A stretch of 64,000 nt of DNA, from the IMG/VR virus record IMGVR_UViG_3300049617_000275, positions 1 through 64,000 of that record. One strand, written 5' to 3'. A program made the position numbers and the translations under genes. This stretch comes from a virus. How positions within the stretch are numbered: position 1 is the first letter of the stretch; every line of letters begins with the position of its first letter. Shown in pieces: positions 1 through 64,000 of this stretch. Under the pieces are notes generated by a model. The model was not told where the DNA came from and ran no database searches. It saw only the letters and a list, made by a program, of their open reading frames with translations.

Positions 1-2
1 GC

Positions 3-233
3 CCTTGTTGCGGGAAAGAGTTCGCCGGAGGAGAGAAGTATTGTGATATTGATCTAAATCGCCTCGTTCTTCGAGACACAAAGAAGATCGAAGAGGAGTT
101 CGCTGCCGATTACAAACACCCTCTTCTTTCTCAACCGTGGTCTATACAGAATATATTGACACATCTGGGGGGAATCTCCCCCGGCGACGAGGGCTTTAAC
201 CTTCCTTTTGCGGATTACTTCGGTCCGGTGTAA
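3..233 (+). CDS. 3' end of a gene entering from upstream (partial)
   Basis: Frame 3 is open from the window edge to TAA 231-233. The translation is protein-like (...EEEFAADYKHPLLSQPWSIQNILTHLGG...). No start codon lies inside the window. Confidence 0.45.
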   Translation, partial: PCCGKEFAGGEKYCDIDLNRLVLRDTKKIEEEFAADYKHPLLSQPWSIQNILTHLGGISPGDEGFNLPFADYFGPV

Positions 234-351
234 AGATATTCCTGTTTTGCCCTGTATTCTCACGCGGGAATATGTGTTCTGTCAGGAAACAAACCCTCAG
301 ATACAATTTCCCTCGAACACCGCGACCTTTTCTAAGGGAGAAAATCTTTAA

Positions 352-951
352 ATGTCAAATCCTCTCGGCCAATGCGATATTGTGGGAAATTGGGTGACAG
401 CCCAGGACCTGCTTAATGCCTCAGCCAGTGCAAACGTGAATCCCTTGCTGGTCGCATCCGGAACTGGTCTTCCTGCAACCTATGTACCGGGAGCCGTTGT
501 GCTTACTGCGTCATGTACCTCCAACACTTTCCAAGTTCCGTATTCGGAAAATCTATTCTTACTTTGTTCCTTGGTATCCGGAACTGCTTCGGCTGCGATT
601 AATACTGGTTCAAACTTGACGGGTATTACAACCACCTCGATTGTGTATGTTACTCCTACAAACCCTGTTTGGACGTTGGTAGAAATTCCTTCTGCTGCGT
701 TGACTGCTACGACCAACCCCTCACCTGGACAACCTACAACTCCTTACTTCAACGTAAGCTTTGCAACCTCAGGATGTCAGATCAATCAACTTGCAGTCTT
801 GGACGTAGGATTCCTTGTTCCTAATGCCGACGACGCTGTAAACGTCCGAAGCGGAAAGAACGCCTACGCCTCCGGAGTTACCAACTCCTTCGATACACTC
901 AACCCTCCTACAAACCTTGTAGGTTCAGGTATGTTCTCGATAACTGCGTAG
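352..951 (+). CDS. hypothetical protein (199 aa), probably virion-associated
   Basis: ATG is preceded by an AAGGGAG Shine-Dalgarno. The protein is S/T/A/N-rich with no motif I recognise. A hairpin plus T-run follows. Confidence 0.65.
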   Translation: MSNPLGQCDIVGNWVTAQDLLNASASANVNPLLVASGTGLPATYVPGAVVLTASCTSNTFQVPYSENLFLLCSLVSGTASAAINTGSNLTGITTTSIVYVTPTNPVWTLVEIPSAALTATTNPSPGQPTTPYFNVSFATSGCQINQLAVLDVGFLVPNADDAVNVRSGKNAYASGVTNSFDTLNPPTNLVGSGMFSITA

Positions 952-989
952 CGTAACAGTTCCTTTTCTCCTCTGTTTCTCCTTCCCTC

Positions 990-1020
990 AAAAACCCTTT
1001 CTCCAAAGGGTTTTTGTTTT
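990..1020 (+). terminator. rho-independent terminator
   Basis: Hairpin AAAACCCTT-tctcc-AAGGGTTTT is followed by a T-run. Confidence 0.7.
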
Positions 1021-1061
1021 CTCTATGTAGAATAAGGGAGAAAACTCTGTAGGACTTCTCT

Positions 1062-2765
1062 GTGCCCAAGAAAAAGAAGAAAGGTAAATCCAAAACTCCG
1101 GCGGGGTTAAGTAAGGAACAGAAAAAGGTTTTCAAGGAAGATCCTGTTGCACTCAACGAAGCCGCGGTGGATCTGGGATTTGTAACTCGTGAAGAGGCGA
1201 TCCTAAATCTTCTTCCTGTGTCTCAGCGGAATTTCATAATTTCCGAGATCGAAAAGAAGTACGACACCGGCGTCTATACGGATGTTATGGATGCTTTTCG
1301 CAATCAAGCCCGTTTAGAATCTACGATAGACAGGGCTGTATCCTCCGCTCTTGCAAAGAAAGGAACGCCGGCGGGGGGTATATCCAAAGGTTTTCCCCTT
1401 ATCAATTCCTCTACCTCTATCCTGGGCTACGAACCCGCCGGGAGTGTCTTGAGGAAGCTCTATCCTAATCCTTTTGCGGTCTACAGTTTCATAGGTAACA
1501 ATCACTGGGCAACACTCCTGGCCCGCTCCCGGTTTCGTTGCGACGTTGCAAGAGATGGGTGGGTACTGGTAGCTCCGGAGGGAGTATCCAAGAAGCTTAT
1601 AAAAAAAGCCTATGTTGCACTTAACGATCTCTATGTAGATGATCTCCTCCTCAACGGCTCAGACATGTTGAATGTGTACGGGAATGTTTGGCTGGACAGA
1701 GATAGAAACCTTTTAGGAGGTCTCCGTGGAATTCAAATCTTGCTTCCGGAGAAGATCCTCCCTATTCTAGATACCTATGGAGATTACGTCTTAGGGTGGG
1801 AGTATATTATCGGAAACAAGCGTTTCTACTTCAACCTCGGAGAAATAGACCACCTCAAGACTTACAATCTGCGTAGTCTTCAGCTTGGAAATCCCCAACT
1901 AACATCTGTTGTTGTAGATGTGGAAGCGGATCTATATGCTTCTATATACGCTAACATGATGTTCCAAAAGGGTGGACTGGTAAGGGCAATTGTGTCCCTG
2001 GGCGACACTGCTTCTCAAACGGACTCCGGCGATGTTCATGCTTTGAATCCTGAAGTGCAACTGCACTTCTCCCAGCAGGTTTACGAAATGTTTGCTCGCC
2101 AATACTCAGGCGTCCGCGGAGCAAACCAACTTACCTTTCTCCCCAATGTAAAGGGCGTGTACCCCATTACAAATCCGAAGGATCTAGAAGGTCCTTACAA
2201 GGAAACCTCCGATCGTACTGCGATCAAGGTCTCTCAACTCCTCGGAGTGAGCCCAAGGAGAGTTGGGATTCACACAACTACCCAATACGAAAACAAACAG
2301 GCTGTAGAGGATTCAGAGCAGCTTGCAGATGATAATTGGCGTTACTACATTACAAACATTATGTTCAATTATATTAATTCCATTGTGATGAGAAATTATC
2401 TGGAAATAGACGGAGTTCAAATGAAGTACTCCGGCGAATATTCCTCAATTTGCCTATCCGCGGCGGAGTTCGGAGCAAACATTGCTCAAATGTCCTGCAA
2501 CTCTATTACCGTAGATGAATTTCGTACACGTATCCTGCATTGGGAAGCGTTAGGAGGTCCAGACGGAGCCGAGTTCATAGGAAATGTGGCTAACAAAGCT
2601 GCTCTGCTCAAGAACGCAGGCAATGCTGCTTCCAACAAGGATCTTGCAAAAGTAGAGGAATATCTCCAAAAGGCTGTAGGCCCCAAGCAACGTCTATATG
2701 TTAACGACTACGAGGGAAGGAAAGACCTTGTTGTCTACCATCCTCGCGACATACGATTTTGGTAG
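1062..2765 (+). CDS. portal protein candidate (567 aa)
   Basis: GTG start and a Lys-rich N-terminus. Size and position upstream of the prohead protease/scaffold and capsid genes fit a portal. The family is not verifiable by eye. Confidence 0.6.
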   Translation: MPKKKKKGKSKTPAGLSKEQKKVFKEDPVALNEAAVDLGFVTREEAILNLLPVSQRNFIISEIEKKYDTGVYTDVMDAFRNQARLESTIDRAVSSALAKKGTPAGGISKGFPLINSSTSILGYEPAGSVLRKLYPNPFAVYSFIGNNHWATLLARSRFRCDVARDGWVLVAPEGVSKKLIKKAYVALNDLYVDDLLLNGSDMLNVYGNVWLDRDRNLLGGLRGIQILLPEKILPILDTYGDYVLGWEYIIGNKRFYFNLGEIDHLKTYNLRSLQLGNPQLTSVVVDVEADLYASIYANMMFQKGGLVRAIVSLGDTASQTDSGDVHALNPEVQLHFSQQVYEMFARQYSGVRGANQLTFLPNVKGVYPITNPKDLEGPYKETSDRTAIKVSQLLGVSPRRVGIHTTTQYENKQAVEDSEQLADDNWRYYITNIMFNYINSIVMRNYLEIDGVQMKYSGEYSSICLSAAEFGANIAQMSCNSITVDEFRTRILHWEALGGPDGAEFIGNVANKAALLKNAGNAASNKDLAKVEEYLQKAVGPKQRLYVNDYEGRKDLVVYHPRDIRFW

Positions 2766-2889
2766 GGCGAAGCTAACTGTCGATTACGAGCATCTTATCC
2801 TACTTTACGTGCTTTAAAGCGCACAATTTTGCAGGTACTTCCTGCAAGGTTAAAATAAACCTGAATCTCGCCGGGAGCAGAAAGACAGA

Positions 2890-3078
2890 GTGAAAAGTTT
2901 TAACCGTAAGGTCCATAAAGGAAGCAAACAGGAACCGCAGATTCTCAAGAAGGTTGCGGAGGAAAAATCCTCTGTGCTCTCTTCCATAGAAACGATGATG
3001 AGAGATCTAGAGGAAGCCGGAGTGATAGCTCCCGGCCTTGTTTCCCCTACTGTAAACCTCGCGCCGGAGAAGAAGTAA
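2890..3078 (+). CDS. small hypothetical protein (62 aa)
   Basis: GTG start. The ORF is charged and helical-looking and sits immediately upstream of 3080. Confidence 0.45.
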   Translation: MKSFNRKVHKGSKQEPQILKKVAEEKSSVLSSIETMMRDLEEAGVIAPGLVSPTVNLAPEKK

Positions 3079-3079
3079 G

Positions 3080-3553
3080 TTGATAAACACATACGTCATT
3101 TCTCCCGCAGCCCCCGTGACACTTACTTCTTCTGCTACGGCTAACATAGATATTCGCCTAAACAGTCTAGACGATATAAAGTTCTTCTTGAACCAAACCT
3201 GGCCGTCAGGATGTGGATCTACAACAGGTATTGCAGTTAACCTCTATCCGGGTTGGGGAGCGGCAGATCCCGCGGAGATCAAACTTCCTATTCCTTATGT
3301 CCTTTCTAACCCTGCGTCTGCAAACGTCTCTACAGTTCCGCAATTTTCTACCAACTATGCTCCGGTTCTTAACCAATCCGGAGGGAGTGCAATTGCTAAC
3401 CCTCCGGCGAACTCTTCCGCAGGAACTTCTACTACAACCGCCTTCTATCTGAATGCTGTGAATATGATTTGGACAAGCTGGATGAGGATGCAGATAGTGA
3501 ACCTAGATTCCGCTCACCCTGTCAAGATCTACCTTAACGCGGACTTATATTAA
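3080..3553 (+). CDS. hypothetical structural protein (157 aa)
   Basis: TTG start lies directly after the previous stop, with GGAGAAGAAG upstream. The protein is S/T/N/A-rich and precedes the fibre gene. Confidence 0.6.
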   Translation: MINTYVISPAAPVTLTSSATANIDIRLNSLDDIKFFLNQTWPSGCGSTTGIAVNLYPGWGAADPAEIKLPIPYVLSNPASANVSTVPQFSTNYAPVLNQSGGSAIANPPANSSAGTSTTTAFYLNAVNMIWTSWMRMQIVNLDSAHPVKIYLNADLY

Positions 3554-3568
3554 CCGCCGGAGGTATAA

Positions 3569-6500
3569 ATGTACGGATTTTACAACGGATACCCCCTTTT
3601 TGGCGGCACTTCGGGTTCTTCTGGAGGCGGGGGAGCAGATGTTGATGGCTACTATGTCCTCACACAATCGGATGCTGGTCTTCCCAACTCTTCTGTACTA
3701 ACTCCGGGCGTCGGTATTGCAATAAATGTAAGCGGCGGACTTTGCACAGTTTTGAATACGGTTTCTGGTTCAGGAACCGGCAGTGTTACTTCGTTTTCCG
3801 CGGGTAATCTTCAGCAATTATTTACCACTTCTGTTGCAAATCCCAATTCCACTCCTGCTCTTACTTTCTCTCAAATATCCCAAAACGGGAATCTTATATA
3901 CGCCTCTCCCTCCGGAGGAGCGGGCAATCCTTCCTTTAGGGCTCTCTTGGGTCCAGATCTGACATCCGCTCTCGAAGCCGGAAACAATATAACTCTTACT
4001 TCTAACGGCTCAGCGCTGTTGATTGCAACGGTTAACTCCGGCACGGTGTTTTCAGTAGGGCTTTCTATGCCTTCTATCTTCACAGTAGGAGGAACAAACC
4101 CAATCACAGGCTCGGGGAGTTTTAATGTAACTCTTGCAAACGAAAATGCAAATCTATTCTTTGTCGGCCCCGCTTCCGGCTCCTCCGCAGGACCTACATT
4201 CAGAGGGATTGTAGGAAACGATATTGTAAATGCCTTGATTGCGGGATCTGGAATCACTCTTGTCAACCAGGGCTCTGCCATCCTTGTTTCTTCTACAGCT
4301 ACTTCTTCTTCCTCCGGGACAGTAGCTTCGGTCTCCTGTACTTCTCTTTCTCCGCTGTTCTCTACAACGGTTGCAAATGCTTCTTCCACTCCGGCGATAT
4401 CTTTTACTCTAACTCCGCAAGCTTGCGGAACATTTCTTCGAGGTCCTTCCGCCGGAGCAAATGCTGCCCCCACTTTCGGAGGAGTTACCGGCAATGACCT
4501 CTCCGGAGTCCTGATCTCAGGAACAAACTCTTCTGTGGTCAACAACGGTTCTACAATCCAGGTCAACGTTCCTAATGCCCTTGGGGGCACAGTGACCTCT
4601 GTAACCGTTCACGGCACTCCGGAGATGTCTTCAGCAGGAAATCCTATAACAGGATCAGGTACTGTTCAGTTAGGATGGAATAGTGAGTCTGCCAACCTTT
4701 TTATGGCTGCTCCTTCTGCCGGTTCAGGAATTCCAGGATTTCGTGCTCTTACAGGAAACGATCTTGTTGGGGTACTTGTTGCCGGTTCAGATATCCAACT
4801 TACAAACAACGGGTCTACTCTTACAATAACAGCTTCTGCCCCCTCCGGCGGGAGTTCGGGAACCGTTACTTCTGTTGCAATGTCTGTTCCTCCTGCTCTT
4901 CTTTCGCTCACAGGATCGCCCATTACAGGAGCGGGGACTCTAGCAGTCAGTCTTGTAAATGCTTCTTCTACAACACTGTGGGCAGGACCCTCGGCCGGAG
5001 CTGCGGGAAGTCCTGGATATAGAGGACTCACAGGAAATGACATTCCCTTGGTTTCGGGAACAAACACGACCGTGGTCAACAATGGAGCTACGCTCCAGAT
5101 CAATGTTCCTTCTCCTTCTTATCCTGTAACAAGTGTAAGCAACTCAGATGGAACCCTTACAATTTCTCCTTCTACAGGAGCTGTTGTAGCGTCTATTGCG
5201 AACTCCGCTGCCCTGCCTGGGTCGCCTACCACTACTACCCAAAGTAGCACAGATAATTCAACAAAGATTGCAACAACCTCTTACGTTACAACTGCTGTTG
5301 CAAATGCAATTGCAGGAGTAAATCCCGCTGTTGCCGTACAAGTTGCAACCGTTTCCTCTTCTGACACCTCAGGACTTACTTACAACAACGGAGTCTCCGG
5401 GGTCGGAGCCACTTTCACTGGATCGACAAATACTGCTCTGACCTTCGATGGGGTAACCTTAACGTCGTTAAACCAACGTGTTCTTGTAAAGAACGACACT
5501 CAAAGTGGGAATCCTGGAGCATACAATGGAATCTACACTTTAACCCAACTCCAAACTGTTGGATTACCTCCTATACTCACACGGGCTGTGGATTACGATC
5601 AGCCCTCAGATATAAACAACACCGGCGCAATACCTGTTGTTTCGGGAACGGTAAATGCTGATACGAGTTGGTTGCTAACTTCTACCGTAGCTACTGTAGG
5701 AACAAGTGTTCTTACTTACACGCAGTTCACCTTAAATCCATCAAGTATTGTAACTGGAGCAGGTAACTTAACTCCTTTATTCACTACTTCTACTTCTGGA
5801 AATACTATTTCATTTAGTCTAACTAACGCCTCTGCGCATACAGTTTATTGTAATACTTCTGGAAGTTCTGCTGCTCCTGGGTTTAATGCTTTAACATTAA
5901 CTGCTGGAAATGGATTAACTGGAGGAGGTAATATAACAACCTCACCTACAGTTTCTGTAAGTCTTGGTGGAAGCTCTACTTATACTTCCGGAGCGTTAGT
6001 ATATGCTTCTAGTACAACAGCTTTAAGTGGATTAGCCCCAACTAATGGTGGAGTTTTAAGCTGTGCTTCAAGTATTCCTGTTTATTCATCTGCTGGATCT
6101 TCCGGACAACTATTACAATCTAATGGAACAAGTGCTCCATCTTTTACAACTAATACATGGCCTTCTACAGATACTAAAGGTGATTTAATTTATGCTTCTG
6201 CAAATAATCAAATTGCTGGATTAGCTATTGGTGCTACTAACTCTTTCTTAATTAGTAATGGAACTCTTCCAGTATGGACTTCAGCACAGAATGCACTTAA
6301 TGAATTAGCATCGGCTGGCGGCACCCCTACAAATGGACAAACGCTAATCTACAGTTCAGCAACTGAAAATTGGACTCCTGGTTCTGGCAGCATAATTCCT
6401 TCTGGCGAGGTTGGAGGAAGAATATATCTTGTATCTGGATCTCCGCTTGTAGACGGAGCCTCCGGAGGCAATTCAACAATATACTACGGGCCTTATACAT

Positions 6501-7237
6501 CCAATGTGGTAACAATCGGAGGAACTACTCAAACCTTTTCTGAAGCTTCTCTAGCTCTCTCCACTTCTGCCTCGGCATATTGGGTATATGTAAAATCCGC
6601 CGGAACAAGTTCTATAAGTCTAGGAACAGCGGCTTGGACAAATAATACAACTCCCTCTACTACCTACTCTCTTAACGGACAGATATATGCTGACTCCGGG
6701 CACACAGAACTTATTGTAGGAGGTATATATTGCCCCTCCGCTTCATCTACCCAAGACTGGCCAGGAGCTAGATGTATAAGTAATATCTATAATCCTATTC
6801 ATAAAATCTTAAGTGCTGTAGAAACATCTTCAAATTGGTCTACAAGCAGTGCTTCATGGAGTACTATGAATGGCTCTACAACTATCGGCACTCAGAGAGT
6901 AATAGTCTTTTGTACTATACCCACACCGGTAAATATAGAAACTAAAGTAAATATGTTTATGAGTAATCAAGGAAATATTTTCTCCGGACTTTTAGGATTA
7001 GCTTTAGATAGCGTATCTGTTTCTACTGCAAAGAGTGTAGTATTTGGCTATAGTTATCCCGGAGGACCTCTAAACGCTTCTGTCAGCACTAACTTAGTGG
7101 GTTTTCACTATTTTCAAAATCTACAAGCAGCCACTGACTCCGGAACTGCTACTTTTTATGGAGGTACGGGACAAGTAAATAGTGCTGGTCCCTCGGACGG
7201 ATATAACTGCTATATGTTAGGGAATGTGTTTTGCTAA
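3569..7237 (+). CDS. tail fibre protein (1222 aa) built from tandem repeats
   Basis: ATG follows a CCGCCGGAGG Shine-Dalgarno. There are at least five repeats of about 90-100 aa (GTVTSV..NPITGSGT..ANLF.AGPSAG..P.FR.LTGNDL). A DNSTKIATTSYV motif typical of phage tail fibres follows. The C-terminal part is AT-richer. Confidence 0.85.
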   Translation: MYGFYNGYPLFGGTSGSSGGGGADVDGYYVLTQSDAGLPNSSVLTPGVGIAINVSGGLCTVLNTVSGSGTGSVTSFSAGNLQQLFTTSVANPNSTPALTFSQISQNGNLIYASPSGGAGNPSFRALLGPDLTSALEAGNNITLTSNGSALLIATVNSGTVFSVGLSMPSIFTVGGTNPITGSGSFNVTLANENANLFFVGPASGSSAGPTFRGIVGNDIVNALIAGSGITLVNQGSAILVSSTATSSSSGTVASVSCTSLSPLFSTTVANASSTPAISFTLTPQACGTFLRGPSAGANAAPTFGGVTGNDLSGVLISGTNSSVVNNGSTIQVNVPNALGGTVTSVTVHGTPEMSSAGNPITGSGTVQLGWNSESANLFMAAPSAGSGIPGFRALTGNDLVGVLVAGSDIQLTNNGSTLTITASAPSGGSSGTVTSVAMSVPPALLSLTGSPITGAGTLAVSLVNASSTTLWAGPSAGAAGSPGYRGLTGNDIPLVSGTNTTVVNNGATLQINVPSPSYPVTSVSNSDGTLTISPSTGAVVASIANSAALPGSPTTTTQSSTDNSTKIATTSYVTTAVANAIAGVNPAVAVQVATVSSSDTSGLTYNNGVSGVGATFTGSTNTALTFDGVTLTSLNQRVLVKNDTQSGNPGAYNGIYTLTQLQTVGLPPILTRAVDYDQPSDINNTGAIPVVSGTVNADTSWLLTSTVATVGTSVLTYTQFTLNPSSIVTGAGNLTPLFTTSTSGNTISFSLTNASAHTVYCNTSGSSAAPGFNALTLTAGNGLTGGGNITTSPTVSVSLGGSSTYTSGALVYASSTTALSGLAPTNGGVLSCASSIPVYSSAGSSGQLLQSNGTSAPSFTTNTWPSTDTKGDLIYASANNQIAGLAIGATNSFLISNGTLPVWTSAQNALNELASAGGTPTNGQTLIYSSATENWTPGSGSIIPSGEVGGRIYLVSGSPLVDGASGGNSTIYYGPYTSNVVTIGGTTQTFSEASLALSTSASAYWVYVKSAGTSSISLGTAAWTNNTTPSTTYSLNGQIYADSGHTELIVGGIYCPSASSTQDWPGARCISNIYNPIHKILSAVETSSNWSTSSASWSTMNGSTTIGTQRVIVFCTIPTPVNIETKVNMFMSNQGNIFSGLLGLALDSVSVSTAKSVVFGYSYPGGPLNASVSTNLVGFHYFQNLQAATDSGTATFYGGTGQVNSAGPSDGYNCYMLGNVFC

Positions 7238-7668
7238 TGTCCGCATACTCACAAATTTTATTTTTGAATACTTATACGGCTTCCGGATGTGTAGGATGCA
7301 ATGGAGATCCTAACTGTGTAGATCCAGGTCCTTACGGTCTCATATATGTAGAAGGAACAGATCTTTCTGTACAGGCACAGATACTTACTGCCGCCGAGAG
7401 TTTCGATTGGAATCAAACTCCTCCTCCAGTGCCTAACATTGCAGGACTTATAGCCGCTGTAAAGACAGAACCTACCTTCAATGCACAAATAAGAACTGGA
7501 CTCGGGGGTCTATGTGCGACTCTTCTCGCAACAGGAATTACCTATGCTCAGCAGGAATACAACGATGCCGTAGAGACATACGGTAGTACTTGGCTTACTC
7601 CGGCGGTTCAGGCCACTCTCCTTGCATACTTTGTACAGTTTAACATCCCCATTGTGGCTGCTTCGTAG
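7237..7668 (+). CDS. hypothetical protein; fibre assembly chaperone by position only
   Basis: ATG overlaps the fibre stop (TAATG). The product is 143 aa and the gene lies immediately downstream of the fibre gene. Confidence 0.55.
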   Translation: MSAYSQILFLNTYTASGCVGCNGDPNCVDPGPYGLIYVEGTDLSVQAQILTAAESFDWNQTPPPVPNIAGLIAAVKTEPTFNAQIRTGLGGLCATLLATGITYAQQEYNDAVETYGSTWLTPAVQATLLAYFVQFNIPIVAAS

Positions 7669-7867
7669 AAATACTTGACACCGGGCGGGTGTCTGTGTTA
7701 CTCTGTTTTTGGAAGCGAGAAACATAGGAACAGATTCTCCGGTATATCTCTGCACTCGAACACATATGTTATCTTTAGAGTATTGCACCGGCGGGAGTCC
7801 AACAGATGTTTTCCGAACACCTTACAGAAGAACTTGTAAAATTCTGTAGGCAGGAAGAGGAGATAAA

Positions 7868-8350
7868 TTGGAGATAGTACTTGTAATAGTAACCGTTGCC
7901 CTTGTAATTGCAGTAGGGTTCGCGGTCAAACAGGAAAGAGATCTTGTAAGACTCCGGGAGGAGTTACAGACTAAGAACAGTGCCATTCAGGAGTATCTTT
8001 CTGGACAGGAAGATAATGTAGATCTTTTGATGGAAAAAGGGAAAGATCTCCTTCGTCGAGGAGACGACGCTCTTTCTGCGCATAAGCTAGAAGTAGAGAA
8101 TATAAAACTCCCTGTTCCGAGAGAAGATGTAGAGATCGTGTTCGTTTCAGATCATCCGAGTAATCACCTTAGCGACAATTACCTTCAGGTAAGGCTTAAG
8201 ATCAAGAATAGAGAATTGGATAAGCCCGGAGACGGCTTTTACTGTGCAATTCCTAAGAAACCCGGCCTTGTCCTCACTCCCGGCGAGCCCATCTCGGAAG
8301 AGTTGGCCTTACATATCCTTTCCCACCCTATTCTAGATTACCTTCGTTAG
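7868..8350 (+). CDS. membrane-anchored protein (160 aa)
   Basis: TTG start with a GGAAGAGGAG Shine-Dalgarno. An N-terminal TM helix (IVLVIVTVALVIAVGFAV) is followed by a charged region. Confidence 0.6.
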   Translation: MEIVLVIVTVALVIAVGFAVKQERDLVRLREELQTKNSAIQEYLSGQEDNVDLLMEKGKDLLRRGDDALSAHKLEVENIKLPVPREDVEIVFVSDHPSNHLSDNYLQVRLKIKNRELDKPGDGFYCAIPKKPGLVLTPGEPISEELALHILSHPILDYLR

Positions 8351-8387
8351 ACAGGGAGATTCCGGATGACGAAAAAGAGGATGGAAA

Positions 8388-8585
8388 ATGACAAACTCCA
8401 GAACACAGTCTCGTCTCAGGAAAAATAAAAGAGATGCTAAGGACAGGGTACAGGAGTTCGTTAATTCCTATTCCGGAGAAGGGTTGGGAGCAAGTGACCC
8501 TCAAGTAATGATGGATGACGTTGAGGAATTGCTGGAAGCTTTAGCTGTTTTGGGGTTTTACCCTGAATTGGGGGACGAAGATTAA
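8388..8585 (+). CDS. small acidic protein (65 aa)
   Basis: ATG with a GAGGATGG Shine-Dalgarno. It ends with LLEALAVLGF, a motif shared with the next ORF. Confidence 0.55.
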   Translation: MTNSRTQSRLRKNKRDAKDRVQEFVNSYSGEGLGASDPQVMMDDVEELLEALAVLGFYPELGDED

Positions 8586-8741
8586 ATGTTGGAAGTATAC
8601 GCAGAAGCAAGGGATATCGTAGAAAACTGGATGTACCTCCTAGAAATAGGAGACACCGGCGGGGCTGCAGAGGGTGCATATAGTTTATTGAGCGCTTTAA
8701 AAGTCCTTGGATTTAAGGCGTGGGAGCCTATAGAAAGATGA
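8586..8741 (+). CDS. small protein (51 aa), paralog of 8388..8585
   Basis: Not in the supplied track because it is under 60 aa. ATG directly follows the previous TAA. It carries LLSALKVLGF, matching LLEALAVLGF upstream. Confidence 0.45.
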   Translation: MLEVYAEARDIVENWMYLLEIGDTGGAAEGAYSLLSALKVLGFKAWEPIER

Positions 8742-9520
8742 CAATGCAGATAGTTTTGGTCCACGGTATCCTCGAAACAGATTCCTCTGCCGAGGTCCTT
8801 ATAAAGGATTGGTGTTTTAACCCCCAAGGATATATAAAACCTACAACCCGTGTCTCCGCGGCGTTCTGGGGAGATTTATCTTCTGCTCAAGAAAAGAAAA
8901 CACTCCGAACTTCTTGGGGAGACAAGATAGAAGATGGGGTCTACAAAGCTGCCACAAACAATTCTCTCCTCAAGGACTGCTACAACTACTTTTACAACGA
9001 GGAACTCCGGGCGGAAATACAGCAGAGATTCTTTTCCTGTATTGCGGCAATGTCCCCCGGAGACGACGTATGCATTATTTCCCACTCCCAAGGTACGGTA
9101 ATTGCTTACGAATGTCTCCTCAAAATGGAATTGGGAACAGCTCCGGCGCTTCCCGTAGTTAACTTCACAAACCTTATTACTATCGGAAGCCCCCTAGGTT
9201 TAGAGCAGATGCGGGCGGAGTTAAGAACTGCAAACAGTATTCCCAAGCTGCACATTCCCAAGAATGTTTGGAAGTGGGAGAACTTCAACGACATCCGAGA
9301 TCTTGTTGCAGCAGTACATAAGATATCTTCTCTGTACCCTGTAAAACAGGACAAGCTCGGTCCGGAGACAAATCCTTCCTTTGTTTACCCTATACAGGAT
9401 ATCCAGGTCGTAAATCCATGGACTCCGGCGGACGGAGGATTTTTCTTTCACGACATCGATACTTACCTCCAAGTTCCTGTTATCCGGGATACTATCCGCG
9501 CAGCACAGGGATTGCATTAG
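8738..9520 (+). CDS. alpha/beta-hydrolase (lipase/esterase-like serine hydrolase)
   Basis: ATG overlaps the previous stop (ATGA). It has VLVHGI near the N-terminus and a GxSxG-type nucleophile elbow, IISHSQGT. Confidence 0.65.
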   Translation: MTMQIVLVHGILETDSSAEVLIKDWCFNPQGYIKPTTRVSAAFWGDLSSAQEKKTLRTSWGDKIEDGVYKAATNNSLLKDCYNYFYNEELRAEIQQRFFSCIAAMSPGDDVCIISHSQGTVIAYECLLKMELGTAPALPVVNFTNLITIGSPLGLEQMRAELRTANSIPKLHIPKNVWKWENFNDIRDLVAAVHKISSLYPVKQDKLGPETNPSFVYPIQDIQVVNPWTPADGGFFFHDIDTYLQVPVIRDTIRAAQGLH

Positions 9521-9564
9521 TGGGTATATACAAAAACCTATTATCGAACACAAGGAAATGACAT

Positions 9565-10194
9565 ATGTTTGAGAGGTTTGATGCTCAGGCTATAAAAGTT
9601 GTAATGCTTTCTCAAGAAGAGGCGAGGAGACTTGGACATAATTTTGTAGGTACAGAGCAGATCCTTCTAGGAATTATAGGAGAAGGAGGAGCACCGGCAA
9701 AGCTTTTGCGGAGCTTAGGCGTCCGTCTTTTGGATGCACGCACAGAAATAGAAAAGATCGTAGGTCGAGGCAGTGGGTTTGTTGCAAGAGAGATTCCTTT
9801 TACGCCCAGAGCCAAGCGTGTTCTTAGTAATGCTTGGGAAGAAGCAAGGAAAATAGGACACAATTACATATCCCCGCCTACTATTCTTTTAGGCTTACTC
9901 CGAGAGACAGAGGGAGTTTCTGCTCGTGTTTTGGAGAACCTAGGAACAGATTTGGATGTTTTATATAAACTTACTCTAGAGCAAACTCCGGACAAGAAAA
10001 TGCCAGCCGAGCCGGTGTTTGACCCGTCCAGACTCATAGCAAGAATTCTTGATCTGGACTCAGGAATGCTGGATCTTGTAAAAGGGAATTTGAAACACAG
10101 CCTCATGCTGATCTCCAAGCCTTGTGAAGCGGATATCGAAGAAGGAGTACGGAGTTTGGTTGACTTTGTAACTCTCTTGAAGTCTATAAAGTAG
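9565..10194 (+). CDS. stand-alone ClpC/ClpA N-terminal (double Clp_N repeat) domain protein with a novel C-terminal tail of about 70 aa
   Basis: [38 protein letters not shown]....[21 protein letters not shown]...[10 protein letters not shown] is near-identical in pattern to ClpC N-domains. No AAA+ module follows. Confidence 0.85.
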
Positions 10195-10201
10195 GCAAAG
10201 T

Positions 10202-10678
10202 ATGTCTGAGAAACTAACACTGGAAGAACAAGCTTGTAACTTCAAAACGATGGAACACATCCATCTTGTTGCCCGAGGTCTTCACAGCATGATCAAAGAA
10301 CTTTTGGATAGGGCAGACAAACACGATGCAAGTAAGCTGACATCGCCGGAGGTAGAAGCCTTCACAGAATTTACTCCTAAGTTGGCAAGGCTTACATTTG
10401 GCTCTCCGGAGTATTATGCTCAGTTGAACTCCGCGGAGTTCCAAACGGCAATCACCCACCATTACTGCAATAACCGTCACCACCCGGAGGCACATAAGTC
10501 TGGGATAGATGATATGAATATCGTAGATATTGCAGAAATGCTGTCGGATTGGTATGCTTCTAGCAAGAGACAGTATGACGGTAATCTCCGGAAGAGTATA
10601 GAGAAGAACGCAGATAGGTTCGGTATGTCTCCTCAGCTCCGGAGGATACTGGAAAATTCCATAGATTTGTTCGAATAG
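10202..10678 (+). CDS. HD-motif protein resembling the DUF5662 family
   Basis: Motifs HDASKL, FGSPEYY, HHYCNNRHHPE and DIAEMLSDW are present. The family name is from memory. Confidence 0.55.
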   Translation: MSEKLTLEEQACNFKTMEHIHLVARGLHSMIKELLDRADKHDASKLTSPEVEAFTEFTPKLARLTFGSPEYYAQLNSAEFQTAITHHYCNNRHHPEAHKSGIDDMNIVDIAEMLSDWYASSKRQYDGNLRKSIEKNADRFGMSPQLRRILENSIDLFE

Positions 10679-10686
10679 GGATTAGT

Positions 10687-10736
10687 GCCGAAGTGTCTTA
10701 ACGGCGGGATTTAAAATCCCAAATCGTAGTCTTCCT
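10687..10736 (+). other. tRNA-Leu(UAA)-like fragment (acceptor 5' strand plus anticodon arm, no T arm)
   Basis: GCCGAAG-TG is followed by GGGATTTAAAATCCC, the anticodon arm of bacterial tRNA-Leu(UAA). The D arm is truncated and there is no T arm or matching 3' acceptor. Confidence 0.3.
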
Positions 10737-10758
10737 GTAAATAAATTAAGAAAGTTAA

Positions 10759-10790
10759 AATACTCCTGAATCCGCGGGAGTATTTTTGTT
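10759..10790 (+). terminator. rho-independent terminator
   Basis: Hairpin ATACTCC-tgaatccgc-GGGAGTAT is followed by TTTTTGTTTT. Confidence 0.65.
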
Positions 10791-13088
10791 TTGATATCCA
10801 GAAAAGAAGTAGAAGATCTTATATACGAGGTCTCCGGCGCCTTGTCGGTTGAAGAAAAGAGGAGCAAAGCTCTCTCTGCTCTTTCTCTGGTCTCTACTCC
10901 GGTAACTCACGATGCGGTTAAAGGTGCAGATCCGGAAGTTCTGGAAGGCATTGTTCAGGACATAATCGAGAAACTTGTATCTCTTCTCCGCGCAATCGAC
11001 GCCGGAGAAAAATCTTCCGAATCCAAATCCAAAGAAGTAGAGTTGGATGGAAACGACAACGTAGTTCTTCCCATTGACAACTCCCCGCTTGTTCCCCCTT
11101 CTCCGGGAGAGCCGAATACGCTTGTAGGAACGATTGATCCTAACGCAACTGGGATTCCAGACAATGCCCGTAAGTCTGCACCCAAAACTATGGATGCCGA
11201 TCTTATGGAACAGTTGGATCATCCTAATTTTCCTACATATTCCGATATGGATACAGAGAAGTATCCTACAGTTTACTCCGGCGATGAGTCGCAGATATCT
11301 TCTTCCGACGAAGTTGCGGGGAGTAAGGATCTGGGGAACACTCCACCGCATACTCTGGATCAGTTCTATCCTGTGAAAGTAGGAGACTTCGTATCCTGGG
11401 CTTCTCCCCTAGGAAGATCCTTCGGGCAGGTGGAAAGTATTGTTTTTGCAGGACAGGTGAACATTCCTGACTCCGGCAACAGTCTTGCAATGATTGCAAC
11501 AGAAGAAGATCCTGTCTGTCAAACTCGTATTTACAGAAACGACTCCGGGGAGGGATGGAGTAAAACCGATACTGTTACTTCCCTCAAGATGTCTGCTCTC
11601 TACAGAATCGATCCTTTGGAAGGTCCCCGTGCTCTTCCGCCGGTGTTACCTAACTCTCGGTCAAACTCATACTCCGCGCCGGAGTGCCAAAAGATCCTAA
11701 ATAGAAAAGGATTGGGACATTTCAAGGCCCTCGACAACGGAACAGTTTCTGTTGTCAAGAACTTCCAGATAGGAAAAGCAGAAGTTCAGAAAGACATAAA
11801 CTCCGTGAGCTTAGGAAGCGGCGGGAGTAGAAAATCTTCCTTTGACATAACCGGAGAGGATAGAGCACTTCTAGGATCAGATTGGATACCCGACGGAAGT
11901 ATATGCTGCGACGTTGTTGCAGCCGACTCGGACGTTGACAGAGGGAATGAACAGTTCCTTTCTCCTTCCTTAGATCAGCTCGCTCTTCTTTACAAAGGGA
12001 TGCCTTTACTTTTAGATCATGATTGGTCGGCTAGGAATATTGTAGGAAAGATTCTCTCCGGAAGAAATGACTCCGGCGAGCTTGTACTCCGGGCATTTGT
12101 TCCCAACACAGACGCTAACAAATGGGTTGTTGATGCAATCAAATCCGGAATCTTCTGTAAGGTATCCGTGGGATTTGCATCTTCTCCGGATTGTATGCTC
12201 TGCTCCGTTTGCAAGATTTCCATGTCTTCGGAGACGTGCCCTCACCAACCAGGAGAGACAACTCCTTTAGGAACTCCGGTAGTTCTCCAATACTCCGGGG
12301 TGTCAGATGTTTACGAAGTGTCCATTGTAGGAGTCCCTATGCAACGCAACGCGAGGATAAAAGGAGTTCATAGTCTCTTAGATTCCATTCTCCCGACAAC
12401 CGAAAAGAGACTGTTAGATAGAATTTCTTCCGAGACCAATACTAAAGGAACTGTTGAATTGTCTACTAAAGAAGTTACTCCGGCGGAGAAAGAAAATTTG
12501 ATGCCTCAAACGGCAGTCGATCCACAGTCTGCTGGAACCTTGGATGACCCGGTAGTTCCTGGAACTGCAAAATCTGCCGAAGACATGCCTAAAGAGAATC
12601 CCGGTGAAGAACCAGGAATGAATAAGGGTTTTGGTGCGATGCACGACAAGATGGATGCCCATTCCAAGATGATTGGGGAAGTCCATCAAGCTCACGAGAA
12701 TTTGAAAAACGATGTTGCCAAGATGTTCGGTACTTTGCAGCAAGTTCACGACACCTGCGGGGACATCGGGCGTAAATTAGAAGATGTTCACAGCAAGTGC
12801 GATGCCATGCATGGGTTGATGAAGTCTTTCTCCGGCGCTTCTGAGTCTATTCAGAAGGAACTAACTACCAACAAGGAAGAAAACGACGCAATACTTGTGA
12901 AATTTGCACAGGCGCTGGTAGAAATTCATAAGATGTTGGAAGTAGGTATGTCCGTATCTACGGAAACTATTCGTAAGCAGTTGTCTCAGGACAACCTTGC
13001 GCGGGAGAATGCTCTCCAAAAATCCACAAAATACTGGGTCCAAGAAGTATTTGGCTCAGACAACAATGACTCTGGAGGTCAACAGTAA
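10791..13088 (+). CDS. prohead protease (HK97/S78-like) fused to a scaffold-like coiled-coil C-terminus (765 aa)
   Basis: The central part carries VVAADSDVDRGNEQF...LLLDHDW..VGKI...GELVL....VDAIKSGIFCKVSVGF, which matches the prohead-protease pattern. The C-terminus is His/Lys-rich and helical. The TTG start is uncertain. It lies directly upstream of the capsid gene. Confidence 0.7.
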   Translation: MISRKEVEDLIYEVSGALSVEEKRSKALSALSLVSTPVTHDAVKGADPEVLEGIVQDIIEKLVSLLRAIDAGEKSSESKSKEVELDGNDNVVLPIDNSPLVPPSPGEPNTLVGTIDPNATGIPDNARKSAPKTMDADLMEQLDHPNFPTYSDMDTEKYPTVYSGDESQISSSDEVAGSKDLGNTPPHTLDQFYPVKVGDFVSWASPLGRSFGQVESIVFAGQVNIPDSGNSLAMIATEEDPVCQTRIYRNDSGEGWSKTDTVTSLKMSALYRIDPLEGPRALPPVLPNSRSNSYSAPECQKILNRKGLGHFKALDNGTVSVVKNFQIGKAEVQKDINSVSLGSGGSRKSSFDITGEDRALLGSDWIPDGSICCDVVAADSDVDRGNEQFLSPSLDQLALLYKGMPLLLDHDWSARNIVGKILSGRNDSGELVLRAFVPNTDANKWVVDAIKSGIFCKVSVGFASSPDCMLCSVCKISMSSETCPHQPGETTPLGTPVVLQYSGVSDVYEVSIVGVPMQRNARIKGVHSLLDSILPTTEKRLLDRISSETNTKGTVELSTKEVTPAEKENLMPQTAVDPQSAGTLDDPVVPGTAKSAEDMPKENPGEEPGMNKGFGAMHDKMDAHSKMIGEVHQAHENLKNDVAKMFGTLQQVHDTCGDIGRKLEDVHSKCDAMHGLMKSFSGASESIQKELTTNKEENDAILVKFAQALVEIHKMLEVGMSVSTETIRKQLSQDNLARENALQKSTKYWVQEVFGSDNNDSGGQQ

Positions 13089-13090
13089 GA

Positions 13091-14308
13091 ATGACAGCAA
13101 CAGCCGATATTAAAGGCGTTTGGGATGCCCTAGACGGGTTGATTGCCAAGAAGCATCAGCTTACCGGTACTGCTCCGGCCCCAGAAATCACAGCCATTGC
13201 CAACAAGAGAATGGAGCAGAATAAGCTGAACCTGGAAAAGGCTTTGCTCATGGATGTTCCAGATCCCCGCGACCGTTCGGTTAACACCGCTCAGTCCAAA
13301 GAATATGTAATGGGAGTCATTACCAAGGATCTGAAATCCACGGATCTAAACAGCTTGCGTCTTGTATCTCTCGCTGACAAGATGGGAGAGCTGCGTAACG
13401 GTCAGACAGTATTCCTTAACGTAGTAGAAGCTAACTCCGTCCAACGCGTCACCGACTTCCAAGTCCGTTTACGGGAACGTAGACTCGGTCAACAGACTGC
13501 TCAATGGCTGTCTCTCAACCAAGATCAGTTTGCTCCAGAAGCTCAGTCCAACTATCCGCAAAGAAGCAATACTTTAGGATTCTTGGGTAACCAGCTCAAC
13601 ATCCGTTTGATCGGTCAAGAACTTGCAGCTCAGTCTCCTGTTCAACCGGTAGACATTGTTCAGCAGGAGATCGAGTTCGAAGTAACCCGTATTCGCAGAG
13701 CGATGTCGAAATACCTGCTCTTCAACTACGAAGTTGTTAACGAAGCTTCCATTACTCCCCCGCAGCCAGGCGGATTCATAAATAGATCCAACCTGTACAA
13801 CTTTAATCTATCTGTTCCTTCGGATTTCACAAACGCAATTATCCAGCAATCTGTGGATGCGATTGCAAATGCTGCAAACCCAGAAGGTGTGTCCTACAAC
13901 GTTCCGTTGGTTTGCTTGTGCCCTTCAAGTCAGATCTCCAAGATCCGTGATTTGATGATTGCAAGATATCCTGGAACCAACGCGGAGACGTTCTTGAACG
14001 AGCAGAGTGAGCTTCGTGCCCGCTTCGCTCAAGTAGGAATTGCGCCAAATCAGATGAAGGCTTATCAGCCCGATCCCGGTATGAGCGTTCTGTTTATATT
14101 TGATCCGTTGCTCCCTGGCAACACCGCGATCTTCTTCGATCCTACCCAACCTCAACTAGGTAAGTTCCAGATCAACGGTCAGTATGGTCCTTGGGCAATC
14201 GAACGTCCAACTCCGGCTCTGACTACCCTCCTGTATGTTTTCGACGGATTCACCCTCCTGGATAACCTCCGGGAAACTCGGTCGGTTGTAACTAACCTCA
14301 ATAACTAA
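13091..14308 (+). CDS. major capsid protein candidate (405 aa)
   Basis: It starts 3 nt after the protease-scaffold stop. The size is typical, and a strong terminator follows immediately. Confidence 0.7.
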   Translation: MTATADIKGVWDALDGLIAKKHQLTGTAPAPEITAIANKRMEQNKLNLEKALLMDVPDPRDRSVNTAQSKEYVMGVITKDLKSTDLNSLRLVSLADKMGELRNGQTVFLNVVEANSVQRVTDFQVRLRERRLGQQTAQWLSLNQDQFAPEAQSNYPQRSNTLGFLGNQLNIRLIGQELAAQSPVQPVDIVQQEIEFEVTRIRRAMSKYLLFNYEVVNEASITPPQPGGFINRSNLYNFNLSVPSDFTNAIIQQSVDAIANAANPEGVSYNVPLVCLCPSSQISKIRDLMIARYPGTNAETFLNEQSELRARFAQVGIAPNQMKAYQPDPGMSVLFIFDPLLPGNTAIFFDPTQPQLGKFQINGQYGPWAIERPTPALTTLLYVFDGFTLLDNLRETRSVVTNLNN

Positions 14309-14347
14309 TCCGTAAGGATTTCCTGTCTACGGTCACCCACGCAAGAT

Positions 14348-14369
14348 ACTCCCTACGGGGAGTTTTTTG
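14348..14369 (+). terminator. rho-independent terminator after the capsid gene
   Basis: Hairpin ACTCCC-tacg-GGGAGT is followed by TTTTTT. Confidence 0.75.
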
Positions 14370-14419
14370 TTAGGAATATTTTTAAAAGACATTGACTCTT
14401 CTCGGCACTTTAAGAAACA

Positions 14420-14695
14420 TCAAGAAGGAAATGCTACATCTATGGCATTGAGATGGGGTTTTCTAGCTTTGTGATTTTTCTCAATACAAAACATACAGTT
14501 TCCAAGATAAATGCTATTTTGCTCACAAAAAGCTTTGGTATTAGGGCCTATAATGTAGGAAAAACATCCCATAGCCTCATTCCAATTGAACTCTTTCTTC
14601 AACCGTACCCAAAAATCAGGATGTTTGCTATCCAGCATATTGTTCTTTTTTCTCCAAACTTTCTTTGTAGATGACCTTACGGTAGAATAAGTCAC
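14420..14695 (-). CDS. small Cys-rich protein (91 aa) on the opposite strand; possible homing-endonuclease-like insert
   Basis: A markedly AT-rich segment of about 300 bp lies between the capsid terminator and the next gene. It has four Cys, including NCMFCIEKNH. There is no clear HNH motif. Confidence 0.35.
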   Translation of the reverse strand: MTYSTVRSSTKKVWRKKNNMLDSKHPDFWVRLKKEFNWNEAMGCFSYIIGPNTKAFCEQNSIYLGNCMFCIEKNHKARKPHLNAIDVAFPS

Positions 14696-14746
14696 AGCAG
14701 ATGTTCTGTCAACACCCCCGGCTTATCCCCTCTATAGGACTCGATT

Positions 14747-15304
14747 TTGAGTACAGCAGTAATGTCAAATAAAAAAGGAAAAATCCCTTCCGACCACTAC
14801 ATTATCAACACCGTGACCCGTGCAACGGAAGCGGGGCTAGGTATGCCTAATACAGGTAGGAACTGGGTAGATATGAATCTCACCGCCGACCCGGAGTTCG
14901 CAGAACTTACCCGAAAACAGGGGCCAGCGCTTCGCGAAGAAATGAAGAGGGAAGGGATGGCAAACCACCTTTGCGGAGTTGCAAAGTTCCTTCACACGAC
15001 CAACCACCTGACTCCCGGAGTCTATCAATACCGAACAGATGAAAAGGGATGGATTTGGATTCCCAAGGAAGAAAAGGAAACCGCAAAGAGAATTTTCTTG
15101 AATCTTCGGAAGATTGATCCTGAAGTCTCTTTCCACGAAATGGGTCTTCGCCTTACTCCCGCCGAGCTTAAAGAACTCGGATCAGAGTGGGAAAAGACCA
15201 TGGAGGACATCCGTAATCGGAGAGAATACTACCAAATGTCCAAGGACGACCTGGAGTCTCTCTCTTCTGCGGAAACTCCGCCGGAGTCCAAGAAAACAAA
15301 GTAG
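14747..15304 (+). CDS. hypothetical protein (185 aa; start may be ATG 14762)
   Basis: A long ORF with protein-like composition and a Lys/Glu-rich C-terminus. Confidence 0.6.
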   Translation: MSTAVMSNKKGKIPSDHYIINTVTRATEAGLGMPNTGRNWVDMNLTADPEFAELTRKQGPALREEMKREGMANHLCGVAKFLHTTNHLTPGVYQYRTDEKGWIWIPKEEKETAKRIFLNLRKIDPEVSFHEMGLRLTPAELKELGSEWEKTMEDIRNRREYYQMSKDDLESLSSAETPPESKKTK

Positions 15305-15339
15305 CGCCCGGAGGAACCTTGAAAGAGGTTCTTCTGATA

Positions 15340-15368
15340 TTGACATAAACTCTTTCTCATGCTAGGAT
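15340..15368 (+). promoter_or_regulatory. sigma70-type promoter TTGACA-N17-TAGGAT
   Basis: The -35 is at 15340-15345, the spacer is 17 nt and the -10 is at 15363-15368. The ATG of the next gene begins 7 nt after the -10. Confidence 0.6.
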
Positions 15369-15374
15369 GTTACG

Positions 15375-16199
15375 ATGACAGACAAAGAAGATACTTACGC
15401 AATTGTAATTCCTGCTTGCGAGACTGTGCCGGAGTGCAGGAACCTTCTTAACACACTCTTGACGTCTATTCGATGGGGCAAATACAGTTGCCCGGTGATT
15501 GTTTGTTACGACAATTGCTCTGCGGACTTCGTGACCTTCTTCGAAACGGAGTTCTCCGATCTACGCCTTATTTCCCTCATACACCGTGGGGATAAGAATC
15601 TGAACTTTGCTGCAAATGCAAACCGAGGATTACGGAAGGCATACAATGACCTTCATCTTGCAGCTTTCTGTATAAATCAAGACTGTGCTCTTCCGCATAG
15701 GAGTCTTCTGGAGAAGGTAATAAATTCTGGAATTGCCTCCCCGAAGCCTATAGATGTTGAAGGAACTGTGCAGGCCAAGTTCACGAAGCTTAACCAGATG
15801 GTACAACTCCCGTGCCCCTGTCGCGGAGAGAAGTGGGAAGGAATGGAGCCTACAAACAAATTTGCTGCCTTCTGCATATGGATATCAAAGTACGCATTCT
15901 CTAAGATAGGGTTCTTCGACGAGAAGACATTCGAGGCGAGTTTCGAGGACGACGATTACTGTGTCCGGGCTTGTCTTGCAGGACTGCCCTGCGAACAATC
16001 CGAAATTCCCGTACATCACGAAGGAGGCCGGACGGAGGATAAGATATCTACTACGGGTGCATACAATATGGCTTCGTTGGTAAATCATCTTAACCGGTTT
16101 AGGACGAAGTGGTACATACCTCCGGCGGTCTCTCATGGAAGCTGCGCGGAGTTTATCCTACAAAATTATAAATGGAGCGACACATACCGTTGTGAATAA
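15375..16199 (+). CDS. family-2 (GT-A fold) glycosyltransferase
   Basis: YAIVIPACE...VIVCYDNCS, NANRGLRKA, INQDCAL (DxD-like) and SKIGFFDEKTFEASFEDDDYCVRACLAG are present. Confidence 0.75.
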   Translation: MTDKEDTYAIVIPACETVPECRNLLNTLLTSIRWGKYSCPVIVCYDNCSADFVTFFETEFSDLRLISLIHRGDKNLNFAANANRGLRKAYNDLHLAAFCINQDCALPHRSLLEKVINSGIASPKPIDVEGTVQAKFTKLNQMVQLPCPCRGEKWEGMEPTNKFAAFCIWISKYAFSKIGFFDEKTFEASFEDDDYCVRACLAGLPCEQSEIPVHHEGGRTEDKISTTGAYNMASLVNHLNRFRTKWYIPPAVSHGSCAEFILQNYKWSDTYRCE

Positions 16200-16587
16200 G
16201 ATAGAGAAAGAATTTTTTGAGGATCTGTTCTCTGATAAGAAAATCAGAGAACATTTTGTGGATTCTCTGCTTGTTTCCCTTATTCCGGAGAAAATATCAG
16301 AGATATACCTCCGCCTCAAAACAGAGGCCAATTTCAAGCCTTTGGACTATGAAGAAAGGAATAACTGGCTGGTAGCTACACTTAGATCCTATTTCTCCTC
16401 CATAGGATTCGAGGCTGCAAAGGAAACTTTTATGCCTGACTACATTCGTATGGAATATTTAGAAGAAAGGAATGCTACTTACACCTCCGGCGAAGTCGTA
16501 ACGATTCCAGAGCCTAAGGGAATGTTAGGGAATTTAGTTCAGTCCTGCAAGGATTTCTGGACTTCCCTTACGGGATCAAAGATCTAG
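16192..16587 (+). CDS. hypothetical protein (about 131 aa from GTG 16192; ATG 16135 is the alternative)
   Basis: The ORF overlaps the end of the glycosyltransferase gene. The downstream part is protein-like. Confidence 0.5.
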   Translation: MNKIEKEFFEDLFSDKKIREHFVDSLLVSLIPEKISEIYLRLKTEANFKPLDYEERNNWLVATLRSYFSSIGFEAAKETFMPDYIRMEYLEERNATYTSGEVVTIPEPKGMLGNLVQSCKDFWTSLTGSKI

Positions 16588-16592
16588 GACAC

Positions 16593-16665
16593 GCCGGAGA
16601 AGCAGAATAGGATATGCACTCCACTTGTAATGGAGAGATTGTGAGTTCGAAGCTCACCTCTGGCT
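16593..16665 (+). tRNA. tRNA-Thr (anticodon UGU)
   Basis: Hand-folded cloverleaf. Acceptor GCCGGAG/CTCTGGC, D arm GCAG-AATAGGAT-ATGC, anticodon arm CTCCA-CTTGTAA-TGGAG, 5-nt variable loop, T arm GTGAG-TTCGAAG-CTCAC. Position 8 is A. CCA is not encoded. Confidence 0.8.
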
Positions 16666-16705
16666 TAGTTAGAATACTCTCTGTAGACACGCCGAGAGTA
16701 GATAT

Positions 16706-17515
16706 ATGTTCCTTTTCAATATCCTCAAGAAGAAAGAACCTCTTCACAAGTACACCTGTAGGATAGAGAACAGACCTATTCGTACTTCCTGTACTTTGAG
16801 TCTCCCCGCGGAGGGAGTAGATACGGAAGCCCCGGTGAAGTCCAGTGTTCAATCATCTTGTGCGATTATGGACAATCAGCAGTCAGAAGGGGACTGTACG
16901 GCTGAGGCTTGGAAGAATGGATATTGGCAAGCTCTAGTTGCACAGGGTTTGCCAGGTAAACTCATCTCTCGTCAGTATTTGTATTACTACGAACGTCTCC
17001 ATATGGGCCCGGAGTATGTGTTTCAGGACTCCGGCGCCGCTTTATCCGATGGGGCTTATGTGCTTACCTCCCGCGGAGTTTGTGTAGAGAGTTTATGGCC
17101 ATATTGGCAGCAATTAAATATGTCGATTACTCCTCCTTTTTGGTGTGATTTCAATGCGGTCAAAAACAAAGTCACAAAAGCGGAACAAGTCCCTCAAACT
17201 CTTGCCGCGATCAAGCATGTCATCGGAGTCAATGGAAGAACTGTCCAATGCGGAATTAACGTATTTAGCTCTCTTGAATCCGCTGCAACCCTTGCGTCTG
17301 GAAATGTTCCAATGCCCGCTGCCTCAGAGACATTACTGGGGGGACACGCTATCTCCCTTGTGGGGTATGATGACTCCGTGGAACAGATCCTCTGGAAAAA
17401 TAGCTGGGGGACCGGAATTGGCGTAAACGGAACAGGATATTTCACCCTTCCTTACGAATATATTTTGGATTCTAAACTTGCTTCGGACTTTTGGGCGATA
17501 GATCAAGCTCAGTAA
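16706..17515 (+). CDS. papain-family (C1) cysteine peptidase
   Basis: QQSEGDCTAEAW supplies the catalytic Cys context. GGHAISLVGYDD and WKNSWGTGIGVNGTGYF supply the His and Asn-Ser-Trp-Gly motifs. The start may be internal. Confidence 0.8.
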   Translation: MFLFNILKKKEPLHKYTCRIENRPIRTSCTLSLPAEGVDTEAPVKSSVQSSCAIMDNQQSEGDCTAEAWKNGYWQALVAQGLPGKLISRQYLYYYERLHMGPEYVFQDSGAALSDGAYVLTSRGVCVESLWPYWQQLNMSITPPFWCDFNAVKNKVTKAEQVPQTLAAIKHVIGVNGRTVQCGINVFSSLESAATLASGNVPMPAASETLLGGHAISLVGYDDSVEQILWKNSWGTGIGVNGTGYFTLPYEYILDSKLASDFWAIDQAQ

Positions 17516-17579
17516 GACGCTAAAATACCTCTGATTCCAGAGGTACAGAACAATTCAAAATATAAATTTCCTGTCTACA

Positions 17580-18515
17580 ATGACAAGTCCTGTATCTACA
17601 GGAACTACCGTATTCTCACTTACTTCTTGGAATGCTTCCCTCAACGTTGCACTTACTTTTGCTTGTACGGGAATCTCCGCCGGGATGCCTGAGTATCTGG
17701 TTACTCAAACTATTACCCAGCAAATATCCTCTTCTCTGTATGCCTCCGGGAACCTCTTCGCCGGGTGTCTAGGACTTATTACAGATCCCGTCTCCGCGGC
17801 GTTTAATGTAAACCGCACAGATCATGTAATGTCCCTCTTCTCCCAATGTCAATATGACTTCGAGGTTGTCTCGGATACTACAGGAACAAACTACTACATA
17901 GACAACATCCCTGTCCTTACAACTGTTGCCGATGCGATGGCATTTGCACCTCTTGCAAACCAACTCCTGCAATCCTGCTCCGGCGGACCTTTGAGCATAG
18001 TGCAGATCATCGATCTTCTTGCAATGTCTTCGGCGGATCTGGTCTCAACCCTCAGGAATAATATTGTCTCCTGCTACTATGTCAAATATTACACAACCCT
18101 CCAGACAAACGCAATAAGGTTGGATAATCGTCCGGTGCAGTATTGGTTTAACCCTTATACTCTCCGGCCTACGATTATCCAGCTTGCAGTTGCTGTAGCT
18201 AGTTGGGTATCTAATTCTGTCTTCGAAGTTGACTTCCAGAGCGGATGGATGACCTTTCGTTTCGCACAGGATCAGCTCTTTAACTACGAACCGTTCGATT
18301 ACCAAAACCAGTTTTACTTAGGTTACCTTGCAGGAAACAATTACATTCCTCGGGAGATACGGGATGCAGTCCTCAAGTGGAGTTACATCCTTCAAACATC
18401 CGGCTTTTCCAACGTAAAGTCCATTTCCGACGGAAACTCCAAGATCGAATACGAGTTAGACAAAAACACGGAGAAGAGAAATATCTTTGCTCCTATTCGC
18501 AGGTATTGTCAGTAA
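17580..18515 (+). CDS. hypothetical morphogenesis protein (311 aa)
   Basis: A long ORF in the structural block, translationally coupled to the next gene (TAATG). Confidence 0.6.
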   Translation: MTSPVSTGTTVFSLTSWNASLNVALTFACTGISAGMPEYLVTQTITQQISSSLYASGNLFAGCLGLITDPVSAAFNVNRTDHVMSLFSQCQYDFEVVSDTTGTNYYIDNIPVLTTVADAMAFAPLANQLLQSCSGGPLSIVQIIDLLAMSSADLVSTLRNNIVSCYYVKYYTTLQTNAIRLDNRPVQYWFNPYTLRPTIIQLAVAVASWVSNSVFEVDFQSGWMTFRFAQDQLFNYEPFDYQNQFYLGYLAGNNYIPREIRDAVLKWSYILQTSGFSNVKSISDGNSKIEYELDKNTEKRNIFAPIRRYCQ

Positions 18516-19177
18516 TGGTCTACAACCCCTGTCTTCTTAACCAATCCTACATATTACTGGCAGATACTTTCGGAATCTCCGCACAGATATACAGAATTCC
18601 GGACTTTACGGCGGTGGATCAGACTCCGGAGCTTGTAGGAACACAGAATTTTAAATTCACCCCCGGCGGAGGTCCAAAATACGCAGTCCCTTACCTTCCA
18701 GGCCCAACCTACTTCACAATCACGGGAAACAGATTCAATTTCCAGCCCGGAGACATTCTTGTTCCCGTGGATTCGGAATTTCCTCCAATTACTGTATTGA
18801 ACTACGATTACAATATGCCTTGCATAGGTTTTCGGAGTTCGCGAATCGCGAATGTGAATTTGTCATACAGTTCGGATGGCACTCAGAACTCTGTCTACAC
18901 AAATGTCTATTTTGATTGGTGTGCTCCTACTTCTCCCACCGGCGGTCTTATTGATCAGCTCTCGGAAGCCCTCGGAGTGTCAAATAAAAAGGTAGTGATG
19001 TGGACCCGGATTAATCTCCAGCCTCAGAACAACGATGCCCTTGTATCGGGATGGAGAATTCAGGAAATAGATGGGCTAAATGCTATAAACCTTCAACCTC
19101 GCTGGGTTGTAAAAAGCCTTACTCAACAGGGAAATCTCACAATATTTAACATAGACAACAACCCCGCCGGAGTCTGA
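18515..19177 (+). CDS. hypothetical morphogenesis protein (220 aa)
   Basis: ATG overlaps the previous stop. The longer ORF from 18377 in the track overlaps the upstream gene. Confidence 0.6.
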   Translation: MVYNPCLLNQSYILLADTFGISAQIYRIPDFTAVDQTPELVGTQNFKFTPGGGPKYAVPYLPGPTYFTITGNRFNFQPGDILVPVDSEFPPITVLNYDYNMPCIGFRSSRIANVNLSYSSDGTQNSVYTNVYFDWCAPTSPTGGLIDQLSEALGVSNKKVVMWTRINLQPQNNDALVSGWRIQEIDGLNAINLQPRWVVKSLTQQGNLTIFNIDNNPAGV

Positions 19178-19181
19178 TCTT

Positions 19182-19781
19182 ATGTCTTCTATTCCCATAC
19201 AGTATATGCTTCAGAACGACACAATAGATCGTGCTGCAAGTACCGTTGTTGCTCTCAACCCCGGCACGTTCTGTGGGGGAGTTTCCTCTGTCCCCCCGTA
19301 TCTTTATCAGTCTCTCAAGACATTGTGGGCTCCTACGCTAACGTTGGACGCCTATCAATCCCTGATTGTCGCAGATCTAGGCACCGGCGCGGAGGGGCCT
19401 CAAGCAGCAGGGAATATTGTAATCGGACAGCGAGGACTACGGGAGCAGGTCCTTTCTCGGGACGAATCCCTACGTATGGATGTTCCGGGAGCCACGGTCA
19501 CTCCTATAGAGATCACAGCTTATAAACCCCGTACTCAGACTTCTATACAGACTGTCAAGTATGCTCTCTATCGCATACGCTATCTCTTGGACAACACTCT
19601 CCGTGGATTACAGACACTTCCCGGCGGGGGGTCCCTTCCTCGGATGGCAATCCAGCAGGATATTTCAATAGATCCCCGGTTTTGGCTCTTCTGTTTCTAT
19701 ATAGACGCGGCGGAGGAGATAAATGCTCAAGAAGGCACTTCTTTGTACATTACAAACTACGTGACTCTCTTCTCCCGGTAG
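19182..19781 (+). CDS. hypothetical morphogenesis protein (199 aa)
   Basis: ATG is preceded by CCGCCGGAG 9 nt upstream. Confidence 0.6.
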   Translation: MSSIPIQYMLQNDTIDRAASTVVALNPGTFCGGVSSVPPYLYQSLKTLWAPTLTLDAYQSLIVADLGTGAEGPQAAGNIVIGQRGLREQVLSRDESLRMDVPGATVTPIEITAYKPRTQTSIQTVKYALYRIRYLLDNTLRGLQTLPGGGSLPRMAIQQDISIDPRFWLFCFYIDAAEEINAQEGTSLYITNYVTLFSR

Positions 19782-19836
19782 AAAACTGTTTCATAGATAA
19801 AATTTCCTTGAAAGCTCTATTCAAGGAAGTACGGGA

Positions 19837-20841
19837 ATGCCCTCACAAAGTTTTATCATCGGCGTCGCCGGAGTTAGCATCTATCAACCCATTACTACTT
19901 CTCTGCCGTCTGCGTCGGGAGTAGGGTTTACTGTAACTACTATGGCTCCTACTGTCTCTATCCCAAATGACATCCGGGGACCGTTGATCTCGGGAACTGC
20001 CTATCAAGTCATCTGGGCGTTCTTAGGACACGACTCTGTCAACAACGGCTACACCGTAACGGCAGGCAGTTCTGCCTCCGGTGCGGTTACTCCGTCTACC
20101 GGACAAGGATTGCTTGTAAATATTCCTGTAGGAAACTTCCCCGCCGGGAGTTCTAACACTCCGGCCATTGCAATTTTCACAAAGGCAGGAAACGGCAACT
20201 ATAATCTAAATGAGTTCGCATACTACAACGCTAATTCAGGTTACGATTTCAACCACTTCCTCGGATATTCTCCTCTGTTCTCTGCTCCGGGCAACTTTAC
20301 TGCCTCCCTTCTGCAATCTGCATCTTCGGACCCTGTCCTGGGATCGCGTTCTGCTGTGGGCTGGAGCAAGTCTACTCTATCTCCAACAACCGGCGGTGTA
20401 AGAGTAACACGTGAAGTAACTCAGGTAACTGTACGTCCAGATACATCTGCCGACTTCCCGATTGCTACAACCCGTACAGCGGAAATTACTTTCCAACTCC
20501 TACCGAACGACATCATAAACGTTGTCGAAGGTAACGCAGGTACGTATGTTCAATACACAGCTTCCAACGGATTTATCTACGAAGAAGCTCAGATGTCTAT
20601 CAACACTGCATCTGCGCTGATCACTGGAAACAATCCGATGGTTCTGCTCATGCCTCCGGATAACTCCGGAACTCAGGCAGTCCGCCTGTATCTAGGACAA
20701 CTGCTTCAGAACCAGACCCAGAACGTAGAAAACTGGACAAAGACCGACACTGCGCCTATCGGATATACCTACAGCGCCGTTGCAATTGACACCCTCACAG
20801 TCTCTATGCCTACCGAAATCCAATCCAAAGTAATCCTGTAA
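19837..20841 (+). CDS. abundant structural protein candidate (334 aa; tail tube/sheath-like by position)
   Basis: AAGGAAG Shine-Dalgarno. The protein is S/T/G/A-rich and is followed by a strong terminator. The function is positional inference only. Confidence 0.55.
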   Translation: MPSQSFIIGVAGVSIYQPITTSLPSASGVGFTVTTMAPTVSIPNDIRGPLISGTAYQVIWAFLGHDSVNNGYTVTAGSSASGAVTPSTGQGLLVNIPVGNFPAGSSNTPAIAIFTKAGNGNYNLNEFAYYNANSGYDFNHFLGYSPLFSAPGNFTASLLQSASSDPVLGSRSAVGWSKSTLSPTTGGVRVTREVTQVTVRPDTSADFPIATTRTAEITFQLLPNDIINVVEGNAGTYVQYTASNGFIYEEAQMSINTASALITGNNPMVLLMPPDNSGTQAVRLYLGQLLQNQTQNVENWTKTDTAPIGYTYSAVAIDTLTVSMPTEIQSKVIL

Positions 20842-20872
20842 CCTACATCTTTCGCTCAGCCAATCCGCAGAG

Positions 20873-20904
20873 AACTCTCTGTATAATACCGGAGAGTTTT
20901 TTGT
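20873..20904 (+). terminator. rho-independent terminator
   Basis: Hairpin AACTCTC-loop-GAGAGTT is followed by TTTTTT. Confidence 0.65.
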
Positions 20905-20990
20905 TAGGAGAAATAATAGATTGATCAAGAATATAAAGGTTTACCCCTACGAAGAATATACTTCCTTTACAGTTTGTAGACTGTGGGGCG

Positions 20991-21290
20991 ATGGATGGGT
21001 TTGGGCCTTGCACAAGGTTTGACAGGAAAACAGCGGAAGAGATAATTGCCTTTATAGATGAGAATAGGAATCTCCCCGGAGAACAGACTTTACATGTAAA
21101 TTGCATGGTAGGTAAGAGCCGCTCCGGCGCGATTGCAACTTTTGCGTGCTGGTATTTGGGATTAAACCTCGAAGAGTTCAAAAATGCGAACATACAGATT
21201 GTTCCTAACCTCCACATTTTGAACACTCTGATGTCCGTTTTACAGGAGAGATACGAGCCCGGAGGCGCTCTCAAAAAAGTTTCTGCGTAG
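20991..21290 (+). CDS. minimal CX5R protein phosphatase-like protein (99 aa)
   Basis: HVNCMVGKSRSGAIATFACWYLG contains the HCxxGxxRS/T P-loop of dual-specificity/tyrosine phosphatases. There is no upstream in-frame start, so it is unusually short. Confidence 0.6.
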   Translation: MDGFGPCTRFDRKTAEEIIAFIDENRNLPGEQTLHVNCMVGKSRSGAIATFACWYLGLNLEEFKNANIQIVPNLHILNTLMSVLQERYEPGGALKKVSA

Positions 21291-21293
21291 GTA

Positions 21294-21322
21294 TTGACAC
21301 CCGTCGAGGGGTGTGGTATAAA
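21294..21322 (+). promoter_or_regulatory. strong sigma70-type promoter TTGACA-N17-TATAAA
   Basis: The -35 is at 21294-21299, the spacer is 17 nt and the -10 is at 21317-21322. No ORF follows for about 830 nt. Confidence 0.65.
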
Positions 21323-21673
21323 TATAGAGTCTGAAACGAACGAGGTGGGACTCACTAACTGACACCCCCAGCAGGAATCTAGGTTAGTGCTTTTTAAGTC
21401 TGACTCCCGAAGACTATAAAAATAGGGAATACCGCCCGATGGTGCAACAGCTACCAATACACCTGAGGATTTAATTCCTCTTATAAGGCGCGATAGTTGA
21501 CTCCGATAAACTTTAAACTCTCGGAGCCTTTTGCAAACAGGTTGATTGATCCTTATTCCTGTTCGCCCAGTCGGAAAAATAGAAAGGATCTACTTTAAGG
21601 GTAGGTTAGTCCTATGTTCCCTGAATCGATCTTGCAGCGCAACAAGGGGATTTGAATACAAAGGGCCGTGTTC

Positions 21674-21744
21674 TTGAAAAGAGCTGGTAGGACACAGCAC
21701 CTGCGTTCAGCAGGGAGATAGGGGTTCGAGTCCCCTTTTTCGAG
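21674..21744 (+). ncRNA. tRNA-like element 1 (non-canonical anticodon arm)
   Basis: Acceptor TTGAAAA/TTTTCGA, extendable to 11 bp. D arm GCTG-GTAGGACA-CAGC, T arm AGGGG-TTCGAGT-CCCCT. The anticodon arm is only 15 nt (CCTGC-GTTCA-GCAGG). Confidence 0.35.
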
Positions 21745-21753
21745 AACTACATC

Positions 21754-21826
21754 CGGGAAATAGCTTAGTGTTCAAAGCTCTGTCGGAGGTGACAGAAGAT
21801 CGGAGGTTAAAATCCTTCTTTTCCGG
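21754..21826 (+). ncRNA. tRNA-like element 2 (6-nt anticodon loop)
   Basis: Acceptor CGGGAAA/TTTTCCG, D arm GCTT-AGTGTTCA-AAGC, T arm GGAGG-TTAAAAT-CCTTC, anticodon arm CTGTC-GGAGGT-GACAG. Confidence 0.35.
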
Positions 21827-22065
21827 GAGGCTACATCAGTTCTCGGCTAGCGGTCGCGGAACACAAAGGCTTACCGTTGAGCCAGCCTGGCGAATCAGCG
21901 GTACTTCTTCGAAGCAGGAACATACTTTCTCAGCAATCCTGGAACTTGCCGCTAAGGCAGTTCAAACAGGCAGAGGAAGAAGGAGGTAGCACCTCCGGAT
22001 CTCGGTAGCCCGAGCAGGAGTCTGGCGCGTTTCCTGGGAGTAGCTCTCTAAATAATCGCCCGGAT

Positions 22066-22137
22066 GCGGATGTGGTATATACGTCTGTGCCGCAGTGCTC
22101 CACACTGTAGAATCGAGTTCGAATCTCGACCTCCGCT
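22066..22137 (+). tRNA. tRNA-Gly(UCC)-like, with C33 and one acceptor mismatch
   Basis: Acceptor GCGGATG/CCTCCGC with a T6-C67 mismatch. The D stem is weak (G-C, U-G, A-U, U-G). Anticodon arm GCAGT-GCTCCAC-ACTGT, T arm TCGAG-TTCGAAT-CTCGA. Confidence 0.45.
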
Positions 22138-22151
22138 TAAGGTAATTAAAA

Positions 22152-22478
22152 ATGCTGATGACTTGGATAATAACTCTTTACATCCTCCAAAATACCATCC
22201 TCTGTGGAACTGTTTCCAACGAGAAAGGATATATAGGAATCAGAGAGGATTGGCATAAAGGTATCCAGAAGGTATGTATTGCTTCTCCGGCGGACGTTGC
22301 AGGGATATGTCCGGGAGACAAAATTGTTCGGGTAGAGGGGGTTGCTGGGCTAAAGGAAGAGGTTCGAGGACCCGTAGGTTCCACAGTTAAAATAACTGTG
22401 CGCCGGGGAGTCGAGTATCTTGAATTCCAGGTAAAGAGAGTCCCTCACGCTTCTATCGATTGGAAGCACCGGAAGTAA
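22152..22478 (+). CDS. small PDZ-domain protein with a hydrophobic N-terminal signal/anchor (108 aa)
   Basis: MLMTWIITLYILQNTILC is followed by ASPADVAGICPGDKIVRVEG....GPVGSTVKITVRRG, the PDZ pattern. Confidence 0.7.
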   Translation: MLMTWIITLYILQNTILCGTVSNEKGYIGIREDWHKGIQKVCIASPADVAGICPGDKIVRVEGVAGLKEEVRGPVGSTVKITVRRGVEYLEFQVKRVPHASIDWKHRK

Positions 22479-22481
22479 TCC

Positions 22482-23015
22482 TTGTCCTCGATCAACAACA
22501 TCCCCCTCTTTGCCTTTGCCGGAGCTTATCTAGGCAATTACGGCTCCGAGTCTACAATGTTTGCACTCACGGATCTGCGTACCAACGGGGCTTCGATCTT
22601 AGAAGAGTTTCCTACTCAGTTCGAGGTTGTTTTAAACAACGATATTCAGACCGGGAATCATAAGATGACCGTAGAACTGGAATTCATTGCAGATGGACTT
22701 TCCACCGGCCTTCTCTCCCGCGGCCTCTATTACAATCCCACCGGCGGAACTATCAACGCACCCAACAACTACTTTACATACAATCTCCTGCTTCTAGCTC
22801 CCGGCGGGACTTTGCAGGACTCTTTCTTTTTCCCCCAGTTGAGGACAATAAAGGTAAGGAACCTCCAGTACAGAAAAGATCAGGCTACGACCACCCGCAT
22901 AACTTTCTCTTGGGAGCAGAGGAACGTGAATGTCACTCTCTTCTATCAAGACACAATCGAGAATCTTATCAACAACACCCCGCTCGGACCCATTTCTCCG
23001 ATAACATTGTCGTAA
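22482..23015 (+). CDS. structural protein (177 aa), tail-tube candidate by size and position
   Basis: TTG start with a GGAAG Shine-Dalgarno. No motif recognised. Confidence 0.5.
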   Translation: MSSINNIPLFAFAGAYLGNYGSESTMFALTDLRTNGASILEEFPTQFEVVLNNDIQTGNHKMTVELEFIADGLSTGLLSRGLYYNPTGGTINAPNNYFTYNLLLLAPGGTLQDSFFFPQLRTIKVRNLQYRKDQATTTRITFSWEQRNVNVTLFYQDTIENLINNTPLGPISPITLS

Positions 23016-23108
23016 TCCACCTTAGTTAGTAGGTTATCCTACAAAAAGGAGTCAATCCCCCATTTATGGGAGTATGATCCTATTAAAGTTTGCACGGTAG
23101 AATCCAAG

Positions 23109-23600
23109 GTGATTTTGTCTCTAAAGGTACTTGCATTGGCTACGTTAAAACTTAAACTCTTTTCTCCTCCCGGCGTCCCCGGAGAGAACTCTTTCTCTTT
23201 GAATACAGAGAGGCTAACTCCTGACTCCATAGATATACTGGCGGAGAAACTTACAGATCTTAAACTAAAACACTCTGTCTTCGGAAAGTATCCGATTTGG
23301 AAAGATGAGACTGTAGATGACTGGAGTAAGCGTATCCAGCCTACGCTGCAAGAGGACAACAAACGGAAAGAGGAAGAAGGTGCGGAGGAATATCTCAAAC
23401 GCAGCCTCTTTGCCGTGGACAATAAAGACAAGATGAACTTTGTATTCGATACCCTTAACGCTCTCGCGGAGACATTTGGACAGCCAGAGATAACCCGAGA
23501 CATCTTCCGTAAAACCTCCTACACAGAGGTCAAAGGGTTCATTACTGCAATCCTGAGTGTTGCGGATATCTCTACTAAGGACTTCGAGAATCAGGAATAG
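23109..23600 (+). CDS. hypothetical protein (163 aa) ending in STKDFENQE
   Basis: GTG/TTG start is uncertain. The C-terminal tail and the junction sequence are repeated at 25033-25071. Confidence 0.55.
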   Translation: MILSLKVLALATLKLKLFSPPGVPGENSFSLNTERLTPDSIDILAEKLTDLKLKHSVFGKYPIWKDETVDDWSKRIQPTLQEDNKRKEEEGAEEYLKRSLFAVDNKDKMNFVFDTLNALAETFGQPEITRDIFRKTSYTEVKGFITAILSVADISTKDFENQE

Positions 23601-23609
23601 AGATGAAAA
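23571..23609 (+). repeat. 39-nt junction repeat, copy 1 (35/39 identical to 25033-25071)
   Basis: Sequence TCTACTAAGGACTTCGAGAATCAGGAATAGAGATGAAAA. Confidence 0.8.
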
Positions 23610-23938
23610 CTCCAAAAGGTCCGGCGGAGTCACGAGATACCTCTGTAGGAAAGAAGGGAAGCCAAAGGAAGCTCCAAATAGGAGATGTCCTTATCGAAAA
23701 GATTCTTATTGCTCCTGATCTAGATTTGGAGTTTCCTTTTCCTACTACGTGGGAAGTAGTGGGCTTTGAATACATTCAAGACGAGATGACAGATATAGAG
23801 AATGTCTTAATTCGACGCTATGTTAGAAAAGGGGTAACCAGGTTCAAACCAGCAAAGTTTATTATGCATGATATTAAGGATTTCCTTTTTATTGACCTCC
23901 TCACAAAAGAAACCCAAAAGCTCTCGTGCCTCCTGTAA
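23603..23938 (+). CDS. hypothetical protein (111 aa)
   Basis: ATG lies 3 nt after the previous stop, inside the conserved junction TAGAGATGAAAA. Confidence 0.55.
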   Translation: MKTPKGPAESRDTSVGKKGSQRKLQIGDVLIEKILIAPDLDLEFPFPTTWEVVGFEYIQDEMTDIENVLIRRYVRKGVTRFKPAKFIMHDIKDFLFIDLLTKETQKLSCLL

Positions 23939-24363
23939 CTCCGGGGAATGGACCTGGAAGAAAGATCCCCAATTTCTCCCGCCACCTAAACGTAAGCCCA
24001 GAACAGCAGATCGGACCTCCGGTTCGCCTTATAGGGAACATAGGAACTTCCAACGCTTTCGATATTGCTGCAAAGCAATATGCTCTAAAAGAAGAGAAGG
24101 GGAACTCTGCGGGAGTTGACAACAAATGGATTCCGCTGTACGATAAAGTAGGAAGACACAACGGATGGGGTTGGCGGGAGTTCAAAGAAACTCCCTACGA
24201 AGTGATCAAGTGGTACAACTCCGAGATAGATAGGAGGTTGGAATCTGTCCTTCCCAAGACACTAAGCTCCGCCGGAGGTTCAAAAGAAGGAAATGAGTTT
24301 CTGAGTTGGGAACTTCTGTATTTGTTGATTGCACTAGGAAAGTTATTCGGGGGAGAAGACTAG
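23926..24363 (+). CDS. hypothetical protein (145 aa)
   Basis: GTG start overlaps the previous gene by 13 nt. Confidence 0.5.
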   Translation: MPPVTPGNGPGRKIPNFSRHLNVSPEQQIGPPVRLIGNIGTSNAFDIAAKQYALKEEKGNSAGVDNKWIPLYDKVGRHNGWGWREFKETPYEVIKWYNSEIDRRLESVLPKTLSSAGGSKEGNEFLSWELLYLLIALGKLFGGED

Positions 24364-24364
24364 A

Positions 24365-24802
24365 ATGGGAGTAAATATTGTAAGACTTGCTAAATCAAGA
24401 TCCGAAAATAGTTTTTTAAGGGCCGAACTCCCTTTGGATGCAGAAGAAGTCTTTTTCCATGTATTAGGGAAAGACTCCTACTCTGAAGGTAAGTTTACAA
24501 CAGAGGACGTAGATACTTGGTTTTCTTTAGGGAAAGTAGAGGATCTGAGTTGGAGCAGTAACTGTGAACTTCTGAACGTTGTCCGGAACGGAATCAATTT
24601 TAAAGTAGTGTCCGTAGAATGTTCTCGTTTCATTCCTCAAAATTCCAGCGCTACTGTAATGGAGATAGGAGTTTCCCGTAAAGAAAGTAAGCTTTATGAA
24701 CAGGCAGTAGATCTTCGAGGAAGACAGGAGTTCATAGAAAAACTCCCGACTCTTATCCAAGAGGCAATCCAGAAGGCTATGGTGGGCTCGTTCTCATGCT
24801 GA
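24365..24802 (+). CDS. hypothetical protein (145 aa)
   Basis: ATG lies 2 nt after the previous stop. Confidence 0.55.
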   Translation: MGVNIVRLAKSRSENSFLRAELPLDAEEVFFHVLGKDSYSEGKFTTEDVDTWFSLGKVEDLSWSSNCELLNVVRNGINFKVVSVECSRFIPQNSSATVMEIGVSRKESKLYEQAVDLRGRQEFIEKLPTLIQEAIQKAMVGSFSC

Positions 24803-25062
24803 CACCGGGCGGACTAGAGAAAATAGAGCTGAGAGCTATTTCCCAAGGACGTTCTCTTAGAAAACTCGGCGCTAGCCTTCAAAAGAATATTCACAAGTTT
24901 GAAGATCCGGATGCAATATTCTGTATGTCGCAACTTTATGAAATCATAGGAGAACTGTACAGTCAGGTAACAGAGCTTACTTTTCATATCCGCGACTATC
25001 ACATCCGACTGATGCTAGAAGAGAAATTCAAGTCTACCAAAGACTTCGATAATCAGGATTAG
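24796..25062 (+). CDS. hypothetical protein (88 aa) ending in STKDFDNQD
   Basis: It overlaps the previous gene by 7 nt and shares its C-terminal tail with 23109..23600. Confidence 0.5.
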   Translation: MLTPGGLEKIELRAISQGRSLRKLGASLQKNIHKFEDPDAIFCMSQLYEIIGELYSQVTELTFHIRDYHIRLMLEEKFKSTKDFDNQD

Positions 25063-25071
25063 AGATGAAAA
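25033..25071 (+). repeat. 39-nt junction repeat, copy 2
   Basis: Sequence TCTACCAAAGACTTCGATAATCAGGATTAGAGATGAAAA. Confidence 0.8.
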
Positions 25072-25081
25072 GGGAAGAATT

Positions 25082-25579
25082 ATGCCCACCTTCGTAGACT
25101 CGGACGGAGATAAATACAGGATCAAAGTAGTATCCAGATACGAAATATCCGCAGTAGCTCGGAGAGATTACACTTTTGAGTTTTTGGAACCTTTGAAGTA
25201 CGTAGGGTACATTGAGGGCCGAAGATGTGATTGGAGAGATGGAACAGAAGTCTATTTCCTATCCGACAGACGGATAATGGAGGAAAGTAGATTCCAGGAA
25301 TGTCTTAACTCCGCCGATCCTTCCTTCGACGGAAGTATTGTGGACAGCTTCGATATAGGTTACTCCGCCCGTTCTTACGAGGGAGAAGTTCCTTTGGATG
25401 TGCGCTCTCAAGTGTGGGATGATGTATATACAGACATAATGGATTGCTCCGGCGCTCGGTTCAAAGACAGAATCAGACATATCAGGTGGACTCCGCCGGA
25501 GTCCTTACGGGTAGTAAGAATTTCTATACCCGAAGGAACTACTCCTCCTTGTAACAGTGTGATTCTAGAAGTCAAATAG
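25082..25579 (+). CDS. hypothetical protein (165 aa)
   Basis: ATG with a GGGAAGAA Shine-Dalgarno. A terminator follows. Confidence 0.55.
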   Translation: MPTFVDSDGDKYRIKVVSRYEISAVARRDYTFEFLEPLKYVGYIEGRRCDWRDGTEVYFLSDRRIMEESRFQECLNSADPSFDGSIVDSFDIGYSARSYEGEVPLDVRSQVWDDVYTDIMDCSGARFKDRIRHIRWTPPESLRVVRISIPEGTTPPCNSVILEVK

Positions 25580-25590
25580 GGAATGTGTAA

Positions 25591-25617
25591 AATACCTCTG
25601 AAAAAGAGGTATTTTTG
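25591..25617 (+). terminator. rho-independent terminator
   Basis: Hairpin AATACCTCT-gaaaa-AGAGGTATT is followed by TTTT. Confidence 0.7.
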
Positions 25618-25619
25618 TC

Positions 25620-26081
25620 TTGTCCCGTAAGCTCTACACAATAAAACTGACTCCGGCCGCCCAACAGGACTTTGGAATCCTGCGGAAGAACGGCACGGCA
25701 ATCAAAACCCGTCTTCGAAGGACTTTAGACAATCTTGCTTTGGACTGCACCCGTGCTTTCCAATCGGCAGTACCTATAGACACCGGCGAGCTTCGAGCAG
25801 GAATAGATTACAAACTTACTTCGGATACCTCTGCGGAGGTATATTTGGAGGAGTTTCAGCATCAAGGAAGTAGAAGAGGGAAACCTATATCTTCTACTTT
25901 ACTAGCTTTTGGGGGAGCAGAAGACAAATTTAAATATCTTCAGGACACTCGACTCAAAAGATCCAGGAGTTCAGATAACTGGGTAGATTTTCCCTCTGCT
26001 CCGGCGCGGAGCAAGACGGCGGGGTGGGAGAAGTTAGGAAAGAAGTACTTCCTGGATCAGTACAAGAAGGTACTAAAGTAA
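25620..26081 (+). CDS. HK97 gp10-like head-tail/tail-completion protein
   Basis: AVPIDTGELRAGIDYKL matches the P.DTG.LR motif of the gp10 family. The start is TTG. Confidence 0.55.
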   Translation: MSRKLYTIKLTPAAQQDFGILRKNGTAIKTRLRRTLDNLALDCTRAFQSAVPIDTGELRAGIDYKLTSDTSAEVYLEEFQHQGSRRGKPISSTLLAFGGAEDKFKYLQDTRLKRSRSSDNWVDFPSAPARSKTAGWEKLGKKYFLDQYKKVLK

Positions 26082-29000
26082 GTGGCCGACGATAACACCT
26101 TAAATATCCCGGTAAGCCTCACCGGAGACTTTGCAAAGATAGAAGCTCTCAAGAAAGGCTTCTCTGTTCCTACAGGAATATCTCTTGCCGGAGAAGGATA
26201 TCAAGAACTCAAGGCTCTATCTGTTAAGCCCATAACAGTCAACATAAACTTGAAAATAGGAGGATCGGACTGGTCCAAACTCCAGGATCTGATACAGAAT
26301 GGGGCTACGATAAATCTAAAGACTTCGGACGGAAGCTCCCGGAGTCGTACTCCTAGAAATATTCCTGTTCCCCCAAACCCTATAGAAACCAAGAAAGGGG
26401 AGTCTGTTGCAGAGTATGACCGAAGACAAATAGAAAGATACCAACAGGAATACGACAAATTCATCCGTTCTCGGATTTCGGATGTTGGAAGTTTGTCTAA
26501 CAATGATAAAGCGAAGCTTCGAGAGCTAGGATATTTAGATAAACCTTCTCTTAACTCTCAGGAAAGAGCAAAGAACTCCCGCGACCTTTACAGAGCTACA
26601 AAGCAATCTGTAACTAGATTCAACGAGCGCAAGCCTATTGATGACCCGGAGAGACAGGCCAACTCCCGAAATCTGTATAGCTTTCTCCGTGCAAGAGAAA
26701 ATTCTTCTCCCATAAATCCCGATGTAGATGTATTGAGACAGAAGGCTGTTACAGAGGCTCTCCGTAAACAGTATGGGAAGTCAGATTCCTCCGATTTGTC
26801 CGGACTTAAATCTCAACTCTCCGGAGTTTTGGGCTCTGTGTCTCCTAAAGCCGTTTTGGGAGCCATACCTGAGCAGTCTCCTGCGGATGTGGGAGCTCAG
26901 CGAAGAAATAAAGTCCTCGGAGAATTACGTAAGAAATATGCCAAGACCGACAATCAGGATTTCTCCTTTCTAAGAAGTATCTCCGGCCCGCTCTCTGCTC
27001 GGAATGTAAAGGACACCCTCGCTGCAATTCCCGATTTATCTCAAGCAGATATCGAATCTGCCCAGAGGCAGGATGTATTGGACTCTATCCGAAAAAGATA
27101 TGGAGGAAGAGGGAACGGATCGAACGACGATAACAACTTTAGCTCCCTACGCCCTCAACTGGAGAAAATAGCTTCCAGGAAAAATATTATAGATAGGGAT
27201 TTAGGTAAAGCCGCAAATGCTATTCCTTCTCCTATAAATCCAGCATATTTAAATGGACCTTTTATTCCTCCGCCTCAATCTCCTCAAGACGCCCGAAGGA
27301 TAGAAATTCAGGAAAGAAAGGATTTCCTAAGACAAGGAAATATAGAGCGGGCACAGGAAGAGTTCTACAGAAGTTCTCTTTTCACTCCCCGCGAAAAAGC
27401 TCTTAAAAACGCGGCTTTCAACAACAATCTCCTTCCAAAAGATCTCGCACATTTAGGAAACAGAAACCCTCTTAACCTAGCACAAAGATTCGATCAATCT
27501 TCTACCCGTGATCTTCTCTTTTCCCTCCTTGTGGGAGGCGGGGGAGGTCTAGGTAAGTTAGGAGGTGTTACAGGAAGTGTAGTAGGCACCGCAATTGGAG
27601 GACCGGGTGGAGGTCTTATAGGATCTTTGGCTGGACAATTCGCCGGAGAGAAACTTTCCGAGACTTTCAATCAACTAACTGAGAGTTTCCGAAGTGCAAC
27701 AGAGGCTGGAAAAGCTTTCCAACAGTCTGTTACTTCTATAGGAGCTGTGCTCAACAACACAACGGAAATTGCGTCTCCTGCCGGAGGGGATCAATTTGCT
27801 CTCCAAACTCAAAGAGCAAGAGAATTCCAATTGGAAGCCAGGAAAAATCTACTTCCTTTCGGTATCGCCGGACAAAGCGAAGTAGCGGTAGCCCAGGGTC
27901 TTGCAACAGGACTTGTCCCTCGCGTGCCTGGTATATCCGCACAGCAATTCGGAAAGCTTGCAGGAGCCTTAGGAGCGACCTCTCAGGTCCTTAGACCGGA
28001 TCTTGCTCAAAACCCTACTCGATATCTAAAAGATGTAGAAGATCTTTCTTCCGGAAATACCTCCGCGGCCCGTAGGACGGAGCTAGGTATTGCTCTCAAC
28101 ACTGCTTCGCCGGGGTTTATAGAGAAGTTGGCCAATGCTCAAACCTCCGAAGATATAGATGAGCTTACAAAATCCCTGCAAGGCTTCCAAGACGCTCTTT
28201 CCAAGACGTCTACTGGAAGCAGACAGTTAACAGTTATTGCCGGAGTGTTCGATAAGCTGCTGACAGCCTTCGGAGACAAACTCCTGGATTCCCAAGTTGA
28301 TGGGCTCAAGAAGCTTGTAGATGTTTTAACGGATGAGAAACTCACCGAGGATGCAGAAGCTCTGGGCGATGCTTTGGGCAAGCTTGCTTCAAGTATTGAG
28401 AGTGCCCTTGCAGGTGTGCTGGAATCTGTTAAAAACTTTACTTCCGGTGTCTCCGGCGCTGTCTCTCTTCCTGGACATCTTGCGGAGTTTAGCAAAAACC
28501 CTGGACCTGAGACCGCCTTATCTCTTGCAAAAGATCTGAAAGGATTAACTTCGCTGGGAGACAAAACAGACCCTCAACTTCAGAAACTCAGAGAATACCT
28601 AGACGGAGCAATAGAGAAATTCTCTGGTGTTGTAAAACCTGCTCTTGAAGCTCAACAGAAATTCTCTGGCGCCCTCAAGAGTTTATTCCAGCAAGCCGGA
28701 GCGGGCGGAGACGAATCCCCTTCTGACTATCTAGACAAGGAAACTTCTTCTTCTCCTACATATAAACTTGCTTACAACGATGCAATTCGCCAAGCCCTCA
28801 ATGCTCCGGCCGGAGGAATTTCCCGTAATCCTTTGACAGGGGAGATAATATCTCGCAATATCTCTCAAGAAGAAGGGGTGCCTGAGGCACAACTCAAGAA
28901 TGCCTTCGAGACTCTCAAAAACCTAGATTCCGAATTTTCGGAGAAATCCAAGAATATAGATACTGGATTTCTGGGGGAAGGAGATAACGGAGGTCTCCGG

Positions 29001-30593
29001 GAGTTGCGTACTCTGCGAAATAATAGGCTTGCAGGTCAGAAATCTACTTTAGATGATCTCAAACAAGCTTTCTCCTCTCTTCCCGCAGTAGACGAGAATT
29101 CTTCTTTTAGAGATAGACTGCAACGCTCTGAGCTTCAGAATTCCATATCTGACAAAGAGAAAATATACGGAAAGAACAGTAGAGAAAGCCTTAGGAGTGA
29201 CATATCCGAGGACAAACAGGAGTTGGAGAACTCCCATCAACTCTCGAATGCAATCCGGCAACTAAACAGCACTCTTACTTCTACAGACAACAAGTTCAAG
29301 AGTTTGAATACCTCCCTCGATCAAGCAAAAGCTGGGCTAGACGAGCTTGCCTCTAAATCCGCCGCTGCTTATGCCTCCAAAGAGGAACAGCTTACAAATG
29401 CTATTGAATCCTACAAGAAAGGAGGCTATGCGGAATCTACCGGTATAGGACTGAATCTGGATGTTACGGATGAGGATATTAACGCAATCAAGGGTAATTC
29501 CATCCTTGCTCAAATCGATCAACTCCGGGCGGAGACCGGACATCCGGGAGAAAATAGAGCTGCTCCCTTTGGTGTTTCCGGTCAAGTCTCCCCCGGTCTT
29601 TCCGGCTCTTTCCAACTCGGACTGCAAAAGGATCAGGAAAATGCTCAAGAAAAGGTTGTAGATGCACAGAGTGCTGTAGACAGCTTTTCTGAAGAACTGG
29701 ATCACTCCGTCGAAGCTTTGAGACTCTTTATCGAGGAGCTGGAGAGTTTCACTCAAGCTGATCCGGATAAAAGTCTGCGAAGACTTGCAGAACAGAATCC
29801 TGTAGATCTGCGAGGAAAGGGCACTCCGGCAATTGCCGCTGGGGGCAATCTTATTCCTGGATTTTCTCTCAACGGAGAATCTGTTGTAAATCCTTTGGCT
29901 ACGGGAGCTACAGATGCAGGGAATATCTCCGGATTCTCTTTTGACGGAGCACAGGTTGCAAATCCTCTTCTCTCCGGTGGACAAACACAGATAGGCAATA
30001 TTCCTGGGTTTACACAGGAAGGCAATCAAGTTGCCAACCCCCTTGGAAATTTTGAACCTGTTCGCTCTGTGGACAATCTTGTAAAAGATGCTCAAAAACA
30101 GATAGAGGATTTCTCTAATCCGGACAGGGTTGTAGGAGATCTGGACACCCAAACTCAAGATTTATCCGATCTGGGAGTCCCCGGAGGAGAGCCGGTGGGA
30201 AGTAAGGTACAGAAGATAAGTTCCTTAAAACGTGTTCCCAGGAACAATATTGGAAGCGCAGTTGCCGCCGGAGTTCTACAGCTCCCTGGAGCAGGGCTTA
30301 CAGGATACAACCCTTCTTACGGAAGGAAGGAGCTTGCAGAGAACCTTTTTGGAGCTTTTGGAGACTCTTCGGATACTTTCCGCCCCGCCGCCCCCGCTTT
30401 GCCTAAAGCAAACACAAACCTTATGAACAGCAGTTTCCAGTTCTCTAACCCTGCTGCTCAGCAGGCCAAGCCGGACGCAGCCGCTGCTCAGGAAGCTTCC
30501 AAGACCAATCAAATCTTGGGTCAGCTCCCCTCTATGATTCAATACGCAATTCAAAACTCTTTACAGACATCCTTTGCCGGAGCGAGTACGTAA
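26082..30593 (+). CDS. tape-measure protein (1503 aa)
   Basis: Very long helical ORF. Three repeats of about 55 aa (RK.YG/AK.D...FS.L....L.AIPD.S.AD) lie in the N-terminal third. A Gly-rich hydrophobic segment is LLVGGGGGLGKLGGVTGSVVGTAIGGPGGG. Three GNI.GF...G..V.NPL repeats lie near the C-terminus. Confidence 0.8.
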   Translation: MADDNTLNIPVSLTGDFAKIEALKKGFSVPTGISLAGEGYQELKALSVKPITVNINLKIGGSDWSKLQDLIQNGATINLKTSDGSSRSRTPRNIPVPPNPIETKKGESVAEYDRRQIERYQQEYDKFIRSRISDVGSLSNNDKAKLRELGYLDKPSLNSQERAKNSRDLYRATKQSVTRFNERKPIDDPERQANSRNLYSFLRARENSSPINPDVDVLRQKAVTEALRKQYGKSDSSDLSGLKSQLSGVLGSVSPKAVLGAIPEQSPADVGAQRRNKVLGELRKKYAKTDNQDFSFLRSISGPLSARNVKDTLAAIPDLSQADIESAQRQDVLDSIRKRYGGRGNGSNDDNNFSSLRPQLEKIASRKNIIDRDLGKAANAIPSPINPAYLNGPFIPPPQSPQDARRIEIQERKDFLRQGNIERAQEEFYRSSLFTPREKALKNAAFNNNLLPKDLAHLGNRNPLNLAQRFDQSSTRDLLFSLLVGGGGGLGKLGGVTGSVVGTAIGGPGGGLIGSLAGQFAGEKLSETFNQLTESFRSATEAGKAFQQSVTSIGAVLNNTTEIASPAGGDQFALQTQRAREFQLEARKNLLPFGIAGQSEVAVAQGLATGLVPRVPGISAQQFGKLAGALGATSQVLRPDLAQNPTRYLKDVEDLSSGNTSAARRTELGIALNTASPGFIEKLANAQTSEDIDELTKSLQGFQDALSKTSTGSRQLTVIAGVFDKLLTAFGDKLLDSQVDGLKKLVDVLTDEKLTEDAEALGDALGKLASSIESALAGVLESVKNFTSGVSGAVSLPGHLAEFSKNPGPETALSLAKDLKGLTSLGDKTDPQLQKLREYLDGAIEKFSGVVKPALEAQQKFSGALKSLFQQAGAGGDESPSDYLDKETSSSPTYKLAYNDAIRQALNAPAGGISRNPLTGEIISRNISQEEGVPEAQLKNAFETLKNLDSEFSEKSKNIDTGFLGEGDNGGLRELRTLRNNRLAGQKSTLDDLKQAFSSLPAVDENSSFRDRLQRSELQNSISDKEKIYGKNSRESLRSDISEDKQELENSHQLSNAIRQLNSTLTSTDNKFKSLNTSLDQAKAGLDELASKSAAAYASKEEQLTNAIESYKKGGYAESTGIGLNLDVTDEDINAIKGNSILAQIDQLRAETGHPGENRAAPFGVSGQVSPGLSGSFQLGLQKDQENAQEKVVDAQSAVDSFSEELDHSVEALRLFIEELESFTQADPDKSLRRLAEQNPVDLRGKGTPAIAAGGNLIPGFSLNGESVVNPLATGATDAGNISGFSFDGAQVANPLLSGGQTQIGNIPGFTQEGNQVANPLGNFEPVRSVDNLVKDAQKQIEDFSNPDRVVGDLDTQTQDLSDLGVPGGEPVGSKVQKISSLKRVPRNNIGSAVAAGVLQLPGAGLTGYNPSYGRKELAENLFGAFGDSSDTFRPAAPALPKANTNLMNSSFQFSNPAAQQAKPDAAAAQEASKTNQILGQLPSMIQYAIQNSLQTSFAGAST

Positions 30594-30597
30594 TTTT

Positions 30598-31263
30598 ATG
30601 CCTATCTCCCCCCGCGCGTCTAATATCAAAATAATTTCTACTCTGAGTCCCGTTGTGTCTGCGAATTTATATGTGGATGAACTCTCCTACACTTTCCTTC
30701 GACAGAATTTTGATAGGTTGGAATTCTCGAATGTAAAGCTTAAGGAAGCTCCTACTTCCACCGGAGCACTTCCCCTTATCGTTACTGCTTTCGGAGGTCA
30801 GCTTATACAGTTGGCTTCTACCTGTACAAACGACTCCCCCCGACCTCTTGGTCCGGACGATGCAAACATCGGGAACATAAAACAGTGTTTTAACATCACC
30901 CGTTATACTCTCCGCGGAGCTGCCAACACAGAGACAGACATAGGAAATCTGTTCCAGATCTGGAATTATCACTGCGACTTGCTTAATGCCTTTGATCTGT
31001 ACCTTCAGGAACTCAACATGTTTGTCTCCTACTCTTTTCTTGTTGATACCCTCCAACCTTTAGATTTCTCATATCTCACCACCACCGGAGTGTCTATGGC
31101 AGGCCCTGCTCTTTTTCAAACAGAAAACAATCTTCTGATATCTTCTTTCACCGGCGGGGTTATCTACGAATCTCAAGTTCCGGGAGGGAGTAATTCAACT
31201 GTCTTACAGGACTTCGAGATGGTAATAGAGAATAGGGTAATATCCTCGCAAGGCACAGATTAG
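30598..31263 (+). CDS. distal tail protein candidate (221 aa)
   Basis: ATG lies 5 nt after the tape-measure stop. The call rests on position only. Confidence 0.5.
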   Translation: MPISPRASNIKIISTLSPVVSANLYVDELSYTFLRQNFDRLEFSNVKLKEAPTSTGALPLIVTAFGGQLIQLASTCTNDSPRPLGPDDANIGNIKQCFNITRYTLRGAANTETDIGNLFQIWNYHCDLLNAFDLYLQELNMFVSYSFLVDTLQPLDFSYLTTTGVSMAGPALFQTENNLLISSFTGGVIYESQVPGGSNSTVLQDFEMVIENRVISSQGTD

Positions 31264-31390
31264 TTCGGTGGAATCGGGTGTTTCCGGGTGTTTCACCATA
31301 CGGTAAAACAGGGCAAAAGAGCGAAACAGTTTGTCTCCGGGCGAATATGTATACTTGCAGTAGATAGAAACAAGGAAAGGTAAACCGCCG

Positions 31391-32278
31391 GTGTCAGTAG
31401 CTAATGTAGGACTAAACTTCTATGTCCAAGATTCTTTTAACTTGGCAAGTCAAGTTGATCCTACGGATACGTTTGTTTCCTCTCCTACGGCTACATATAA
31501 GTTATCGAATAAACCTACCTCACGGTTAGGGCAAACAATCCAAGCCGGGAATGTGGAGTATTATCAATTCAACGGGGGCTTTACAACCAACTCCGCCGCG
31601 TCTACCTTTACTCTGGCTTCGACTCCGGCGGCTGGTACTCAAGTAGTTGCTCCTGGAATTACCCAGGTTATAGTATCTGCTTTTGATCAGCCCGTGGTTC
31701 CAGGGGTGGCTACGCCTCTTGTAGGTCAGACAGATTGCTGGCTTTGCGATCCTTCCACAATCAACAATTACAAGTACGAGCCCTTTCCTTACTACCACGG
31801 CATTCAAATCTCTGTTGTAGACCTCATCTCCGGCGGAGGTATCTCTACAAGTTGGATACAGATGGCTTCTGCGGATGCAAACGGGAATGCTCTGACGTTT
31901 GGAGCAACCGGCGCACCTCTGTATCTTCCTCCGCTCGATGCTCAGACTACTTTATCTACTACTGTATGTGCAGCCGCATCTACGATAACTGTTGCAAATA
32001 TTGCACAGAATTGGTTTCCCGCTCAGTATATCCTGATCAACCCCGGTGGAATTACACAGGAGATAAGACAGGTGACGCTGGTAAACACCGTCTCTTCCCA
32101 ACTCTCTATTCAAAACACCGGGTTCTCTTTTGGACATGCCGCCGGGGAATTGATCTTTGCTTGTGGGTATCCTTTTGTAATACAGATGACAGTTCCCGTG
32201 AATGCTGCGAACAACACTCCGGTCAACCTATACAATCTAGGATTGCAACGTTTCTGCGCTGTAAGTGCTCGTTCGTAG
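31391..32278 (+). CDS. tail/baseplate structural protein (295 aa)
   Basis: GTG start with an AAGGAAAGG Shine-Dalgarno. Confidence 0.55.
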   Translation: MSVANVGLNFYVQDSFNLASQVDPTDTFVSSPTATYKLSNKPTSRLGQTIQAGNVEYYQFNGGFTTNSAASTFTLASTPAAGTQVVAPGITQVIVSAFDQPVVPGVATPLVGQTDCWLCDPSTINNYKYEPFPYYHGIQISVVDLISGGGISTSWIQMASADANGNALTFGATGAPLYLPPLDAQTTLSTTVCAAASTITVANIAQNWFPAQYILINPGGITQEIRQVTLVNTVSSQLSIQNTGFSFGHAAGELIFACGYPFVIQMTVPVNAANNTPVNLYNLGLQRFCAVSARS

Positions 32279-32296
32279 CGCTATTTCATTACACTA

Positions 32297-32368
32297 TCCG
32301 AGTAAAGAATGTCGAAATCTTGGCCCCTTGCTCCCAAAGCAAGTGCTCTTCCTCTGAGCTACACCCGG
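32297..32368 (-). tRNA. tRNA-Pro (anticodon UGG)-like, antisense to the flanking genes, weak T stem
   Basis: Reverse strand fold. Acceptor CCGGGTG/TACTCGG, TA-GCTC-AGAGGAA-GAGC D arm, anticodon arm CTTGC-TTTGGGA-GCAAG, T arm AAGAT-TTCGACA-TTCTT with a 53-61 U-U mismatch. Confidence 0.55.
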
Positions 32369-32450
32369 ACCCATATTTTATCTCTAAAGTTCGCCGGTGT
32401 CAAGGATAGAATAGGGTCGAACAGTAGGAAAAGGAAGAGAGATAGATAAA

Positions 32451-33104
32451 TTGGCAGACGTACAGTATATAGACGACCCTTCGGTAGATTCCTCGAAAAT
32501 TCCCACCGGCGCAGCCCCCTCTTATGTCAAGTGGGACGTGTACACACGGGAAGTGCTGGGAACAACCCAATCTTTTGATCCTATCTCCGGAGCGTGGGAC
32601 ACGCTGGATATTGTGGGAGACGTTGTTCACGAATCCCACGGAACAAACCTTGTTGTAAACACCGGGCGGAGTCAGCTTCTAGGAACAGGGTTTATTCCCT
32701 CTGCTTCTGGAACTACAGGTTTCTACTACCTCGGAGTAGGTGCCTCCGCCGTTGCTGCTGCTGTTACAGATACCCGTCTCACTTACGAACTCATAGGCAA
32801 TCCTTCCCGCAAAACGGTCACGGACTCTAGCGGAAATGTTCCTTCTCCTTCGGACATCCAAACTCAGACAACGATTGTAGGAACGTGTTCTTTTTATCAG
32901 CAACTTGTTCTTCAGGCAATATTTACCTCTTCCGACGGAAACAACGGAACTACCTTCAACGAGTACGGATTGTTCACCTCCACCACCCTGCCGGGAAGTC
33001 CTGTGGGAACTTCGGGAACAATGTACAACCACTACATTGATCCTTCTCCGGCTTTCAAATCTTCTACCAATCAAGTAACTGCGGTAGTTACGATCTACCT
33101 GTAA
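32451..33104 (+). CDS. tail/baseplate structural protein (217 aa)
   Basis: TTG start with an AGGAAGAGAG Shine-Dalgarno. Confidence 0.55.
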   Translation: MADVQYIDDPSVDSSKIPTGAAPSYVKWDVYTREVLGTTQSFDPISGAWDTLDIVGDVVHESHGTNLVVNTGRSQLLGTGFIPSASGTTGFYYLGVGASAVAAAVTDTRLTYELIGNPSRKTVTDSSGNVPSPSDIQTQTTIVGTCSFYQQLVLQAIFTSSDGNNGTTFNEYGLFTSTTLPGSPVGTSGTMYNHYIDPSPAFKSSTNQVTAVVTIYL

Positions 33105-33120
33105 TCCGGGAGGGCAGTTT

Positions 33121-34335
33121 ATGCTTACTCTCCGCGGAGACATCTTTCCTGTAGCGGGAAACTACGGATTCTTAGGTGTCTGTGCCTCAGGAAATAACAT
33201 ATATACGGTTACATCGGAACCTAAATTCCGGCAATACGAGTTTACTTATCTTACTCAAACTGCTTCCAGCACTGCAAATCTTCTTGGATCTACTCCCTCG
33301 GACATTACCCTTATTGCTCCTACAACGGCATGTATTTCTTACTCTGGAAGCAACAGATTCGATCTTATTTGTCTCACAACCTACGCAACGGCGGGAATTA
33401 CCACCGGCGCAGCCGCTACTAACGGAAGTACTACAACCCACCAACAATGTGCAGGTAATCCTGCAACAGGATTTGCCCTTGCAACGGATAACACAGCAGG
33501 AAAGATCCAACTTATAAATTCTGCAAATAACACCTGCTTACCCGTCACTCCCTCCGGCGGGAGTTGGGGGACGGATACTGCTTACTGTGTGATTGTGAAG
33601 CCTGATTCCAACACTTGGCTTGTAGGAACGAACAAAGGAAAGATATATGAAATATCCTCCGCCGGAGCTATCCTCAACACAATTGTTCTCCCTTCTTCTG
33701 CTGTTGTTGCTCCTTCTTCCCTTATCCCTACTGTCCAAGTCCAAACTCTCTCTTACTGTCCGACTACTTCTGCTGTATGCGCCATTACCCAGAACGGACC
33801 AATGTATGTTTACACCTGGCCTACTGCTGTTCCGGTCTCTTCTTACATATCCATTGCATCGAAGCCAGTTCTATGCCAATCTTCTTCAGGAACTGCAATC
33901 TTAGGCAATGCCGCCGGAGACGGTTTTGGTCTTATCTCCGAGATTTACTTCGAACAGGGGTATCCTGTATTCTCTTCTCAAATAGGAATAGAGAACTCCG
34001 GCGGGTGTTACACAGTAGGGCTAGAGAACACTTTTAACTATGCTTGGAGTTCCAACTCCACTACCAACACTTACCCTGCTCTTCGGATTTACAATATTAC
34101 CTCTTCCCAGAAGACTACTGTTCCTTCTGCTTCCCAAAACCCTCCAGGAAGTTATGTAAATCAGAGAATTATTCGCTTTCGCGACGACGGAATAGGGACG
34201 GCCTGCGTAGAATACGATGCTTATATGGTGTCGGCTGGACCTATCAACCTTCCTTGCACAAACGACCGGAACTACATCGAGTTAGGAATAAACCAAGCCG
34301 GGACGGAGTGGGATATAAGGGAGTTCACTGCGTGA
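33121..34335 (+). CDS. tail structural protein (404 aa), paralog A
   Basis: GGGAGGG Shine-Dalgarno. It shares WL(V/I)GT..G.IYEI and GIG...VE(Y/W)D.YM with the next gene. Confidence 0.6.
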   Translation: MLTLRGDIFPVAGNYGFLGVCASGNNIYTVTSEPKFRQYEFTYLTQTASSTANLLGSTPSDITLIAPTTACISYSGSNRFDLICLTTYATAGITTGAAATNGSTTTHQQCAGNPATGFALATDNTAGKIQLINSANNTCLPVTPSGGSWGTDTAYCVIVKPDSNTWLVGTNKGKIYEISSAGAILNTIVLPSSAVVAPSSLIPTVQVQTLSYCPTTSAVCAITQNGPMYVYTWPTAVPVSSYISIASKPVLCQSSSGTAILGNAAGDGFGLISEIYFEQGYPVFSSQIGIENSGGCYTVGLENTFNYAWSSNSTTNTYPALRIYNITSSQKTTVPSASQNPPGSYVNQRIIRFRDDGIGTACVEYDAYMVSAGPINLPCTNDRNYIELGINQAGTEWDIREFTA

Positions 34336-34340
34336 TCACA

Positions 34341-35531
34341 ATGTCTGCTTCTACAACTCTTCCTTCCTACACCCCACGAGATGGGGTATGGAATGAATAC
34401 AACGGACAGATTGTTCTTGTAGAGAACAATCTTAACTCTATTCGCACATATTCCAATACCTGTGTCTTTCAGGCATCTTCTGCGTTAGGATTCACTCCCG
34501 CCGGAGTCTCTATTGTAAACTCGTCCTCGGCCGTGGTTGTAAGCAGTTCCAATACTTCAATAGCACTTGTAACTTTGACTCTTACTGCCTCACAGGTATT
34601 TACCGGTGTAACCGCAGGATTAAACTCCAGTACTGCTCGGGGACAGATTGTTTCCGCTGATCCCTCTACAGGGATTGTCTTCTATATCCCTAACGGCGAC
34701 AAGACCATAGAGCAGTTTAACACAAATACATTTACTGCTCAATCTTTCACCCTTCCCATGTATTCGGGCGATCAGTGCAACTGCATAATCCTCAAATCCC
34801 CAGGAAGATGGCTCATAGGGACTCTGGATGGATATATCTACGAAATAGATGTGAACGGAGTTGTTCAGGATTGTTACTCCCTCGTACTTCCTGCTGTACG
34901 TGCTCCTTTGAACGCATTGACCGCTATCACCAATCTTGCTTACGACAACAATATGTTGCTAGTATCTACCAACCAAATGTTGTTTTATTTAGATTGGTCA
35001 ACAAAGACCCAAATCCCTATTTCTCCTACAATTGCAGGAGGGAATACGAACGGAATTACTTTGTGCTCTGGCGCCTCCGGCGAGACTCTTGCGGTGCTAA
35101 GCGGCATATCTGCTGTAGGAAACAACAGTATAGTCGCGGAACTAGACTTCACAATTCAGCCAGGAAGCTGCCGGGGTCAGATATATTGGTCGAACAATCA
35201 ACCCCCCATAACTATAGGATTATCCCAAAATTATGCAATGGGATTCGGGATAGATAACAGCCAAAAAACTCTTGCGGTGTTTAACGTCTCAACCAGAGGA
35301 ACAACAACAGAGACATTTAACATTCCTCCGGGAAACAGTATCTCCGGTGTAGCGCAGGGGAGAGTTATCCTTGCAAACGACCCTGGCATTGGGGATTGCT
35401 TTGTGGAGTGGGACACATACATGCGCTTTCCCGGTACATATCGTGTACCCACCGGACAGACTCTTATGCCTGTTTACAAGCTAGGAGACGGAGCTAACGC
35501 CCTATTCTACGCTTCGAGGTTCAATACGTAG
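34341..35531 (+). CDS. tail structural protein (396 aa), paralog B
   Basis: ATG lies 6 nt after the previous stop. The track ORF from 34044 overlaps the upstream gene. Confidence 0.6.
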   Translation: MSASTTLPSYTPRDGVWNEYNGQIVLVENNLNSIRTYSNTCVFQASSALGFTPAGVSIVNSSSAVVVSSSNTSIALVTLTLTASQVFTGVTAGLNSSTARGQIVSADPSTGIVFYIPNGDKTIEQFNTNTFTAQSFTLPMYSGDQCNCIILKSPGRWLIGTLDGYIYEIDVNGVVQDCYSLVLPAVRAPLNALTAITNLAYDNNMLLVSTNQMLFYLDWSTKTQIPISPTIAGGNTNGITLCSGASGETLAVLSGISAVGNNSIVAELDFTIQPGSCRGQIYWSNNQPPITIGLSQNYAMGFGIDNSQKTLAVFNVSTRGTTTETFNIPPGNSISGVAQGRVILANDPGIGDCFVEWDTYMRFPGTYRVPTGQTLMPVYKLGDGANALFYASRFNT

Positions 35532-35532
35532 T

Positions 35533-37878
35533 GTGGCAGGCAAGCAGCAGAGAAGTCACTGGAATATAGATCCTGTCCACCAAAACTATGAAAGTTTTGG
35601 TACTTCTGCGTCCGGCTCTCCTGTTAACCTTTATCTCCAAGACTCCGCCGCCTTCCAGAACTTTACTTCTTTTGGGAGCACAGCTTCTGCGTCCAGCCTT
35701 AAGACTTCCGGATATCAGTATGCTCTTACTGTAACCTCGCAGGTTACAGCGCATATAAACGAGTACCAAGCTTTAGGAGAAGGGCCTTTATTCAAGGATT
35801 TTTCTTCCTATATCTCGGAATTCCAGCCTTCTCATGATGGATTGTTCGATGGAACTTCCCATGTCCCGGAACATCTAAGTCTAGGAGATAGCTGGTTCAC
35901 AAAGATCCAGGTCAACATCCATGAATTTATGCCTCCCGGCGAGGCTTGGCAGAAGATCAAGACCGACCCGGAGACATTGAATTTAGGAGATTCCGTTGTT
36001 TCCAACATTACAACCTTTATTTCCGAGCATATGCCCGTCGGAGACAAGGTTCAAGGCGTCTATCCTCTAACCGGCCTTACAGGTATTACTTCCCAGATCT
36101 TTGTTGACGGATCTCAAAACGACAGCTTCCGGGGAACAATCGAAGTATACGACACAACGCTGACTTCGTTAAACGTATCGATCACACAGTTTAACCTGTC
36201 TCCTGTGGTCTCTATATCGGCTCTGCCTCCACAGTCTGATGTAACGCCGGTGATCAACATTACTACATTAGGAGTTCCCTATTACCCTCCGCCTATTTCT
36301 GTAGAAAGCAACCCCTTCGAATCTACGGTGATCTTAGGAGGAACAACCTACGCCACAAATCCTTCTACTGCTCCTAATCCGGACACAATAACTGTAGATT
36401 CCAACTTCATACGGTGGTTGAACGTAGGAGTCGGCGGAGCAAATTCCTGTACATTCCTTAACTTCTCCTGCGAGCTAAACCAAGGCGGAGGTACTTTTAC
36501 TGTTGTTTCCTCCGCGCCGCTTATAGTGGGAGCGACTACTTACGCTCAGAACCTCACTCAGCCTATCGAGGCTTTTGGGTACAACGCAACAATAACAGAT
36601 TGGGGGCAGGTCGCAAATAACTCCCAATTTGGATATACGACAAAGGGCATATTCGGCTCTCCTACAGTCTACAAACAGTTAAACGCTCTTCTGCAAGGTA
36701 CGGCTCTTGCAATGCTTACGAATTCTCTCTTGGTTTACTACCAAGAAACTCAACTCCAGACCTATGCAGGGTTTGCACAAGCAATCGCCACAGCGGCCAA
36801 CGTAAACTTGCAGTGGGTAATTACGGACTTTTCTCTTGTGAACTTTACAGTGCAGCAAGGAGAGACAGCAATCTCCGCCCTTCAATCTATTGCAGGACAG
36901 TTCGGAGGGACCTTACGGTGGAACGGAGGAAACAACTACCTTGTCTGCTATCCTGACTTTATTTCTGGGCAGTGGGAACTTCCTTCCGATGCTATTCTCT
37001 CTGCGTCGGGGATGGAGTACGTCTATCACCTGGATCTAACTCAAGGTGTTTATGCCGGAGGCTTCTACGGAAGTCAGATAACTGTTCAATTTGATCCTTC
37101 TCAATTATTTACTCCCGGCTTCTCTTTGGATGATTCCAACCCTGTTGTACAAAGAGTTTCCGGACTCAAGAATGTAATTCTCGGTTCTGAGGACCCGACT
37201 TGGGTAACAGATCTACCCCTGGACACAACAGAGTTGTTTTGGCATGTGTTGGTAAATCCTTCGAACCCTAATTTTTCCTCCACTTCAGGCACCGGCGGAA
37301 GAACAAATCCGATCACAGGAAACCCCGAACAATGGGTAAGTTTGGGATCTCCGGGACTCTCCAATCAATACTGTACTTACACCCAAAAGGGAGGTGCCGG
37401 AGGTGCAATTGTTCCTCAAGCTACTATCCCATATAGTCTTATGACGGATATTACTTCTAATTTATCTGCCATCGGAGACTTTATTGTAGAGATAGGAGTC
37501 ACCCGCAACAATCAGAGCAATCTTCTTCAGGAAGCAATAAACCTCCGTAACCAGCAAATAGAGAATCAAATGGCTCTCTACAACAACTCCTTTGCCTATA
37601 CCAAGGTATACGAAGGAACTATCTCCTGCTACTTCTTCGGATCTATTCCTACTCCGGGCATGTGGGCTACGGCAACCTCTGCCTGTGCAGGATTTACAGT
37701 AGAGGGCATTATCGAGTCTGTGTCTTTTAATTTCCCTGGTATTCTTACAATACAGGTTGCACAATATATGCGTGTTCCTCACGCAGAGAATTACTACTAT
37801 GTCAACCTCCTTCAGCTTGCAGGCTACAACGATACAATCGGGGTGCCGCCACCGCAATATGGCACCCCGGAAGCTTAG
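35533..37878 (+). CDS. large tail/baseplate protein (781 aa)
   Basis: GTG start lies 2 nt after the previous stop. No catalytic motif recognised. Confidence 0.6.
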   Translation: MAGKQQRSHWNIDPVHQNYESFGTSASGSPVNLYLQDSAAFQNFTSFGSTASASSLKTSGYQYALTVTSQVTAHINEYQALGEGPLFKDFSSYISEFQPSHDGLFDGTSHVPEHLSLGDSWFTKIQVNIHEFMPPGEAWQKIKTDPETLNLGDSVVSNITTFISEHMPVGDKVQGVYPLTGLTGITSQIFVDGSQNDSFRGTIEVYDTTLTSLNVSITQFNLSPVVSISALPPQSDVTPVINITTLGVPYYPPPISVESNPFESTVILGGTTYATNPSTAPNPDTITVDSNFIRWLNVGVGGANSCTFLNFSCELNQGGGTFTVVSSAPLIVGATTYAQNLTQPIEAFGYNATITDWGQVANNSQFGYTTKGIFGSPTVYKQLNALLQGTALAMLTNSLLVYYQETQLQTYAGFAQAIATAANVNLQWVITDFSLVNFTVQQGETAISALQSIAGQFGGTLRWNGGNNYLVCYPDFISGQWELPSDAILSASGMEYVYHLDLTQGVYAGGFYGSQITVQFDPSQLFTPGFSLDDSNPVVQRVSGLKNVILGSEDPTWVTDLPLDTTELFWHVLVNPSNPNFSSTSGTGGRTNPITGNPEQWVSLGSPGLSNQYCTYTQKGGAGGAIVPQATIPYSLMTDITSNLSAIGDFIVEIGVTRNNQSNLLQEAINLRNQQIENQMALYNNSFAYTKVYEGTISCYFFGSIPTPGMWATATSACAGFTVEGIIESVSFNFPGILTIQVAQYMRVPHAENYYYVNLLQLAGYNDTIGVPPPQYGTPEA

Positions 37879-37909
37879 GCTTTAGCTTCAGATTCAAAGA
37901 AGGAAGAAA

Positions 37910-38194
37910 ATGTCTCTCAAGGGAAGAATCGAACAGATTGCCCGCTCCGCGGTTAAAAACTACGCAACTGCTTACGGCCAACTTACCCAAGGACAGTCCG
38001 CCGGAGCAACTACTTCTACTTCCAATGTGCTAATGGGGAGTGTTGTATCTACAACAGGGAACTTCACTGGTACCCAAGACTACATCATCCAATTCTCTGA
38101 TGGGAGTACTCAACAATGTCCTCCGGCGGGAACTAAGCCTCTATATGTGGGAAGTGTAGTTTTGGTAAGTAACGGGATGATAGTCTCCTCGTAG
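37910..38194 (+). CDS. small structural protein (94 aa)
   Basis: ATG with an AAGGAAGAAA Shine-Dalgarno. Confidence 0.55.
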   Translation: MSLKGRIEQIARSAVKNYATAYGQLTQGQSAGATTSTSNVLMGSVVSTTGNFTGTQDYIIQFSDGSTQQCPPAGTKPLYVGSVVLVSNGMIVSS

Positions 38195-38200
38195 CTGAGC

Positions 38201-38229
38201 TTGACAAAGGATGTGGATTAAAGTATCCT
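38201..38229 (+). promoter_or_regulatory. sigma70-type promoter TTGACA-N17-TATCCT
   Basis: The -35 is at 38201-38206 and the -10 at 38224-38229. The ATG of the next gene begins 8 nt after the -10. Confidence 0.55.
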
Positions 38230-38236
38230 AATCTTA

Positions 38237-38536
38237 ATGCCTAAGAAATTTATATTTGAAGTAGAAAAAACCTTTTTTATTCCAAAAAGAGGGTTGGTGA
38301 TTTGTGGAACTCCGGCAGAGCCTTTTGCTCCCAGGTCTGTCTTAAACGGACAGGAAGTTTGGATAGAGAGAGTGATCGAATGTGGGGCAAAAGCAAGGGA
38401 TTTTATAGGAACGGCGTTCGTAGAAGTAGAGATTCCTACTCCTAGGACCGGGATAATGTCTCTGAATATTTGGGACGCGTCTCCCGACGATATCTGGGTC
38501 GGAGACCGTATTTACATCTCTGCGGAGAATATCTAA
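38237..38536 (+). CDS. hypothetical protein (99 aa)
   Basis: ATG lies at the predicted transcription start. There is no Shine-Dalgarno. Confidence 0.5.
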   Translation: MPKKFIFEVEKTFFIPKRGLVICGTPAEPFAPRSVLNGQEVWIERVIECGAKARDFIGTAFVEVEIPTPRTGIMSLNIWDASPDDIWVGDRIYISAENI

Positions 38537-38538
38537 CT

Positions 38539-41500
38539 TTGGCAGGAGAAGGATTCGACTACACAGAAGATCTTGCAAAATATCTTGCAAAGCAGTACAT
38601 AAACAAAGCTGCTCTTCAGAACAATCTTGCGCAGAGTTCAGGAAGTATTGCGAACTCCGGCGGGTGTTCCATGGCAACACTCTCTTCGGACGGCACAGTT
38701 GCCTATTTCCCTGACGGATCTTCGATGCAGGTGTCTTCAATCGGGTCTCCGGCTCCCGGCGGAGTCGCTCTTGTATGTAACGGAGAAGTAATCCTTCAAG
38801 AACCTATCCAATATATCCTGACTTCCACTCAAACAGGGTACGTCGCGGGATGGGTTCCTAATCCGGATTTTACTCCTACTCCTGACAATAAAACAGATTT
38901 AGGGACATTCTTCATAAGGAAAATCGGAGGAAGTCAGCTCTACCCTATTCCTATGCTTCCCTGTATAACAGCGGGATATGTAAAGCCCGGACCAAATAAT
39001 TCAGGAACAGAAATTCCCAACATTATCCAGATTCAATTTTCTGCGGACGGGAATGCGTTTGTATTTGGGGCCGTCTATCAGTCCACTTTCTATCCTTTCC
39101 ATACCTTTGTCGAATATGTTCTTTATATAGGATTTACTCTGGGAGCGGATGATGACGGAAACCCCAAGCTAAATTGGCAATACTGTTCGTCCGACAATAC
39201 TCCTTTGGTTTTGGACATCTCCGGACCCGGAGAAGTAGATATAACACAGGCTGTAACCGGCAATTATAATACTCCGGGCTCTCAACAGCCTGGAACTCAG
39301 GGAATATATTACCTCTCTCCCGCAGGACCAGGCCCAGATTATCAGACTGACGGATCTGGGGCAACTGGACTAGGAGATTCGGCCGGAAGTAGGTTCTTTC
39401 CTGCTGTACAGCAGAACTATACTTATGCTCAAGACGATTTTGTTTCGAGTGAGGGGCCGGTTCTACCGACGATGTATTTCAGCAACATGGGAGGAAGTGG
39501 AACAATGGACACTTCCTGGACCGCCAATAACCCCACTCCTGGAATTCCTCAGAGTGGTCTAGATAGTTCGGTGCCCCTATTTCAAATGGAGAGAGCTTGG
39601 AATTTTCTTTGGAATCAAATTCCTAATGCAGGAGACACTACATGGCCTGAATTCTCTTCCATTGGAACAAAGGACTGTGACCTCTTCTTCGTGCTCCAGA
39701 GTATTGACATAACTCCAGTAGGTAGCAATACTACTTCTACAGCATATGTCGTCGATTTCAATGCTAACTACTCTATTGCTACTACCTTTTCCATAGCCAA
39801 CGACTACATTACCACAAACGACACAGGAAATTACGATTATCAACAGCCATCCGACGAATTACCTCCGGGATGCGGGGACGGGCATGGGTATGGATACGGG
39901 TACTGGAGCAATGTATTTTACAATAATTACAATACAACATTTGAACCCACTTTTCCGTTTTATCCAGCTCTTCTTGTTACCCCGACTGGGCAGTACACCT
40001 ATCCGGGAGTTCCAGTTGCTATTTTTGATGTAAATGGAAATCCTATAACAACGATAAATGATGCAAGTAATGTTGACCCTCTTCAATTCGAAGGAATTAC
40101 CAAAGAGATATACACTCAAGGAGGACCTACGGGATCAGGAGAGTTCGAATGTTGTGCTTGTTGCGAAGGCGAGTGTGTGGGGTGTGGAACATCCAGTCCT
40201 CTGCCGGCCGGAGGGTGTGGTCCTCCTGGATGCGGCCCAAGTTGTATCTATCAAGCGGGAAATGGTAGTCAGACTATTACTTTTTATCTTTGCCCCTACA
40301 CTAACTCCGAAGGGGATAAAACGTGGTGTTTTTTCCCCAATAATGTAGATACTTCTCTGAATCAGGTTGGACATGCCGGAGGCCTAGTGGGGTCGGGTCT
40401 TGACTTCTTCGGAATGTGGACAACAAACACTTATGACAATACAGATTATGACGGAGAGCAGTTTGAGAGTACGGATATTCCGAGTTTCCCCGGAAATTCT
40501 GTAATATTTACTAACACTCCCGACGAAGCTAATTTCTGCTATCAACAATCTCCGGGATGTCTTCCTTCTTTTAATGCAGATTTTGCAGGTATTGGGGGAT
40601 GTCCTTTTTTCCCCATACAGCTCCAAACAGCAGGTCTTGTAAAAGACTACCGCTACGGAAGAGGAAATGCCAGCTTCGTAGGGGCAATGCAGGTACAGAT
40701 GGATTCCGCGGCACAGGGACCTCCGTTGTTCACCGACAAATCCATTACTTACGACGACGGTCAGACCCTTGTTCCTACCGTCCTATATGTGCTTTACAAT
40801 TCCAATGCCCAAAATTATATGTGGACAGGATTCCGTTCTCCTTCTACAGGAAACACTGCGCTTGTTTACCAAAATGCTGCTCCGGTCACCCCTACTTCGA
40901 ACTTTTGGACTCCGGGTTTTGAGGGAATAGAGTTTTGGAACTACTCCTCTCCTTATATTACAAATGTAGAAGTTCCGGTAGATCCGGAAAACAACCAAAA
41001 TCCGCCGGATGTCTTCACAGATGCCATCCTTGCTCCTTCGGGGACTTGGCCTTTTCCTGCAAATTACTTGAAAGGAGTTGACAGTTTTTGGGTGGAGAGT
41101 TATTATGTCTCTAATTCAGGAAGCACAGATAAGGAAACTATTACTCTGTATCAAATTTCTGATGGAACTGGAAACACACCGGCAGGGGAAATATCCCAAT
41201 ATTCTTCTGTTTCAGGAACTATCCAGGCCGCAGCTCAAGGAGAAGTCCTATACGACTATATATTGCCCTACTCTCTACCCTCTTTTCCCGATTTCCAATA
41301 TCCCACAGGAGTTGCAAAAGGACCTTTGACCTCAGATGCAGAAGTTAACTCTCAAGATTTGGGAACACCGATCTATTCGTCTTCTGGAGGAGGATCAAGT
41401 GGAGGGAGTAGTTACTTTACAGGCACAGATGAGAGTTCTTCGAACAGTAGCCTGGTAGGAAGTTTAGGAGTAGATTCTGGACTGAGCAATTACCTAGAAA

Positions 41501-41598
41501 CAGAACTGCAATTATCTGAACAAGGACAGGCCGCAGATCAAGAAGAATTGGACGAACTTGAAAGTGCCGACGATTCCGGCGAAGGAGGAGGATTATAA
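38539..41598 (+). CDS. large fibre/receptor-binding-like protein (about 1019 aa from TTG 38539)
   Basis: TTG lies 3 nt after the previous stop, with GGAG 11 nt upstream. It has a Cys cluster (ECCACCEGECVGCG...GGCGPPGCGPSC), a GHGYGYGYW motif and a Ser/Gly-rich acidic tail. Confidence 0.6.
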   Translation: MAGEGFDYTEDLAKYLAKQYINKAALQNNLAQSSGSIANSGGCSMATLSSDGTVAYFPDGSSMQVSSIGSPAPGGVALVCNGEVILQEPIQYILTSTQTGYVAGWVPNPDFTPTPDNKTDLGTFFIRKIGGSQLYPIPMLPCITAGYVKPGPNNSGTEIPNIIQIQFSADGNAFVFGAVYQSTFYPFHTFVEYVLYIGFTLGADDDGNPKLNWQYCSSDNTPLVLDISGPGEVDITQAVTGNYNTPGSQQPGTQGIYYLSPAGPGPDYQTDGSGATGLGDSAGSRFFPAVQQNYTYAQDDFVSSEGPVLPTMYFSNMGGSGTMDTSWTANNPTPGIPQSGLDSSVPLFQMERAWNFLWNQIPNAGDTTWPEFSSIGTKDCDLFFVLQSIDITPVGSNTTSTAYVVDFNANYSIATTFSIANDYITTNDTGNYDYQQPSDELPPGCGDGHGYGYGYWSNVFYNNYNTTFEPTFPFYPALLVTPTGQYTYPGVPVAIFDVNGNPITTINDASNVDPLQFEGITKEIYTQGGPTGSGEFECCACCEGECVGCGTSSPLPAGGCGPPGCGPSCIYQAGNGSQTITFYLCPYTNSEGDKTWCFFPNNVDTSLNQVGHAGGLVGSGLDFFGMWTTNTYDNTDYDGEQFESTDIPSFPGNSVIFTNTPDEANFCYQQSPGCLPSFNADFAGIGGCPFFPIQLQTAGLVKDYRYGRGNASFVGAMQVQMDSAAQGPPLFTDKSITYDDGQTLVPTVLYVLYNSNAQNYMWTGFRSPSTGNTALVYQNAAPVTPTSNFWTPGFEGIEFWNYSSPYITNVEVPVDPENNQNPPDVFTDAILAPSGTWPFPANYLKGVDSFWVESYYVSNSGSTDKETITLYQISDGTGNTPAGEISQYSSVSGTIQAAAQGEVLYDYILPYSLPSFPDFQYPTGVAKGPLTSDAEVNSQDLGTPIYSSSGGGSSGGSSYFTGTDESSSNSSLVGSLGVDSGLSNYLETELQLSEQGQAADQEELDELESADDSGEGGGL

Positions 41599-41601
41599 AA
41601 A

Positions 41602-41997
41602 TTGAGTTTTAACATACAGGAATTTTTGGGGGATCGGATCAAGTCTCTCTCCTCCCCGGAGCCTATCAAAGAAGATAAGCTGATCAAAAACAGTCTCTAC
41701 AAAGATGGGGTTACTTTATACGACAAGTTCTTGAAAAAGAAAGCTATAACAGACCCTCCGGGAAGGACATATGAGGAATGGAGAAAGCTGCGCTTTGAAG
41801 GCAAAGAAAATTGGCCGGTAGGCCAGTCCCATTCCATGATCCGAGAGAGACTGGGAATAGAGCCTAAACGCAAGGAACATAAAGTCCCTCACCAAAACCC
41901 CCACACCCATACTCCCGTTGTAGACTTCGGAATAGGAAAAGGTAAACACCCGGCGGGGTTGATCAAACCCTCCAAAAAGGAGAAAGATGTTACTTAA
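41602..41997 (+). CDS. hypothetical basic protein (131 aa)
   Basis: TTG start with a GGAGGAGGA Shine-Dalgarno. Confidence 0.5.
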   Translation: MSFNIQEFLGDRIKSLSSPEPIKEDKLIKNSLYKDGVTLYDKFLKKKAITDPPGRTYEEWRKLRFEGKENWPVGQSHSMIRERLGIEPKRKEHKVPHQNPHTHTPVVDFGIGKGKHPAGLIKPSKKEKDVT

Positions 41998-42511
41998 GGA
42001 CGTTGCAGAACAGTTACAGAAAGGACAGACTGTAAGATTCCGTCCTACAGGATACAGTATGTCTCCTACAATCAACTCCGGCGACATTGTAACAGTTGCT
42101 CCGGCAGAGGAGTTCTCTGTAGGGGACGTTGTTCTCTGTAAGGTCGCCGGAGACTACAAACTGCATCTTATAAAGGACATCAAACAGGTATCCGGGAAGA
42201 CCCGATATTTGATCTCGAACGCCAAGGGCAAGGAAAACGGTTGGACCTTGACGGTGTACGGAAAGAGGGTAAGTAATTCCTTCGACAAACAGACCCTTGC
42301 AACGGCCAGAGCAAGCTTCATAAAGGAGTTCTGGGACAATGATTCCAAGATCACAAACGTAATCTCCCGCGATGAGGGTCTAGAAGTCCATTTCCTCCAC
42401 GCTCAAGGTATGGAAAAGTTTCTTCCTCGCAGTCATGCCGGAGTCCCTCTTTTCAAGAGTGTAACTCCTATGCCTAAGATCAGGGATACCGCGAGGATAA
42501 GCCAGTGGTAG
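41987..42511 (+). CDS. S24/S26-type serine peptidase domain protein (LexA/UmuD/signal-peptidase fold) without a DNA-binding domain
   Basis: TGYSMSPTINSGDIVTV....GDVVLCKV...KLHLIKDI matches the G.SM.PT...GD.V Ser-Lys dyad pattern. Confidence 0.55.
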   Translation: MLLKDVAEQLQKGQTVRFRPTGYSMSPTINSGDIVTVAPAEEFSVGDVVLCKVAGDYKLHLIKDIKQVSGKTRYLISNAKGKENGWTLTVYGKRVSNSFDKQTLATARASFIKEFWDNDSKITNVISRDEGLEVHFLHAQGMEKFLPRSHAGVPLFKSVTPMPKIRDTARISQW

Positions 42512-42652
42512 AGGAAGAAAAAATAAAACCCTTTTTCCTAAAAGAGTTATGTTGGCTAGGGTGGGAATATCGGGAGTTGGGAAGACTTTATTTAGGATAT
42601 GTAAACTCAGGTAAAATTCCGGTTGAGACACACCCGCCGGGAGACATCTGCG

Positions 42653-42874
42653 ATGGCAATCCACAACGAGAAGACACTTTCCCAAATTGAGACAATGGAC
42701 ATTGCCTGCGGTTTGCTCCGCGACTACATTGTTACTCAAATAAAGACTTCTCCGCAGAATCCTCAATTTCCGAACCCGTACAACGCGTTTACGCAGGTGC
42801 AGACAATTATCAACAACGCCACTGCGGTTCAAGCGAACATGATTGCGTACAGCAACTGGTCTCAACTTCCATAA
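42653..42874 (+). CDS. hypothetical protein (73 aa)
   Basis: An ATG internal to track ORF 42623..42874. Confidence 0.4.
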   Translation: MAIHNEKTLSQIETMDIACGLLRDYIVTQIKTSPQNPQFPNPYNAFTQVQTIINNATAVQANMIAYSNWSQLP

Positions 42875-42899
42875 TTTCGAACTCCCGCCGGAGGTTCAT

Positions 42900-43031
42900 A
42901 TGCTCCGACTTCTCCGTTCTGTCCTTGTTCTTGTTGTCGAACACATACTCATAGAGAAAATCATAGAAATAGGAAAAAAGCTGTTTTCAAGCCTTTTCTC
43001 CCGCGAATACATGGAAAAAACCTCTTTTTGA
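42900..43031 (+). CDS. small hydrophobic protein (43 aa)
   Basis: CCGCCGGAGG Shine-Dalgarno lies 5 nt upstream of ATG. The sequence is MLRLLRSVLVLVVEHILIEKII. A terminator follows. Confidence 0.5.
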   Translation: MLRLLRSVLVLVVEHILIEKIIEIGKKLFSSLFSREYMEKTSF

Positions 43032-43051
43032 CCCTGTTTTCAGGGTTTTTT
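43030..43051 (+). terminator. rho-independent terminator
   Basis: Hairpin ACCCTG-tttt-CAGGGT is followed by TTTTT, which merges with the next -35. Confidence 0.65.
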
Positions 43052-43078
43052 GACATTTTGGGAAGTCTATGTTAGAAT
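43050..43078 (+). promoter_or_regulatory. sigma70-type promoter TTGACA-N17-TAGAAT
   Basis: The -35 is at 43050-43055 and the -10 at 43073-43078. The ATG at 43085 begins 7 nt after the -10. Confidence 0.65.
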
Positions 43079-43084
43079 CCGTTT

Positions 43085-43396
43085 ATGCCTATTTTATTCG
43101 TCGAAGACTATACAGGAGACCATCGTCTCCTAAGTGCAAGTAAGGTAGCAGAAGCTACGAGCATTCTGTCCTGTACTCCGGACAGAGCTTTGTGCTACTT
43201 AGGAGGTTGGAACACCCGCGTTCTGGCAATTTATGACTCCGGCGACCTTTCCAAGGAAGATCTATGTTCCATGGTAGGAATGAGCAAGAACGAGGCGGAG
43301 AAGTGGTTCGAAGTAGATATAGAGAAAGAAGGAATAGAGATACTATGGGACAGAGAAAGGCTAGTAGGATTAAACCCATATGCAGGAAGTAAGTAG
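43085..43396 (+). CDS. hypothetical protein (103 aa), probably leaderless
   Basis: ATG lies at the predicted +1 and there is no Shine-Dalgarno. Confidence 0.55.
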   Translation: MPILFVEDYTGDHRLLSASKVAEATSILSCTPDRALCYLGGWNTRVLAIYDSGDLSKEDLCSMVGMSKNEAEKWFEVDIEKEGIEILWDRERLVGLNPYAGSK

Positions 43397-43637
43397 AGAG
43401 ACTGCGTATTGGTGGAAGAAGTGTTGGACGGTACTGTCCAAATACAAAGAACCTATGGTCATATGCTCTCCGACCCTTTTTGCAGCTCTGTATCCGGGAG
43501 TAGACTCCGCCGCGGAGAAGAACTTTTGGGATACAGAAGAGAAGATCAAAATTTGCGTCGATCCTTTCCTGGAAGAAGATAAGGAAGGAGACGACAGGTT
43601 TACTTTCCAAGTCACCGAGGCAGTAGATGAAGGATAA
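43380..43637 (+). CDS. hypothetical acidic protein (85 aa)
   Basis: It overlaps the previous gene by 17 nt. Confidence 0.4.
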   Translation: MQEVSRETAYWWKKCWTVLSKYKEPMVICSPTLFAALYPGVDSAAEKNFWDTEEKIKICVDPFLEEDKEGDDRFTFQVTEAVDEG

Positions 43638-43893
43638 GGATGAATATCTCTCCGGTGACCTCACGCCGGAGATGATCCAGCAGGCCGTAGACAGCATCAA
43701 GAATGGAGAAGGGTTGTATACCCCTTATCCTACTTGTCTTGTTTCTCCTAACTAACAGTTATGCTAAATGGCAGGCAGTATGGGAAGGAATAGGAACATT
43801 CTGCCGCCGACCGGAGATCCTCCTTATTCGAGATAGATACACAACAGAACCCGAAACTAACGGCTACCAACCAGAACAGAATCAAGAAAACGA

Positions 43894-43916
43894 AAAGGAC
43901 CTTTAAAGGTCCTTTT
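43894..43916. terminator. bidirectional hairpin terminator
   Basis: Palindrome AAAGGACC-tttaaa-GGTCCTTT is flanked by A-run and T-run, between convergent genes. Confidence 0.65.
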
Positions 43917-43919
43917 GTT

Positions 43920-44231
43920 CTAAGCATATATTGGGTTTTGTTTCCACTCCGGCGGGGTTTGAGGAGGATTGTCGCGGAGCTCTGCAAACTTCTTCTCCTT
44001 TACAAAGCAAAGTTCTTCGAAGTGCGCCCGGAGCATTCCTCCGTTGTCGTATATATTGCACATAGAAGCAAAATACTCGTAAGCTTTCTGAGGGGACTCC
44101 GCCTCCCGGAGTCCTGTAATGTGTGTTTGAAGTTCAAACTTACTCGGGTTGTTCATACTCACCTGTTTTGGTTCTCCTTGTTTTCGGGCATAAAGGTCAT
44201 TGTAATCGAAGTACTTACTTGATCCGAACAT
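43920..44231 (-). CDS. hypothetical protein (103 aa), lone reverse gene in the + block
   Basis: GGGAGA Shine-Dalgarno. A TTTACT-N17-TAGCAT promoter-like sequence lies upstream on the minus strand. Confidence 0.6.
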   Translation of the reverse strand: MFGSSKYFDYNDLYARKQGEPKQVSMNNPSKFELQTHITGLREAESPQKAYEYFASMCNIYDNGGMLRAHFEELCFVKEKKFAELRDNPPQTPPEWKQNPIYA

Positions 44232-44377
44232 TGTAAATGTCTCCCGGCGGCTCTTGTGCTTTCCTGCATGTTATGCTAACCTATATTCTATGGAAAGTAA
44301 ATAGGAAAGAGAAAGTTTCTTGGAACTTATACCTTAAAAGACATCAAATCGGATATTTATATCTTAAAGGATATCAA

Positions 44378-44518
44378 ATGAACTTGAAAGAGGAACTTAA
44401 AGAACTTATGCCTGTTAACCGGGTTAAGACTTGGAAAGACGGGGTCGTCGAAGTCCTAAAGAAGAGAGCCTCAGAGGGGGGCTTCCTCCGCCGACCTTCA
44501 AAGAGAACAGATTTGTAA
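44378..44518 (+). CDS. small protein (46 aa)
   Basis: AAAGGA Shine-Dalgarno. A direct repeat CTTAAArGAyATCAAAT (x2) lies upstream. Confidence 0.4.
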   Translation: MNLKEELKELMPVNRVKTWKDGVVEVLKKRASEGGFLRRPSKRTDL

Positions 44519-44715
44519 TGGTGGATAATAGATCCATCGACTGGCTCCGAGAGAAGGAGGAGTGGTTGGAAGCACGATTTTTTACCGGTGTAAATTTTAT
44601 AAAAGTTTGCGACTTCTACGGATTCAAAGAAGACCACGAAAATGTTAGCCTTATGGAGTATTTTCCTGAGTTAGAAGAGATGATGGAGAGAGCATGGGAT
44701 ACGTATTCAACATAA
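44518..44715 (+). CDS. small acidic protein (65 aa)
   Basis: ATG overlaps the previous stop (TAATG). Confidence 0.45.
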   Translation: MVDNRSIDWLREKEEWLEARFFTGVNFIKVCDFYGFKEDHENVSLMEYFPELEEMMERAWDTYST

Positions 44716-44993
44716 ACGAAGTAAAGTCCCTCCAGGACTATGTAGACAGAGTTATGGAATGTCTGGAACACCCGGACGCACTTGTAACAGATTTGAGTAC
44801 AGTAGGTGATTTCGCGCCGGAGATGAAAGATAACTCCGTCCACGACCAAGCATATTACTACCGCTGTATCCAGAATTTATCCTCCGAGGGGTTCCCTTGG
44901 GACCAAAATTCCTATACGATATGGAGGTTCGAAACAAAGAAGATTGTGGAAATAGCTTCGGATTGGAAGTTAAAGGAGATGGAATGGACCTAA
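44694..44993 (+). CDS. hypothetical protein (99 aa)
   Basis: ORF in the tightly packed + array. Confidence 0.5.
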   Translation: MGYVFNINEVKSLQDYVDRVMECLEHPDALVTDLSTVGDFAPEMKDNSVHDQAYYYRCIQNLSSEGFPWDQNSYTIWRFETKKIVEIASDWKLKEMEWT

Positions 44994-45280
44994 TACCTGT
45001 ATCTTACATATACTCCCGCCCGGTGTACACTTCTGCTGTGCAAGCGGAACAAAGACTCCGGCGCGGAGAGGAAGTACCTGTTGCCGTAAGGAGACTAGGA
45101 CAGGAAACATACACACTCCTGTACACAAAGGCTGTGCTCATGTATTTGCAAGCCAAATATGGAATCCTTCCTTCCTACGAGTATTCCTCTTGTACTGCAA
45201 CGCTCCGGTGGAGTCTAGACTCCCGGCGGGTTCCTGCGGAGAAACTTCCCGAACTCAAGGCGGAGACGGGGAGATTGTGA
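44984..45280 (+). CDS. hypothetical protein (98 aa)
   Basis: Internal ATG with a GGAG Shine-Dalgarno. It overlaps the previous gene by 10 nt. Confidence 0.45.
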   Translation: MDLIPVSYIYSRPVYTSAVQAEQRLRRGEEVPVAVRRLGQETYTLLYTKAVLMYLQAKYGILPSYEYSSCTATLRWSLDSRRVPAEKLPELKAETGRL

Positions 45281-45441
45281 TGGGAGGAGGAATTACTGAG
45301 TTTCTTGTATCAAAGCTGGAAGAGAAATGGTTTCTGGAGCCGGGAGTGGAACATTCCGAGGCTGAGATTATAGAAGCCATACGCGTGGTATTTGAGTTTA
45401 TTACTTCCTACGAAGATGAAATGGATCAGAGGCTGAAGTGA
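45280..45441 (+). CDS. small acidic protein (53 aa)
   Basis: ATG overlaps the previous TGA (TGATG). Confidence 0.45.
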   Translation: MGGGITEFLVSKLEEKWFLEPGVEHSEAEIIEAIRVVFEFITSYEDEMDQRLK

Positions 45442-45442
45442 C

Positions 45443-45721
45443 ATGGAAAACAGAGAAAATATTATTAATCTGATGCGCCACGCTTTCTTTATGGGATTTA
45501 ATGAAGGCTACGCTTCCGGAAAAGGAGCAGGTATATATATCAGGGATTGCAAATACACAGGAAAACCCTTTGAGGCTAAAGTATTCAATTCTTATTATGA
45601 TTTCAACTCCGAAGAACGGGATGCAGACCTTCTCTCCTTGTTGGTAGATTTTGAAGATAAGGGATTTATGTGTTACGGCACTTCTTGCGGTTGCGGCGAG
45701 GGGTGTCCAGAGAATGATTGA
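45443..45721 (+). CDS. hypothetical protein (92 aa)
   Basis: ATG lies 2 nt after the previous stop. Confidence 0.5.
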   Translation: MENRENIINLMRHAFFMGFNEGYASGKGAGIYIRDCKYTGKPFEAKVFNSYYDFNSEERDADLLSLLVDFEDKGFMCYGTSCGCGEGCPEND

Positions 45722-45923
45722 TGCAGAGAAGGAAATAGAGTATCTGCTCCGGGCAGCCCGGCAGATGGCGCCAGAGAGGCTGCGTAGCCTACGCAAACTT
45801 GCCCAAAAGAGACTGAATCAAGAGAAACAGAGAAGAGAGCCTACATCCTGGGTTCCAGAAGAATACTCAGGAATGTACGAGAGATCTTTGTATGCATTTT
45901 TCGAGGAAAGAAAAGAGTGCTGA
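45714..45923 (+). CDS. hypothetical protein (69 aa)
   Basis: ATG overlaps the previous gene by 8 nt. Confidence 0.45.
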   Translation: MIDAEKEIEYLLRAARQMAPERLRSLRKLAQKRLNQEKQRREPTSWVPEEYSGMYERSLYAFFEERKEC

Positions 45924-46255
45924 CAGAAACAGAACAGAAACTTCTTCAAGCAATCTCCAACGTCATGTATGGGTTTGAGGCTGTAAGGCAGGAAAGTCTC
46001 CGCAACTTCCCCGAAACCTATGCTGCCTCGAAAGAAGGAGTTGTACCTGTACACAATATGATCCTGACTTTGCAGCAGGCCGCTGCGGCGAACTCCGCCG
46101 CTCGGGATGCCGAAGGGAAACCTAACCTTATGTTTGTTCCTTTTGGATGTACCTTTACTCCGGCCGCCCTGGAGAAGATAAAGGAGGAGAATGTCCGGAG
46201 ACAGCAAGCAAACCCTTCTGCAACGCCGCCAGGAGGCTCTGTACCATCTCCGTAA
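45917..46255 (+). CDS. hypothetical protein (112 aa)
   Basis: GTG start overlaps the previous stop. Confidence 0.5.
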   Translation: MLTETEQKLLQAISNVMYGFEAVRQESLRNFPETYAASKEGVVPVHNMILTLQQAAAANSAARDAEGKPNLMFVPFGCTFTPAALEKIKEENVRRQQANPSATPPGGSVPSP

Positions 46256-46457
46256 CCTTTACGGGTGTATAGAGCAGGTTCGAAATACGGAAGCGGTCCC
46301 GGAGGAGTATGGCTTGACTTTGTACCTTCTTCCAGGTAGAGTAAAGAAGGAACATTTTCCTAGATTTTTTGAAGGGTATTCCCTTACGGTAAAGAACATG
46401 AATACAGGTAATACAGCACCCGGTGGAGCCAAGAACAATGCCAAGAAAAGAAAATGA
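46191..46457 (+). CDS. hypothetical protein (88 aa)
   Basis: It overlaps the previous ORF by 65 nt, so the start is uncertain. It shares GL.LYL..G with the next ORF. Confidence 0.4.
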   Translation: MSGDSKQTLLQRRQEALYHLRNLYGCIEQVRNTEAVPEEYGLTLYLLPGRVKKEHFPRFFEGYSLTVKNMNTGNTAPGGAKNNAKKRK

Positions 46458-46611
46458 TCTGTCTGAAAAACAGGAAGCAAAAGGACGCCTCCGGGAGGCG
46501 TACAGAAATTGCCGAGCATTTGTTGGCGTAGGTATGACGGAAGTGGGGCTGAACCTGTATCTAGACGGTGGGGTAATTCTTCCTAAGTATTTACCTGACA
46601 TGTTCGAATGA
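46438..46611 (+). CDS. small protein (57 aa), weak paralog of 46191..46457
   Basis: Internal ATG. It carries the EVGLNLYLDGG motif. Confidence 0.4.
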   Translation: MPRKENDLSEKQEAKGRLREAYRNCRAFVGVGMTEVGLNLYLDGGVILPKYLPDMFE

Positions 46612-46686
46612 TATCCTTTGACAGTAGTACTCGTTCCCGGAGGGTATTCTGCTTTTGATTTCTGTATTCAAAGGAGAGTGGAATCT

Positions 46687-46902
46687 ATGGAAGTAAATAA
46701 AGTTTGGGGACTGTTCGGGTTTTGGGGTAACACCTACGAAACAGGAAACATAAAGGAACTTGTTTCCCTTCACACCTCCGAGGACTCCGCCGTTCGCAGG
46801 TCCAAAGAGTTGGATGCCAAAGGGCATTGGGGGAAAGGGAGTTGGGAGATAGAAGAACTGGAGATCGAGGGGATGGAAGGAGAAATACAGTGGCTAACGT
46901 AG
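46687..46902 (+). CDS. small protein (71 aa)
   Basis: AAGGAGAG Shine-Dalgarno lies before the internal ATG. Confidence 0.5.
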   Translation: MEVNKVWGLFGFWGNTYETGNIKELVSLHTSEDSAVRRSKELDAKGHWGKGSWEIEELEIEGMEGEIQWLT

Positions 46903-46954
46903 AGAGACTAAAAAGATTCGCTCTGTCCTCGAACAGGACCCGGAGTTTTTCGAT

Positions 46955-47278
46955 ATGGAAGTTATGTGGAGTAATCCTTGGAGGCTTGATGTAGATTACG
47001 CAGAGGATCTACGGAATATTGCAAAGGAATATGCTCTTCCTCCCTGCGGAACTGCTTGCTGTATTGCAGGGCTTGCGTGTTTCCTCTATCCGGACGGTCT
47101 CTTTCACAACAAGAATATTTGGAAACACGCAGGGGAAGTTTTGGATTTGTGTCCTGGAGAAGATGATAGACTGTTCTCTCAGTTTTCTGACCTGACATCG
47201 GACGATGATCTAAGCGTGTGTGAACTCCCGGAGGCTCTGGAAAGAATAGACTCTCTTATCGAGAGGTACAGTCAGTGA
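46955..47278 (+). CDS. hypothetical protein (107 aa)
   Basis: ORF in the + array. Confidence 0.5.
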   Translation: MEVMWSNPWRLDVDYAEDLRNIAKEYALPPCGTACCIAGLACFLYPDGLFHNKNIWKHAGEVLDLCPGEDDRLFSQFSDLTSDDDLSVCELPEALERIDSLIERYSQ

Positions 47279-47294
47279 AAGATAAAGAAGATAA

Positions 47295-47621
47295 ATGGGA
47301 GGCTTCAACCGGGGATCTATTGAAATATCCTGTCTTCCGTGGAAGCCGGGTAAACTAGAGATTTTTCCGTACAAGTACGGGCAGTTGGAATTCAAATTGT
47401 CTCCCTGCACTCCCGGCGGAGATCCTCGGGAAAATTTTTGGTACAAGATCACCCACGACCAAGTCCTAGAACTTACAGCGTGGCTTATGCAGTATATTGC
47501 CCGTACCAACACTTATCCAGGAGAAGATCCTACTCCTGCAAGAAAGAACTTGGAAGAGCTTTTGAAAGAATGCAGGAAGTGGAAGATGTCCGAGGAGGAA
47601 CTCCGGGAGCTGTATGAGTAA
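47295..47621 (+). CDS. hypothetical protein (108 aa)
   Basis: ORF in the + array. Confidence 0.5.
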   Translation: MGGFNRGSIEISCLPWKPGKLEIFPYKYGQLEFKLSPCTPGGDPRENFWYKITHDQVLELTAWLMQYIARTNTYPGEDPTPARKNLEELLKECRKWKMSEEELRELYE

Positions 47622-48117
47622 ACATACGTGGGAGTATACGAACATAGGACGCAATACTTGGGGAGATGTATGTAAAGTTTGTAGCGTGGACGCTCTTCTG
47701 GGAATGTCTGATGAAGGATGTCCTGGAACAAGGCTTTGGAACGAACATTGGCTTGGAAACAATGAATGTGTAAAGTTTTCGGAGCCGACAGAGGTAGAGA
47801 GTGTATATACTTTTTCTGATGCTCACCCTTTTACCCGAAGGATCCTTTCTGGAGAGCTTATATGCCGCCGCGGAGGAACAGAAATTGCCCGCTACACCCT
47901 TCCTGGATTTCCCCAACCCGAACCTATAACAGAACTTACGTTGGTAAGCTTAGGACAGCAGATACAACAAAAGCTTATTTCCGGAGAAGTGGATGTTTAC
48001 GAACAGGATTGTCCTTTTCTGGACTTCGTGGAAGCTTCTCCTTCTGTCTCTGTAACGGACTTCCAGTATAGACTACGCCCCAAACTTCCTGATCCTACTG
48101 TCAGAGAAACAATTTAA
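47614..48117 (+). CDS. hypothetical protein (167 aa)
   Basis: ATG overlaps the previous gene by 8 nt. Confidence 0.55.
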   Translation: MSKHTWEYTNIGRNTWGDVCKVCSVDALLGMSDEGCPGTRLWNEHWLGNNECVKFSEPTEVESVYTFSDAHPFTRRILSGELICRRGGTEIARYTLPGFPQPEPITELTLVSLGQQIQQKLISGEVDVYEQDCPFLDFVEASPSVSVTDFQYRLRPKLPDPTVRETI

Positions 48118-48165
48118 ATGGTTGAGTATTATTTCCTGCTTTGCTGAACTGCAAAGATACAGGTA

Positions 48166-48194
48166 TTGACCTCTCCTCGGATTCCTGATAGAGT
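48166..48194 (+). promoter_or_regulatory. sigma70-type promoter TTGACC-N17-TAGAGT
   Basis: The -35 is at 48166-48171 and the -10 at 48189-48194. A leader of about 115 nt precedes ATG 48317. Confidence 0.55.
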
Positions 48195-48316
48195 ATTCCG
48201 TATGTAGGACACCGGCTCACACAGGAATTTCCGCAAAGAGAAACCCTCCGCTGGGAGCAGAAGAAAGATCAGGATCAAGACCGCGGGGAGTATTCTTTTC
48301 ACAGAAGGAATTTTAC

Positions 48317-48714
48317 ATGGAAGAAGATAAACTCAGAGCTTTTCTTTTACTGTTAGGAGACAAGTGGGAAAGGATAGAAAAGGTTCCCAACGAATACTGC
48401 GGAGACGGGCCGGGAGCTACATGCTCCGTGTGCAGGAACAGACCGTGGTGGAAAATAAAGTTTGAGGGAGTAGATGGAAGAATCAAGATCGGGTGGAGAA
48501 AGAGAGTTGGGAAGAGACAGGAGTGTCCTTGGATCTGGCGGACAAAAGGGAATACTCTGTTACCTCCGGCCCTTTCTATTACCACTGTTGGGGATATGGA
48601 CAATTACTTGAGAAAACAGGTCACGTATTGCAATATCTCTATATGACGCCGGAAGGAAAGGAAGTACAAATAAAGTTTCCTCATGCCGACAGAATATCGG
48701 GAGAAATTCAATAA
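48317..48714 (+). pseudogene. gene split over two frames (48317..48646 and 48493..48714)
   Basis: Frame 1 is protein-like up to ...RIKIGWRKRV. The -1 frame is protein-like from ...SWEETGVSLDLADKREY to its stop. The cause could be a frameshift, recoding or an assembly indel near 48490-48510. Confidence 0.4.
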
Positions 48715-48823
48715 TCTCTGTTTCTACTAAAAAAGTTTCCTACTGTTCCAAATTCTTTGGATCTCAGGGGACCGGAGTCGCCCGAATGGCGCCCCCTGTG
48801 GGCTTTAAAAAAACCGGGACAGG

Positions 48824-49021
48824 TTAACTTAAGTTAACCTCCCAGATCCAGACTGTGTTGTAAGTTCCGCGGGCCACCCAGCGGTCGCGAATTTCTTCCG
48901 CCGCCTCACGGCTTGCGGCTGTAGGGTAGTCGGAACGGGCGGGTTGGAAGACCTCGACGGGCTTGCCGTCTTGGTTGAATGCGGTGCGGGTGTTACCCAG
49001 AATGATTATGAATTTTTCCAT
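48824..49021 (-). CDS. small protein (65 aa), island gene
   Basis: GGAG Shine-Dalgarno lies before MEKFIIILGN. The codon usage is GC-richer than the surroundings. Confidence 0.55.
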   Translation of the reverse strand: MEKFIIILGNTRTAFNQDGKPVEVFQPARSDYPTAASREAAEEIRDRWVARGTYNTVWIWEVNLS

Positions 49022-49086
49022 TTTACTCCGGTGTTGTTGTTCCAACAAATACAGAATACTATGTATTTGTGGAATTTTTGTGGAAT

Positions 49087-49260
49087 TTACTCCGGGCGGT
49101 TCCAGTCCTGCCCGGCCAGTTCTATAACCCTGCCCGGATGCGGGTCAAGAGAAAACATCGCACAGAGGCTGCGATAGCTATCTTCTCTTTTCCCTGCGGG
49201 AACTGTATCCGCAATAACGGCGGATAAGTTCAGGTGGAGTTGGTTTTCTGCTGGGTTCAT
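49087..49260 (-). CDS. small protein (57 aa), island gene
   Basis: Not in the track because it is under 60 aa. AAGGAA Shine-Dalgarno. The sequence is MNPAENQLHLNLSAVIADTVPAGKRED... Confidence 0.45.
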   Translation of the reverse strand: MNPAENQLHLNLSAVIADTVPAGKREDSYRSLCAMFSLDPHPGRVIELAGQDWNRPE

Positions 49261-49388
49261 TTTGTTGTTCCTTTTGCTTACTTCCTCTCAACTTCTTTAT
49301 ACTAACACTGAACCTACCCGGAAGATCAGGTAGGTTCAAGAAAGTTTCTAAAATTTCAATAACACTGGGCAGTGCACCACGTCGTTTT

Positions 49389-49637
49389 TTAGCTTAAGCA
49401 GTGAGCTTTCAATCCACGATCGATGCGCTTGATCTCTTCGAGCGTGGCATCGTTGATGCTGGCAGCGCTGCTGGCATCTAACCAGCCTACTCGTTCTTCC
49501 GCGCTTAAGTTCGAGTAGTACTCGACAGTTGCAATATCAATATCAGACTGTGAAGACGAGGATTCACAGTCAGCGCAAAGCTCAAAATCGTTGCACTGAG
49601 TGCAAGTGAATATATCGGACTGAGTAAGTTTTCGCAT
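49389..49637 (-). CDS. small Cys-rich protein (82 aa) with a CTQCN...CADC motif
   Basis: GGAG Shine-Dalgarno lies before MRKLTQSDIFTCTQCNDFELCADC. Confidence 0.55.
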   Translation of the reverse strand: MRKLTQSDIFTCTQCNDFELCADCESSSSQSDIDIATVEYYSNLSAEERVGWLDASSAASINDATLEEIKRIDRGLKAHCLS

Positions 49638-50026
49638 TTTTTTTCTCCGGGTCGACTGCTGCTTACTTCCTGAGTTTACTCGAAGGGTTTGTTTCTGTAA
49701 ACCCCGATTCTGTATTCTGGAATACAAAATCTTTGATCTCGGTCTGAGATCGGACACTAATATAAGCAGGGCATTTATATAATCCCCGGAAAAACAGATA
49801 TCAAACCCAATAAACACGTCAAACTTTATTTGCAGGTTTGTTCGAAGCGGAGTTTATTTTGGGGTACCCTGTACTCAAAGAAAAACACCGGGCATTGCTG
49901 CCCGGCGTCCAAAACGCTCTCTGAGAGAGCTATTCGCGCGGTGTCTCCTGTTTGTCTGTACTGTTCTCTTGTTACGAAACTTTATTTGCGTGAGCAATAC
50001 ACGAAACGTAACAGGGCCCTTGACTT

Positions 50027-50338
50027 TTAGAGTTTCAGTGCCCGTTCTTCGCTTTTACAGAGAGTACAAAGCGCAGTAGCGTGGTCGTGGTTAAACTCGC
50101 AATCTACACGTCTGCTGTGTCCGTGTCCGATCACTCTTGTATGGCCGTGATCCACAACTGCGTTGCACTGAGTGCAGAGGTGGTTGTGATAGTCAGAAGC
50201 GATTGAATACGCTTCTGCGTCGTCATCAGCTTCAATAACGAAGCCGTTGGGCGCACAAGCGACCAACGCGGTGCTCCAAGAATCTGAAGCGTATTCGATA
50301 CTTACTACTTTCTCTTTTACTGTTACTGCGTAAAACAT
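50027..50338 (-). CDS. Cys/His-rich protein (103 aa) with CTQCN and repeated HGH motifs
   Basis: GAGGA Shine-Dalgarno. HNHLCTQCNAVVDHGHTRVIGHGHSRRVDCEFNHDH..CTLC is present. Confidence 0.6.
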   Translation of the reverse strand: MFYAVTVKEKVVSIEYASDSWSTALVACAPNGFVIEADDDAEAYSIASDYHNHLCTQCNAVVDHGHTRVIGHGHSRRVDCEFNHDHATALCTLCKSEERALKL

Positions 50339-50376
50339 TTATGATCCTCGCGGTTCGGTTCGCTTTTGATTGGACT

Positions 50377-50405
50377 AATATAGCAATTCCAAGCACAAAA
50401 GTCAA
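50377..50405 (-). promoter_or_regulatory. sigma70-type promoter TTGACT-N17-TATATT (minus strand)
   Basis: On the reverse strand the -35 is at 50405-50400 and the -10 at 50382-50377. It drives 50027..50338. Confidence 0.55.
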
Positions 50406-50569
50406 ATGCTTACCGCAAACAACGACTCAAACAAGAAGAAAACCTTCCCCAGAACAACAAGCCGTTTTGGATGTTGCCAAGAATCCAAACCAGAATACAA
50501 CAAACTTGCTACGTTTTGCCATCTCGAATTACTCCTAAAATTGATCGCAGACTCTGGTGCTGCCCATCC

Positions 50570-50814
50570 CTACAAAATTTCCTTTACTAATGCCGGTCCC
50601 ACCTTGATGCACCTGCCCACTGTTCCAGGTGCACCTTCTCCTATTTTTATAATGACACCACGAAACTCCGCTCTTTGTTCCTTTTTCATCCCTCGGATTT
50701 TCGGTATCTCCCCGAAGCCAACAACCTCACCTTCGTAAATCTTGTCAGCTTCGACTCCTTGCCTAGACCCGCCGCTTCGAACTTGTGAATTGACTCTGCC
50801 ACTGCGCTACTCAT
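50570..50814 (-). pseudogene. either two tiny ATGA-coupled ORFs (42 aa and 39 aa) or one frameshifted gene of about 80 aa
   Basis: MSSAVAESIHKFEAAGLGKE... is in one frame. The second frame (..ADKIYEGEVVGFGEIPKIRGMKKEQRAEFRGVIIKIGEGAPGT..) stays open about 40 codons upstream of its ATG without a start. Confidence 0.3.
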
Positions 50815-50952
50815 CTCGCGTCCCTCCCAATTGCTTACCTTATTATATTAGCGTATAAGCTAATAACTTGGTGCTATTTGAACAATCATTTAACTATCTA
50901 CTTTTTCCTACCGAACTGAACATTTACACAATAGAGGAAACTCCGGCGGGTG

Positions 50953-51324
50953 TCAAGAAATTTTTTCCCGGTTTTGTATTCGGGCCAACAATTTTGTAGA
51001 TTCTTGAATACCTTCTAGCCTGTCTTCTTTGTACCTAGCACCGGAGATAATAGACCTGGCCTCGCCTTCCCAGACTTCGGACTCATCAGGCATATGTTTG
51101 ATCAAATCCTGTAATTCTTCAATTATTGTTTCAGCAGTTTGAAGAGAGTTTCCAAACTGTTCCATCACGTCATATGAGATCACGTATTGCTCTAGATCCG
51201 TGGCCTTGCGCAATACCTCTCCTATTTCTGTGAGATCTTTTCTGTCTAATCCTCTTTTCCAACGAAGATTAAGAAGGTGGGAAGAGATAGTTTCAAGCAA
51301 CTCTTCGATATTGGGTTTTCCCAA
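50953..51324 (-). CDS. hypothetical protein (123 aa)
   Basis: TTG start. It overlaps the upstream gene by 79 nt. Confidence 0.45.
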   Translation of the reverse strand: MGKPNIEELLETISSHLLNLRWKRGLDRKDLTEIGEVLRKATDLEQYVISYDVMEQFGNSLQTAETIIEELQDLIKHMPDESEVWEGEARSIISGARYKEDRLEGIQESTKLLARIQNREKIS

Positions 51325-51872
51325 GGCAGATAATCCCGTTTTTCTTGCACCGCCGGAGAATCTTTGACCTTGCGGTAAATATCTTGCGGAGAATCTGTTT
51401 GACCGGGATGGAGACCGTGTTCGAAGTCTCCTTCAATCTTTGTCCAACCCTGTTCTTGTAGAACAGAGTCAGAAAGCAGGTGGTTAGCGCGATCGGGATC
51501 GTCTTGAACGGATTCTAGATACTCCGCCGGGAATTCGCGGGTACAATCGGGGCAAAGAACCCCGTTCTCGTCTACGGAAGGTGTTTCGAGATCCCCGTAA
51601 TATCCCGGTTGGAGTTCGCAATACTTGTAGCAGTTATCGCACCGGAGCAGCTCATCCTCGAATCTGCAATCGTAATCGAGGCGCCGGAGGATGTCTTCCA
51701 CCCGCCGGAAAAGGTCTTTTCTCTTGCGGTAAACACCTGGCAGAACAGTTTGAAGCTCATTCAGCTTCCACCAATACCCGATTATTACTTTGTCTCCGGA
51801 GACTGTTTCTCCGATACAGAATTCTTCCGGATCAACACCGGCGGCTCTTAATACGGCTTCAAGGGATGTCAT
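51246..51872 (-). CDS. hypothetical protein (208 aa) with a zinc-ribbon-like CxxC pair
   Basis: CDNCYKYC...CPDC is present. The last 26 codons overlap the next ORF. Confidence 0.55.
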   Translation of the reverse strand: MTSLEAVLRAAGVDPEEFCIGETVSGDKVIIGYWWKLNELQTVLPGVYRKRKDLFRRVEDILRRLDYDCRFEDELLRCDNCYKYCELQPGYYGDLETPSVDENGVLCPDCTREFPAEYLESVQDDPDRANHLLSDSVLQEQGWTKIEGDFEHGLHPGQTDSPQDIYRKVKDSPAVQEKRDYLPWENPISKSCLKLSLPTFLIFVGKED

Positions 51873-51967
51873 TGTTTTTTTTTTACCTCGGCAAGAAAGA
51901 TTCGATAGACAGAAGTATAGGGAACAGAAACAAACTACTCTATTCCTGTTCCCATTTTTATTTACAT

Positions 51968-52020
51968 CTCCGGCGGGGTTTCAACATCTAGAGAATAATC
52001 TACCCGCCGGAGGTTTTCAA
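51968..52020 (-). promoter_or_regulatory. promoter-like TTGAAA-N17-TATTCT with an inverted pair of the iterated motif
   Basis: CTCCGGCGGG (51968-51977) and CCCGCCGGAG (52003-52012) form a 10-bp inverted repeat. Each sits in the spacer of a TTGAAA -35/-10-like pair on the minus strand. Confidence 0.4.
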
Positions 52021-52049
52021 CTTATCTAAGAAAACTTCATGTCGGCTAT

Positions 52050-52535
52050 TCAATACATGGAGCGGGCGGAGTAGGTCTGGATGGGGTTTCCTTCTAGATC
52101 GTAATCAGGACTGTAAAAGCGGTTGGCCTTCTCGATCTGTTCTGAAAAATCGGCGGTGTTGACCGAAGGCCTTACCGCGGTCTCCGCAAGCTTTCTAAGT
52201 TGAGCGGATGTCCAATGTTTTGCTTGAGAAACAGGGTTTCCCGTTGCAGTGTCTGTAAGCGTTACAGTTGCTCCGGGGTGTGAGATCAGCTGTTGGGAGA
52301 ACTCCCGGCGGGCTTCTACAAAGGATTTGAAGACGAGCTTCTTGTTTCTCCGGGTCCCTTCTGTCTTTACGAAGATCTCAAGATCTTTGGAAGGTTCAAA
52401 CGCTTCTACACTCACCGGCGGGTTAGGGTTTTCTGTTCTTACAAAAGAGGAGTGTTGCGGATTGCGGGAGTGTTTGCCCCCGGCGGACGTAGAAGCAGAG
52501 AAAACGGGAGCGAGTTGGGATCTGAGTGTGCGCAT
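52050..52535 (-). CDS. hypothetical protein (161 aa)
   Basis: Long ORF in the minus array. Confidence 0.55.
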   Translation of the reverse strand: MRTLRSQLAPVFSASTSAGGKHSRNPQHSSFVRTENPNPPVSVEAFEPSKDLEIFVKTEGTRRNKKLVFKSFVEARREFSQQLISHPGATVTLTDTATGNPVSQAKHWTSAQLRKLAETAVRPSVNTADFSEQIEKANRFYSPDYDLEGNPIQTYSARSMY

Positions 52536-52662
52536 TGGTTTTACCTCGTTTTTTGAAAGTCTGGATATTGGAGTTTGTTTTGTTTACGCTCTTCCTTGGA
52601 CGCTGTATGTTTTCCTTCCGTCTGCAAAGTTTCCTATATGGATCTTAGATTTTATAATCCCG

Positions 52663-52953
52663 TTACTCATCTTCTAGGTTCTCCGCCTGATCTTTGTAAA
52701 CTTCCAAGGCATCTATATCGGAGTCTTCCAACACCGGCGCGGAGCTGTATTCTTCGTCTTCTTGCTCCTCCGCGCGCTCTAGGATCAGTTCTACAAGTCT
52801 TGATCCGACGATATGCTCAAAATGAGCTTGCTGTCCGGCGGAGAGCAGTTGTATCTTAGAAGAGTTCGCCGGGAGTTTTGAAAGAAAAGCAGTAAGACAG
52901 AACGAGGTTATTAGTTTTGCAACTGTTTCGAATTTAGGATGTGTTTTGTACAC
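52663..52953 (-). CDS. hypothetical acidic protein (96 aa)
   Basis: ORF in the minus array. Confidence 0.5.
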   Translation of the reverse strand: MYKTHPKFETVAKLITSFCLTAFLSKLPANSSKIQLLSAGQQAHFEHIVGSRLVELILERAEEQEDEEYSSAPVLEDSDIDALEVYKDQAENLEDE

Positions 52954-52997
52954 TGGAGCATTTCCTCAAAAAAGGGTTTTGTTGTATTTACTGTAGA

Positions 52998-53207
52998 TCA
53001 GAACTCCCGGCGGTTCAAGTGAGAATTCTCTAATGCAGCATCTTTTCGCCTGCAAAGATTGTCGCAGTAGGCATTTCCGTCTTTGCCGTAGGTCACGTTT
53101 TCCAACTTTACCGTAATCCTACAATATTTACACCGGGGGTTTTTGTCTTTTTCTGAAACAGGAATATTGGATTCAGGCGAGTCGGCTGATCCTTTGTATT
53201 TTTCCAA
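52998..53207 (-). CDS. small zinc-ribbon-like protein (69 aa)
   Basis: CKYCRITV...YCDNLC is present. Confidence 0.5.
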   Translation of the reverse strand: MEKYKGSADSPESNIPVSEKDKNPRCKYCRITVKLENVTYGKDGNAYCDNLCRRKDAALENSHLNRREF

Positions 53208-53278
53208 AAGAAAACAGGGCTGTTTCCAACCCTGTTCTCCCTTTCTTGTCGAGGAAAAGCTTTTGGGCTTCTAGGCTC

Positions 53279-53602
53279 TCAGGCCGTCTGTTTTGCTGCC
53301 TTAGCAGCAACGGCGCAGATACGTTTTCCGTAATTTACGCACTCGTTGCCGATCTCCATAAGCCTGGAGGAGGAGACCGGCTCTTTACGTTCGACCTTGT
53401 TTTCTTGGTGTTCTACATACTGCTTGAGCCCTCCGGAGTCGTTCACACCGGACATTTGAGATTGGAGCATTGCAAGGAAGGTAGCGGCCATTGGTCCCTC
53501 TACGATGACCTGAGGGTCACGCTGGACAATGTCCTCCATCTCCTTGATAATGACGGTGATGTTGTTGAAAGCACGGGGTTGTTTGGATGTAGGTTGAGGC
53601 AT
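53279..53602 (-). CDS. hypothetical protein (107 aa)
   Basis: GGAGGAGA Shine-Dalgarno upstream. Confidence 0.55.
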   Translation of the reverse strand: MPQPTSKQPRAFNNITVIIKEMEDIVQRDPQVIVEGPMAATFLAMLQSQMSGVNDSGGLKQYVEHQENKVERKEPVSSSRLMEIGNECVNYGKRICAVAAKAAKQTA

Positions 53603-53660
53603 TTTTTTTCTCCTCCGCCCTAACCGGGCGGGAAATGTGTGTGTATTTGCTCCGCGGGCT

Positions 53661-54014
53661 TTACGCGGGAGTTAGAAACTCCGCCTCGGTATTTCTGGCA
53701 CGGACACGATAATAGGGTAAATCCCAAGTTTGTAGTGAAATTCCTTCGGGAAGTGTTCCTTGCAGCAATCCACCGAGGCAGGAAGGGTAATATACGCAGA
53801 CATTCTCGATCCCCCATTCTCCGATATATGCTCTAAAGACCTCACCGAACTTTTCCATATTTGCGTTTGCGATTGAGTTTTGCAATCTACACATGCTCCG
53901 TAAATGTGTGTAGGGTAGATACCTTGAGTAGTTCACCGTTTTCTCGCAGAAGAGGGAGTTTCGCAGTAACTCCGCCCGGTGTCCTTTGCTTTCGATGTAT
54001 ACAGAATAGATCAA
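53661..54014 (-). CDS. hypothetical protein (117 aa)
   Basis: ORF in the minus array. Confidence 0.5.
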   Translation of the reverse strand: MIYSVYIESKGHRAELLRNSLFCEKTVNYSRYLPYTHLRSMCRLQNSIANANMEKFGEVFRAYIGEWGIENVCVYYPSCLGGLLQGTLPEGISLQTWDLPYYRVRARNTEAEFLTPA

Positions 54015-54074
54015 ATCCTCCTGTATTTCAAGTTAACGCTTTCTCATATTCAGTAAATGTTGTTGATCGCAAGC

Positions 54075-54452
54075 TCATCTTCCGAACCTCGCGTTGTTCA
54101 TATCCTTCAAAATTTGCTCCGCTCGAACCTTGCGTTGCTCATACTCCAGGTTTCTCTGATCGAGAGAAGTATGAACCATGTACCCGTTAACATACTTCAG
54201 AAACTCGGGAGTAAGTTTTATCCATTCTTGAGCGGTCTTTTGAAGCTCCCGCGCATCTCCAAGATAAGAAGAATAATCTCCCTTCTTCTTCTCGACAAGA
54301 ATTTCATAAGCGGAGTTTAGTCTTACCTCCACACACCGGCGGACACCGCCGGGGAGCAGGACCACATAAAATCCGTCTAGTTCGTGGGCTTTGTGCCATT
54401 CCTCCACCGGATCATACAGTTCCGGTGCTTTATCTGTTTCTATCTCTGTCAT
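54075..54452 (-). CDS. hypothetical protein (125 aa)
   Basis: ORF in the minus array. Confidence 0.55.
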   Translation of the reverse strand: MTEIETDKAPELYDPVEEWHKAHELDGFYVVLLPGGVRRCVEVRLNSAYEILVEKKKGDYSSYLGDARELQKTAQEWIKLTPEFLKYVNGYMVHTSLDQRNLEYEQRKVRAEQILKDMNNARFGR

Positions 54453-54580
54453 ATATTTCCTCCAAGAAAAGGTATAGATACAGAATACTTACTTCTCTTC
54501 TTTGTACAAGTAAAATGTATCTCATGAAACTCAAAACCCCTGCCGGAGCAAGGGTTTCAAGCGTTAAGAACCGGAGGAAA

Positions 54581-55084
54581 CTAAGATATAGAGGCGTCCG
54601 GAAATTTTGTATTTCTGCCGAAAACCGATACAGGTTCTTCCCTTTTGATCTTGCCTGTAAGATATGCAGTAAATACCTCCGCGGCGTCTTGAGGGTTAAG
54701 ATCCCCTCCTACACGCCCTGCTTGGTCCACAAGAGTTATGTGGTTTGCAGAGCGGAAATTATCTACTTTTATAGTTAGATACGAGAACACGTCGGAGGCA
54801 ACAGCATCCTCCAAAACAGAGGCCAGCGCAGTATTGCGGTTCTTTGTAAGCTTCCTGTTGGCCTGCTTCAGCTCTCTCTGTTTGTTCTGGAGATCGCGTT
54901 GCTGATGCCCCAACTCTTTTACCTTCCTTCGGGCGGATGTCAACCTAGGAATTATGGATCTGTGAGCAAGGACAAGATCCAGGAGTTCGTCTTGAATATC
55001 TGCAAGCTCCTTCGGGTGGTCGAAGTCTGAAAGACGGAGAATGAGATCGGTTAGCTGTTCTTCGGTAAATCTACGGGTAGGCAT
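54581..55084 (-). CDS. hypothetical protein (167 aa) with a coiled-coil centre
   Basis: KVKELGHQQRDLQNKQRELKQANRKL is present. Confidence 0.55.
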   Translation of the reverse strand: MPTRRFTEEQLTDLILRLSDFDHPKELADIQDELLDLVLAHRSIIPRLTSARRKVKELGHQQRDLQNKQRELKQANRKLTKNRNTALASVLEDAVASDVFSYLTIKVDNFRSANHITLVDQAGRVGGDLNPQDAAEVFTAYLTGKIKREEPVSVFGRNTKFPDASIS

Positions 55085-55341
55085 ATGTTTTCTTTCCTCG
55101 GTTTGCGTATTGTTGTTCGGTCTATATTTCTGTAGCGGTCACTCCATTCAGGAGCTTGCCATGGTTTATCTCTATCTGCGTGCTTACGCTGATTCTCGTT
55201 GCGGTGGTATTTGCAGTAGGAACAGCTTATCCTCCCTTTGTTCGCAAGTTTAAATTTATACAGTTTCTTCCAGGCATAAGAAGAGGAAGTTTCTTCAAAA
55301 TCATGACTCCGCCGGAGTCTGTAGACTTCTTCTCTGTACAC
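55051..55341 (-). CDS. small basic protein (96 aa)
   Basis: ISCSYCKYHRNEN is present. It overlaps the next gene by 34 nt. Confidence 0.45.
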   Translation of the reverse strand: MYREEVYRLRRSHDFEETSSSYAWKKLYKFKLANKGRISCSYCKYHRNENQRKHADRDKPWQAPEWSDRYRNIDRTTIRKPRKENICLPVDLPKNS

Positions 55342-55461
55342 ACTACAGCATACCCCAAAATACTGCCCAAAACATCCCCAAGACTGTATTTGCTGCTCCC
55401 AGCAGCAGCAGCAAGAAAAGCCCGGAGTATATCAGGATATTCTTGTTTCTCTCTTCTTCTG

Positions 55462-55722
55462 TCACGCTCTCTTCCCCTTAGATCTAAGGCACTCGTAGTA
55501 TGTGCCTTTATTTCCTGCGTCCAACCACTCTAAATATTCAAGAGCTTCAGGTACAATCTTTACCTTACTCCCGGCGACAGTGCATCTAGGGAAGTACAGT
55601 TTTGAAGTTCCATACTTGGGATCAAGTGTATTGTAAGCATTATCCGACTCGTGCTCTTTTAAATGTTTATGTATTCGATCCGCGATTTCTGCAAGTTTGG
55701 GTGTCTTTTCTGTCTTTTCCAT
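55462..55722 (-). CDS. hypothetical protein (86 aa)
   Basis: A strong AAGGAAGGAAA Shine-Dalgarno lies before the internal ATG (MEKTEKTPK). Confidence 0.5.
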   Translation of the reverse strand: MEKTEKTPKLAEIADRIHKHLKEHESDNAYNTLDPKYGTSKLYFPRCTVAGSKVKIVPEALEYLEWLDAGNKGTYYECLRSKGKRA

Positions 55723-55799
55723 TTTCCTTCCTTTATACATATTTACAGGCAATTTGTATTTCTGCAACAGAAACACTATACATATTCAGAGGAAATATG

Positions 55800-56096
55800 T
55801 CAAGGATTTTCTCCATATTTCTGCTTGAGACGAACAAGTTCCTTGAGATCTTGAGACACTGCATTTACTTTTTCGCGAAACCAATAATCTTGAGCATCCG
55901 AGATGTTTTGAATGTATTTAGGTAAGAACTCCTCCTCACATCTCCGGAGATATTCAGGATCGGGATTGTATACGGGAGAATGAGGCATAGGGCATTCATT
56001 GCCGCACTGTATCCAATCGTCTCCGGATATGTGCCTGCATTTTATACATACAATTGCCCAGTCTTTTTCCCATACTGTGCGTGTCGCATCCCACAT
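55800..56096 (-). CDS. small Cys-containing protein (98 aa)
   Basis: CIKCRH...CGNEC is present. Confidence 0.5.
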   Translation of the reverse strand: MWDATRTVWEKDWAIVCIKCRHISGDDWIQCGNECPMPHSPVYNPDPEYLRRCEEEFLPKYIQNISDAQDYWFREKVNAVSQDLKELVRLKQKYGENP

Positions 56097-56143
56097 AATT
56101 TCTCCTCGAAATCCCGACAGAATGTCGGCTAAAATGTCGGAAT

Positions 56144-56359
56144 TTAATCAGGATAATCAGGATCAAGGTATTCACAGAGAGTATTCCACTCTAGATCTCT
56201 GAACTCTGCAACAACAGAGTCAAAATCGTGCTCGGAGTAAACAGGATGGTATACCTCCCGGTGTGTGCTCTGTAGGTTTGCTGCGTTCAGAGCAGCAATA
56301 CGGGCAGAAAGCATTGCCGCACGAGCAATCACAAAAGCACCTCTTTGCTCCAGTCTCAT
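56144..56359 (-). CDS. hypothetical protein (71 aa)
   Basis: The frame is protein-like but has no nearby Shine-Dalgarno. It is overlapped by the ORF starting at 56462. Confidence 0.4.
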   Translation of the reverse strand: MRLEQRGAFVIARAAMLSARIAALNAANLQSTHREVYHPVYSEHDFDSVVAEFRDLEWNTLCEYLDPDYPD

Positions 56360-56462
56360 CTCGGATAAAGGGCTTGTTTAACCCCTCCTCGCGGAGGATC
56401 TTACGGAAAAGCTTTCTTAGCTTATCTTTTGTGATCCTGAGTTTCTTGGATTTTTTGCCCAT
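56220..56462 (-). CDS. basic protein starting MGKKSKKLRITK (80 aa as read)
   Basis: A strong GGAGGAG Shine-Dalgarno is present. The C-terminal half looks out-of-frame and overlaps 56144..56359. Confidence 0.4.
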   Translation of the reverse strand: MGKKSKKLRITKDKLRKLFRKILREEGLNKPFIRDETGAKRCFCDCSCGNAFCPYCCSERSKPTEHTPGGIPSCLLRARF

Positions 56463-56522
56463 CTCCTCCAATAAAGGGAATGTTCCTTGCAGTGTAGAGT
56501 ACTCAGGCGCCGGTGTCAATCT

Positions 56523-56654
56523 TTATCCTATTGCTTCAGGAATGGATTTAAGATAGCTTCCTGCCCAACTTACTGCTCCCACAGCTATTCCTCCCGATAA
56601 GAAAGGATTGCTTGCGGCTAAGTGAGAGAATTGGGAAACAATGTCCCAAGACAT
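56523..56654 (-). CDS. small membrane peptide (43 aa) with a Gly-zipper
   Basis: ATG overlaps the previous stop (TAATG). GGIAVGAVSWAG is present. Confidence 0.45.
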   Translation of the reverse strand: MSWDIVSQFSHLAASNPFLSGGIAVGAVSWAGSYLKSIPEAIG

Positions 56655-57031
56655 TAGCGGAAGTCCTCGGACTCGGGCGTGGCTATATATGGAACAGATA
56701 CTTTCTGTAGACCGGATACATACGGACAAAGATCTGTACTTACAAACCCCGCAATCTCACATACAAGTTGAAGTATCTCTACTACCTCATTCATGTTTAC
56801 TCCGGCGGTTGCTGTGTCTACAGTTCCTAAGACCTGCTCCGGCGCGGTGTGGAGCAAAGAAAACTTGTAAAGCTCGGCGGAGATAGAAAGCTGCTTTGTT
56901 CCTCTGTTCGGAAGAGTCTTTGCTTCCAAAATATCCAAAAGATCCAGCAATTCTGTCTTTTGAGGGGAAGAAGAGATCAATTTCCAGATCTCTGCAAGGT
57001 TAGGAAGGTTAGGGAGTTGAAGATTATCCAA
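56654..57031 (-). CDS. hypothetical protein (125 aa)
   Basis: TTG start with an AGAGGA Shine-Dalgarno. Confidence 0.55.
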   Translation of the reverse strand: MDNLQLPNLPNLAEIWKLISSSPQKTELLDLLDILEAKTLPNRGTKQLSISAELYKFSLLHTAPEQVLGTVDTATAGVNMNEVVEILQLVCEIAGFVSTDLCPYVSGLQKVSVPYIATPESEDFR

Positions 57032-57050
57032 TTTATTGTCCTCTTAACAT

Positions 57051-57139
57051 CTGTAGGTTGCACCGCCGCCCGAGTACAGAACTCAATGGCTTCTGCAAGG
57101 TTCAAAGAATTTACACTCCTTTAGGACCAAAATAGATCA
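57051..57139 (-). repeat. 89-nt copy of an internal segment of gene 62832..63455, with a 165-bp deletion
   Basis: 57051-57122 is identical to 63122-63193, and 57114-57139 is identical to 63352-63377. The junction lies at the 7-nt microhomology ACTCCTT. Confidence 0.85.
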
Positions 57140-57333
57140 TTCTCTACCCTCTCGTCCTCTGTTGTAAAACTCAAGCTTTCCATTTCGAAAGCTTCCAAGA
57201 ATGCTTGGTCATACATCTTCATTATATGAGTTTCTCCTCCTTCATTTTCTATTTCGAGAATATTCTTGATGTCTTCGGCCAGCTCTCTAGGGTCGTGGAC
57301 ATGAACTCCATATATTCCGTGAGATATGGACAA
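57121..57333 (-). CDS. small acidic protein (70 aa)
   Basis: The last codons (DLFWS) are supplied by the duplicated fragment. Confidence 0.45.
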   Translation of the reverse strand: MSISHGIYGVHVHDPRELAEDIKNILEIENEGGETHIMKMYDQAFLEAFEMESLSFTTEDERVENDLFWS

Positions 57334-57414
57334 TTCTCGAAAGCGATAACGAGTGTAGGTAAGTCTATTTCTATATGCAAATGAGTGTCTGTCAGTTTGA
57401 TTTCTAATCCCATT

Positions 57415-57729
57415 TTATTTCTTCTGTACCACCTGTTCTGTACGGTAATGGGAGTAACGGAGTTCTATACGGAAAGGTTTCTCCGCCGATGCGTATCGCG
57501 TTGTTTCCCGGACATCTTCTGCATAGGAAGAGAGGAAATCTCCGTCTTTGTGCAGGTAGGAATTCACAATGTCGAAGGTGTCCTCGGAATACTCCGGGTC
57601 GTCTTCTGGCAGAGCATATCCTACAAGCCTCAGATTGTCCAGTGCAATTACATACTTCTTGAGCACCGGCGGTCTCTTCTTTTCTGTGTCCTCCGGAGAA
57701 GAGGAGAAAGTAATGTTGTCTTCTGTCAA
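57415..57729 (-). CDS. hypothetical protein (104 aa)
   Basis: It overlaps the previous gene by 4 nt. Confidence 0.5.
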   Translation of the reverse strand: MTEDNITFSSSPEDTEKKRPPVLKKYVIALDNLRLVGYALPEDDPEYSEDTFDIVNSYLHKDGDFLSSYAEDVRETTRYASAEKPFRIELRYSHYRTEQVVQKK

Positions 57730-58250
57730 TTTAATACTCCTAGCAATTCAAGTACTTTATCCACTACTGTGTCTCCGGCCGGAACCTTTTCGAACGGGAG
57801 CTCGAGATCCTCTAATAATTCCCAAATTCTGTAATCTAACTTCCTGGCTTCTCCCTCGGTTTGGTTTCTCCCTATGGGATCGTACTCGTAATCGTTATTT
57901 CGCCTAATAAATATATTTATAGCGTCGTAAGAATTCCACATTTCCATAACCAAAGGCTTAAAAGACGAAAAATATTCTGGTTGAGAATATATAAGCCCAA
58001 AGGGAAGAGCGGTATCTGTTACAAGGTATTCGACTCCGTGTCCTTCATGCCTACAGTAAATCCGATTCTGTTTTGCAAGGATATAGACCTGATCTGCAAG
58101 AGCCTCAAATCTTTTATCGAAAGTTAGTTGTTTGGCATACTCCGGACAATATTCCGTTCGCTTTCCCAGTTTTTTGAGAGTTGCCGCAAGATCCAATGCA
58201 GCAGTAGACTTACCTACTCCCGGCCCCCCCCAAAAAGATATTATCTTCAA
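57726..58250 (-). CDS. P-loop NTPase/kinase-like protein (174 aa)
   Basis: TTG start with a GGAAGAGGAGAG Shine-Dalgarno. The Walker A GGPGVGKST lies at residues 8-16. The EYAK...LVTDT layout resembles small nucleotide/nucleoside kinases. Confidence 0.6.
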   Translation of the reverse strand: MKIISFWGGPGVGKSTAALDLAATLKKLGKRTEYCPEYAKQLTFDKRFEALADQVYILAKQNRIYCRHEGHGVEYLVTDTALPFGLIYSQPEYFSSFKPLVMEMWNSYDAINIFIRRNNDYEYDPIGRNQTEGEARKLDYRIWELLEDLELPFEKVPAGDTVVDKVLELLGVLN

Positions 58251-58252
58251 AT

Positions 58253-58684
58253 CTATCTCTCCTCTTCCTTTATAGCAGGCATACGGGTTACGCTTATGAA
58301 GATATCTTCTTCTCCGGGCATCTCTGCAAGTTTCTCCGAAATTATCTTTCCGATTGTGCAGGAGCACTTCTCTTGAAGAACCTCCGCCGGGAGTTTCCCT
58401 TCTCTTCCTGTCTGCTCCCAAGCCTCTGTCAGAGTCTGCGGAAGTCTTTCTGTGCCTTCTTCTGATCTCTGCGCCAACTCGGATATCATTGCCGGAAACC
58501 ATCCTACTACCATCATGAGGAATACGAACCCCCGAGCCCAGGGGGTGTTAAGGACCCCCGCCGCTTCGAAAGGAACATCCTCGGGATGGGCGGAGAGATA
58601 TTTCCAAAGCATGGCGGCAAAAGTAATTCCCATGGATATATAAGTCACAGCAAAGGTTGTAAGTACAAGATTCAGGTATTCCAC
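58253..58684 (-). CDS. membrane protein (143 aa, two TM helices)
   Basis: LVLTTFAVTYISMGITFAAML and FVFLMMVVGWFPAMI are present. Confidence 0.55.
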   Translation of the reverse strand: MEYLNLVLTTFAVTYISMGITFAAMLWKYLSAHPEDVPFEAAGVLNTPWARGFVFLMMVVGWFPAMISELAQRSEEGTERLPQTLTEAWEQTGREGKLPAEVLQEKCSCTIGKIISEKLAEMPGEEDIFISVTRMPAIKEEER

Positions 58685-58685
58685 T

Positions 58686-58910
58686 TTAGCCTACCTCTTC
58701 CAAACTATCTGTACATTCTTCTCCTCCGCCACATCCCAGTTCACAACAGCAGGAGGAAAAAGCTCCTTCCCCAATAGGGGTCCACCCTCCTGCGAGACTA
58801 TCGAACAGCTTATCCGCATAGATCTCCAACTTCAGGAGAGAATCTTCGTCCAGAGCAGCAACGGTGGCTACTATACTCCCTACAATCTCGTTTCGAGTCT
58901 TTTCGTCCAT
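58686..58910 (-). CDS. small acidic protein (74 aa) with a Cys-rich C-terminus
   Basis: It ends ...SSCCCELGCGGGEECTDSLEEVG. Confidence 0.5.
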   Translation of the reverse strand: MDEKTRNEIVGSIVATVAALDEDSLLKLEIYADKLFDSLAGGWTPIGEGAFSSCCCELGCGGGEECTDSLEEVG

Positions 58911-58916
58911 TTCCTT

Positions 58917-59202
58917 TTAATTCTCCTTGGTTCTTTCGGGCTGAGTACTTATGTGGTAACCTACACAGAAACTACATTTGTATATACGGGCTCCGGGGCG
59001 GAGGTATCCTTTCTTTCTCCCCCGCTCGATCTCTTCTGCGGCATTCTTTTCAAACCGGAAGAACTTCTTCGAAGTACAGGATTTGTACTCCCAATGCCCT
59101 TCTTCCGGAAGAAACTTCTCAATAAGGAAAGAAACTCCTTTGTCCAGAGGTTTGGCGGAGTGAGGGATCTTTCCGTAAATACTACTACTTCCTTTTTGCA
59201 TT
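58917..59202 (-). CDS. small basic protein (94 aa) with a C..C..H motif
   Basis: The internal ATG (MQKGSSS) overlaps the end of the glycosyltransferase gene. YKCSFCVGYH is present. Confidence 0.45.
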
Positions 59203-60159
59203 TTTCCTCTCCTTTCGGGAAACTTTTGGTCTGCGTCTGGGTTTATGTACAAAGAAATCCTGTATCTTCTCTGGCGTCCAACTTGCAAAGTCTCTTAGAG
59301 GAATGCACAGTTCTTTGTCCAAGAAGTCGTGGTCTACATACAGAGACTCCGGCTGACCGTTCCAAATCTTCAAAAACTCTTGATCGTGCATCTTTGTGTT
59401 CTCTCCGAACACCCTATCTAGATTCAACTCCCCGCCGGGGTAGGATTGATAGTTGATCTCCGAGTCTTTTATATATTCCAGACTCTTCTTCAAAGTTGGG
59501 AAGTGCTTGGGATCATACCCTTGAACTCTCAAAGCCCGCCGGGAGAGATCCGAATGCTCCCCTCCGTAGAAGTAGGGAAACTTCTTCATATATCCGATTT
59601 TTTGGAGCAGTTTACGGGAGAACCACATCATCTGCCCTATGCAGCCGGGATGCCAACGCAAATCTTTGCTCTCAGCTTGAAAAGGGAAAGAGATTTGAAG
59701 TCCTTCTCCTATGTATCCTAGGATATGCTCCTGTTCCTCTCTCCGGCCGACATCCGCGAGATACGAAAGTAACCCTCTCTTTATGAACTCTACATCGTTA
59801 TCCATGAGAAGCAGGAAGTCAGCATCCGATTTCTTTAGGAAGTAGGATATTACTCTATTCTTGTTTGCCCAAATCCCGTTTGTATTTCCTGTAAGATAGG
59901 CTCCAGAGACAATATTTGTCTTTACCGTATCCCAAGCATCTCCCGGGGAGTCATCAGCTATTACCACATCCCAATCATGGCCTAATTCTGGACCTAAACA
60001 AACTCCCCCTTCTCCTAAGTTCAGACAGGAACGAAGAAAGCGCAGGAGAACATCGTTTTTCTTGTAGGTGGTAACTCCTATGAGAGTTTTAGGAACTTCA
60101 TTTGACACCGGCGGTCCCTCGTAGTTCCTGGCTTTGCAGATAAATCTTCTCCATCTCAT
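59185..60159 (-). CDS. family-2 (GT-A fold) glycosyltransferase (start uncertain; GTG 60108 is the alternative)
   Basis: LIGVTTYKKND...VVIADDSPGD, LLLMDNDVEF (DxD) and GGEHSDLSRRA are present. Confidence 0.7.
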   Translation of the reverse strand: MRWRRFICKARNYEGPPVSNEVPKTLIGVTTYKKNDVLLRFLRSCLNLGEGGVCLGPELGHDWDVVIADDSPGDAWDTVKTNIVSGAYLTGNTNGIWANKNRVISYFLKKSDADFLLLMDNDVEFIKRGLLSYLADVGRREEQEHILGYIGEGLQISFPFQAESKDLRWHPGCIGQMMWFSRKLLQKIGYMKKFPYFYGGEHSDLSRRALRVQGYDPKHFPTLKKSLEYIKDSEINYQSYPGGELNLDRVFGENTKMHDQEFLKIWNGQPESLYVDHDFLDKELCIPLRDFASWTPEKIQDFFVHKPRRRPKVSRKERKNAKRK

Positions 60160-60225
60160 CGAAGCTCTTTAAATTTACTATCCGTTCAATACCAATATAC
60201 TCCCGGAGGTGTTTGAGATCTGTTA

Positions 60226-60513
60226 TCAAGCGTAGTCCCCCCAATATGGGTAATCCAGGTCTTTCCACTCTTCGTGCTCTTCGAACCAGTCCCATTCAAA
60301 ATTTGTCCACCATGTCTCCGAAAATTCGGGTCCAGGAAGTATGTCTTCGAACTCCTCTCCGGAGGTGTTTACTACTCCGGAGAACTCCGCCGCATAGGCT
60401 CCCGGAGAGGAGTATCTGTATGTAGCAGCAATAAGTTTGCTCTGTGCGTCTTCTAGGTTCGCCCTTGCAAAGAAAGAGTTTCCTCGGGCAAACAGGTCCA
60501 TATACTCGCTCAA
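60226..60513 (-). CDS. acidic Trp-rich protein (95 aa)
   Basis: TTG start with an AGGAGGG Shine-Dalgarno. WWTNFEWDWFEEHEEW is present. Confidence 0.55.
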   Translation of the reverse strand: MSEYMDLFARGNSFFARANLEDAQSKLIAATYRYSSPGAYAAEFSGVVNTSGEEFEDILPGPEFSETWWTNFEWDWFEEHEEWKDLDYPYWGDYA

Positions 60514-60663
60514 TTTATCGCCCTCCTATCATACATCACAGCTATTCCACACATCCCAAACTTCTTTTCCTAGTATCTCCATTGCATCTTCGAAAACACT
60601 ACTTTGTCCTCTACAGGAATATCTCTTAGAGAGCGAAGGTTTCTACAGCTGATTTCCAAATTT

Positions 60664-61242
60664 TTAGGCAATGTGCATCTCCTTGTTCCATGTGTAACGC
60701 CTGCCAGAAAGAATTCCTACAAACTCCTCCGGGCGGCTTCCGGAGGGAAGGTTCCACTTTACTCCAAACTTGACTACGTCCTGAGGGTTGCGTAAGTTCT
60801 CTATCTCTGCTGCAATAAGTTCATTCAGTGTAGCATAGTTTTGGGGAGAAAACACAGCATTTATACTTTCTTCATAAATTGTTTTGCGAAGCAGGAAATC
60901 GGGAAGAAACATATTTTCCCGAAAGACATTATCCATTTTTCCTATTCTCCGCAGATCTCCTATCTTTACAGTAAGGGAGACCCCGGCGCCCTCTATGCGA
61001 ACAAGCTCGTTTTCCGCGATCCACTGCGAAATCCGTAGAGTATCTACAAGAAAGTTAAGAGCATCTGCCGGGCGGAGCCGCCGGAGAGAAGGAAAGATAT
61101 GCTGTCCTCCGGTCTTAGGAAGAGCACAGGGAACAAGTACCTCTTCCTCTAGGTCCCGTAAGGGGTTTGCAAGGGAAAGAACTGTATCTCCGTGTTCTGC
61201 CGGGCAGATGTTATCGTTCTCTTCTGTTCGTAGAATGTACAT
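60664..61242 (-). CDS. hypothetical protein (192 aa)
   Basis: Long ORF in the minus array. Confidence 0.55.
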   Translation of the reverse strand: MYILRTEENDNICPAEHGDTVLSLANPLRDLEEEVLVPCALPKTGGQHIFPSLRRLRPADALNFLVDTLRISQWIAENELVRIEGAGVSLTVKIGDLRRIGKMDNVFRENMFLPDFLLRKTIYEESINAVFSPQNYATLNELIAAEIENLRNPQDVVKFGVKWNLPSGSRPEEFVGILSGRRYTWNKEMHIA

Positions 61243-61549
61243 TTACTCTCCTTTGGCACTTTTTTATGAACTCTGCGGCAATGGGAACAAGCCTTTTGTC
61301 CGTAACGCGAAGTCGTGTTCTCTCCGGACATTCAGGAGTATCAAACTCTCCACCGTAACACTTGCATAACCCCGGACGGTTGTCTTGGAATACATATGCA
61401 AGGACTTTTACAGGCTTTGTTTGAATAAGTTCCAGGTTCCATCCTGTATTTAAAACCATGGACTGATAATATATGAAGATACTTTCCAGGTCTTTGGATT
61501 TGCCGCGGAGTTTATACCTTTTCTGATCCGCGCTTCTTATCGCATACAT
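61211..61549 (-). CDS. hypothetical protein (112 aa)
   Basis: ATG is coupled to a 40-aa upstream mini-ORF (TAAATG). Confidence 0.5.
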   Translation of the reverse strand: MYAIRSADQKRYKLRGKSKDLESIFIYYQSMVLNTGWNLELIQTKPVKVLAYVFQDNRPGLCKCYGGEFDTPECPERTRLRVTDKRLVPIAAEFIKKCQRRVNVHSTNRRER

Positions 61550-61691
61550 TTAAACCGAACCTGGCGGTCCCATTACAAGATCTTTATACTTCTCTAGGAG
61601 AAGGTTATACCGTCTGGCATGTAAATTCCAAGCGTCGAATATTTCCGGAAAAATAAACTTTGCAATCCTCATTCTAAATTTGTATATCAAT

Positions 61692-62243
61692 CTACTCTCC
61701 TTTCAAAACAATCGGCGGGCCGCAATCGGAGCGAAGCTTGCAGGCAGTGTCTACTGCATCGAAAGCAAGATCCCAAAGCTCCTCTTTTGTATGTGCTTTA
61801 CTGTACCCATATTCCAGAACTGCCCTACATATATCTCCTCCGCTCCCGGCTACTACGTAGCGGGAGGACTCTACACAGAATCCGTAGGGATCAGGATAGA
61901 AAAGTCCGGAGTCGGAAACAATGATAACATCGAACTCCGGCGGAGGATCTGCACACACAGAATACATCTTGTCTGCAACGATGGACTGGAAACGGTTAGC
62001 ATCCTCTACCCCCCGCATCTCCAAATACTTTGCTTTTGAGTTCAGAAGCGAGTATACACAGTGCTGGACTGCCATATTCGTTCCCGCATAAAGAGCTGTA
62101 AATCGAGGAAATATACAGTACTTCTTCGAATTTGAAAGCTCGAAGATCTCGTCGCCGGAGCAAATCCGGGAGTCACAAGCCCAAACAGTATATGCACATT
62201 CTTCCCGAGGGAGGTATTTTCTAACTGCACATATCGCTGTCAA
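61692..62243 (-). CDS. HslV/proteasome beta-subunit-like Ntn hydrolase
   Basis: TTG start gives an M-T-A-I-C-A-V N-terminus (Thr1). ACDSRI is the Asp17 equivalent and SKKYCIF the Lys33 equivalent. YAGTNMAV and VVAGSGGDICRAVLEYGY align with the HslV/20S beta motifs. Confidence 0.7.
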   Translation of the reverse strand: MTAICAVRKYLPREECAYTVWACDSRICSGDEIFELSNSKKYCIFPRFTALYAGTNMAVQHCVYSLLNSKAKYLEMRGVEDANRFQSIVADKMYSVCADPPPEFDVIIVSDSGLFYPDPYGFCVESSRYVVAGSGGDICRAVLEYGYSKAHTKEELWDLAFDAVDTACKLRSDCGPPIVLKGE

Positions 62244-62703
62244 GGCTTGTCTCCGGATGCTCTTGGAAAGAGCGGCTGCTTAACAGTGTTCCTGCCATCT
62301 CGTCTATGAGAATCTCTGTCTTCTTCTCCGGCGAGAGAAGTTCGTGGAGTTTAGATTCCAGAGCTTTAAGCCTGTTCTGTTCGTTCTGGCGGTCCAGAAC
62401 TGCGATCTTGGCCCTTAGATCTGTCAGCCAATCCTGCAAAGAGAATCCTCCTATTGTCGGACTCAATCCGAGTTCGTAAGCGGACTGTTGAAAAGCATTT
62501 ACCTCCACCGCCAAAAGAGATAGATCGTTTACCGAACAGCAGGTATGTAGATTTACCGCTCTTCCAGTTGAATCTAGATCCAGAGAGCAGTGGGTAACGG
62601 GAACAAACTTCTCGCTCCGCGCCAGTCCCTTCTTTTTCTCCTCTATCTGTTTCTTGAGTTGAAGAATGCGGGAGTCGTTGTTAGTATTTCTTTTCGTTGC
62701 CAT
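62221..62703 (-). CDS. hypothetical protein (160 aa)
   Basis: Basic N-terminus and a coiled-coil segment. Confidence 0.55.
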   Translation of the reverse strand: MATKRNTNNDSRILQLKKQIEEKKKGLARSEKFVPVTHCSLDLDSTGRAVNLHTCCSVNDLSLLAVEVNAFQQSAYELGLSPTIGGFSLQDWLTDLRAKIAVLDRQNEQNRLKALESKLHELLSPEKKTEILIDEMAGTLLSSRSFQEHPETSLDSDMCS

Positions 62704-62831
62704 TCTGTAAAAATCTCCGTTCTATTGTAAAGTTGAATTGCTCATGTAGTTCCGGAAACAATGGAAAACACTTTTTCTTTCAGCAAAAAGGGAAGGTCCG
62801 GAACAGTTCCAGCGACTCCCATCTCCTGATC

Positions 62832-63455
62832 TTAAAATCCATATCTGGGATCTGCGAAACTCCGTTTTGGGGTCAGTGGGGTAACAAGATCTTTTGCCTT
62901 CACGGACGTGCGGGAGTTGAGTATCTCCGAAAAGTCCTGTATTGAAGAGAACTCCGGCGCCCCCTCTGGGATCAGCGTCAGCTCTGTTCCTTCCCACCCA
63001 TATACAAACTTCCCTTCCAGTCCTTTTCCTTTGATAGAGTTCGTGTGCTGGAGAATGTAAAGGAGGTTAGGTAGGGTTATCTCAAACTCAAAGCCGCGAG
63101 GATCAAAGACACGGGCATAGGCTGTAGGTTGCACCGCCGCCCGAGTACAGAACTCAATGGCTTCTGCAAGGTTCAAAGAATTTACACTCCTTATAGGATA
63201 TGTGCTCATGTCCTGTCGGAAACTCCCCCAGTCGTTGGCGTAGCCTCCTACTTTTTTGTTGAGGACAAATCCTTCTGTAGGAGAGTTATCAAACTCCTGA
63301 GGCTCAATATTCCTGTCTCTCCAACTCTGCCACCCTTTCTCCTTCTTGAGAACTCCTTTAGGACCAAAATAGATCACGTAAGCAAGCTTGCCGGTGTAGG
63401 TTCCGCTTCGGTTTTGAAACCCTACTTTGAGTTTCTCGGGTATGTATACAGGCAT
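62832..63455 (-). CDS. hypothetical protein (207 aa); source of the fragment at 57051-57139
   Basis: ATG overlaps the helicase stop. No motif recognised. Confidence 0.6.
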   Translation of the reverse strand: MPVYIPEKLKVGFQNRSGTYTGKLAYVIYFGPKGVLKKEKGWQSWRDRNIEPQEFDNSPTEGFVLNKKVGGYANDWGSFRQDMSTYPIRSVNSLNLAEAIEFCTRAAVQPTAYARVFDPRGFEFEITLPNLLYILQHTNSIKGKGLEGKFVYGWEGTELTLIPEGAPEFSSIQDFSEILNSRTSVKAKDLVTPLTPKRSFADPRYGF

Positions 63456-64000
63456 TAAAACAACTCCGCAATAAGGTTTCGTAAAGGAATTTCACTTTTC
63501 TTTCCGTCTAAAATGTTAGCAGAATCCGCATACTTTTGCAAGATCTTCCGTAGGATCTGTTTTTCCCGTGTTCCTTCGGCAGTCAGGAAGAAAGTATTCG
63601 TGTCCTGGGTTTGGGTAAGACGGGAAACCCTGTCTCGGGCCTGGAATATCACATCTGCATCCGGATCAAAAGAAGAATATATGGAAGTGTTAGCTCGGGG
63701 AAGGTTTATTCCCAGCCCGCTCTTTCTGCTATGTGTTCCTGAGAAAATCAGGGCTCCGGCGGGAGCAAAGGGAAAGTCCGGATAGAGCTTCTTGAGGCGT
63801 GCAAACTCTCTTTCTTCGTCTTCATTCCGAAGACCTTGGAAAGCCCATACCGCGAGTTTCTGCATTCCTTCAGACACCGCGCCGGAGTAAACAACAGCAT
63901 GTTTAGGAAACTTCTCCTGTACAAGGCGGGTTATACGTTCGAACCTACTCCAATGCACAATGGGCTCTCCCCTCTCTATGTGTTCCTTGAAAGTTTCAAA
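63455..64000 (-). CDS. SNF2-family helicase, C-terminal part (gene continues beyond the window)
   Basis: Motif V/VI region: LIFSGTHSRKSGLGINLPRANTSIYSSFDPDADVIFQARDRVSRLTQ. The frame is open to the window edge. Confidence 0.8.
   Translation of the reverse strand, partial: FETFKEHIERGEPIVHWSRFERITRLVQEKFPKHAVVYSGAVSEGMQKLAVWAFQGLRNEDEEREFARLKKLYPDFPFAPAGALIFSGTHSRKSGLGINLPRANTSIYSSFDPDADVIFQARDRVSRLTQTQDTNTFFLTAEGTREKQILRKILQKYADSANILDGKKSEIPLRNLIAELF

Follow-up and report, generated by a model that had tools for sequence, protein, structure and literature searches.

The genome of an uncultured 108-kb phage carries an 8-letter word, CTCCGGCG, at about 60 times the level expected by chance, and the excess is a signal at the level of DNA, neither a codon nor a dipeptide artefact. 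The window analysed, a 64,000-nt stretch of this genome, contains 72 exact copies, of which 42 are on the + strand and 30 on the − strand (1.1 per kb). The word looks like a site that is read by a DNA-binding protein, and it is the sharpened local form of a word family found across a clade of related phages.

Abundance of CTCCGGCG exceeds all null models

Shuffles that preserved dinucleotides gave 1.29 expected copies, with a maximum of 4. A synonymous-codon shuffle, in which all proteins and the codon usage of each gene were kept and non-coding DNA was held constant, gave 16.6 +/- 2.1 copies against the 72 observed (z = 27). Because 12 of the 16.6 shuffled copies are the fixed non-coding ones, the genic comparison is approximately 60 copies with approximately 5 expected. 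Copies were divided proportionately between coding and non-coding DNA and occupied every frame in either orientation (sense: f2 19, f1 13, f0 4; antisense: f2 11, f1 11, f0 2; non-coding: 12). The preliminary description, made by eye, had reported about 42 forward and about 30 reverse copies, dispersed over both strands in genes and non-coding DNA, and had argued that no single dipeptide could account for them; the exact count and the codon shuffle bear this out, and the positions it listed were mostly correct to within a few bases. Iterative masking gave CTCCGGCG a score of 13.7, and every other 8-mer scored 7.9 or less. The same sequence, including the CTCCGGCG copies, was present in independent assemblies (Logan, SRR18649394) with 0 mismatches. 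The flanks of the copies are unrelated, which rules out a mobile repeat as their origin, and a deamination ratchet was not supported.

Copies are dispersed in genes, intergenic DNA and initiation regions

Several copies coincide with other features. On the − strand, 3555-3562 is also the Shine-Dalgarno site of a 1222-aa ORF (ccgccggagg-N5-ATG), 42886-42893 is a Shine-Dalgarno-like site (cccgccggagg-N5-ATG) and 19165-19172 is a similar element upstream of the ATG at 19182, confirming an overlap noticed earlier. Also on the − strand, 16592-16599 overlaps the 5′ end of tRNA-Thr (16593-16665) and 25494-25501 lies inside the palindrome GGACTCCGGCGGAGTCC; the + copy at 12478-12485 extends to the mini-palindrome CTCCGGCGGAG. 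An intergenic 10-bp inverted repeat, CTCCGGCGGG...CCCGCCGGAG, has copies as its left (51968-51975, +) and right (52005-52012, −) arms. The + copies at 16485-16492 and 50941-50948 are non-coding. In the portal gene, 1096-1103 (+) encodes Thr-Pro-Ala; the tape-measure gene contains 27641-27648 (−), 28451-28458 (+) and 30266-30273 (−), and 38655-38662 (+) is the sole copy within an orphan 1042-aa ORF.

The remaining + copies up to 35 kb are at 7598-7605, 9141-9148, 9423-9430, 11276-11283, 12830-12837, 16120-16127, 17029-17036, 17978-17985, 21122-21129, 22285-22292, 25447-25454, 25999-26006, 31623-31630, 31828-31835, 33552-33559 and 33996-34003, with − copies at 23-30, 3062-3069, 10344-10351, 11000-11007, 11677-11684, 15279-15286, 19866-19873, 24270-24277, 33660-33667, 33912-33919 and 34499-34506. 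Beyond 35 kb, + copies lie at 35075-35082, 38121-38128, 42076-42083, 43237-43244, 43947-43954, 45056-45063 (the final one ahead of a 5.9-kb gap), 56800-56807, 56837-56844, 61935-61942, 62326-62333, 62952-62959 and 63754-63761, and − copies at 37999-38006, 42145-42152, 43664-43671, 44815-44822, 51351-51358, 51682-51689, 55310-55317, 61079-61086, 62153-62160 and 63880-63887. Eight further copies, with orthologous sites in relatives, are described below.

Deserts had been noted in three regions, and gaps do exist at 4850-7598, 38662-42076 and 45063-50941, but they depart only marginally from randomness (index of dispersion 1.29; largest gap, P = 0.07; count of gaps 2.7 kb or longer, P = 0.047) and contain variants of the word family. 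Periodicity of the copies was not supported.

CTCCGGCG tops a graded, asymmetric consensus

An extended consensus of approximately 15 nt, aCTCCGGCGg-N4-T, was recovered, with CTCCGGCG as its peak. Positions 1, 3, 4 and 5 of the word are intolerant (32 one-substitution neighbours vs 31.1 in the null), and positions 2, 6, 7 and 8 are tolerant (140 vs 53). A is favoured at −1, and T occurs at +6 in 40/72 copies (P = 3e-7). T had been described as never occupying the ninth base; avoidance at +1 is indeed strong (P = 8e-7), but 3/72 copies carry it. Both T signals are present across all frame classes and in the non-coding copies.

The wider family is dispersed across the full window (1-64000, no strand assigned). 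There are 253 occurrences of CTCC plus four G/C, vs 82 in the null, and 254 of CTCCGG. The one-off variants singled out previously were all enriched over the null: CACCGGCG (23 vs 6.6), CTCCCGGCG (18 vs 3.9) and CTCCGGCA (= TGCCGGAG; 16 vs 6.7). The window also holds 30 copies of CTCCGCCG, 13 of CTCCGGCC and 17 sites of the palindrome CTCCGGAG.

The word arose within this lineage

Comparison of orthologous sites shows that CTCCGGCG arose within this lineage by substitutions and small in-frame insertions, including in the portal protein. Synonymous changes produced it at 3402-3409 (+), 4389-4396 (+; ACTCCGGCA in relative L005) and 4450-4457 (−; AGCCGGAG in L003). At 3402, L005 has CCACCAGCA and encodes an identical Pro-Pro-Ala; the word was therefore made by three synonymous changes. 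Non-synonymous changes account for three + copies: 2429-2436 in the portal gene, where the relatives have TTCTCCGGGGAA and F>Y together with GGG>GGC gives ACTCCGGCG; 10832-10839, with G in place of D/E; and 12071-12078, with DSGE in place of RDGQ. In-frame insertions created two more on the same strand, 2024-2031 in the portal gene (6 nt; D-SG-D vs D-D in four relatives) and 4843-4850, within sequence that is inserted here as compared with L005 and L003. Short lineage-specific insertions are 3.3-fold enriched in G/C runs (P = 5e-8). The pressure for CTCCGGCG was strong enough to alter proteins.

CTCCGGCG itself, sought in related phages, was absent from the relatives (28-80% portal identity; 10-21 kb sampled from each), which instead have the weaker related words CTCCCCG, CCCCGGG and CTTCCGGC. 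The relatives are strongly depleted in CpG, and CCGG is the one CpG context that is consistently spared. CTCC followed by four G/C was above the null in 10/11 genomes tested, from approximately 1.6x (L002, L008) up to approximately 4x (z up to 27), and was marginal in L133 (7 vs 3.5); control prefixes were mostly not enriched. CTCCGGCG is thus the extreme form of a clade-wide family, not an isolated oddity. In this family CTCC or a pyrimidine tract precedes a run of G/C with CCGG or CCCG at its centre, and the favoured word differs between lineages.

Discussion

A binding or modification site is the best general reading of CTCCGGCG, as a candidate only. We infer a protein that reads the word, its encoding by the phage and its action, whether nicking, binding or marking. 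Under the explanation that we tentatively favour, CTCCGGCG would be the highest-affinity version of the approximately 15-nt graded recognition site (a-CTCCGGCG-g-N4-T) of a sequence-specific protein acting on DNA. This reader would be indifferent to orientation, and the phage lineage would have gathered its sites genome-wide under pressure exerted at the DNA level. The phage itself would most likely encode the reader, which would evolve together with its sites and so give each lineage of this uncultured clade its own "dialect": the nearest relatives have CTCCCCG, remoter ones CCCCGGG, CCCCCGG or CTTCCGGC, and the present phage the much denser and sharper CTCCGGCG. The word might then serve as a private self-mark.

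The alternative, that the host imposed the word as an uptake-sequence or HIP1-like signature, seems to us only slightly less likely. It would fit the words common to distant relatives (CCCCGGG, CCCCCGG), which also match a shared "B-like" signature group, and host phylogeny may run parallel to phage phylogeny. Our preference for a phage-encoded reader rests on CTCCCCG, which is 3.6-4.6x enriched in L002, L005, L003 and L007 (portals 64-80% identical). Signatures of tetranucleotide use and palindrome avoidance divide these four genomes into two groups, A and B (r = 0.90 within A, 0.88 within B, 0.65-0.67 between), and portal identity correlates with signature similarity at only 0.05. Because CTCCCCG is common to both groups, the word family tracks phage lineage across them; the general signature follows something other than phage lineage.

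Among known iterated words, HIP1 and uptake sequences, to which the preliminary description had likened CTCCGGCG, are statistically comparable in density and fold excess. Membership of HIP1 itself fails, as the word is non-palindromic and its copies lack periodicity, and the suggested likeness to Chi is not supported: documented Chi-rich phages have orientation ratios of 20:3 and 32:0 (PMC12315714), whereas the 42:30 copies here show neither orientation bias nor end clustering. A search of 73 kb of the 108-kb genome revealed no protein that could be the reader, and no nickase, methyltransferase, Vsr or recombinase domains. The nearest documented mechanism is phage-encoded site-specific nicking or marking of the phage's own genome, as in T5, phiKMV (CCTA/CTCCGG) and tf, at over-represented asymmetric words of 7-9 nt, some positions of which tolerate change and others do not; the phiKMV consensus includes A/CTCCGG, and the tf word has 14 copies in 46 kb (PMC3517423). 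All documented nick-site words are found on a single strand in 4-14 copies, whereas CTCCGGCG occupies both strands in 72.

Abundance of the word and tests for coding artifacts

An exact search of the window found the 8-mer CTCCGGCG in 72 places, 42 times on the + strand and, as its reverse complement CGCCGGAG, 30 times on the - strand, reproducing the tally of about 42 and about 30 in the preliminary description. The window is 46% G+C with no strong skew, and its base composition predicts approximately 1.2 copies, an excess of 61-fold; dinucleotide-preserving shuffles of the window gave 1.29 copies with a maximum of 4. An assembly artifact was ruled out by two independent Logan contigs (SRR18649394) that are identical to the window over 12,765 and 6,060 bases, with 0 mismatches and the same copies of the word.

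A total of 93 ORFs were called, covering 88% of the window, and synonymous codons were shuffled gene by gene in ORFs of at least 80 amino acids, with the proteins, the codon usage of each gene, and all non-coding DNA held fixed. This codon-preserving null retained 16.6 +/- 2.1 copies (z = 27), 12 of which are the fixed non-coding copies; approximately 60 genic copies were present compared with approximately 5 expected. Between 83% and 86% of the copies lie within ORFs, and the 10–12 of 72 that are non-coding are proportional to the non-coding share of the sequence (12%–17%). Sense copies fall into frame classes f2 (19), f1 (13), and f0 (4), and antisense copies into f2 (11), f1 (11), and f0 (2).

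The word could in principle be a by-product of coding, through a dipeptide or codon-pair artifact, or a small mobile repeat. Such an origin would fit the favored frames, which encode Ser-Gly, Pro-Ala, Ala-Gly, and Pro-Glu, the rarity of only two frame classes, those encoding Arg-Arg, and the few copies that are insertions. Against it, more than 90% of the genic copies are lost in the synonymous shuffle, copies are present in all six frame classes as well as in non-coding DNA, and the synonymous-codon and codon-permutation shuffles together ruled out a codon or dipeptide artifact. The flanks carry no information past approximately 15 nt and are unrelated from copy to copy, so the word is not a dispersed element, and a mobile element or larger repeat was rejected on the same grounds. 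Dispersed mobile repeats (REP, MITE, and GC clusters) share sequence past their core and are mostly intergenic, neither of which is true of this word. Insertion is a real origin for some copies but a minor one. We consider the chance of a coding or mobile-repeat origin to be close to negligible; the word is real, highly significant, and unexplained by coding.

Anatomy of the site

Under iterative masking against the codon-preserving null, CTCCGGCG scored 13.7 and every other 8-mer scored 7.9 or less. Single substitutions at positions 1, 3, 4, and 5 of the word occurred at null level (32 observed versus 31.1 expected), whereas those at positions 2, 6, 7, and 8 were enriched (140 versus 53). Substitution variants in the window include CACCGGCG (23), CTCCGCCG (30), CTCCGGCC (13), and CTCCGGCA (16), and the palindrome CTCCGGAG has 17 sites. 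The hexamer CTCCGG was found 254 times compared with 106 in the null, and an insertion variant, CTCCCGGCG, 18 times compared with 3.9.

Preferences extend into the flanks. T is present at +1 in only 3 of the 72 copies (P = 8e-7) and at +6 in 40 (P = 3e-7), and A is preferred at -1 (30 of 72). The T(+6) and T(+1) signals were seen in every frame class and in the non-coding copies, which makes them a property of the DNA and not of the codons. The site is asymmetric and approximately 15 nt long, aCTCCGGCGg-N4-T.

A minority of copies form part of larger arrangements. Sixteen continue straight into (G/C)GGAG to give mini-palindromes, a few overlap Shine-Dalgarno sequences (at 3555, 19165, and 42886), and one overlaps the 5' end of the tRNA-Thr gene. 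Two copies located in the spacer that separates a pair of minus-strand genes form a 10-bp perfect inverted repeat, CTCCGGCGGG-N25-CCCGCCGGAG (51968–52012), which could be a structured element. A hairpin or terminator role for the word in general was rejected: CGGAG lies within 25 nt downstream of only 8 of 71 copies (and upstream of 7), and only a single intergenic inverted pair is clear.

Distribution along the genome

The 42:30 strand split has no significant polarity (P = 0.19) and does not flip along the 64 kb; it is 31:21 in the block of + strand genes and 11:9 in the remainder. Relative to genes, 36 copies are sense and 24 antisense (P = 0.16). Spacing is near-Poisson, with an index of dispersion of 1.29 and a longest gap of 5,885 nt (P = 0.07). 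The preliminary description had reported regions almost free of the word: the gaps exist, but they are statistically marginal and contain variants of the word family. With only marginal statistics behind the gaps, we also rejected the idea that they are horizontally acquired islands. The 8.9 kb that precede the window contain eight more copies, some inside the intein-bearing terminase gene.

Origin of the copies

Proteins encoded in the window were aligned with those of five relatives, and orthologous codons were compared. Several copies have a synonymous origin: at 3402, CCA CCA GCA in the related contig L005 corresponds to CCT CCG GCG in the window, both encoding Pro-Pro-Ala, and the sites at 4389 and 4450 are of the same kind. 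Others accompany amino acid changes, from D/E to G at 10832 and from RDGQ to DSGE at 12071, and at 2429 an F>Y replacement together with GGG>GGC yields ACTCCGGCG. At 2024 the copy arose from an in-frame insertion of TCCGGC, giving D-SG-D in the portal protein where four relatives have D-D, and an in-frame insertion also accounts for the site at 4843. Judging from these alignments, the pressure for the word is sufficient to alter conserved structural proteins.

Across eight ortholog families in eleven genomes, short insertions specific to a lineage carried a 3.3-fold excess of G/C runs of at least 6 (P = 5e-8), with the Gly, Pro, Ala, and Ser composition of loops as a confounder. Such insertions hold only approximately 3% of the G/C-run codons, and substitution is therefore the main route by which the words arise.

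A clade-wide word family with lineage dialects

Portal homologs with 28%–68% identity were found on contigs from metagenomes, the longest of which is 138 kb. The exact word is confined to the window lineage, with 0–1 copies of CTCCGGCG per 10–21 kb in the relatives compared with 28 in the same region of the window phage. A looser pattern, CTCC followed by four G/C, was counted in 11 genomes and exceeded the codon-preserving null in 10 of them. The excess was largest in the window (253 versus 82, z = 27) and clear in L005 (33 versus 11.4), L003 (41 versus 10.2), L007 (43 versus 11.5), L137 (35 versus 12.3), L138 (26 versus 7.2), L130 (18 versus 6.4), and L132 (22 versus 8.3). It was weaker in L002 (32 versus 20.5) and L008 (34 versus 20.3) and marginal in L133 (7 versus 3.5). 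The control prefixes GTCC, CTTC, and TTCC were unenriched in most genomes; the exception was L138 (22 versus 4.3), whose own words begin with TTCC.

Each lineage has its own favored words, all of them frame independent. CTCCCCG is enriched 3.6- to 4.6-fold in L002, L005, L003, and L007. L137 favors CCCCCGGG (8 versus 0.4 in the null) and CTCCCCGG (6 versus 0.3), L130 favors ACACCCGG (6 versus 0.3), and L132 favors CCCCCGC (10 versus 0.6). In L138 the favored word is CTTCCGGC (9 versus 0.5 in 10 kb), mostly inside one 1313-amino-acid ORF. That ORF is the counterpart of a 1222-amino-acid ORF of the window, and at 4300–7900 of L138 it concentrates both CTTCCGGC (9 copies, on both strands) and TTCCGCGG (6 copies, on one strand only). 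No consistent strong strand polarity was seen among the favored words of the relatives.

CpG is strongly depleted in most relatives (observed/expected 0.27–0.60), with nearly all NCGN contexts at 0.1–0.6. CCGG consistently escapes this depletion (1.2–3.6), and CCGC does so less consistently (0.5–1.5); L133 is an outlier, with CG at 0.69, CCGG at 0.8, and CCGC at 1.7. In the window lineage the depletion is relaxed (0.83) and CCGG stands at 2.6. A general drive toward CCGG was rejected for the window, where the CCGG excess (+145) is fully explained by CTCCGG contexts. CCCGGG is strongly avoided there (1 versus 14.7), so the C-run/G-run words of the distant relatives are effectively forbidden. 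On these counts the clade is best described as one that concentrates CpG into pyrimidine-tract plus CCGG/CCCG words with lineage-specific dialects.

The phage and its genes

The window genome is that of a tailed phage, and the same portal protein is encoded on a 108,371-bp contig, with records from NCBI, ENA, and JGI. Structural genes include those for the portal protein (1062–2765), a prohead protease fused to scaffold-like sequence (10791–13088), the major capsid protein (13091–14308, the orthologs of which match SU10_MCP), and a 1503-amino-acid tape measure protein. Four tRNA genes lie within the structural block: tRNA-Thr-TGT (16593–16665), tRNA-Glu-TTC (21673–21745), tRNA-Gly-TCC (22066–22137), and tRNA-Pro-TGG (32296–32369, - strand). 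Upstream of the window are a helicase/NTPase of approximately 950 amino acids, the orthologs of which in relatives have weak matches to AEP primases, and, immediately adjacent at 6005–9172 of the longer record L001, the large terminase gene with a Hint/LAGLIDADG intein. The intein-containing terminase (1042–1055 amino acids) is shared by this phage, L003, L004, and L005, and other relatives have an intein-less form of 623–645 amino acids. A primase-helicase of approximately 950–980 amino acids adjoins the packaging genes in all relatives, and a family-A DNA polymerase (PolA) is encoded nearby in relatives.

Several accessory genes are unusual, with products that comprise a proteasome/HslV-like subunit (61692–62243, - strand), a Clp_N-domain protein (9565–10194), a DUF5662 protein (10202–10678), a GT2 glycosyltransferase (59185–60159, - strand), an AAA_28 ATPase (57726–58502, - strand), and an S24 peptidase (41987–42511), for which the peptidase domain was detected and the HTH/DNA-binding part was not. 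A tail-fiber-like 1042-amino-acid ORF in the tail region (38470–41598), which carries one copy of the word, had no homolog but itself among 5.8 billion proteins. Across the 73 kb read, no methyltransferase, Vsr, nickase, recombinase, or integrase domains were found; likewise, no recombination module or RecBCD inhibitor was detected in these 73 kb, where most ORFs lack annotation.

Many 6-bp palindromes are avoided in the window (observed/null): ACTAGT (0/9.5), CGTACG (0/8.1), GCATGC (0/6.7), CTGCAG (1/24.5), GGATCC (1/22.3), CCCGGG (1/14.7), CTCGAG (1/11.4), GTCGAC (1/7.3), CAGCTG (2/14.5), GAGCTC (3/15.2), GGTACC (2/9.9), and GCCGGC (2/7.9). By contrast, TTGCAA is enriched (53/21.8). This avoidance implies DNA that would be unmodified and exposed to many Type II restriction systems. 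Among tetramers, purine or pyrimidine runs are enriched in the window (CTTC, AGGA, CTCC, AGAA, and AAGA), and several tetramers with off-frame stop triplets are depleted relative to the codon-preserving null (ACTA, TTAA, CTGA, GCTA, and ATGA).

Oligonucleotide signatures and database searches

Tetranucleotide signatures divide the relatives into two groups. L003, L007, L008, L137, L138, L130, and L132 correlate with one another at r = 0.77–0.91, with portals only 37%–65% identical; the second group comprises L002 and L005 (r = 0.90). The signature of the window is distinct from those of all relatives (r = 0.46–0.71). Portal identity and signature similarity are uncorrelated (0.05), and palindrome avoidance splits likewise: TCGA, CGCG, and ACGT are almost purged in the seven-member group and not in the window. 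Because signatures and palindrome avoidance are uncoupled from phage phylogeny, the general signatures would most simply be host imposed, through restriction exposure and mutation bias.

The word family behaves differently. CTCCCCG is enriched to an equal degree in both signature groups, in L002 and L005 (signature A) as well as in L003 and L007 (signature B), and these four phages have the mutually closest portals (64%–80% identity). A word common to the closest phages across both signatures suggests that the word family tracks the phage lineage, as a reader encoded by the phage would predict. This argument is not decisive, because the C-run/G-run words of the distant relatives coincide with a shared signature group, host and phage phylogenies may correlate, and each relative was sampled over 10–21 kb only.

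Megablast and tblastn searches with the portal and major capsid proteins gave zero matches among 50,697 GenBank phages, and a portal alignment gave zero relatives, prophages included, among 185,579 species genomes. The matches listed by pair-pattern scans of viral and genome collections were all tandem repeats or GC-rich genomes, and those listed by the genome scan included none with the word in dispersed copies. Three matching contigs of Parabacteroides sp. PF5-6 (L148, L150, and L161) contain a 21-bp tandem repeat with the unit GGCCTTTTGGAAAACTCCGGC. In two further records, L166 and L235 (cyanobacterial and other genomes), the word lies in tandem units of approximately 25–33 bp that contain CCTGTRACTCCGGCGTATAG. 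These tandem-repeat copies in unrelated bacteria are unrelated to the dispersed copies of the phage. No relevant publication on the word emerged from a literature search.

Explanations for the word

From its sequence properties, CTCCGGCG is best described as the recognition word of a putative DNA-acting protein, present at USS/HIP1-like density in one phage lineage. We tentatively rank first a phage-encoded protein that would read the word as a nick-site-like mark of the phage's own DNA, mainly because the word family tracks the phage lineage across two host-type signatures. The chief rival is a host-imposed signature, in which the host would carry the word genome-wide, as with USS/DUS or HIP1, and the phage would owe its copies to amelioration, to recombination, or to selection that lets a host protein recognize them; the relatives would then infect hosts with other words or none. 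In its statistics the word most closely resembles USS/DUS, at approximately 1 per kb, unbiased, near-Poisson, in all frames, and with protein changes tolerated, together with a graded core, a flank consensus, and dialects that differ by lineage. Phages are known to accumulate the words of their hosts (USS at approximately 0.75 per kb; PMC6776037), general oligonucleotide signatures in the phages studied here clearly track something besides phage phylogeny, and distant phages of the B-like signature group have some words in common. Equal enrichment of CTCCCCG across two signature groups argues the other way, as do the lack of a dispersed-copy genome among the matches listed and of any relative in the 185,579 species genomes. 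In Pasteurellaceae, USS build up in temperate phages and large lytic phages are USS poor (PMC6776037), whereas the present phage has PolA-clade relatives, a primase-helicase, tRNAs, an S24 domain without a detectable HTH, and no integrase in 73 kb. A host-imposed signature is possible in our estimation, if somewhat doubtful.

A lagging-strand priming site, used by the AEP-type primase-helicase of the clade approximately once per 1–2 kb per strand, would fit the conservation of that protein (approximately 950–980 amino acids) beside the packaging genes in all relatives, and one site per 1.8 kb per strand, with both strands bearing sites, is of the order of an Okazaki fragment. We think it very improbable: known primase sites are short (3–5 nt) and need no enrichment, spacing here is irregular (dispersion 1.29, gaps up to 5.9 kb), and no strand switch was seen. 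A methylation-linked repair ratchet of the Dcm/Vsr or Elhai-HIP1 type, in which a cytosine methyltransferase and very-short-patch-type repair would protect CpG inside the word and convert near-cognates into it, is distinctly improbable. CpG in most relatives is depleted (0.27–0.60) save in CCGG (1.2–3.6), as if it survived only in a protected context, and CTCCAG is depleted (40 versus 65, z = -3.4), with CTCCAGCG at 0 versus 2.9 expected. However, the other transition derivative, CTCTGG, is undepleted (33 versus 36), the core-position neighbors are at null level (32 versus 31.1), the CCAG/CTGG depletion is matched by many equally strong tetramer depletions, TCCAG stands at 0.91, and the CpG-poor relatives have no surplus of TpG/CpA. 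Known VSP contexts are 4–5 bp, shorter than the 8–15 of this site, and neither a methyltransferase nor a Vsr was detected in the 73 kb read. Precursor depletion was inconsistent, and a deamination or VSP ratchet was set aside as an improbable source of the word; a ratchet model exists for HIP1 (PMC5861425). A Chi-like hotspot, in which the word would be the RecBCD or AddAB octamer of the host, accumulated by a phage dependent on host recombination, is improbable. Chi-rich lambdoid phages without a Rec module offer a precedent in MD8, which has more copies of the host Chi (32) than of any other octamer and is rich in a 7/8 variant as well, and in LLS, with 1 Chi per 1.86 kb (PMC12315714). The functional determinant 4–7 nt on the 3' side of E. 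coli Chi (PMC5041463) parallels the T preference of the word at +4 to +6. Chi in such phages is polar (20:3 and 32:0) and clustered toward one end (PMC12315714), whereas the word is split 42:30 (P = 0.19) without a flip and is near-Poisson, and the favored words of the relatives lack consistent strong polarity.

If the phage-encoded reading is extended to the whole clade, these uncultured phages of approximately 110–140 kb would have a private, fast-evolving, genome-wide self-mark read by an enzyme of their own, a fuller proposal that we regard as rather unlikely. Each lineage would write its own asymmetric word hundreds of times on both strands, despite changes to conserved proteins: CTCCGGCG here, and CTCCCCG, CCCCGGG, or CTTCCGGC elsewhere. 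The enzyme would use the word to distinguish its own DNA from that of the host or of competitors, or to process its own DNA. Such a mark would be analogous to Chi or uptake sequences but owned by the phage, and the dialects could enforce incompatibility between related phages.

Significance

The study of hyper-abundant short words, among them Chi, uptake sequences, HIP1, KOPS, and nick-site words, has in each case revealed a machine that reads DNA. The present word matches these classical examples in density and sharpness. It belongs to a phage clade without cultured members and without similarity to GenBank phages, and the word itself has no literature. If its reader is a host protein, the word would be a marker for host prediction and would point to an undescribed uptake-, Chi-, or repair-like system. 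If the reader is phage encoded, this would be the first phage seen to rewrite its whole genome and its proteins around a private word with lineage dialects. The confinement of CpG to CCGG-type words in the CpG-poor relatives would, if the finding holds, be a compositional rule testable in many more genomes.

Comparison with known systems

The stoperators of Cluster A mycobacteriophages are asymmetric 13-bp sites of a phage-encoded protein, approximately 25–35 in number, dispersed over the whole phage genome, including within and near genes, and oriented with transcription. The word resembles them in its dozens of asymmetric copies across a phage genome and differs in orientation (36 sense, 24 antisense, P = 0.16).

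The preliminary description had likened the word to HIP1, to uptake sequences, and to Chi. HIP1 (GCGATCGC) is a cyanobacterial octamer, 15- to 300-fold over-represented at approximately one per gene in coding DNA; its function is still debated, and one proposal is a ratchet of methylation and repair (PMC5861425). The 61-fold excess of the word over base composition falls within that range. The likeness to HIP1 does not survive on palindrome or periodicity, since HIP1 is palindromic, quasi-periodic, and a trait of a host phylum, whereas CTCCGGCG differs from its reverse complement CGCCGGAG, is aperiodic (dispersion 1.29, gaps up to 5.9 kb), and belongs to one phage lineage. Chi in phages, a protein-recognition word at 0.5–0.75 per kb, shares with the present word its rank as top octamer, its abundant near-cognates, and a 3' flank signal a short distance downstream (PMC12315714, PMC5041463). 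Chi-like behavior was not borne out: the word has neither orientation bias (42:30) nor end clustering, being near-Poisson over 64 of the 108 kb.

Among known systems, uptake sequences give the best statistical fit. USS/DUS are likewise short and asymmetric, at approximately 1 per kb on both strands without orientation bias, and lie within genes in every frame, where they exact some cost from the proteins; both have enriched one-off variants and lineage dialects, which for USS in phages are clade specific (PMC6776037). The even, unbiased spread (72 in 64 kb, 42:30, dispersion 1.29) and the graded core with flanks (positions 1, 3, 4, and 5 intolerant; 2, 6, 7, and 8 tolerant; T avoided at +1 and preferred at +6; A preferred at -1) both correspond to what is seen in USS/DUS. 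The differences are that this phage looks to be of the large virulent type that is USS poor in Pasteurellaceae, and that a related word is common to relatives with different host-type signatures.

The one phage-autonomous analog on record is the set of nick-site words in T5-like, phiKMV-like, and tf/LUZ24-like phages. They are asymmetric G/C-containing 7- to 9-mers, far over chance and group specific, with tolerant and intolerant positions, and have 4–14 sites on one strand only (PMC3517423). The word is on both strands (42 +, 30 -), with 72 copies and approximately 90 variants, and has the same kind of asymmetric, over-represented consensus with tolerance classes. As for group specificity, the CTCC plus G/C-run family is clade-wide, CTCCCCG is found in four relatives, and the exact word is found only here. 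The phiKMV consensus is CCTA/CTCCGG (PMC3517423), and its end, A/CTCCGG, reads the same as the preferred form of the word does from position -1 through position 6.

Follow-up and report, generated by a model that had tools for sequence, protein, structure and literature searches.

The window, the whole 64-kb stretch of DNA that was analysed here, comes from a moss metagenome and is a fragment of a tailed-phage genome, with an intein-bearing gene close upstream on the contig, four tRNAs and a flat GC content of 45-47%. The portal, prohead protease and SU10-type major capsid protein (MCP) bear out the phage location given by the first-pass annotation, and no relative was found among the INPHARED isolates, either by megablast at the DNA level or by tblastn with the MCP. 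The features around the gene of interest are as follows.

1062..2765: portal, a phage structural gene
3080..3553: g157, a conserved gene
3569..10678, plus strand: variable accessory island between g157 and the prohead protease, delimited by tblastn synteny, holding g1222, g145, g160, two small ORFs, a 266-aa ORF, the Clp_N gene and the DUF5662 gene
9552..9557, plus strand: Shine-Dalgarno-like AAGGAA, 7 nt 5' of the ATG, read from the sequence
9565..10194, plus strand: ORF of the stand-alone ClpC-type N-domain protein in the ORF listing, ATG start, 209 aa plus stop
10202..10678, plus strand: DUF5662 gene (Pfam PF18907, E=1.2e-34), beginning 7 nt past the Clp_N stop
10757..10786, plus strand: terminator-like hairpin with a 12-bp stem and a T-run, from a consensus scan only, closing the accessory block before the prohead protease
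10791..13088: prohead-protease-like domain inside a 765-aa protein
13091..14308: SU10-type MCP

The 209-aa ORF is packed tightly between its neighbours behind its RBS-like site, and the DUF5662 gene is probably co-transcribed with it. The first-pass annotation had described the product as a ClpC N-terminal domain that is not followed by an AAA+ module, while allowing that the ORF might be the 5' part of a full-length clpC gene. The reading frame stops at residue 209, short of the two AAA+ modules and the M-domain of ClpC and the Hsp100 proteins, the next gene starts at 10202, and a six-frame tblastn search of the window with the ClpC linker and AAA1 found no AAA+ module, the best score (E about 0.6) lying far from the Clp_N gene. 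Two contigs on record, one of 84 kb from Logan and one of 108 kb, encode the identical 209-aa protein, and over positions 8500-11500 the Logan contig shows zero differences or joints with respect to the window at a word depth of ~17; runs X1 and X2 agree exactly in contigs and depth, probably represent a single library that was submitted two times, and do not amount to independent confirmation. That the gene is a piece of clpC, split or chimerically joined by mis-assembly, is vanishingly improbable: we found no point in support of it, it is ruled out by the continuous contig and the absence of an AAA+ remnant, the gene is flanked by phage structural genes, and its short architecture is common to about 30 other viral contigs.

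Residues 1-140 form a complete double-repeat Clp N-domain, followed by a linker and a helical tail. The parts of the ORF and the codons at which it keeps or departs from ClpC are listed here, with ClpC residue numbers in brackets.

9565..9984, plus strand: complete double-repeat Clp N-domain, residues 1-140, cyanobacterial/plastid ClpC type, eight helices
9580..9588, plus strand: codons D6-A7-Q8, replacing the near-invariant T-E-K/R (ClpC T7, E8, R9)
9652..9657, plus strand: codons T30-E31 (ClpC T31/E32), retained pocket, from the residue map
9802..9804, plus strand: codon T80, part of the retained T30/E31 pocket, from the residue map
9826..9834, plus strand: codons S88-N89-A90, replacing E-L-S (ClpC E89, L90, S91)
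9871..9882, plus strand: codons S103-P104-P105-T106, replacing G-T-E-H (ClpC G104, T105, E106, H107)
9985..10023, plus strand: Pro-rich acidic linker, residues 141-153, predicted disordered, pI 4.8
10024..10191, plus strand: orphan helical tail, residues 154-209, amphipathic, net charge about 0

The first-pass annotation had envisaged that profile searches might return no significant Clp_N match; the Pfam model (PF02861) matches with 93.4 bits against a cutoff of 20.7 (E=9.1e-27), in two stretches that correspond to both repeats. The best solved relative is the Arabidopsis ClpC1 NTD (5gui, E=8e-57 over residues 1-130, 68% identity), followed by the NTDs of M. tuberculosis ClpC1 (~1e-38) and B. 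subtilis ClpC (~1e-35). Weaker structure matches are found to ClpC2 (1e-12), ClpT1/2 (1e-11) and ClpB (8e-4), and the NCBIfam ClpA/ClpB models give partial, weak matches only; the nearest relatives are ClpC N-domains, to which the identity is about 70% over 140 aa, rather than ClpA or ClpB. An AF2 model of the 209-aa protein, built from a 27-sequence alignment, has a mean pLDDT of 87, and residues 1-140 fold into eight helices with pLDDT >90. Foldseek superposes the modelled N-domain on 5gui with an rmsd of 1.1 Å over 140 columns and a TM(target) of 0.91, and on the M. tuberculosis and B. subtilis domains at 0.9-1.4 Å, so that residues 1-140 adopt, as modelled, the eight-helix pseudo-two-fold Clp_N fold. 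The ClpC-type N-domain at 9565..10194 is real and far beyond chance, as had been claimed. It shares its fold and repeats with the cyanobacterial/plastid ClpC N-domain (5GUI, AtClpC1) and with those of M. tuberculosis ClpC1 (3WDB) and B. subtilis ClpC (2Y1Q/5HBN), and is about 70-75% identical to Cyanobacteriota and plastid ClpC N-domains. Unlike ClpC, the protein has no AAA+ modules, M-domain or ClpP-docking loops, and it carries a one-residue loop deletion and an unrelated 69-residue C-terminus.

The sequence type of the domain (GHNFVGTEQ and [20 protein letters not shown]) also bears on its origin. The top scores in the protein collection go to cyanobacterial proteins of two tandem N-domains (Oculatella, Nostoc, Rivularia), and next come true ClpC fragments with about 70% identity over 140 residues. 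In GTDB, the best 80 named matches listed are 72-76% identical and belong mostly to Melainabacteria/Vampirovibrionia (Gastranaerophilales, Obscuribacterales), photosynthetic cyanobacteria being few among them. In a neighbour-joining tree the phage domain sits on a long branch, and in about 75 of 100 bootstraps its sister group is made up solely of tandem-NTD proteins; the grouping is weak and possibly reflects long-branch attraction. By these similarities the donor belongs to the Cyanobacteriota in the broad sense (cyanobacteria or Melainabacteria), and the host probably does as well; the earlier hint that the host has a ClpC gains weight here, the N-domain being specifically of the Cyanobacteriota ClpC type. 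A photosynthetic cyanophage acting through NblA was also considered and is weakened by the best named matches listed, which are mostly from non-photosynthetic Melainabacteria. The only ClpC adaptors listed for cyanobacteria are ClpS1, ClpS2 and NblA; McsB is not mentioned, MecA and McsB lie outside the described cyanobacterial ClpC system, and ClpT is restricted to algae and plants (PMC7966870). The MecA-type adaptors and McsB-dependent phospho-arginine (pArg) tags proposed as ligands by the first-pass annotation derive from Firmicutes and do not carry over to such a host.

In order to determine which residues of the ClpC N-domain are kept, the B. subtilis ClpC reference was checked against the PDB and its residues were mapped onto the phage protein, which was also compared with 75 ClpC-type N-domains. 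The phage domain differs at 28 of the 121 columns with a conservation of 90% or more in these sequences; the changes in the core are conservative I/V/L swaps, whereas the non-conservative ones cluster at residues 6-8, 88-90 and 103-106, and the residue comparison adds three loop changes, the deletion of T42, A44P and V75R. The second-repeat signature IGTEH has become ISPPT and the N-terminal FTEK has become FDAQ, with proline at the E106 column in none of the 75 ClpC-type sequences. The double repeat had been said to reproduce ClpC almost motif for motif; the repeat itself is there, but the wording is too strong in view of these two replacements and of ELS to SNA. Of the 80 named genomic N-domains, 74 carry none of the phage residues at the 26 deviant positions that were checked, and the close genomic matches (72-76% identity) have at most one in common with the phage domain. 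The deviant residues are nearly absent from the 80 named genomic N-domains and the changes therefore arose in the phage lineage.

These replacements fall unevenly on the two pArg pockets of ClpC. The residues of the T31/E32 pocket (plus T81) are all present, as T30, E31 and T80, which predicts an intact site, and those of the T105/E106 pocket (plus T7) are replaced by P104, P105 and D6. Judged from sequence, these substitutions (T7→D, T105→P, E106→P) abolish the second pArg pocket, and because it is replaced by D6/P104/P105 the phage protein, as predicted, cannot be a faithful two-site pArg receptor. The check on pArg-binding residues that had been suggested thus has a divided answer, one pocket retained and one lost. 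In ClpC, the E106 pocket is "pArg1", which includes T7 and is the most relevant for activation by pArg, with E106 as a crucial determinant, and the E32 pocket is "pArg2"; in the resting state the pArg1 pocket touches the M-domain of the neighbouring subunit, together with R9-E435, and T7D alone activates ClpC (PMC12583610). Outside the pockets, F2, F79, K84, R85 and R121 are retained. In M. tuberculosis ClpC1, F2, F80, K85 and E89 are cyclomarin and groove contacts (PMC5347014), of which F2, F80 and K85 are kept in the phage protein and E89 is Ser; the groove is partly altered, ClpC E89 and L90 corresponding to S88 and N89. K85 also anchors the ClpC N-domain to AAA1, the resting-state contacts being K85-D356 and R122-N462 (PMC12583610). 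The residues of E. coli ClpA that touch ClpS are E23, E28, T81 and R86 (PMC12493166), and their equivalents, mapped by homology, are N26, E31, T80 and R85, all identical to cyanobacterial/plastid ClpC. The ClpS-contact residues are conserved in AtClpC1 too, yet pull-downs of AtClpC1-NTD with ClpS1 were unsuccessful (PMC5347014).

The remaining third of the protein has no recognisable origin. In the AF2 model the linker has a pLDDT of about 54, below 50 at residues 145-150, and the tail is built of helices 154-161, 166-183 and 188-208 with a pLDDT of 67-76 in the full protein and 71 when folded alone. Residues 130-209 share k-mers with no protein in 5.8 billion clusters, and an exhaustive phmmer search with residues 135-209 against 1.84 billion representatives returned the protein itself and one borderline multi-stretch match (E=9e-4), in agreement with the unique tail that had been reported for this ORF. 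There is nothing significant for the tail in Pfam or PHROGs, no structural neighbour of the tail alone with E<3 by Foldseek against the PDB, no significant neighbour of the full model in BFVD, and no HTH match or DNA-binding fold. An NblA-like helical hairpin was considered for the tail and set aside, Pfam and structural support being absent. No close relative of the whole 209-aa protein was found in IMG/VR.

The gene lies in a part of the head module that varies between related phages. Synteny was examined in the capsid neighbourhoods (±10 kb) of metagenomic relatives with 80%, 70% and 64% MCP identity, all of which keep the protease, the MCP and most downstream genes; only the locus with 64% identity extends to the portal and the small gene that follows, both of which are conserved there. 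The Clp_N gene, the 266-aa ORF and the DUF5662 gene have no match in these neighbourhoods, and g1222 is the sole island gene matched in relatives, by a distant copy elsewhere in the 64% relative and by a short, weak one in another locus (L005). PADLOC models gave no match for the Clp_N protein, g145, g160, the 266-aa ORF or DUF5662. The Clp_N gene is an accessory, moron-like passenger in a variable head-module island and not a core gene, and it is dispensable for this phage type because one lineage carries the exact gene and its nearest relatives are without it in their capsid neighbourhoods. In one other viral locus a DUF5662 gene lies 3.4 kb from an N-domain gene. A link of DUF5662, as a member of the HD superfamily, to Clp_N-HD_4 fusions was tried and rejected, with no PDB match and an hhalign probability of 0.1%.

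A passenger of this kind might be a neutral relic, in which a 5' fragment of clpC or a free N-domain paralogue was brought in by illegitimate recombination and now reads into phage sequence. The single lineage, the variable island, the orphan tail and the 28 departures at 121 highly conserved columns could be read in this way, as could the GC3 step at the boundary between domain and tail (~0.31 to ~0.51), although the step is weak as a signal of foreign origin and not unusual genome-wide (z=-1.4). We nevertheless consider a relic quite unlikely. The ORF is intact, has an RBS and ends its domain cleanly past helix 8 and a linker; the substitutions in the core are conservative, and the fold is modelled with very high confidence; one pocket is conserved throughout while a specific surface is remodelled; and about 30% divergence with the fold kept implies long retention under constraint. 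The same domain has also been acquired repeatedly by other phages.

Indeed, the gene is not the singular phage invention that it had appeared to be. Residues 1-132 are recognised by the profile of phrog_35667, a family of unknown function (E=4.5e-33); the match spans positions 11-143 of 235 and does not extend into the tail portion of the profile. Mycobacteriophage Myrna gp251, of 235 aa, is annotated as "Clp family protein, ATPase domain" but is actually a stand-alone N-domain, and it and its Phabba homologue are, like the protein described here, phage-borne ClpC-type N-domains with a tail of ~80 aa. Myrna gp251 is of the actinobacterial ClpC1 type (82-86% identity to M. tuberculosis ClpC1, 44% to our protein), keeps both GTEH pockets and has an unrelated tail; on these features it was captured separately, from another host clade. 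When IMG/VR was scanned with a profile, 38 loci emerged, among them four full-length ATPases, a further one that is truncated where its contig ends, and about 30 that encode stand-alone N-domains, 199-350 aa long, with tails in several unrelated groups. Nearly all of the latter keep both pockets and are nearest to M. tuberculosis ClpC1. The only other cyanobacterial-leaning viral copy (loci L013/L014) keeps T31/E32/T81 and has lost T105/E106, as in our protein, and it ends in a cytidine/dCMP deaminase domain (E=1e-19); another copy (L033) carries an HD_4 domain, and the tails of L036 and L039 are 64-69% identical to that of L033. Because most viral copies are of the actinobacterial type, the sequences indicate at least two separate captures of ClpC N-domains by viruses. 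ATPase-less ClpC N-domain proteins are thus already catalogued in phages but unstudied, and known in bacteria and plants: literature searches found no paper on phage-encoded ClpC N-domain copies and no experimental study of Myrna gp251, the Phabba homologue or phrog_35667. The distinctive features of the present protein are its single surviving pocket and its orphan tail.

The fusions raise the possibility that the domain serves as a tether or adaptor, docking on the AAA1/M-domain of ClpC (through K84/R121) or, as ClpT does, on the ClpP/R core, with the tail recruiting a protein, so that the protease would be retargeted, activated or blocked rather than its ligands titrated. K84 and R121, the equivalents of the residues that make the K85-D356 and R122-N462 resting-state contacts, are kept, and the occurrence of the same domain fused to a dCMP/cytidine deaminase, to HD_4 or to long unrelated tails suggests cargo docking; ClpT, a free N-domain paralogue, binds the Clp core in plastids (PMC7966870). 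On the other hand, the changed residues include T7 and R9, which contact the neighbouring M-domain, and no binding fold or motif can be recognised in the tail. The analogy with ClpT, drawn by the first-pass annotation, is also weak. Plant and algal ClpT1/ClpT2 are free double Clp_N proteins derived from ClpC with the same fold, and act on the ClpP/R core ring, but their identity to the phage protein is 29-30% (E~1e-11), against 68% (1e-57) for ClpC1, and they occur only in algae and plants. We regard tethering as unlikely on balance, though it is a reading to be taken seriously.

Among bacterial proteins, the tandem 2xNTD proteins of cyanobacteria, Melainabacteria and Chloroflexia likewise lack the ATPase and consist of ClpC-type N-domains that belong to the same sequence type; they contain two complete N-domains, in some cases followed by a Cys4 tail, mostly keep both pockets and are chromosomal, whereas the phage protein has a single domain. 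Free N-domain genes are common in cells, and on one bacterial contig a Clp ATPase gene is preceded by four of them in succession. A functional parallel is actinobacterial ClpC2, which, like the phage protein, is a free ClpC-NTD-like domain without ATPase in which one of the two pArg pockets is conserved. Mycobacterial ClpC2, a free homologue of the ClpC1 NTD, soaks up NTD ligands like a sponge and also binds pArg (PMC10030653; PMC13345244), and its C-terminal helix forms an oligomer interface that pArg disrupts (PMC13345244). By extension, the single pocket of the phage protein might sense pArg or a similar ligand and control self-association of the C-terminal helices, thereby regulating a partner. 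The intact pocket and the C-terminal helices are common to both proteins, but ClpC2 is a cellular autorepressor in which a DNA-binding/dimerisation domain is N-terminal and the NTD-like domain C-terminal, an order opposite to that of the phage-borne protein. It is distant in sequence (E~1e-12), and the spacing of T100/T197 leads us to infer that it appears to keep the opposite pocket. The phage protein has no DNA-binding domain, its tail being neutral to acidic with long helices and no HTH match, and no arginine kinase is described for cyanobacteria (PMC7966870). Such a sensor is very unlikely in our estimation.

The most economical reading, which we favour tentatively and hold to be quite possible if short of probable, is that the Clp_N protein acts in trans as a mimic, competing for N-domain ligands with the ClpC of the host. 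The phage would make, during infection, a soluble copy of the domain on which adaptors and substrates dock in host ClpC. Its retained pocket, T30/E31/T80 with N26 and R85, would be equivalent to the ClpS site of ClpA and to the E32 pArg pocket of ClpC and, together with most of the hydrophobic groove (F2, F79, K84), would bind ligands that otherwise dock on ClpC. The likeliest of these would be the N-degron adaptor ClpS or groove-binding substrates, which would be withheld from the ClpC-ClpP protease and so change which proteins undergo degradation during infection. What the free domain has lost would be hexamer and resting-state surfaces, namely T7 and R9, which face the M-domain of the neighbour, and the E106 pocket, and the orphan helical tail would probably supply self-association (avidity) or a second, phage-specific partner.

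Competition by a mimic is suggested because the domain is complete, one pocket is kept residue for residue and the surfaces shed are those needed only in the assembly, and it gains precedent because cellular ClpC2 sequesters N-domain ligands. The selective conservation, with four ClpS-contact homologues unchanged with respect to cyanobacterial ClpC, is consistent with it, as are the recurrence in Myrna gp251 and about 30 viral contigs and the identical pocket pattern of L013/L014. The decoy role put forward by the first-pass annotation therefore survives in outline but not with the Firmicutes ligands that it named. By analogy, ClpS would be the best candidate ligand for the retained pocket in a Cyanobacteriota host, and pArg would be a less likely one, having no known kinase in Cyanobacteriota. 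Several observations count against a mimic. The assignment of the ClpS site is by homology to E. coli ClpA-ClpS, and may be doubted in light of the failed AtClpC1-NTD/ClpS1 pull-downs (PMC5347014), and the altered groove (E88S, L89N) may impair substrate binding. The deaminase and HD hydrolase fusions found elsewhere would, by analogy, be easier to reconcile with a module for targeting or regulation than with a pure decoy, and the exact gene is present in one phage lineage only, its nearest relatives being without it.

Cyanobacteria and plastids cannot do without the ClpC-ClpP protease, which in mycobacteria is a drug target, and the ClpC N-domain is a hub for adaptors, degrons and antibiotics. 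It is this hub alone that phages of at least two host phyla have, on the sequence types found, captured. If the proteins act as mimics or tethers, they would amount to natural modulators of Clp proteolysis that are genetically encoded, could serve as tools, for instance in blocking the N-degron/ClpS route or attaching cargo to ClpC, and would be evidence that regulated proteolysis of the host is a battleground of infection. The single-pocket variant would be a natural separation-of-function mutant, indicating which surface matters in the free domain. The broader pattern, a recurrent phage capture across host phyla with interchangeable C-terminal modules, is possibly of more interest than this gene. 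We speculate, as a distinctly unlikely extension of the mimic, that ClpC N-domains with swappable C-terminal modules are an unrecognised recurrent phage class that hijacks or blinds ClpC-ClpP, and that the single-pocket version titrates ClpS and so guards head proteins, which acquire new N-termini on processing by the protease, from N-degron degradation; the gene lies shortly before those of the prohead protease and capsid, a position that would suit such protection of head proteins.

ClpC-type N-domains are joined to other domains in several viral contigs of IMG/VR. In two of these, L013 (6001..6942) and L014, which are 118 kb and 205 kb long, the N-domain is followed in the same protein by a cytidine/dCMP deaminase domain (PF00383, E=1e-19), and this N-domain resembles that of the window protein in that T31, E32 and T81 of one pocket are kept and T105 and E106 of the other are lost. 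The L033 protein combines a ClpC-type N-domain with HD_4, a hydrolase domain of the RelA/SpoT type (E=4e-10), and the tails of the L036 and L039 proteins are 64-69% identical to the L033 tail. The N-domain proteins of L038 and L041 carry an uncharacterised C-terminus of 350 aa. Myrna gp251 (235 aa; EU826466.1, 152856..153563) is misleadingly labelled in GenBank as 'Clp family protein, ATPase domain': the N-domain (Clp_N E=1e-34) is the only domain recognised in it, and an ATPase domain is absent.

Clp_N genes lacking the ATPase are also found in cells. A 73-kb bacterial contig (JGI 3300015360) carries, at L007 10001..16715 and in a chromosomal context, four Clp_N-only genes in a row (294, 326, 106 and 523 aa) with a full-length Clp ATPase gene of 865 aa immediately downstream. 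Tandem double ClpC-type N-domain proteins without the ATPase account for 43 of the 119 best database matches, including P0002, P0003, P0010 and P0022, and come from cyanobacteria, Melainabacteria and Chloroflexia; those of Nostoc and Rivularia terminate in a CxxC...CxxC tail.

The following genes lie next to or near the Clp_N gene of the window:

10202..10678 (+), DUF5662 gene adjoining the Clp_N gene
8720..9520 (+), 266-aa ORF directly 5' of the Clp_N gene
3569..7237 (+), 1222-aa ORF

A DUF5662 gene that is 40% identical to that of the window is found in another viral locus, L047 (9824..10144), at 3.4 kb from the N-domain gene of that locus. The conserved motifs of DUF5662, H...HD and HHPE.H, suggest a metal-dependent hydrolase; no PDB match was obtained for the DUF5662 protein, and comparison with HD_4 gave no detectable link. 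The 266-aa ORF contains a nucleophile-elbow-like motif, IISHSQGT, and has no family match in Pfam, PHROG, NCBIfam or PADLOC. A family match was also searched for the 1222-aa ORF and none was found; its GC3, 0.30, is lower than that of any other ORF of the window, and a 40%-identical relative is carried at a different genomic position by L006, a relative of the window phage.

Just upstream of the portal region and of the first gene of the window, the contig carries (L001 1..669) a 1055-aa gene that contains an intein, as its Hom_end, Hint and LAGLIDADG matches show, and that probably encodes the large terminase.

A second proteostasis-type gene, besides the Clp_N gene, is present in the window phage:

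61692..62243 (-), proteasome/HslV-like ORF, 183 aa (Pfam Proteasome, 32.1 bits against a threshold of 22.4)

It also matches phrog_1040, 'peptidase HslV family', and an archaeal proteasome beta model. Its N-terminus, (M)TAICAVR, resembles the TTIVSVR of HslV, which has the Thr1 nucleophile, and an AGSGGD motif is present; no AAA+ partner was seen within the window.

Four tRNA genes are scattered between the structural genes of the window:

16593..16665 (+), tRNA Thr-TGT
21673..21745 (+), tRNA Glu-TTC
22066..22137 (+), tRNA Gly-TCC
32296..32369 (-), tRNA Pro-TGG

Follow-up and report, generated by a model that had tools for sequence, protein, structure and literature searches.

A putative cluster of three phage tRNA genes with non-canonical anticodon loops

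The window analysed here is a 64,000-nt stretch of viral DNA (IMG/VR record IMGVR_UViG_3300049617_000275, positions 1 to 64,000). Between a phosphatase-like gene and a PDZ-domain gene it contains a non-coding locus of about 0.85 kb, which, judged from its sequence, is a cluster of three phage tRNA genes, termed E1, E2 and E3. The canonical combination of a 7-nt anticodon loop, U33 and a purine at position 37 was found in none of the three. The remodelled loops, which lack U33 and can be clamped by a 32:38 pair, were probably selected, most plausibly against host nucleases that act on the anticodon loop.

Layout and expression signals of the locus

The features of the locus are listed in Table 1. 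The initial annotation had placed a TTGACA-17-TATAAA promoter at 21294-21322, and this is indeed a near-consensus sigma-70 site: the -35 hexamer TTGACA (21294-21299) and the -10 hexamer TATAAA (21317-21322) are separated by 17 nt, and a TGn element (TGG, 21314-21316), immediately 5′ of TATAAA, adds an extended -10. We infer that transcription starts near 21329-21331. Five sites in the window, this promoter among them, match TTGACA-N17-TATAAT with at most one mismatch; when up to two mismatches were allowed, 15 sites were observed and 5.1 ± 2.3 were expected. The minus-strand tRNA-Pro gene of the same window has its own promoter of similar type (32403-32375), which abuts the gene.

Downstream of the promoter, about 830 nt had been described as devoid of a credible open reading frame, and our analysis agrees. 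The longest ORFs in 21291-22151 have 73 aa or less, and the ORFs of the locus had no match in PHROG or Pfam. Codon log-odds across the locus were negative or near zero in all six frames, with a best value of ∼+0.07 bits per codon for a 43-aa ORF (21877-22008); the flanking genes were positive in one frame. The flanking genes, described earlier as a mini phosphatase gene and a PDZ gene, match phrog_5614 and PDZ_6, respectively. The PDZ protein had no homologue in a search of 5.8 billion proteins. No RNA-repair, ligase or nuclease-related gene was found among the ∼40 nearby ORFs scanned, and the genes of the window contained no visible frameshift or recoding signal.

The ATG of the PDZ gene (at 22152) lies 14 nt 3′ of E3, and a Shine-Dalgarno-like UAAGGU (22138-22143) begins directly at the E3 3′ end. 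A terminator scan revealed none between E3 and the PDZ gene. Transcription probably continues past E3 into the downstream genes, so that the PDZ gene is co-transcribed. Since no terminator precedes the PDZ gene and read-through is probable, the locus does not appear to be a closed 0.85-kb RNA gene.

Table 1. Features of the locus and of its flanks (positions in the window)
Feature	Position	Strand	Evidence and remarks
Phosphatase-like gene	20991..21290	+	99 aa, HC(X)5R motif; phrog_5614, E 1.4e-11; Pfam DSPc weak, E 0.011
Sigma-70-type promoter	21294..21322	+	sequence reading and pattern search, 1 mismatch
Leader, no assignable feature	21330..21673	+	∼340 nt
E1, tRNA-Glu(UUC)-like gene	21674..21744	+	ARAGORN, Rfam, clade model R1
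E2, tRNA-like gene	21754..21826	+	Rfam, clade model R1, ARAGORN relaxed mode
E2-E3 spacer, no assignable feature	21827..22065	+	∼240 nt
E3, tRNA-Gly(UCC)-like gene	22066..22137	+	ARAGORN default, clade model R1
PDZ-domain gene	22152..22478	+	108 aa; Pfam PDZ_6, 2e-06

The three cloverleaves and their anticodon arms

The three tRNA-like cloverleaves first recognized by eye were recovered by ARAGORN, Rfam, a covariance model of the clade (R1) and a scanner that is blind to sequence. Every element was recognized by one or more of the standard tools, and none by all of them. ARAGORN in default mode reported 21673-21745 as Glu(ttc) and 22066-22137 as Gly(tcc); only in its relaxed mode (-ps80) did it report E2, as tRNA-?(gagg) with a 4-base anticodon. 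The Rfam tRNA model (RF00005) scored E2 at 44.9 bits and E1 at 34.4 bits and did not report E3, and R1 with its filters off gave 38.7 bits for E2, 32.2 for E3 and 31.1 for E1, with nothing else above 5 bits in the locus. In the structure-only scan E1, E2 and E3 were the sole cloverleaves of the locus, with 19-21 of 21 pairs each. Short-query blastn of the three against INPHARED returned generic T-arm similarity and nothing more. A tmRNA was rejected, since none was reported by ARAGORN in default mode, by ARAGORN with -m -ps80, or by Rfam.

All three bodies have a 7-bp acceptor, a D arm, a 5-bp anticodon stem, and a 5-bp T stem with a 7-nt T loop (UUCGAGU in E1, the variant UUAAAAU in E2 and UUCGAAU in E3). 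Their fold z-scores range from -2.2 to -3.1 (-3.10 for E1, -2.39 for E3) and thus equal the -2.26 obtained for this phage's canonical tRNA-Thr. Minimum free energy folds show the cloverleaf arms in each of them, with anticodon arms of 5 bp and a 5-nt loop (E1), 7 bp and 4 nt (E2) and 6 bp and 5 nt (E3). An encoded CCA is absent from every tRNA of the window. The conserved elements that have been lost are U33 in all three (replaced by G in E1 and E2, and by C in E3), U8 and A14 in E1 (G8 and G14 instead), and G18G19 in E2 and E3.

The anticodon arms had been described as off-canon, and ARAGORN and the structure scan led to the same view. In E1 the arm (21700-21714) is CCUGC-GUUCA-GCAGG, with a 5-bp stem and a 5-nt loop; if the C:G pair opens, a 7-nt loop with G33 results (C32-G33-UUC-A37-G38). 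The E1 acceptor of 7 bp can be extended to 11 bp with the flanks, the D stem has 4 bp, and the T arm is GGGG-UUCGAGU-CCCC. Natural tRNAs with 4-bp anticodon stems exist (PMC13092985), and ARAGORN likewise reads E1 and a tRNA of a relative (L012:12657-12725) with a 4-bp stem, topped by an A.G or G.A pair. With N26 present, the E1 arm is read more simply as a 5-bp stem with a 5-nt loop.

The E2 arm (21780-21795) is CUGUC-GGAGGU-GACAG, with a 5-bp stem and a 6-nt loop, and alternatively forms an 8-nt loop, C-G-GAG-G-U-G, that lacks U33. Its body resembles that of the tRNA-Lys(CUU) of L001 and that of an IMG/VR tRNA-Thr, with the D loop AGUGUUCA and the T loop UUAAAAU. In the known 8-nt suppressor loops U33 is generally preserved and a purine follows the anticodon; that of E2 is without U33. 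Loops of 8 nt occur in frameshift-suppressor and quadruplet-decoding tRNAs (PMC9094753), with which the ARAGORN reading of E2 shares the loop length and a 4-base anticodon, GAGG.

The E3 arm (22092-22108), GCAGU-GCUCCAC-ACUGU, has a 7-nt loop with C33 and A37, in which G32 and C38 are capable of a Watson-Crick pair that could close it. The E3 acceptor contains one mismatch (U6.C67), and the D arm is atypical. Glycine identity of bacterial tRNAs is conferred by G1:C72, C2:G71, G3:C70, U73, C35 and C36. All of these were read in E3, which thus carries the complete bacterial Gly set.

In each gene the first and last loop bases form a potential Watson-Crick pair (C:G in E1 and E2, G:C in E3), so that the loops can clamp to 5, 6 and 5 nt, respectively. 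Positions 32, 33 and 38 are non-canonical and the central triplets UUC, GAG and UCC are retained; these match the codons most used by the phage, GAA, CUY and GGA (GAA is 57% of Glu codons, CUU and CUC together 50% of Leu codons, and GGA 55% of Gly codons). Registers with U33, namely UCA in E1, a 7-nt CGGAGGU loop in E2 and CCA in E3, were rejected by hand, as stem pairing was lost.

Intervening sequence, relatives and recurrence of the loop designs

Leader and spacer together account for two thirds of the locus. They had been called dense in local hairpins, but against dinucleotide shuffles their folds are at chance level (z = -0.46 for 21328-21672 and -1.51 for 21828-22065). The spacer contains one hairpin, GGAGGU-AGC-ACCUCC (21982-21996). 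A D-arm-like repeat in three copies, TAGGTTAGTGCT, was discarded as being at chance level. In the ∼570 nt of leader and spacer no tRNA remnant was found by relaxed ARAGORN with introns, the structure scanner, unfiltered R1 or an nhmmer profile of the clade, and no gene remnant by tblastx. The locus had no homologue in the slots of relatives or in the rest of the window (blastn and tblastx), and, together with its surroundings, no match in INPHARED (megablast and blastn). In the L012 array, neighbouring genes are usually separated by about 100-250 nt. Leader and spacer are most likely ordinary array spacer sequence without a demonstrable function of their own.

The same data bear on a single large ornate non-coding RNA of the GOLLD or ROOL kind that incorporates tRNA-like domains, which the initial annotation had put forward and which we now consider extremely improbable. 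Like those RNAs, the locus is a phage-borne non-coding region adjoining tRNAs, it is long and lies behind a strong promoter, and its whole 813 nt fold with z = -3.06. However, the three tRNAs carry this score, the remaining segments being at chance level as given above. A search of 20800-22500 (1.7 kb) with Rfam 15 at E ≤ 10 found no GOLLD, ROOL, tmRNA, intron or other large RNA; the scans at the gathering threshold and at E ≤ 10 returned tRNA and chance matches to mir-7918, SNORA11 and ALIL. Unlike GOLLD and ROOL, the locus is without a match to their covariance models, without excess structure, and without conservation outside the tRNAs, the non-tRNA sequence having no homologue in the relatives, INPHARED or the window.

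The locus occupies a slot that is flanked by a conserved structural gene (334 aa) on one side and the tail module on the other, and whose tRNA and moron content is hypervariable in the clade. Relatives L001-L006 and L012 (47-67% amino acid identity) have tRNA arrays in this slot, 3′ of their orthologue of the 334-aa gene, with 6 to more than 21 members; in L007, L008, L011, L013 and L014 the slot is without tRNAs. The 334-aa protein shares 67% identity with its nearest homologue, and scans of IMG/VR and GTDB genomes with this protein or its alignment found nothing. In L001 a phosphatase-like homologue (98 aa, L001 6077-6373) directly precedes the tRNA array, which starts right after it behind a TGn-TAGAAT element. 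Most clade tRNAs score 40-63 bits with Rfam. In a survey of the clade, aberrant loops made up ∼12% of the tRNA-like matches of the relatives; with this background, three out of three would arise by chance with a probability of ∼0.002. Five relatives have C33 conserved in their tRNA-Ile(GAU).

The loop designs of E1 and E3 were also found elsewhere. That of E1 occurs in the 47%-identity relative (L012:12657-12725, CCGCC-GUUAA-GGCGG) and in six or more IMG/VR tRNA arrays on unrelated contigs, where the C:G-closed loops are GUUCA (L047, L070 and L133), GUUAA (L094, L095 and L096) and GUUGA (L321, L329 and L364). Their bodies agree with the triplet: in L070 and L096 the D arm is of the Glu type, and the U1:A72/G73 acceptor of L321 is of the Gln type. 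The E3 arm is 16/17 identical to one in L239 (4519-4597, minus strand; ACAGU-GCUCCAC-ACUGU), which has a Gly-type acceptor and a CCA end. These IMG/VR recurrences come from a search of 2.9 million contigs targeted at those very loops, and do not represent a frequency. C33 was seen in ∼10 of 124 tRNA matches from nine other phage arrays. A pattern search of IMG/VR for the E2-type loop gave 19 matches, none of them a tRNA; the most promising was internal to a tail gene of Vi1-like Salmonella phages. Because they recur in unrelated phages, the E1 and E3 designs look selected rather than decayed, but the IMG/VR recurrences may be rare independent pseudogenes.

Explanations for the remodelled loops

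We hold, with about even confidence, that E1, E2 and E3 are functional phage tRNA variants in which selection has altered the loop flanks so that they evade host enzymes acting on the anticodon loop. The host-type sigma-70 promoter would transcribe the leader, E1, E2, the spacer and E3, and continue into the PDZ gene, and processing of the RNase P/Z type would free the three tRNAs. The altered loop flanks would then escape anticodon nucleases, or modification-type toxins, that recognize or cut a canonical 7-nt U33 loop, while Glu and Gly codons would continue to be decoded, possibly less efficiently; for E2, decoding of Leu/Pro-type or quadruplet codons is conceivable. The earlier suggestion of nuclease- or modification-related variants or mimics is compatible with our results, and one version of it is the mechanism that we favour, as an inference. 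To our knowledge, U33 is almost universal in tRNAs, and a stable 32:38 pair should disfavour an open 7-nt loop, so that E1 and E2 may decode poorly or not at all. Also counting against functional tRNAs are the absence of U8 and A14 from E1 and of G18G19 from E3, the lack of a second example of the E2 loop, and a neighbourhood in which RNA-repair and nuclease-related genes were sought and not found.

Precedents for escape through the anticodon loop exist. Phage tRNAs bear substitutions in the anticodon loop that are predicted to protect them from host anticodon nucleases (PMC10264068), and evasion of host tRNases by this route has been proposed or shown (van den Berg et al. 2023, PMC10264068; for T5 tRNAs against retron and PARIS effectors, PMC11555353, PMC11464382). 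As in the tRNase-evading tRNAs, the anticodons are kept here, the neighbouring loop positions deviate, and the genes lie in phage arrays. In contrast, loss of U33 or a change in loop length is not reported in the accessible part of PMC10264068, whereas here U33 is lost and the loops can close to 4-6 nt. With an anticodon nuclease specific for tRNA-Glu(UUC), G33, purine 32 or purine 38 reduces cleavage by at least 85% (PMC2275089); at these positions E1 has G33 and G38, and E3 has G32. Since C33 leaves cleavage by gamma-toxin unaffected (PMC2275089), C33 of E3 need not be a resistance change. Compared with known phage tRNA clusters (T4, T5, mycobacteriophage cluster C1, L001-L006 and L012), the locus is alike in its head-to-tail tRNA genes with a host-type promoter, its variable region between conserved modules, its spacers, and its anticodons for heavily used codons; it differs in that every member has a non-canonical anticodon loop and that so much of its length is the 340-nt leader and 240-nt spacer.

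The initial annotation had also raised a decaying tRNA array. Its identity as a tRNA array is upheld by the arrays found in the same slot in relatives; that it is decaying is doubtful, because the helices are intact, the defects are confined to the anticodon loops, and other phages share the E1 and E3 designs. Were E1-E3 pseudogenes behind a still recognizable promoter, with leader and spacer as the rubble of lost tRNAs or morons, this would suit a highly variable slot in which some relatives have no tRNAs, the long unexplained spacers, the extra defects (G8 and G14 in E1, D loops without GG in E2 and E3, and the U.C mismatch in the E3 acceptor), and the Rfam results, in which E1 and E2 (34 and 45 bits) score below most clade tRNAs and E3 is missing. 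Yet all four helices are intact in each gene and the damage is limited to 5-8 of ∼72 nt; neither covariance model nor profile HMM finds tRNA remnants in the intervening sequence, nor tblastx gene remnants. Other phages have arms of the E1 and E3 type in which the stems are compensated or identical, and the retained triplets match the codons that the phage prefers. We judge decay unlikely.

Another account has the three as non-decoding tRNA mimics, decoys or inhibitors of anticodon nucleases or of tRNA-modifying or aminoacyl-tRNA-dependent enzymes, for which we see only a small probability, and the same small probability for its proposal that the closed anticodon hairpin serves as uncleavable bait. 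The closed 4-5-nt loop forms are thermodynamically favoured. L012, L094, L095, L096 and L070 possess an E1-type gene besides a tRNA-Glu(UUC) with a 7-nt loop, which makes the variant an extra copy and not the sole decoder, and UUA in some E1-type members would read a stop codon in phages without sign of recoding. The E3 arm is conserved between unrelated phages in sequence, beyond pairing, which hints at a sequence-specific binder. On the other side, the triplets track Glu- and Gln-type bodies and codon usage, for which decoding is the simpler account, the neighbourhood offers no candidate partner protein, and the idea is purely inferential. Less probable still, and in our view improbable, is that the cloverleaves serve chiefly as punctuation, RNase P/Z signals that sever the leader from the PDZ and tail mRNA or free leader and spacer RNAs. 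The T4 tRNA cluster, which yields separate stable RNAs, offers a parallel; here no terminator separates E3 from the PDZ gene, the Shine-Dalgarno-like motif abuts the tRNA 3′ end, processing needs only intact acceptor and T arms, and the leader has 340 nt, whereas the tRNA-Pro promoter abuts its gene. Punctuation leaves the preserved anticodon stems and the recurring loop designs unaccounted for, and the leader and spacer are without structure or conservation.

Beyond the preferred reading of E1-E3 as functional variants, we tentatively suggest, with more doubt than confidence, that E1 and E3 may represent a recurrent and so far undescribed class of phage tRNAs with clamped loops that lack U33, which tRNA-rich phages would retain either as nuclease-proof decoders or as uncleavable decoys against host immunity directed at the anticodon loop. 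In such a class a Watson-Crick 32:38 pair would leave the pentaloop N33-anticodon-A37, possible examples being G-UUC-A, G-UUA-A and G-UUG-A (on Glu-, ochre- and Gln-type bodies) and C-UCC-A (Gly-type).

Genes of this kind are called inconsistently by ARAGORN and Rfam, under labels such as Glu, Stop or '???', and hence phage tRNA inventories and 'suppressor tRNA' annotations need cautious reading. Phage tRNAs are now viewed as a counter-defence against host immunity that cleaves tRNAs, and the substitutions described in the accessible part of PMC10264068 appear subtle. If E1-E3 are functional, they would show the limits of anticodon-loop remodelling, with decoding kept or deliberately lost, and would provide simple sequence signatures for counter-defence tRNAs and, indirectly, for the host nucleases that they answer.

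Anticodon arms of the three cloverleaves

The three cloverleaves folded by hand in the initial annotation (E1 to E3, see the table) were located again by ARAGORN, by Rfam, by a covariance model (R1) made from 48 tRNAs of the clade to which the phage belongs and run with filters off, by a sequence-blind cloverleaf scanner and by a profile HMM; the last two agreed that the locus holds no others. R1 gave 38.7 bits for E2, 32.2 for E3 and 31.1 for E1 and nothing else above 5 bits, and the Rfam tRNA model gave 44.9 bits for E2 and 34.4 bits for E1. ARAGORN, proposed earlier as a check, called Glu(ttc) at 21673-21745 and Gly(tcc) at 22066-22137, but E2 appeared in relaxed mode only, with an 8-nt loop and a four-base anticodon, 'gagg'. 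The hand-folded anticodon arms were correct, as was most of what had first been observed at the locus. In ARAGORN, E1 obtains a 7-nt loop only if a C:G pair is opened (C-G-UUC-A-G, with G33) and nucleotide 26 is omitted; read with this 4-bp stem, E1 is linked to a known, widespread deviation, seen in 5.6% of all bacterial tRNAs and most often in Sup-UUA (PMC13092985). No discussion of U33 was found in that paper. MFE folds tightened the arms further (5 bp/5 nt, 7 bp/4 nt and 6 bp/5 nt), and the fold z-scores of the elements (-3.1, -2.2 and -2.4) were comparable to that of the canonical tRNA-Thr (-2.3).

The loops share a style: U33 is replaced by G, G and C, and the two bases at the ends of the loop can form a Watson-Crick pair (C:G, C:G and G:C). 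The cluster consists of three promoter-proximal, tRNA-shaped genes in a conserved tRNA slot, whose loops are devoid of U33 and able to clamp shut. At their centre the loops carry the triplets UUC, GAG and UCC, which match codons that the phage prefers (GAA, 57% of Glu; CUU plus CUC, 50% of Leu; GGA, 55% of Gly codons and 5% of the codon total). E3 retains all bacterial glycine identity elements (G1:C72, C2:G71, G3:C70, U73, C35 and C36). The body of E2, in which the D loop, AGUGUUCA, is unusual and the T loop is UUAAAAU, is shared with canonical-loop Lys-CUU of the relative L001 and Thr-UGU of the IMG/VR contig L010. The E2 loop (21785-21790) is also a perfect Shine-Dalgarno core, GGAGGU; a second copy lies in a hairpin (21982-21996) of the spacer between E2 and E3, paired with ACCUCC, which has the sequence of the 16S anti-SD core. 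Neither copy is followed by a start codon, and the recurrence may be coincidence.

Promoter and genomic setting

The window belongs to a novel tailed phage (source contig ~108 kb), with portal, major-head and protease PHROG matches upstream of the locus; relatives carry a SU10-type capsid gene, and an INPHARED nucleotide search with the window gave no match. The promoter read earlier from the sequence is real as a sequence feature, and TGG immediately 5' of TATAAA makes it an extended -10. Sites of the form TTGACA-N17-TATAAT with at most two mismatches number 15 in the window, against 5.1 ± 2.3 expected, a three-fold enrichment. Since the minus-strand tRNA-Pro has its own promoter as well, host-type promoters before tRNA genes are a habit of this phage. 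An extended -35, TTGACACC(S)G, is common to several promoter-like sites (21294, 32403, 50956 and 56519). No terminator was found between E3 and the PDZ gene, whose SD-like UAAGGU starts at the E3 3' end; judged from this arrangement, the promoter probably also serves genes downstream of E3.

The ~830 nt 3' of the promoter hold no credible ORF, as first stated: no ORF exceeds 73 aa, codon log-odds lie below or close to zero whichever of the six frames is read (the flanking genes each have one positive frame), and PHROG and Pfam searches gave no match. The ~570 nt outside the cloverleaves had also been described as dense in local hairpins, and the stretch as a possible GOLLD/ROOL-like ornate RNA. 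Neither description survived: the leader between promoter and E1 (z = -0.46 for 21328-21672) and the spacer (z = -1.51 for 21828-22065) fold no more stably than shuffled sequence, no Rfam match to a large RNA was found at E ≤ 10, and nothing similar to the non-tRNA parts occurs in the relatives, INPHARED or the rest of the window. Neither leader nor spacer gives any indication of a function.

Proteins homologous to the 334-aa product of the upstream gene form a small clade of 21, the closest of them with 67% identity. On the downstream side of the orthologous gene, L001/L002, L003/L004, L005, L006 and L012 carry tRNA arrays, with gene numbers from 6 to over 21, interspersed with small ORFs and HNH endonucleases; in L012, spacers of ~100-250 nt from one tRNA to the next are usual. 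The L001 array begins directly after a homologous phosphatase-like gene, behind a TGn-TAGAAT element. In L007, L008, L011, L013 and L014, tail genes follow closely; a few small ORFs at most lie in between, and tRNAs are absent. The arrays at this position indicate that the locus is the tRNA slot of this clade and no independent RNA gene. It is conceivable that the phosphatase-like protein is linked to RNA-end chemistry or tRNA metabolism.

Features of the locus, the window and other phage arrays (unprefixed coordinates, window)
Feature	Location	Remarks
Locus	21291-22151	
Promoter	21294-21322	TTGACA 21294-21299, 17-nt spacer, TATAAA 21317-21322
E1	21674-21744	CCUGC-GUUCA-GCAGG
E2	21754-21826	CUGUC-GGAGGU-GACAG
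E3	22066-22137	GCAGU-GCUCCAC-ACUGU
Cysteine-phosphatase-like gene, 99 aa (~99 aa in both)	20991-21290; L001:6077-6373	directly 5' of tRNA array; HC(X)5R motif; phrog_5614 (function unknown), 1.4e-11, and weak DSPc match in window
PDZ gene, 108 aa	22152-22478	downstream flank
tRNA-Pro(UGG)	32296-32369 (-)	between plus-strand genes; promoter TTGACACC...-17-ATAAAAT ending 6 nt upstream; together 32296-32403
tRNA-Ile(GAU)	L001:7233-7303; L003:10425-10495; L005:10740-10810; L006:8893-8963; L012:17716-17789	loop CCGAUAA (C33); acceptor and anticodon stems covary
Deviant-loop tRNA-like genes	L012:19154-19225; L070:9164-9235(-); L095:7344-7413(-); L052:5597-5670(-)	A33 (CAUAUAA); 8-nt loops CAUUUGAG, GAUCAUAA, CUGAUGGG
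Clade tRNAs with non-canonical T loop GGCAGNA or GGAAGAA instead of UUCRANN	L001:6482-6552, 7083-7153, 7233-7303, 9150-9222, 10940-11005; L005:10740-10810; L006:8399-8469	some missed by ARAGORN and/or Rfam
tRNA-Ile(UAU)-like genes, 91-94 nt	L001:7471-7561; L012:18912-19004; L070:9788-9879(-)	~20-nt extra arm after anticodon stem; at least L070 without detected similarity to this phage
tRNA-Gly(UCC)-like gene, unannotated	MZ571828.1:~26160-26245	cultured T5-like Klebsiella phage vB_KpnS-VAC35 (L274); canonical loop, atypical D arm; adjoins annotated tRNA-Pro and tRNA-Thr
~825-aa protein, major-vault-protein shoulder/Vault_3 Pfam matches	L003:10746-11002; L004:10078-10334; L006:9304-11005	just after tRNA slot
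TnpB/Cas12f-like (OrfB_IS605) gene	L013:13014-14174	inserted in tail module

Recurrence and meaning of the loop designs

A tRNA-like gene of the relative L012 (47% identity) carries the arm CCGCC-GUUAA-GGCGG, with a G.A pair on top where E1 has A.G. IMG/VR pattern scans, which carry ascertainment bias, found C:G-closed GUUCA loops in L047, L070 and L133 and GUUAA loops in L094, L095 and L096, all within tRNA arrays of contigs that share no similar protein with this phage; default ARAGORN labels several of them Glu(ttc) or Stop(tta), and L070 and L096 have a tRNA-Glu-type D arm (UC-GUCU...GGAC/AGAC). In the complementary scan GUUGA loops turned up, one of them (L321) in a body of Gln type that has U1:A72 and G73, whereas GUUUA loops were absent. 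The arm ACAGU-GCUCCAC-ACUGU of contig L239 is identical to that of E3 at 16 of 17 positions, in a gene with a Gly-type acceptor, U73, a CCA end and a D arm as odd as that of E3, and the array around it has 16 tRNAs or more. Pattern search of IMG/VR yielded no further tRNA with the E2 loop. C33 is kept in the tRNA-Ile(GAU) of five relatives, which includes the clade's highest-scoring tRNAs (up to 72 bits with R1 and 61 bits with Rfam); this C33 tRNA is conserved and evidently functional. Across nine other phage arrays, C33 occurs in ~10 of 124 tRNA matches.

In all three genes the helices are unbroken and only the loop is anomalous. With aberrant loops in ~12% of the relatives' tRNA-like matches, three of three would arise by chance with a probability of ~0.002. 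The intact helices, the shared loop style, the glycine identity elements of E3 and the recurring designs argue against plain decay; of the decaying tRNA array proposed initially, the array is retained. That the genes are pseudogenes is still a live reading, given defects outside the anticodon loop and the bias of the scans. Also alive is the reading that they are decoys, not decoders: the loss of U33, the stable 32:38 pair that can form and the absence of U8 and A14 from E1 point against decoding, several arrays hold an E1-type gene besides a tRNA-Glu(UUC) with a 7-nt loop, and in some E1-type genes the triplet is UUA.

The three RNAs would be set free by RNase P/Z, and most plausibly their loops were remodelled under selection to escape host factors that recognise the canonical loop. 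The early suggestion of variants related to nucleases or modification is partly right. There is precedent in two papers. Loop substitutions in phage tRNAs are predicted to protect against VapC, PrrC and colicins (PMC10264068). Cleavage by an anticodon nuclease specific for tRNA-Glu(UUC) falls by at least 85% with G33, purine 32 or purine 38 and is unaffected by C33 (PMC2275089); among these impairing positions, E1 has G33 and G38, and E3 has G32. The feature is a phage tRNA cluster, all members of which have clamped anticodon loops without U33, a novel variation of a known kind. Its significance would rise if the clamped-loop class turned out to be a genuine means of counter-defence kept by selection.
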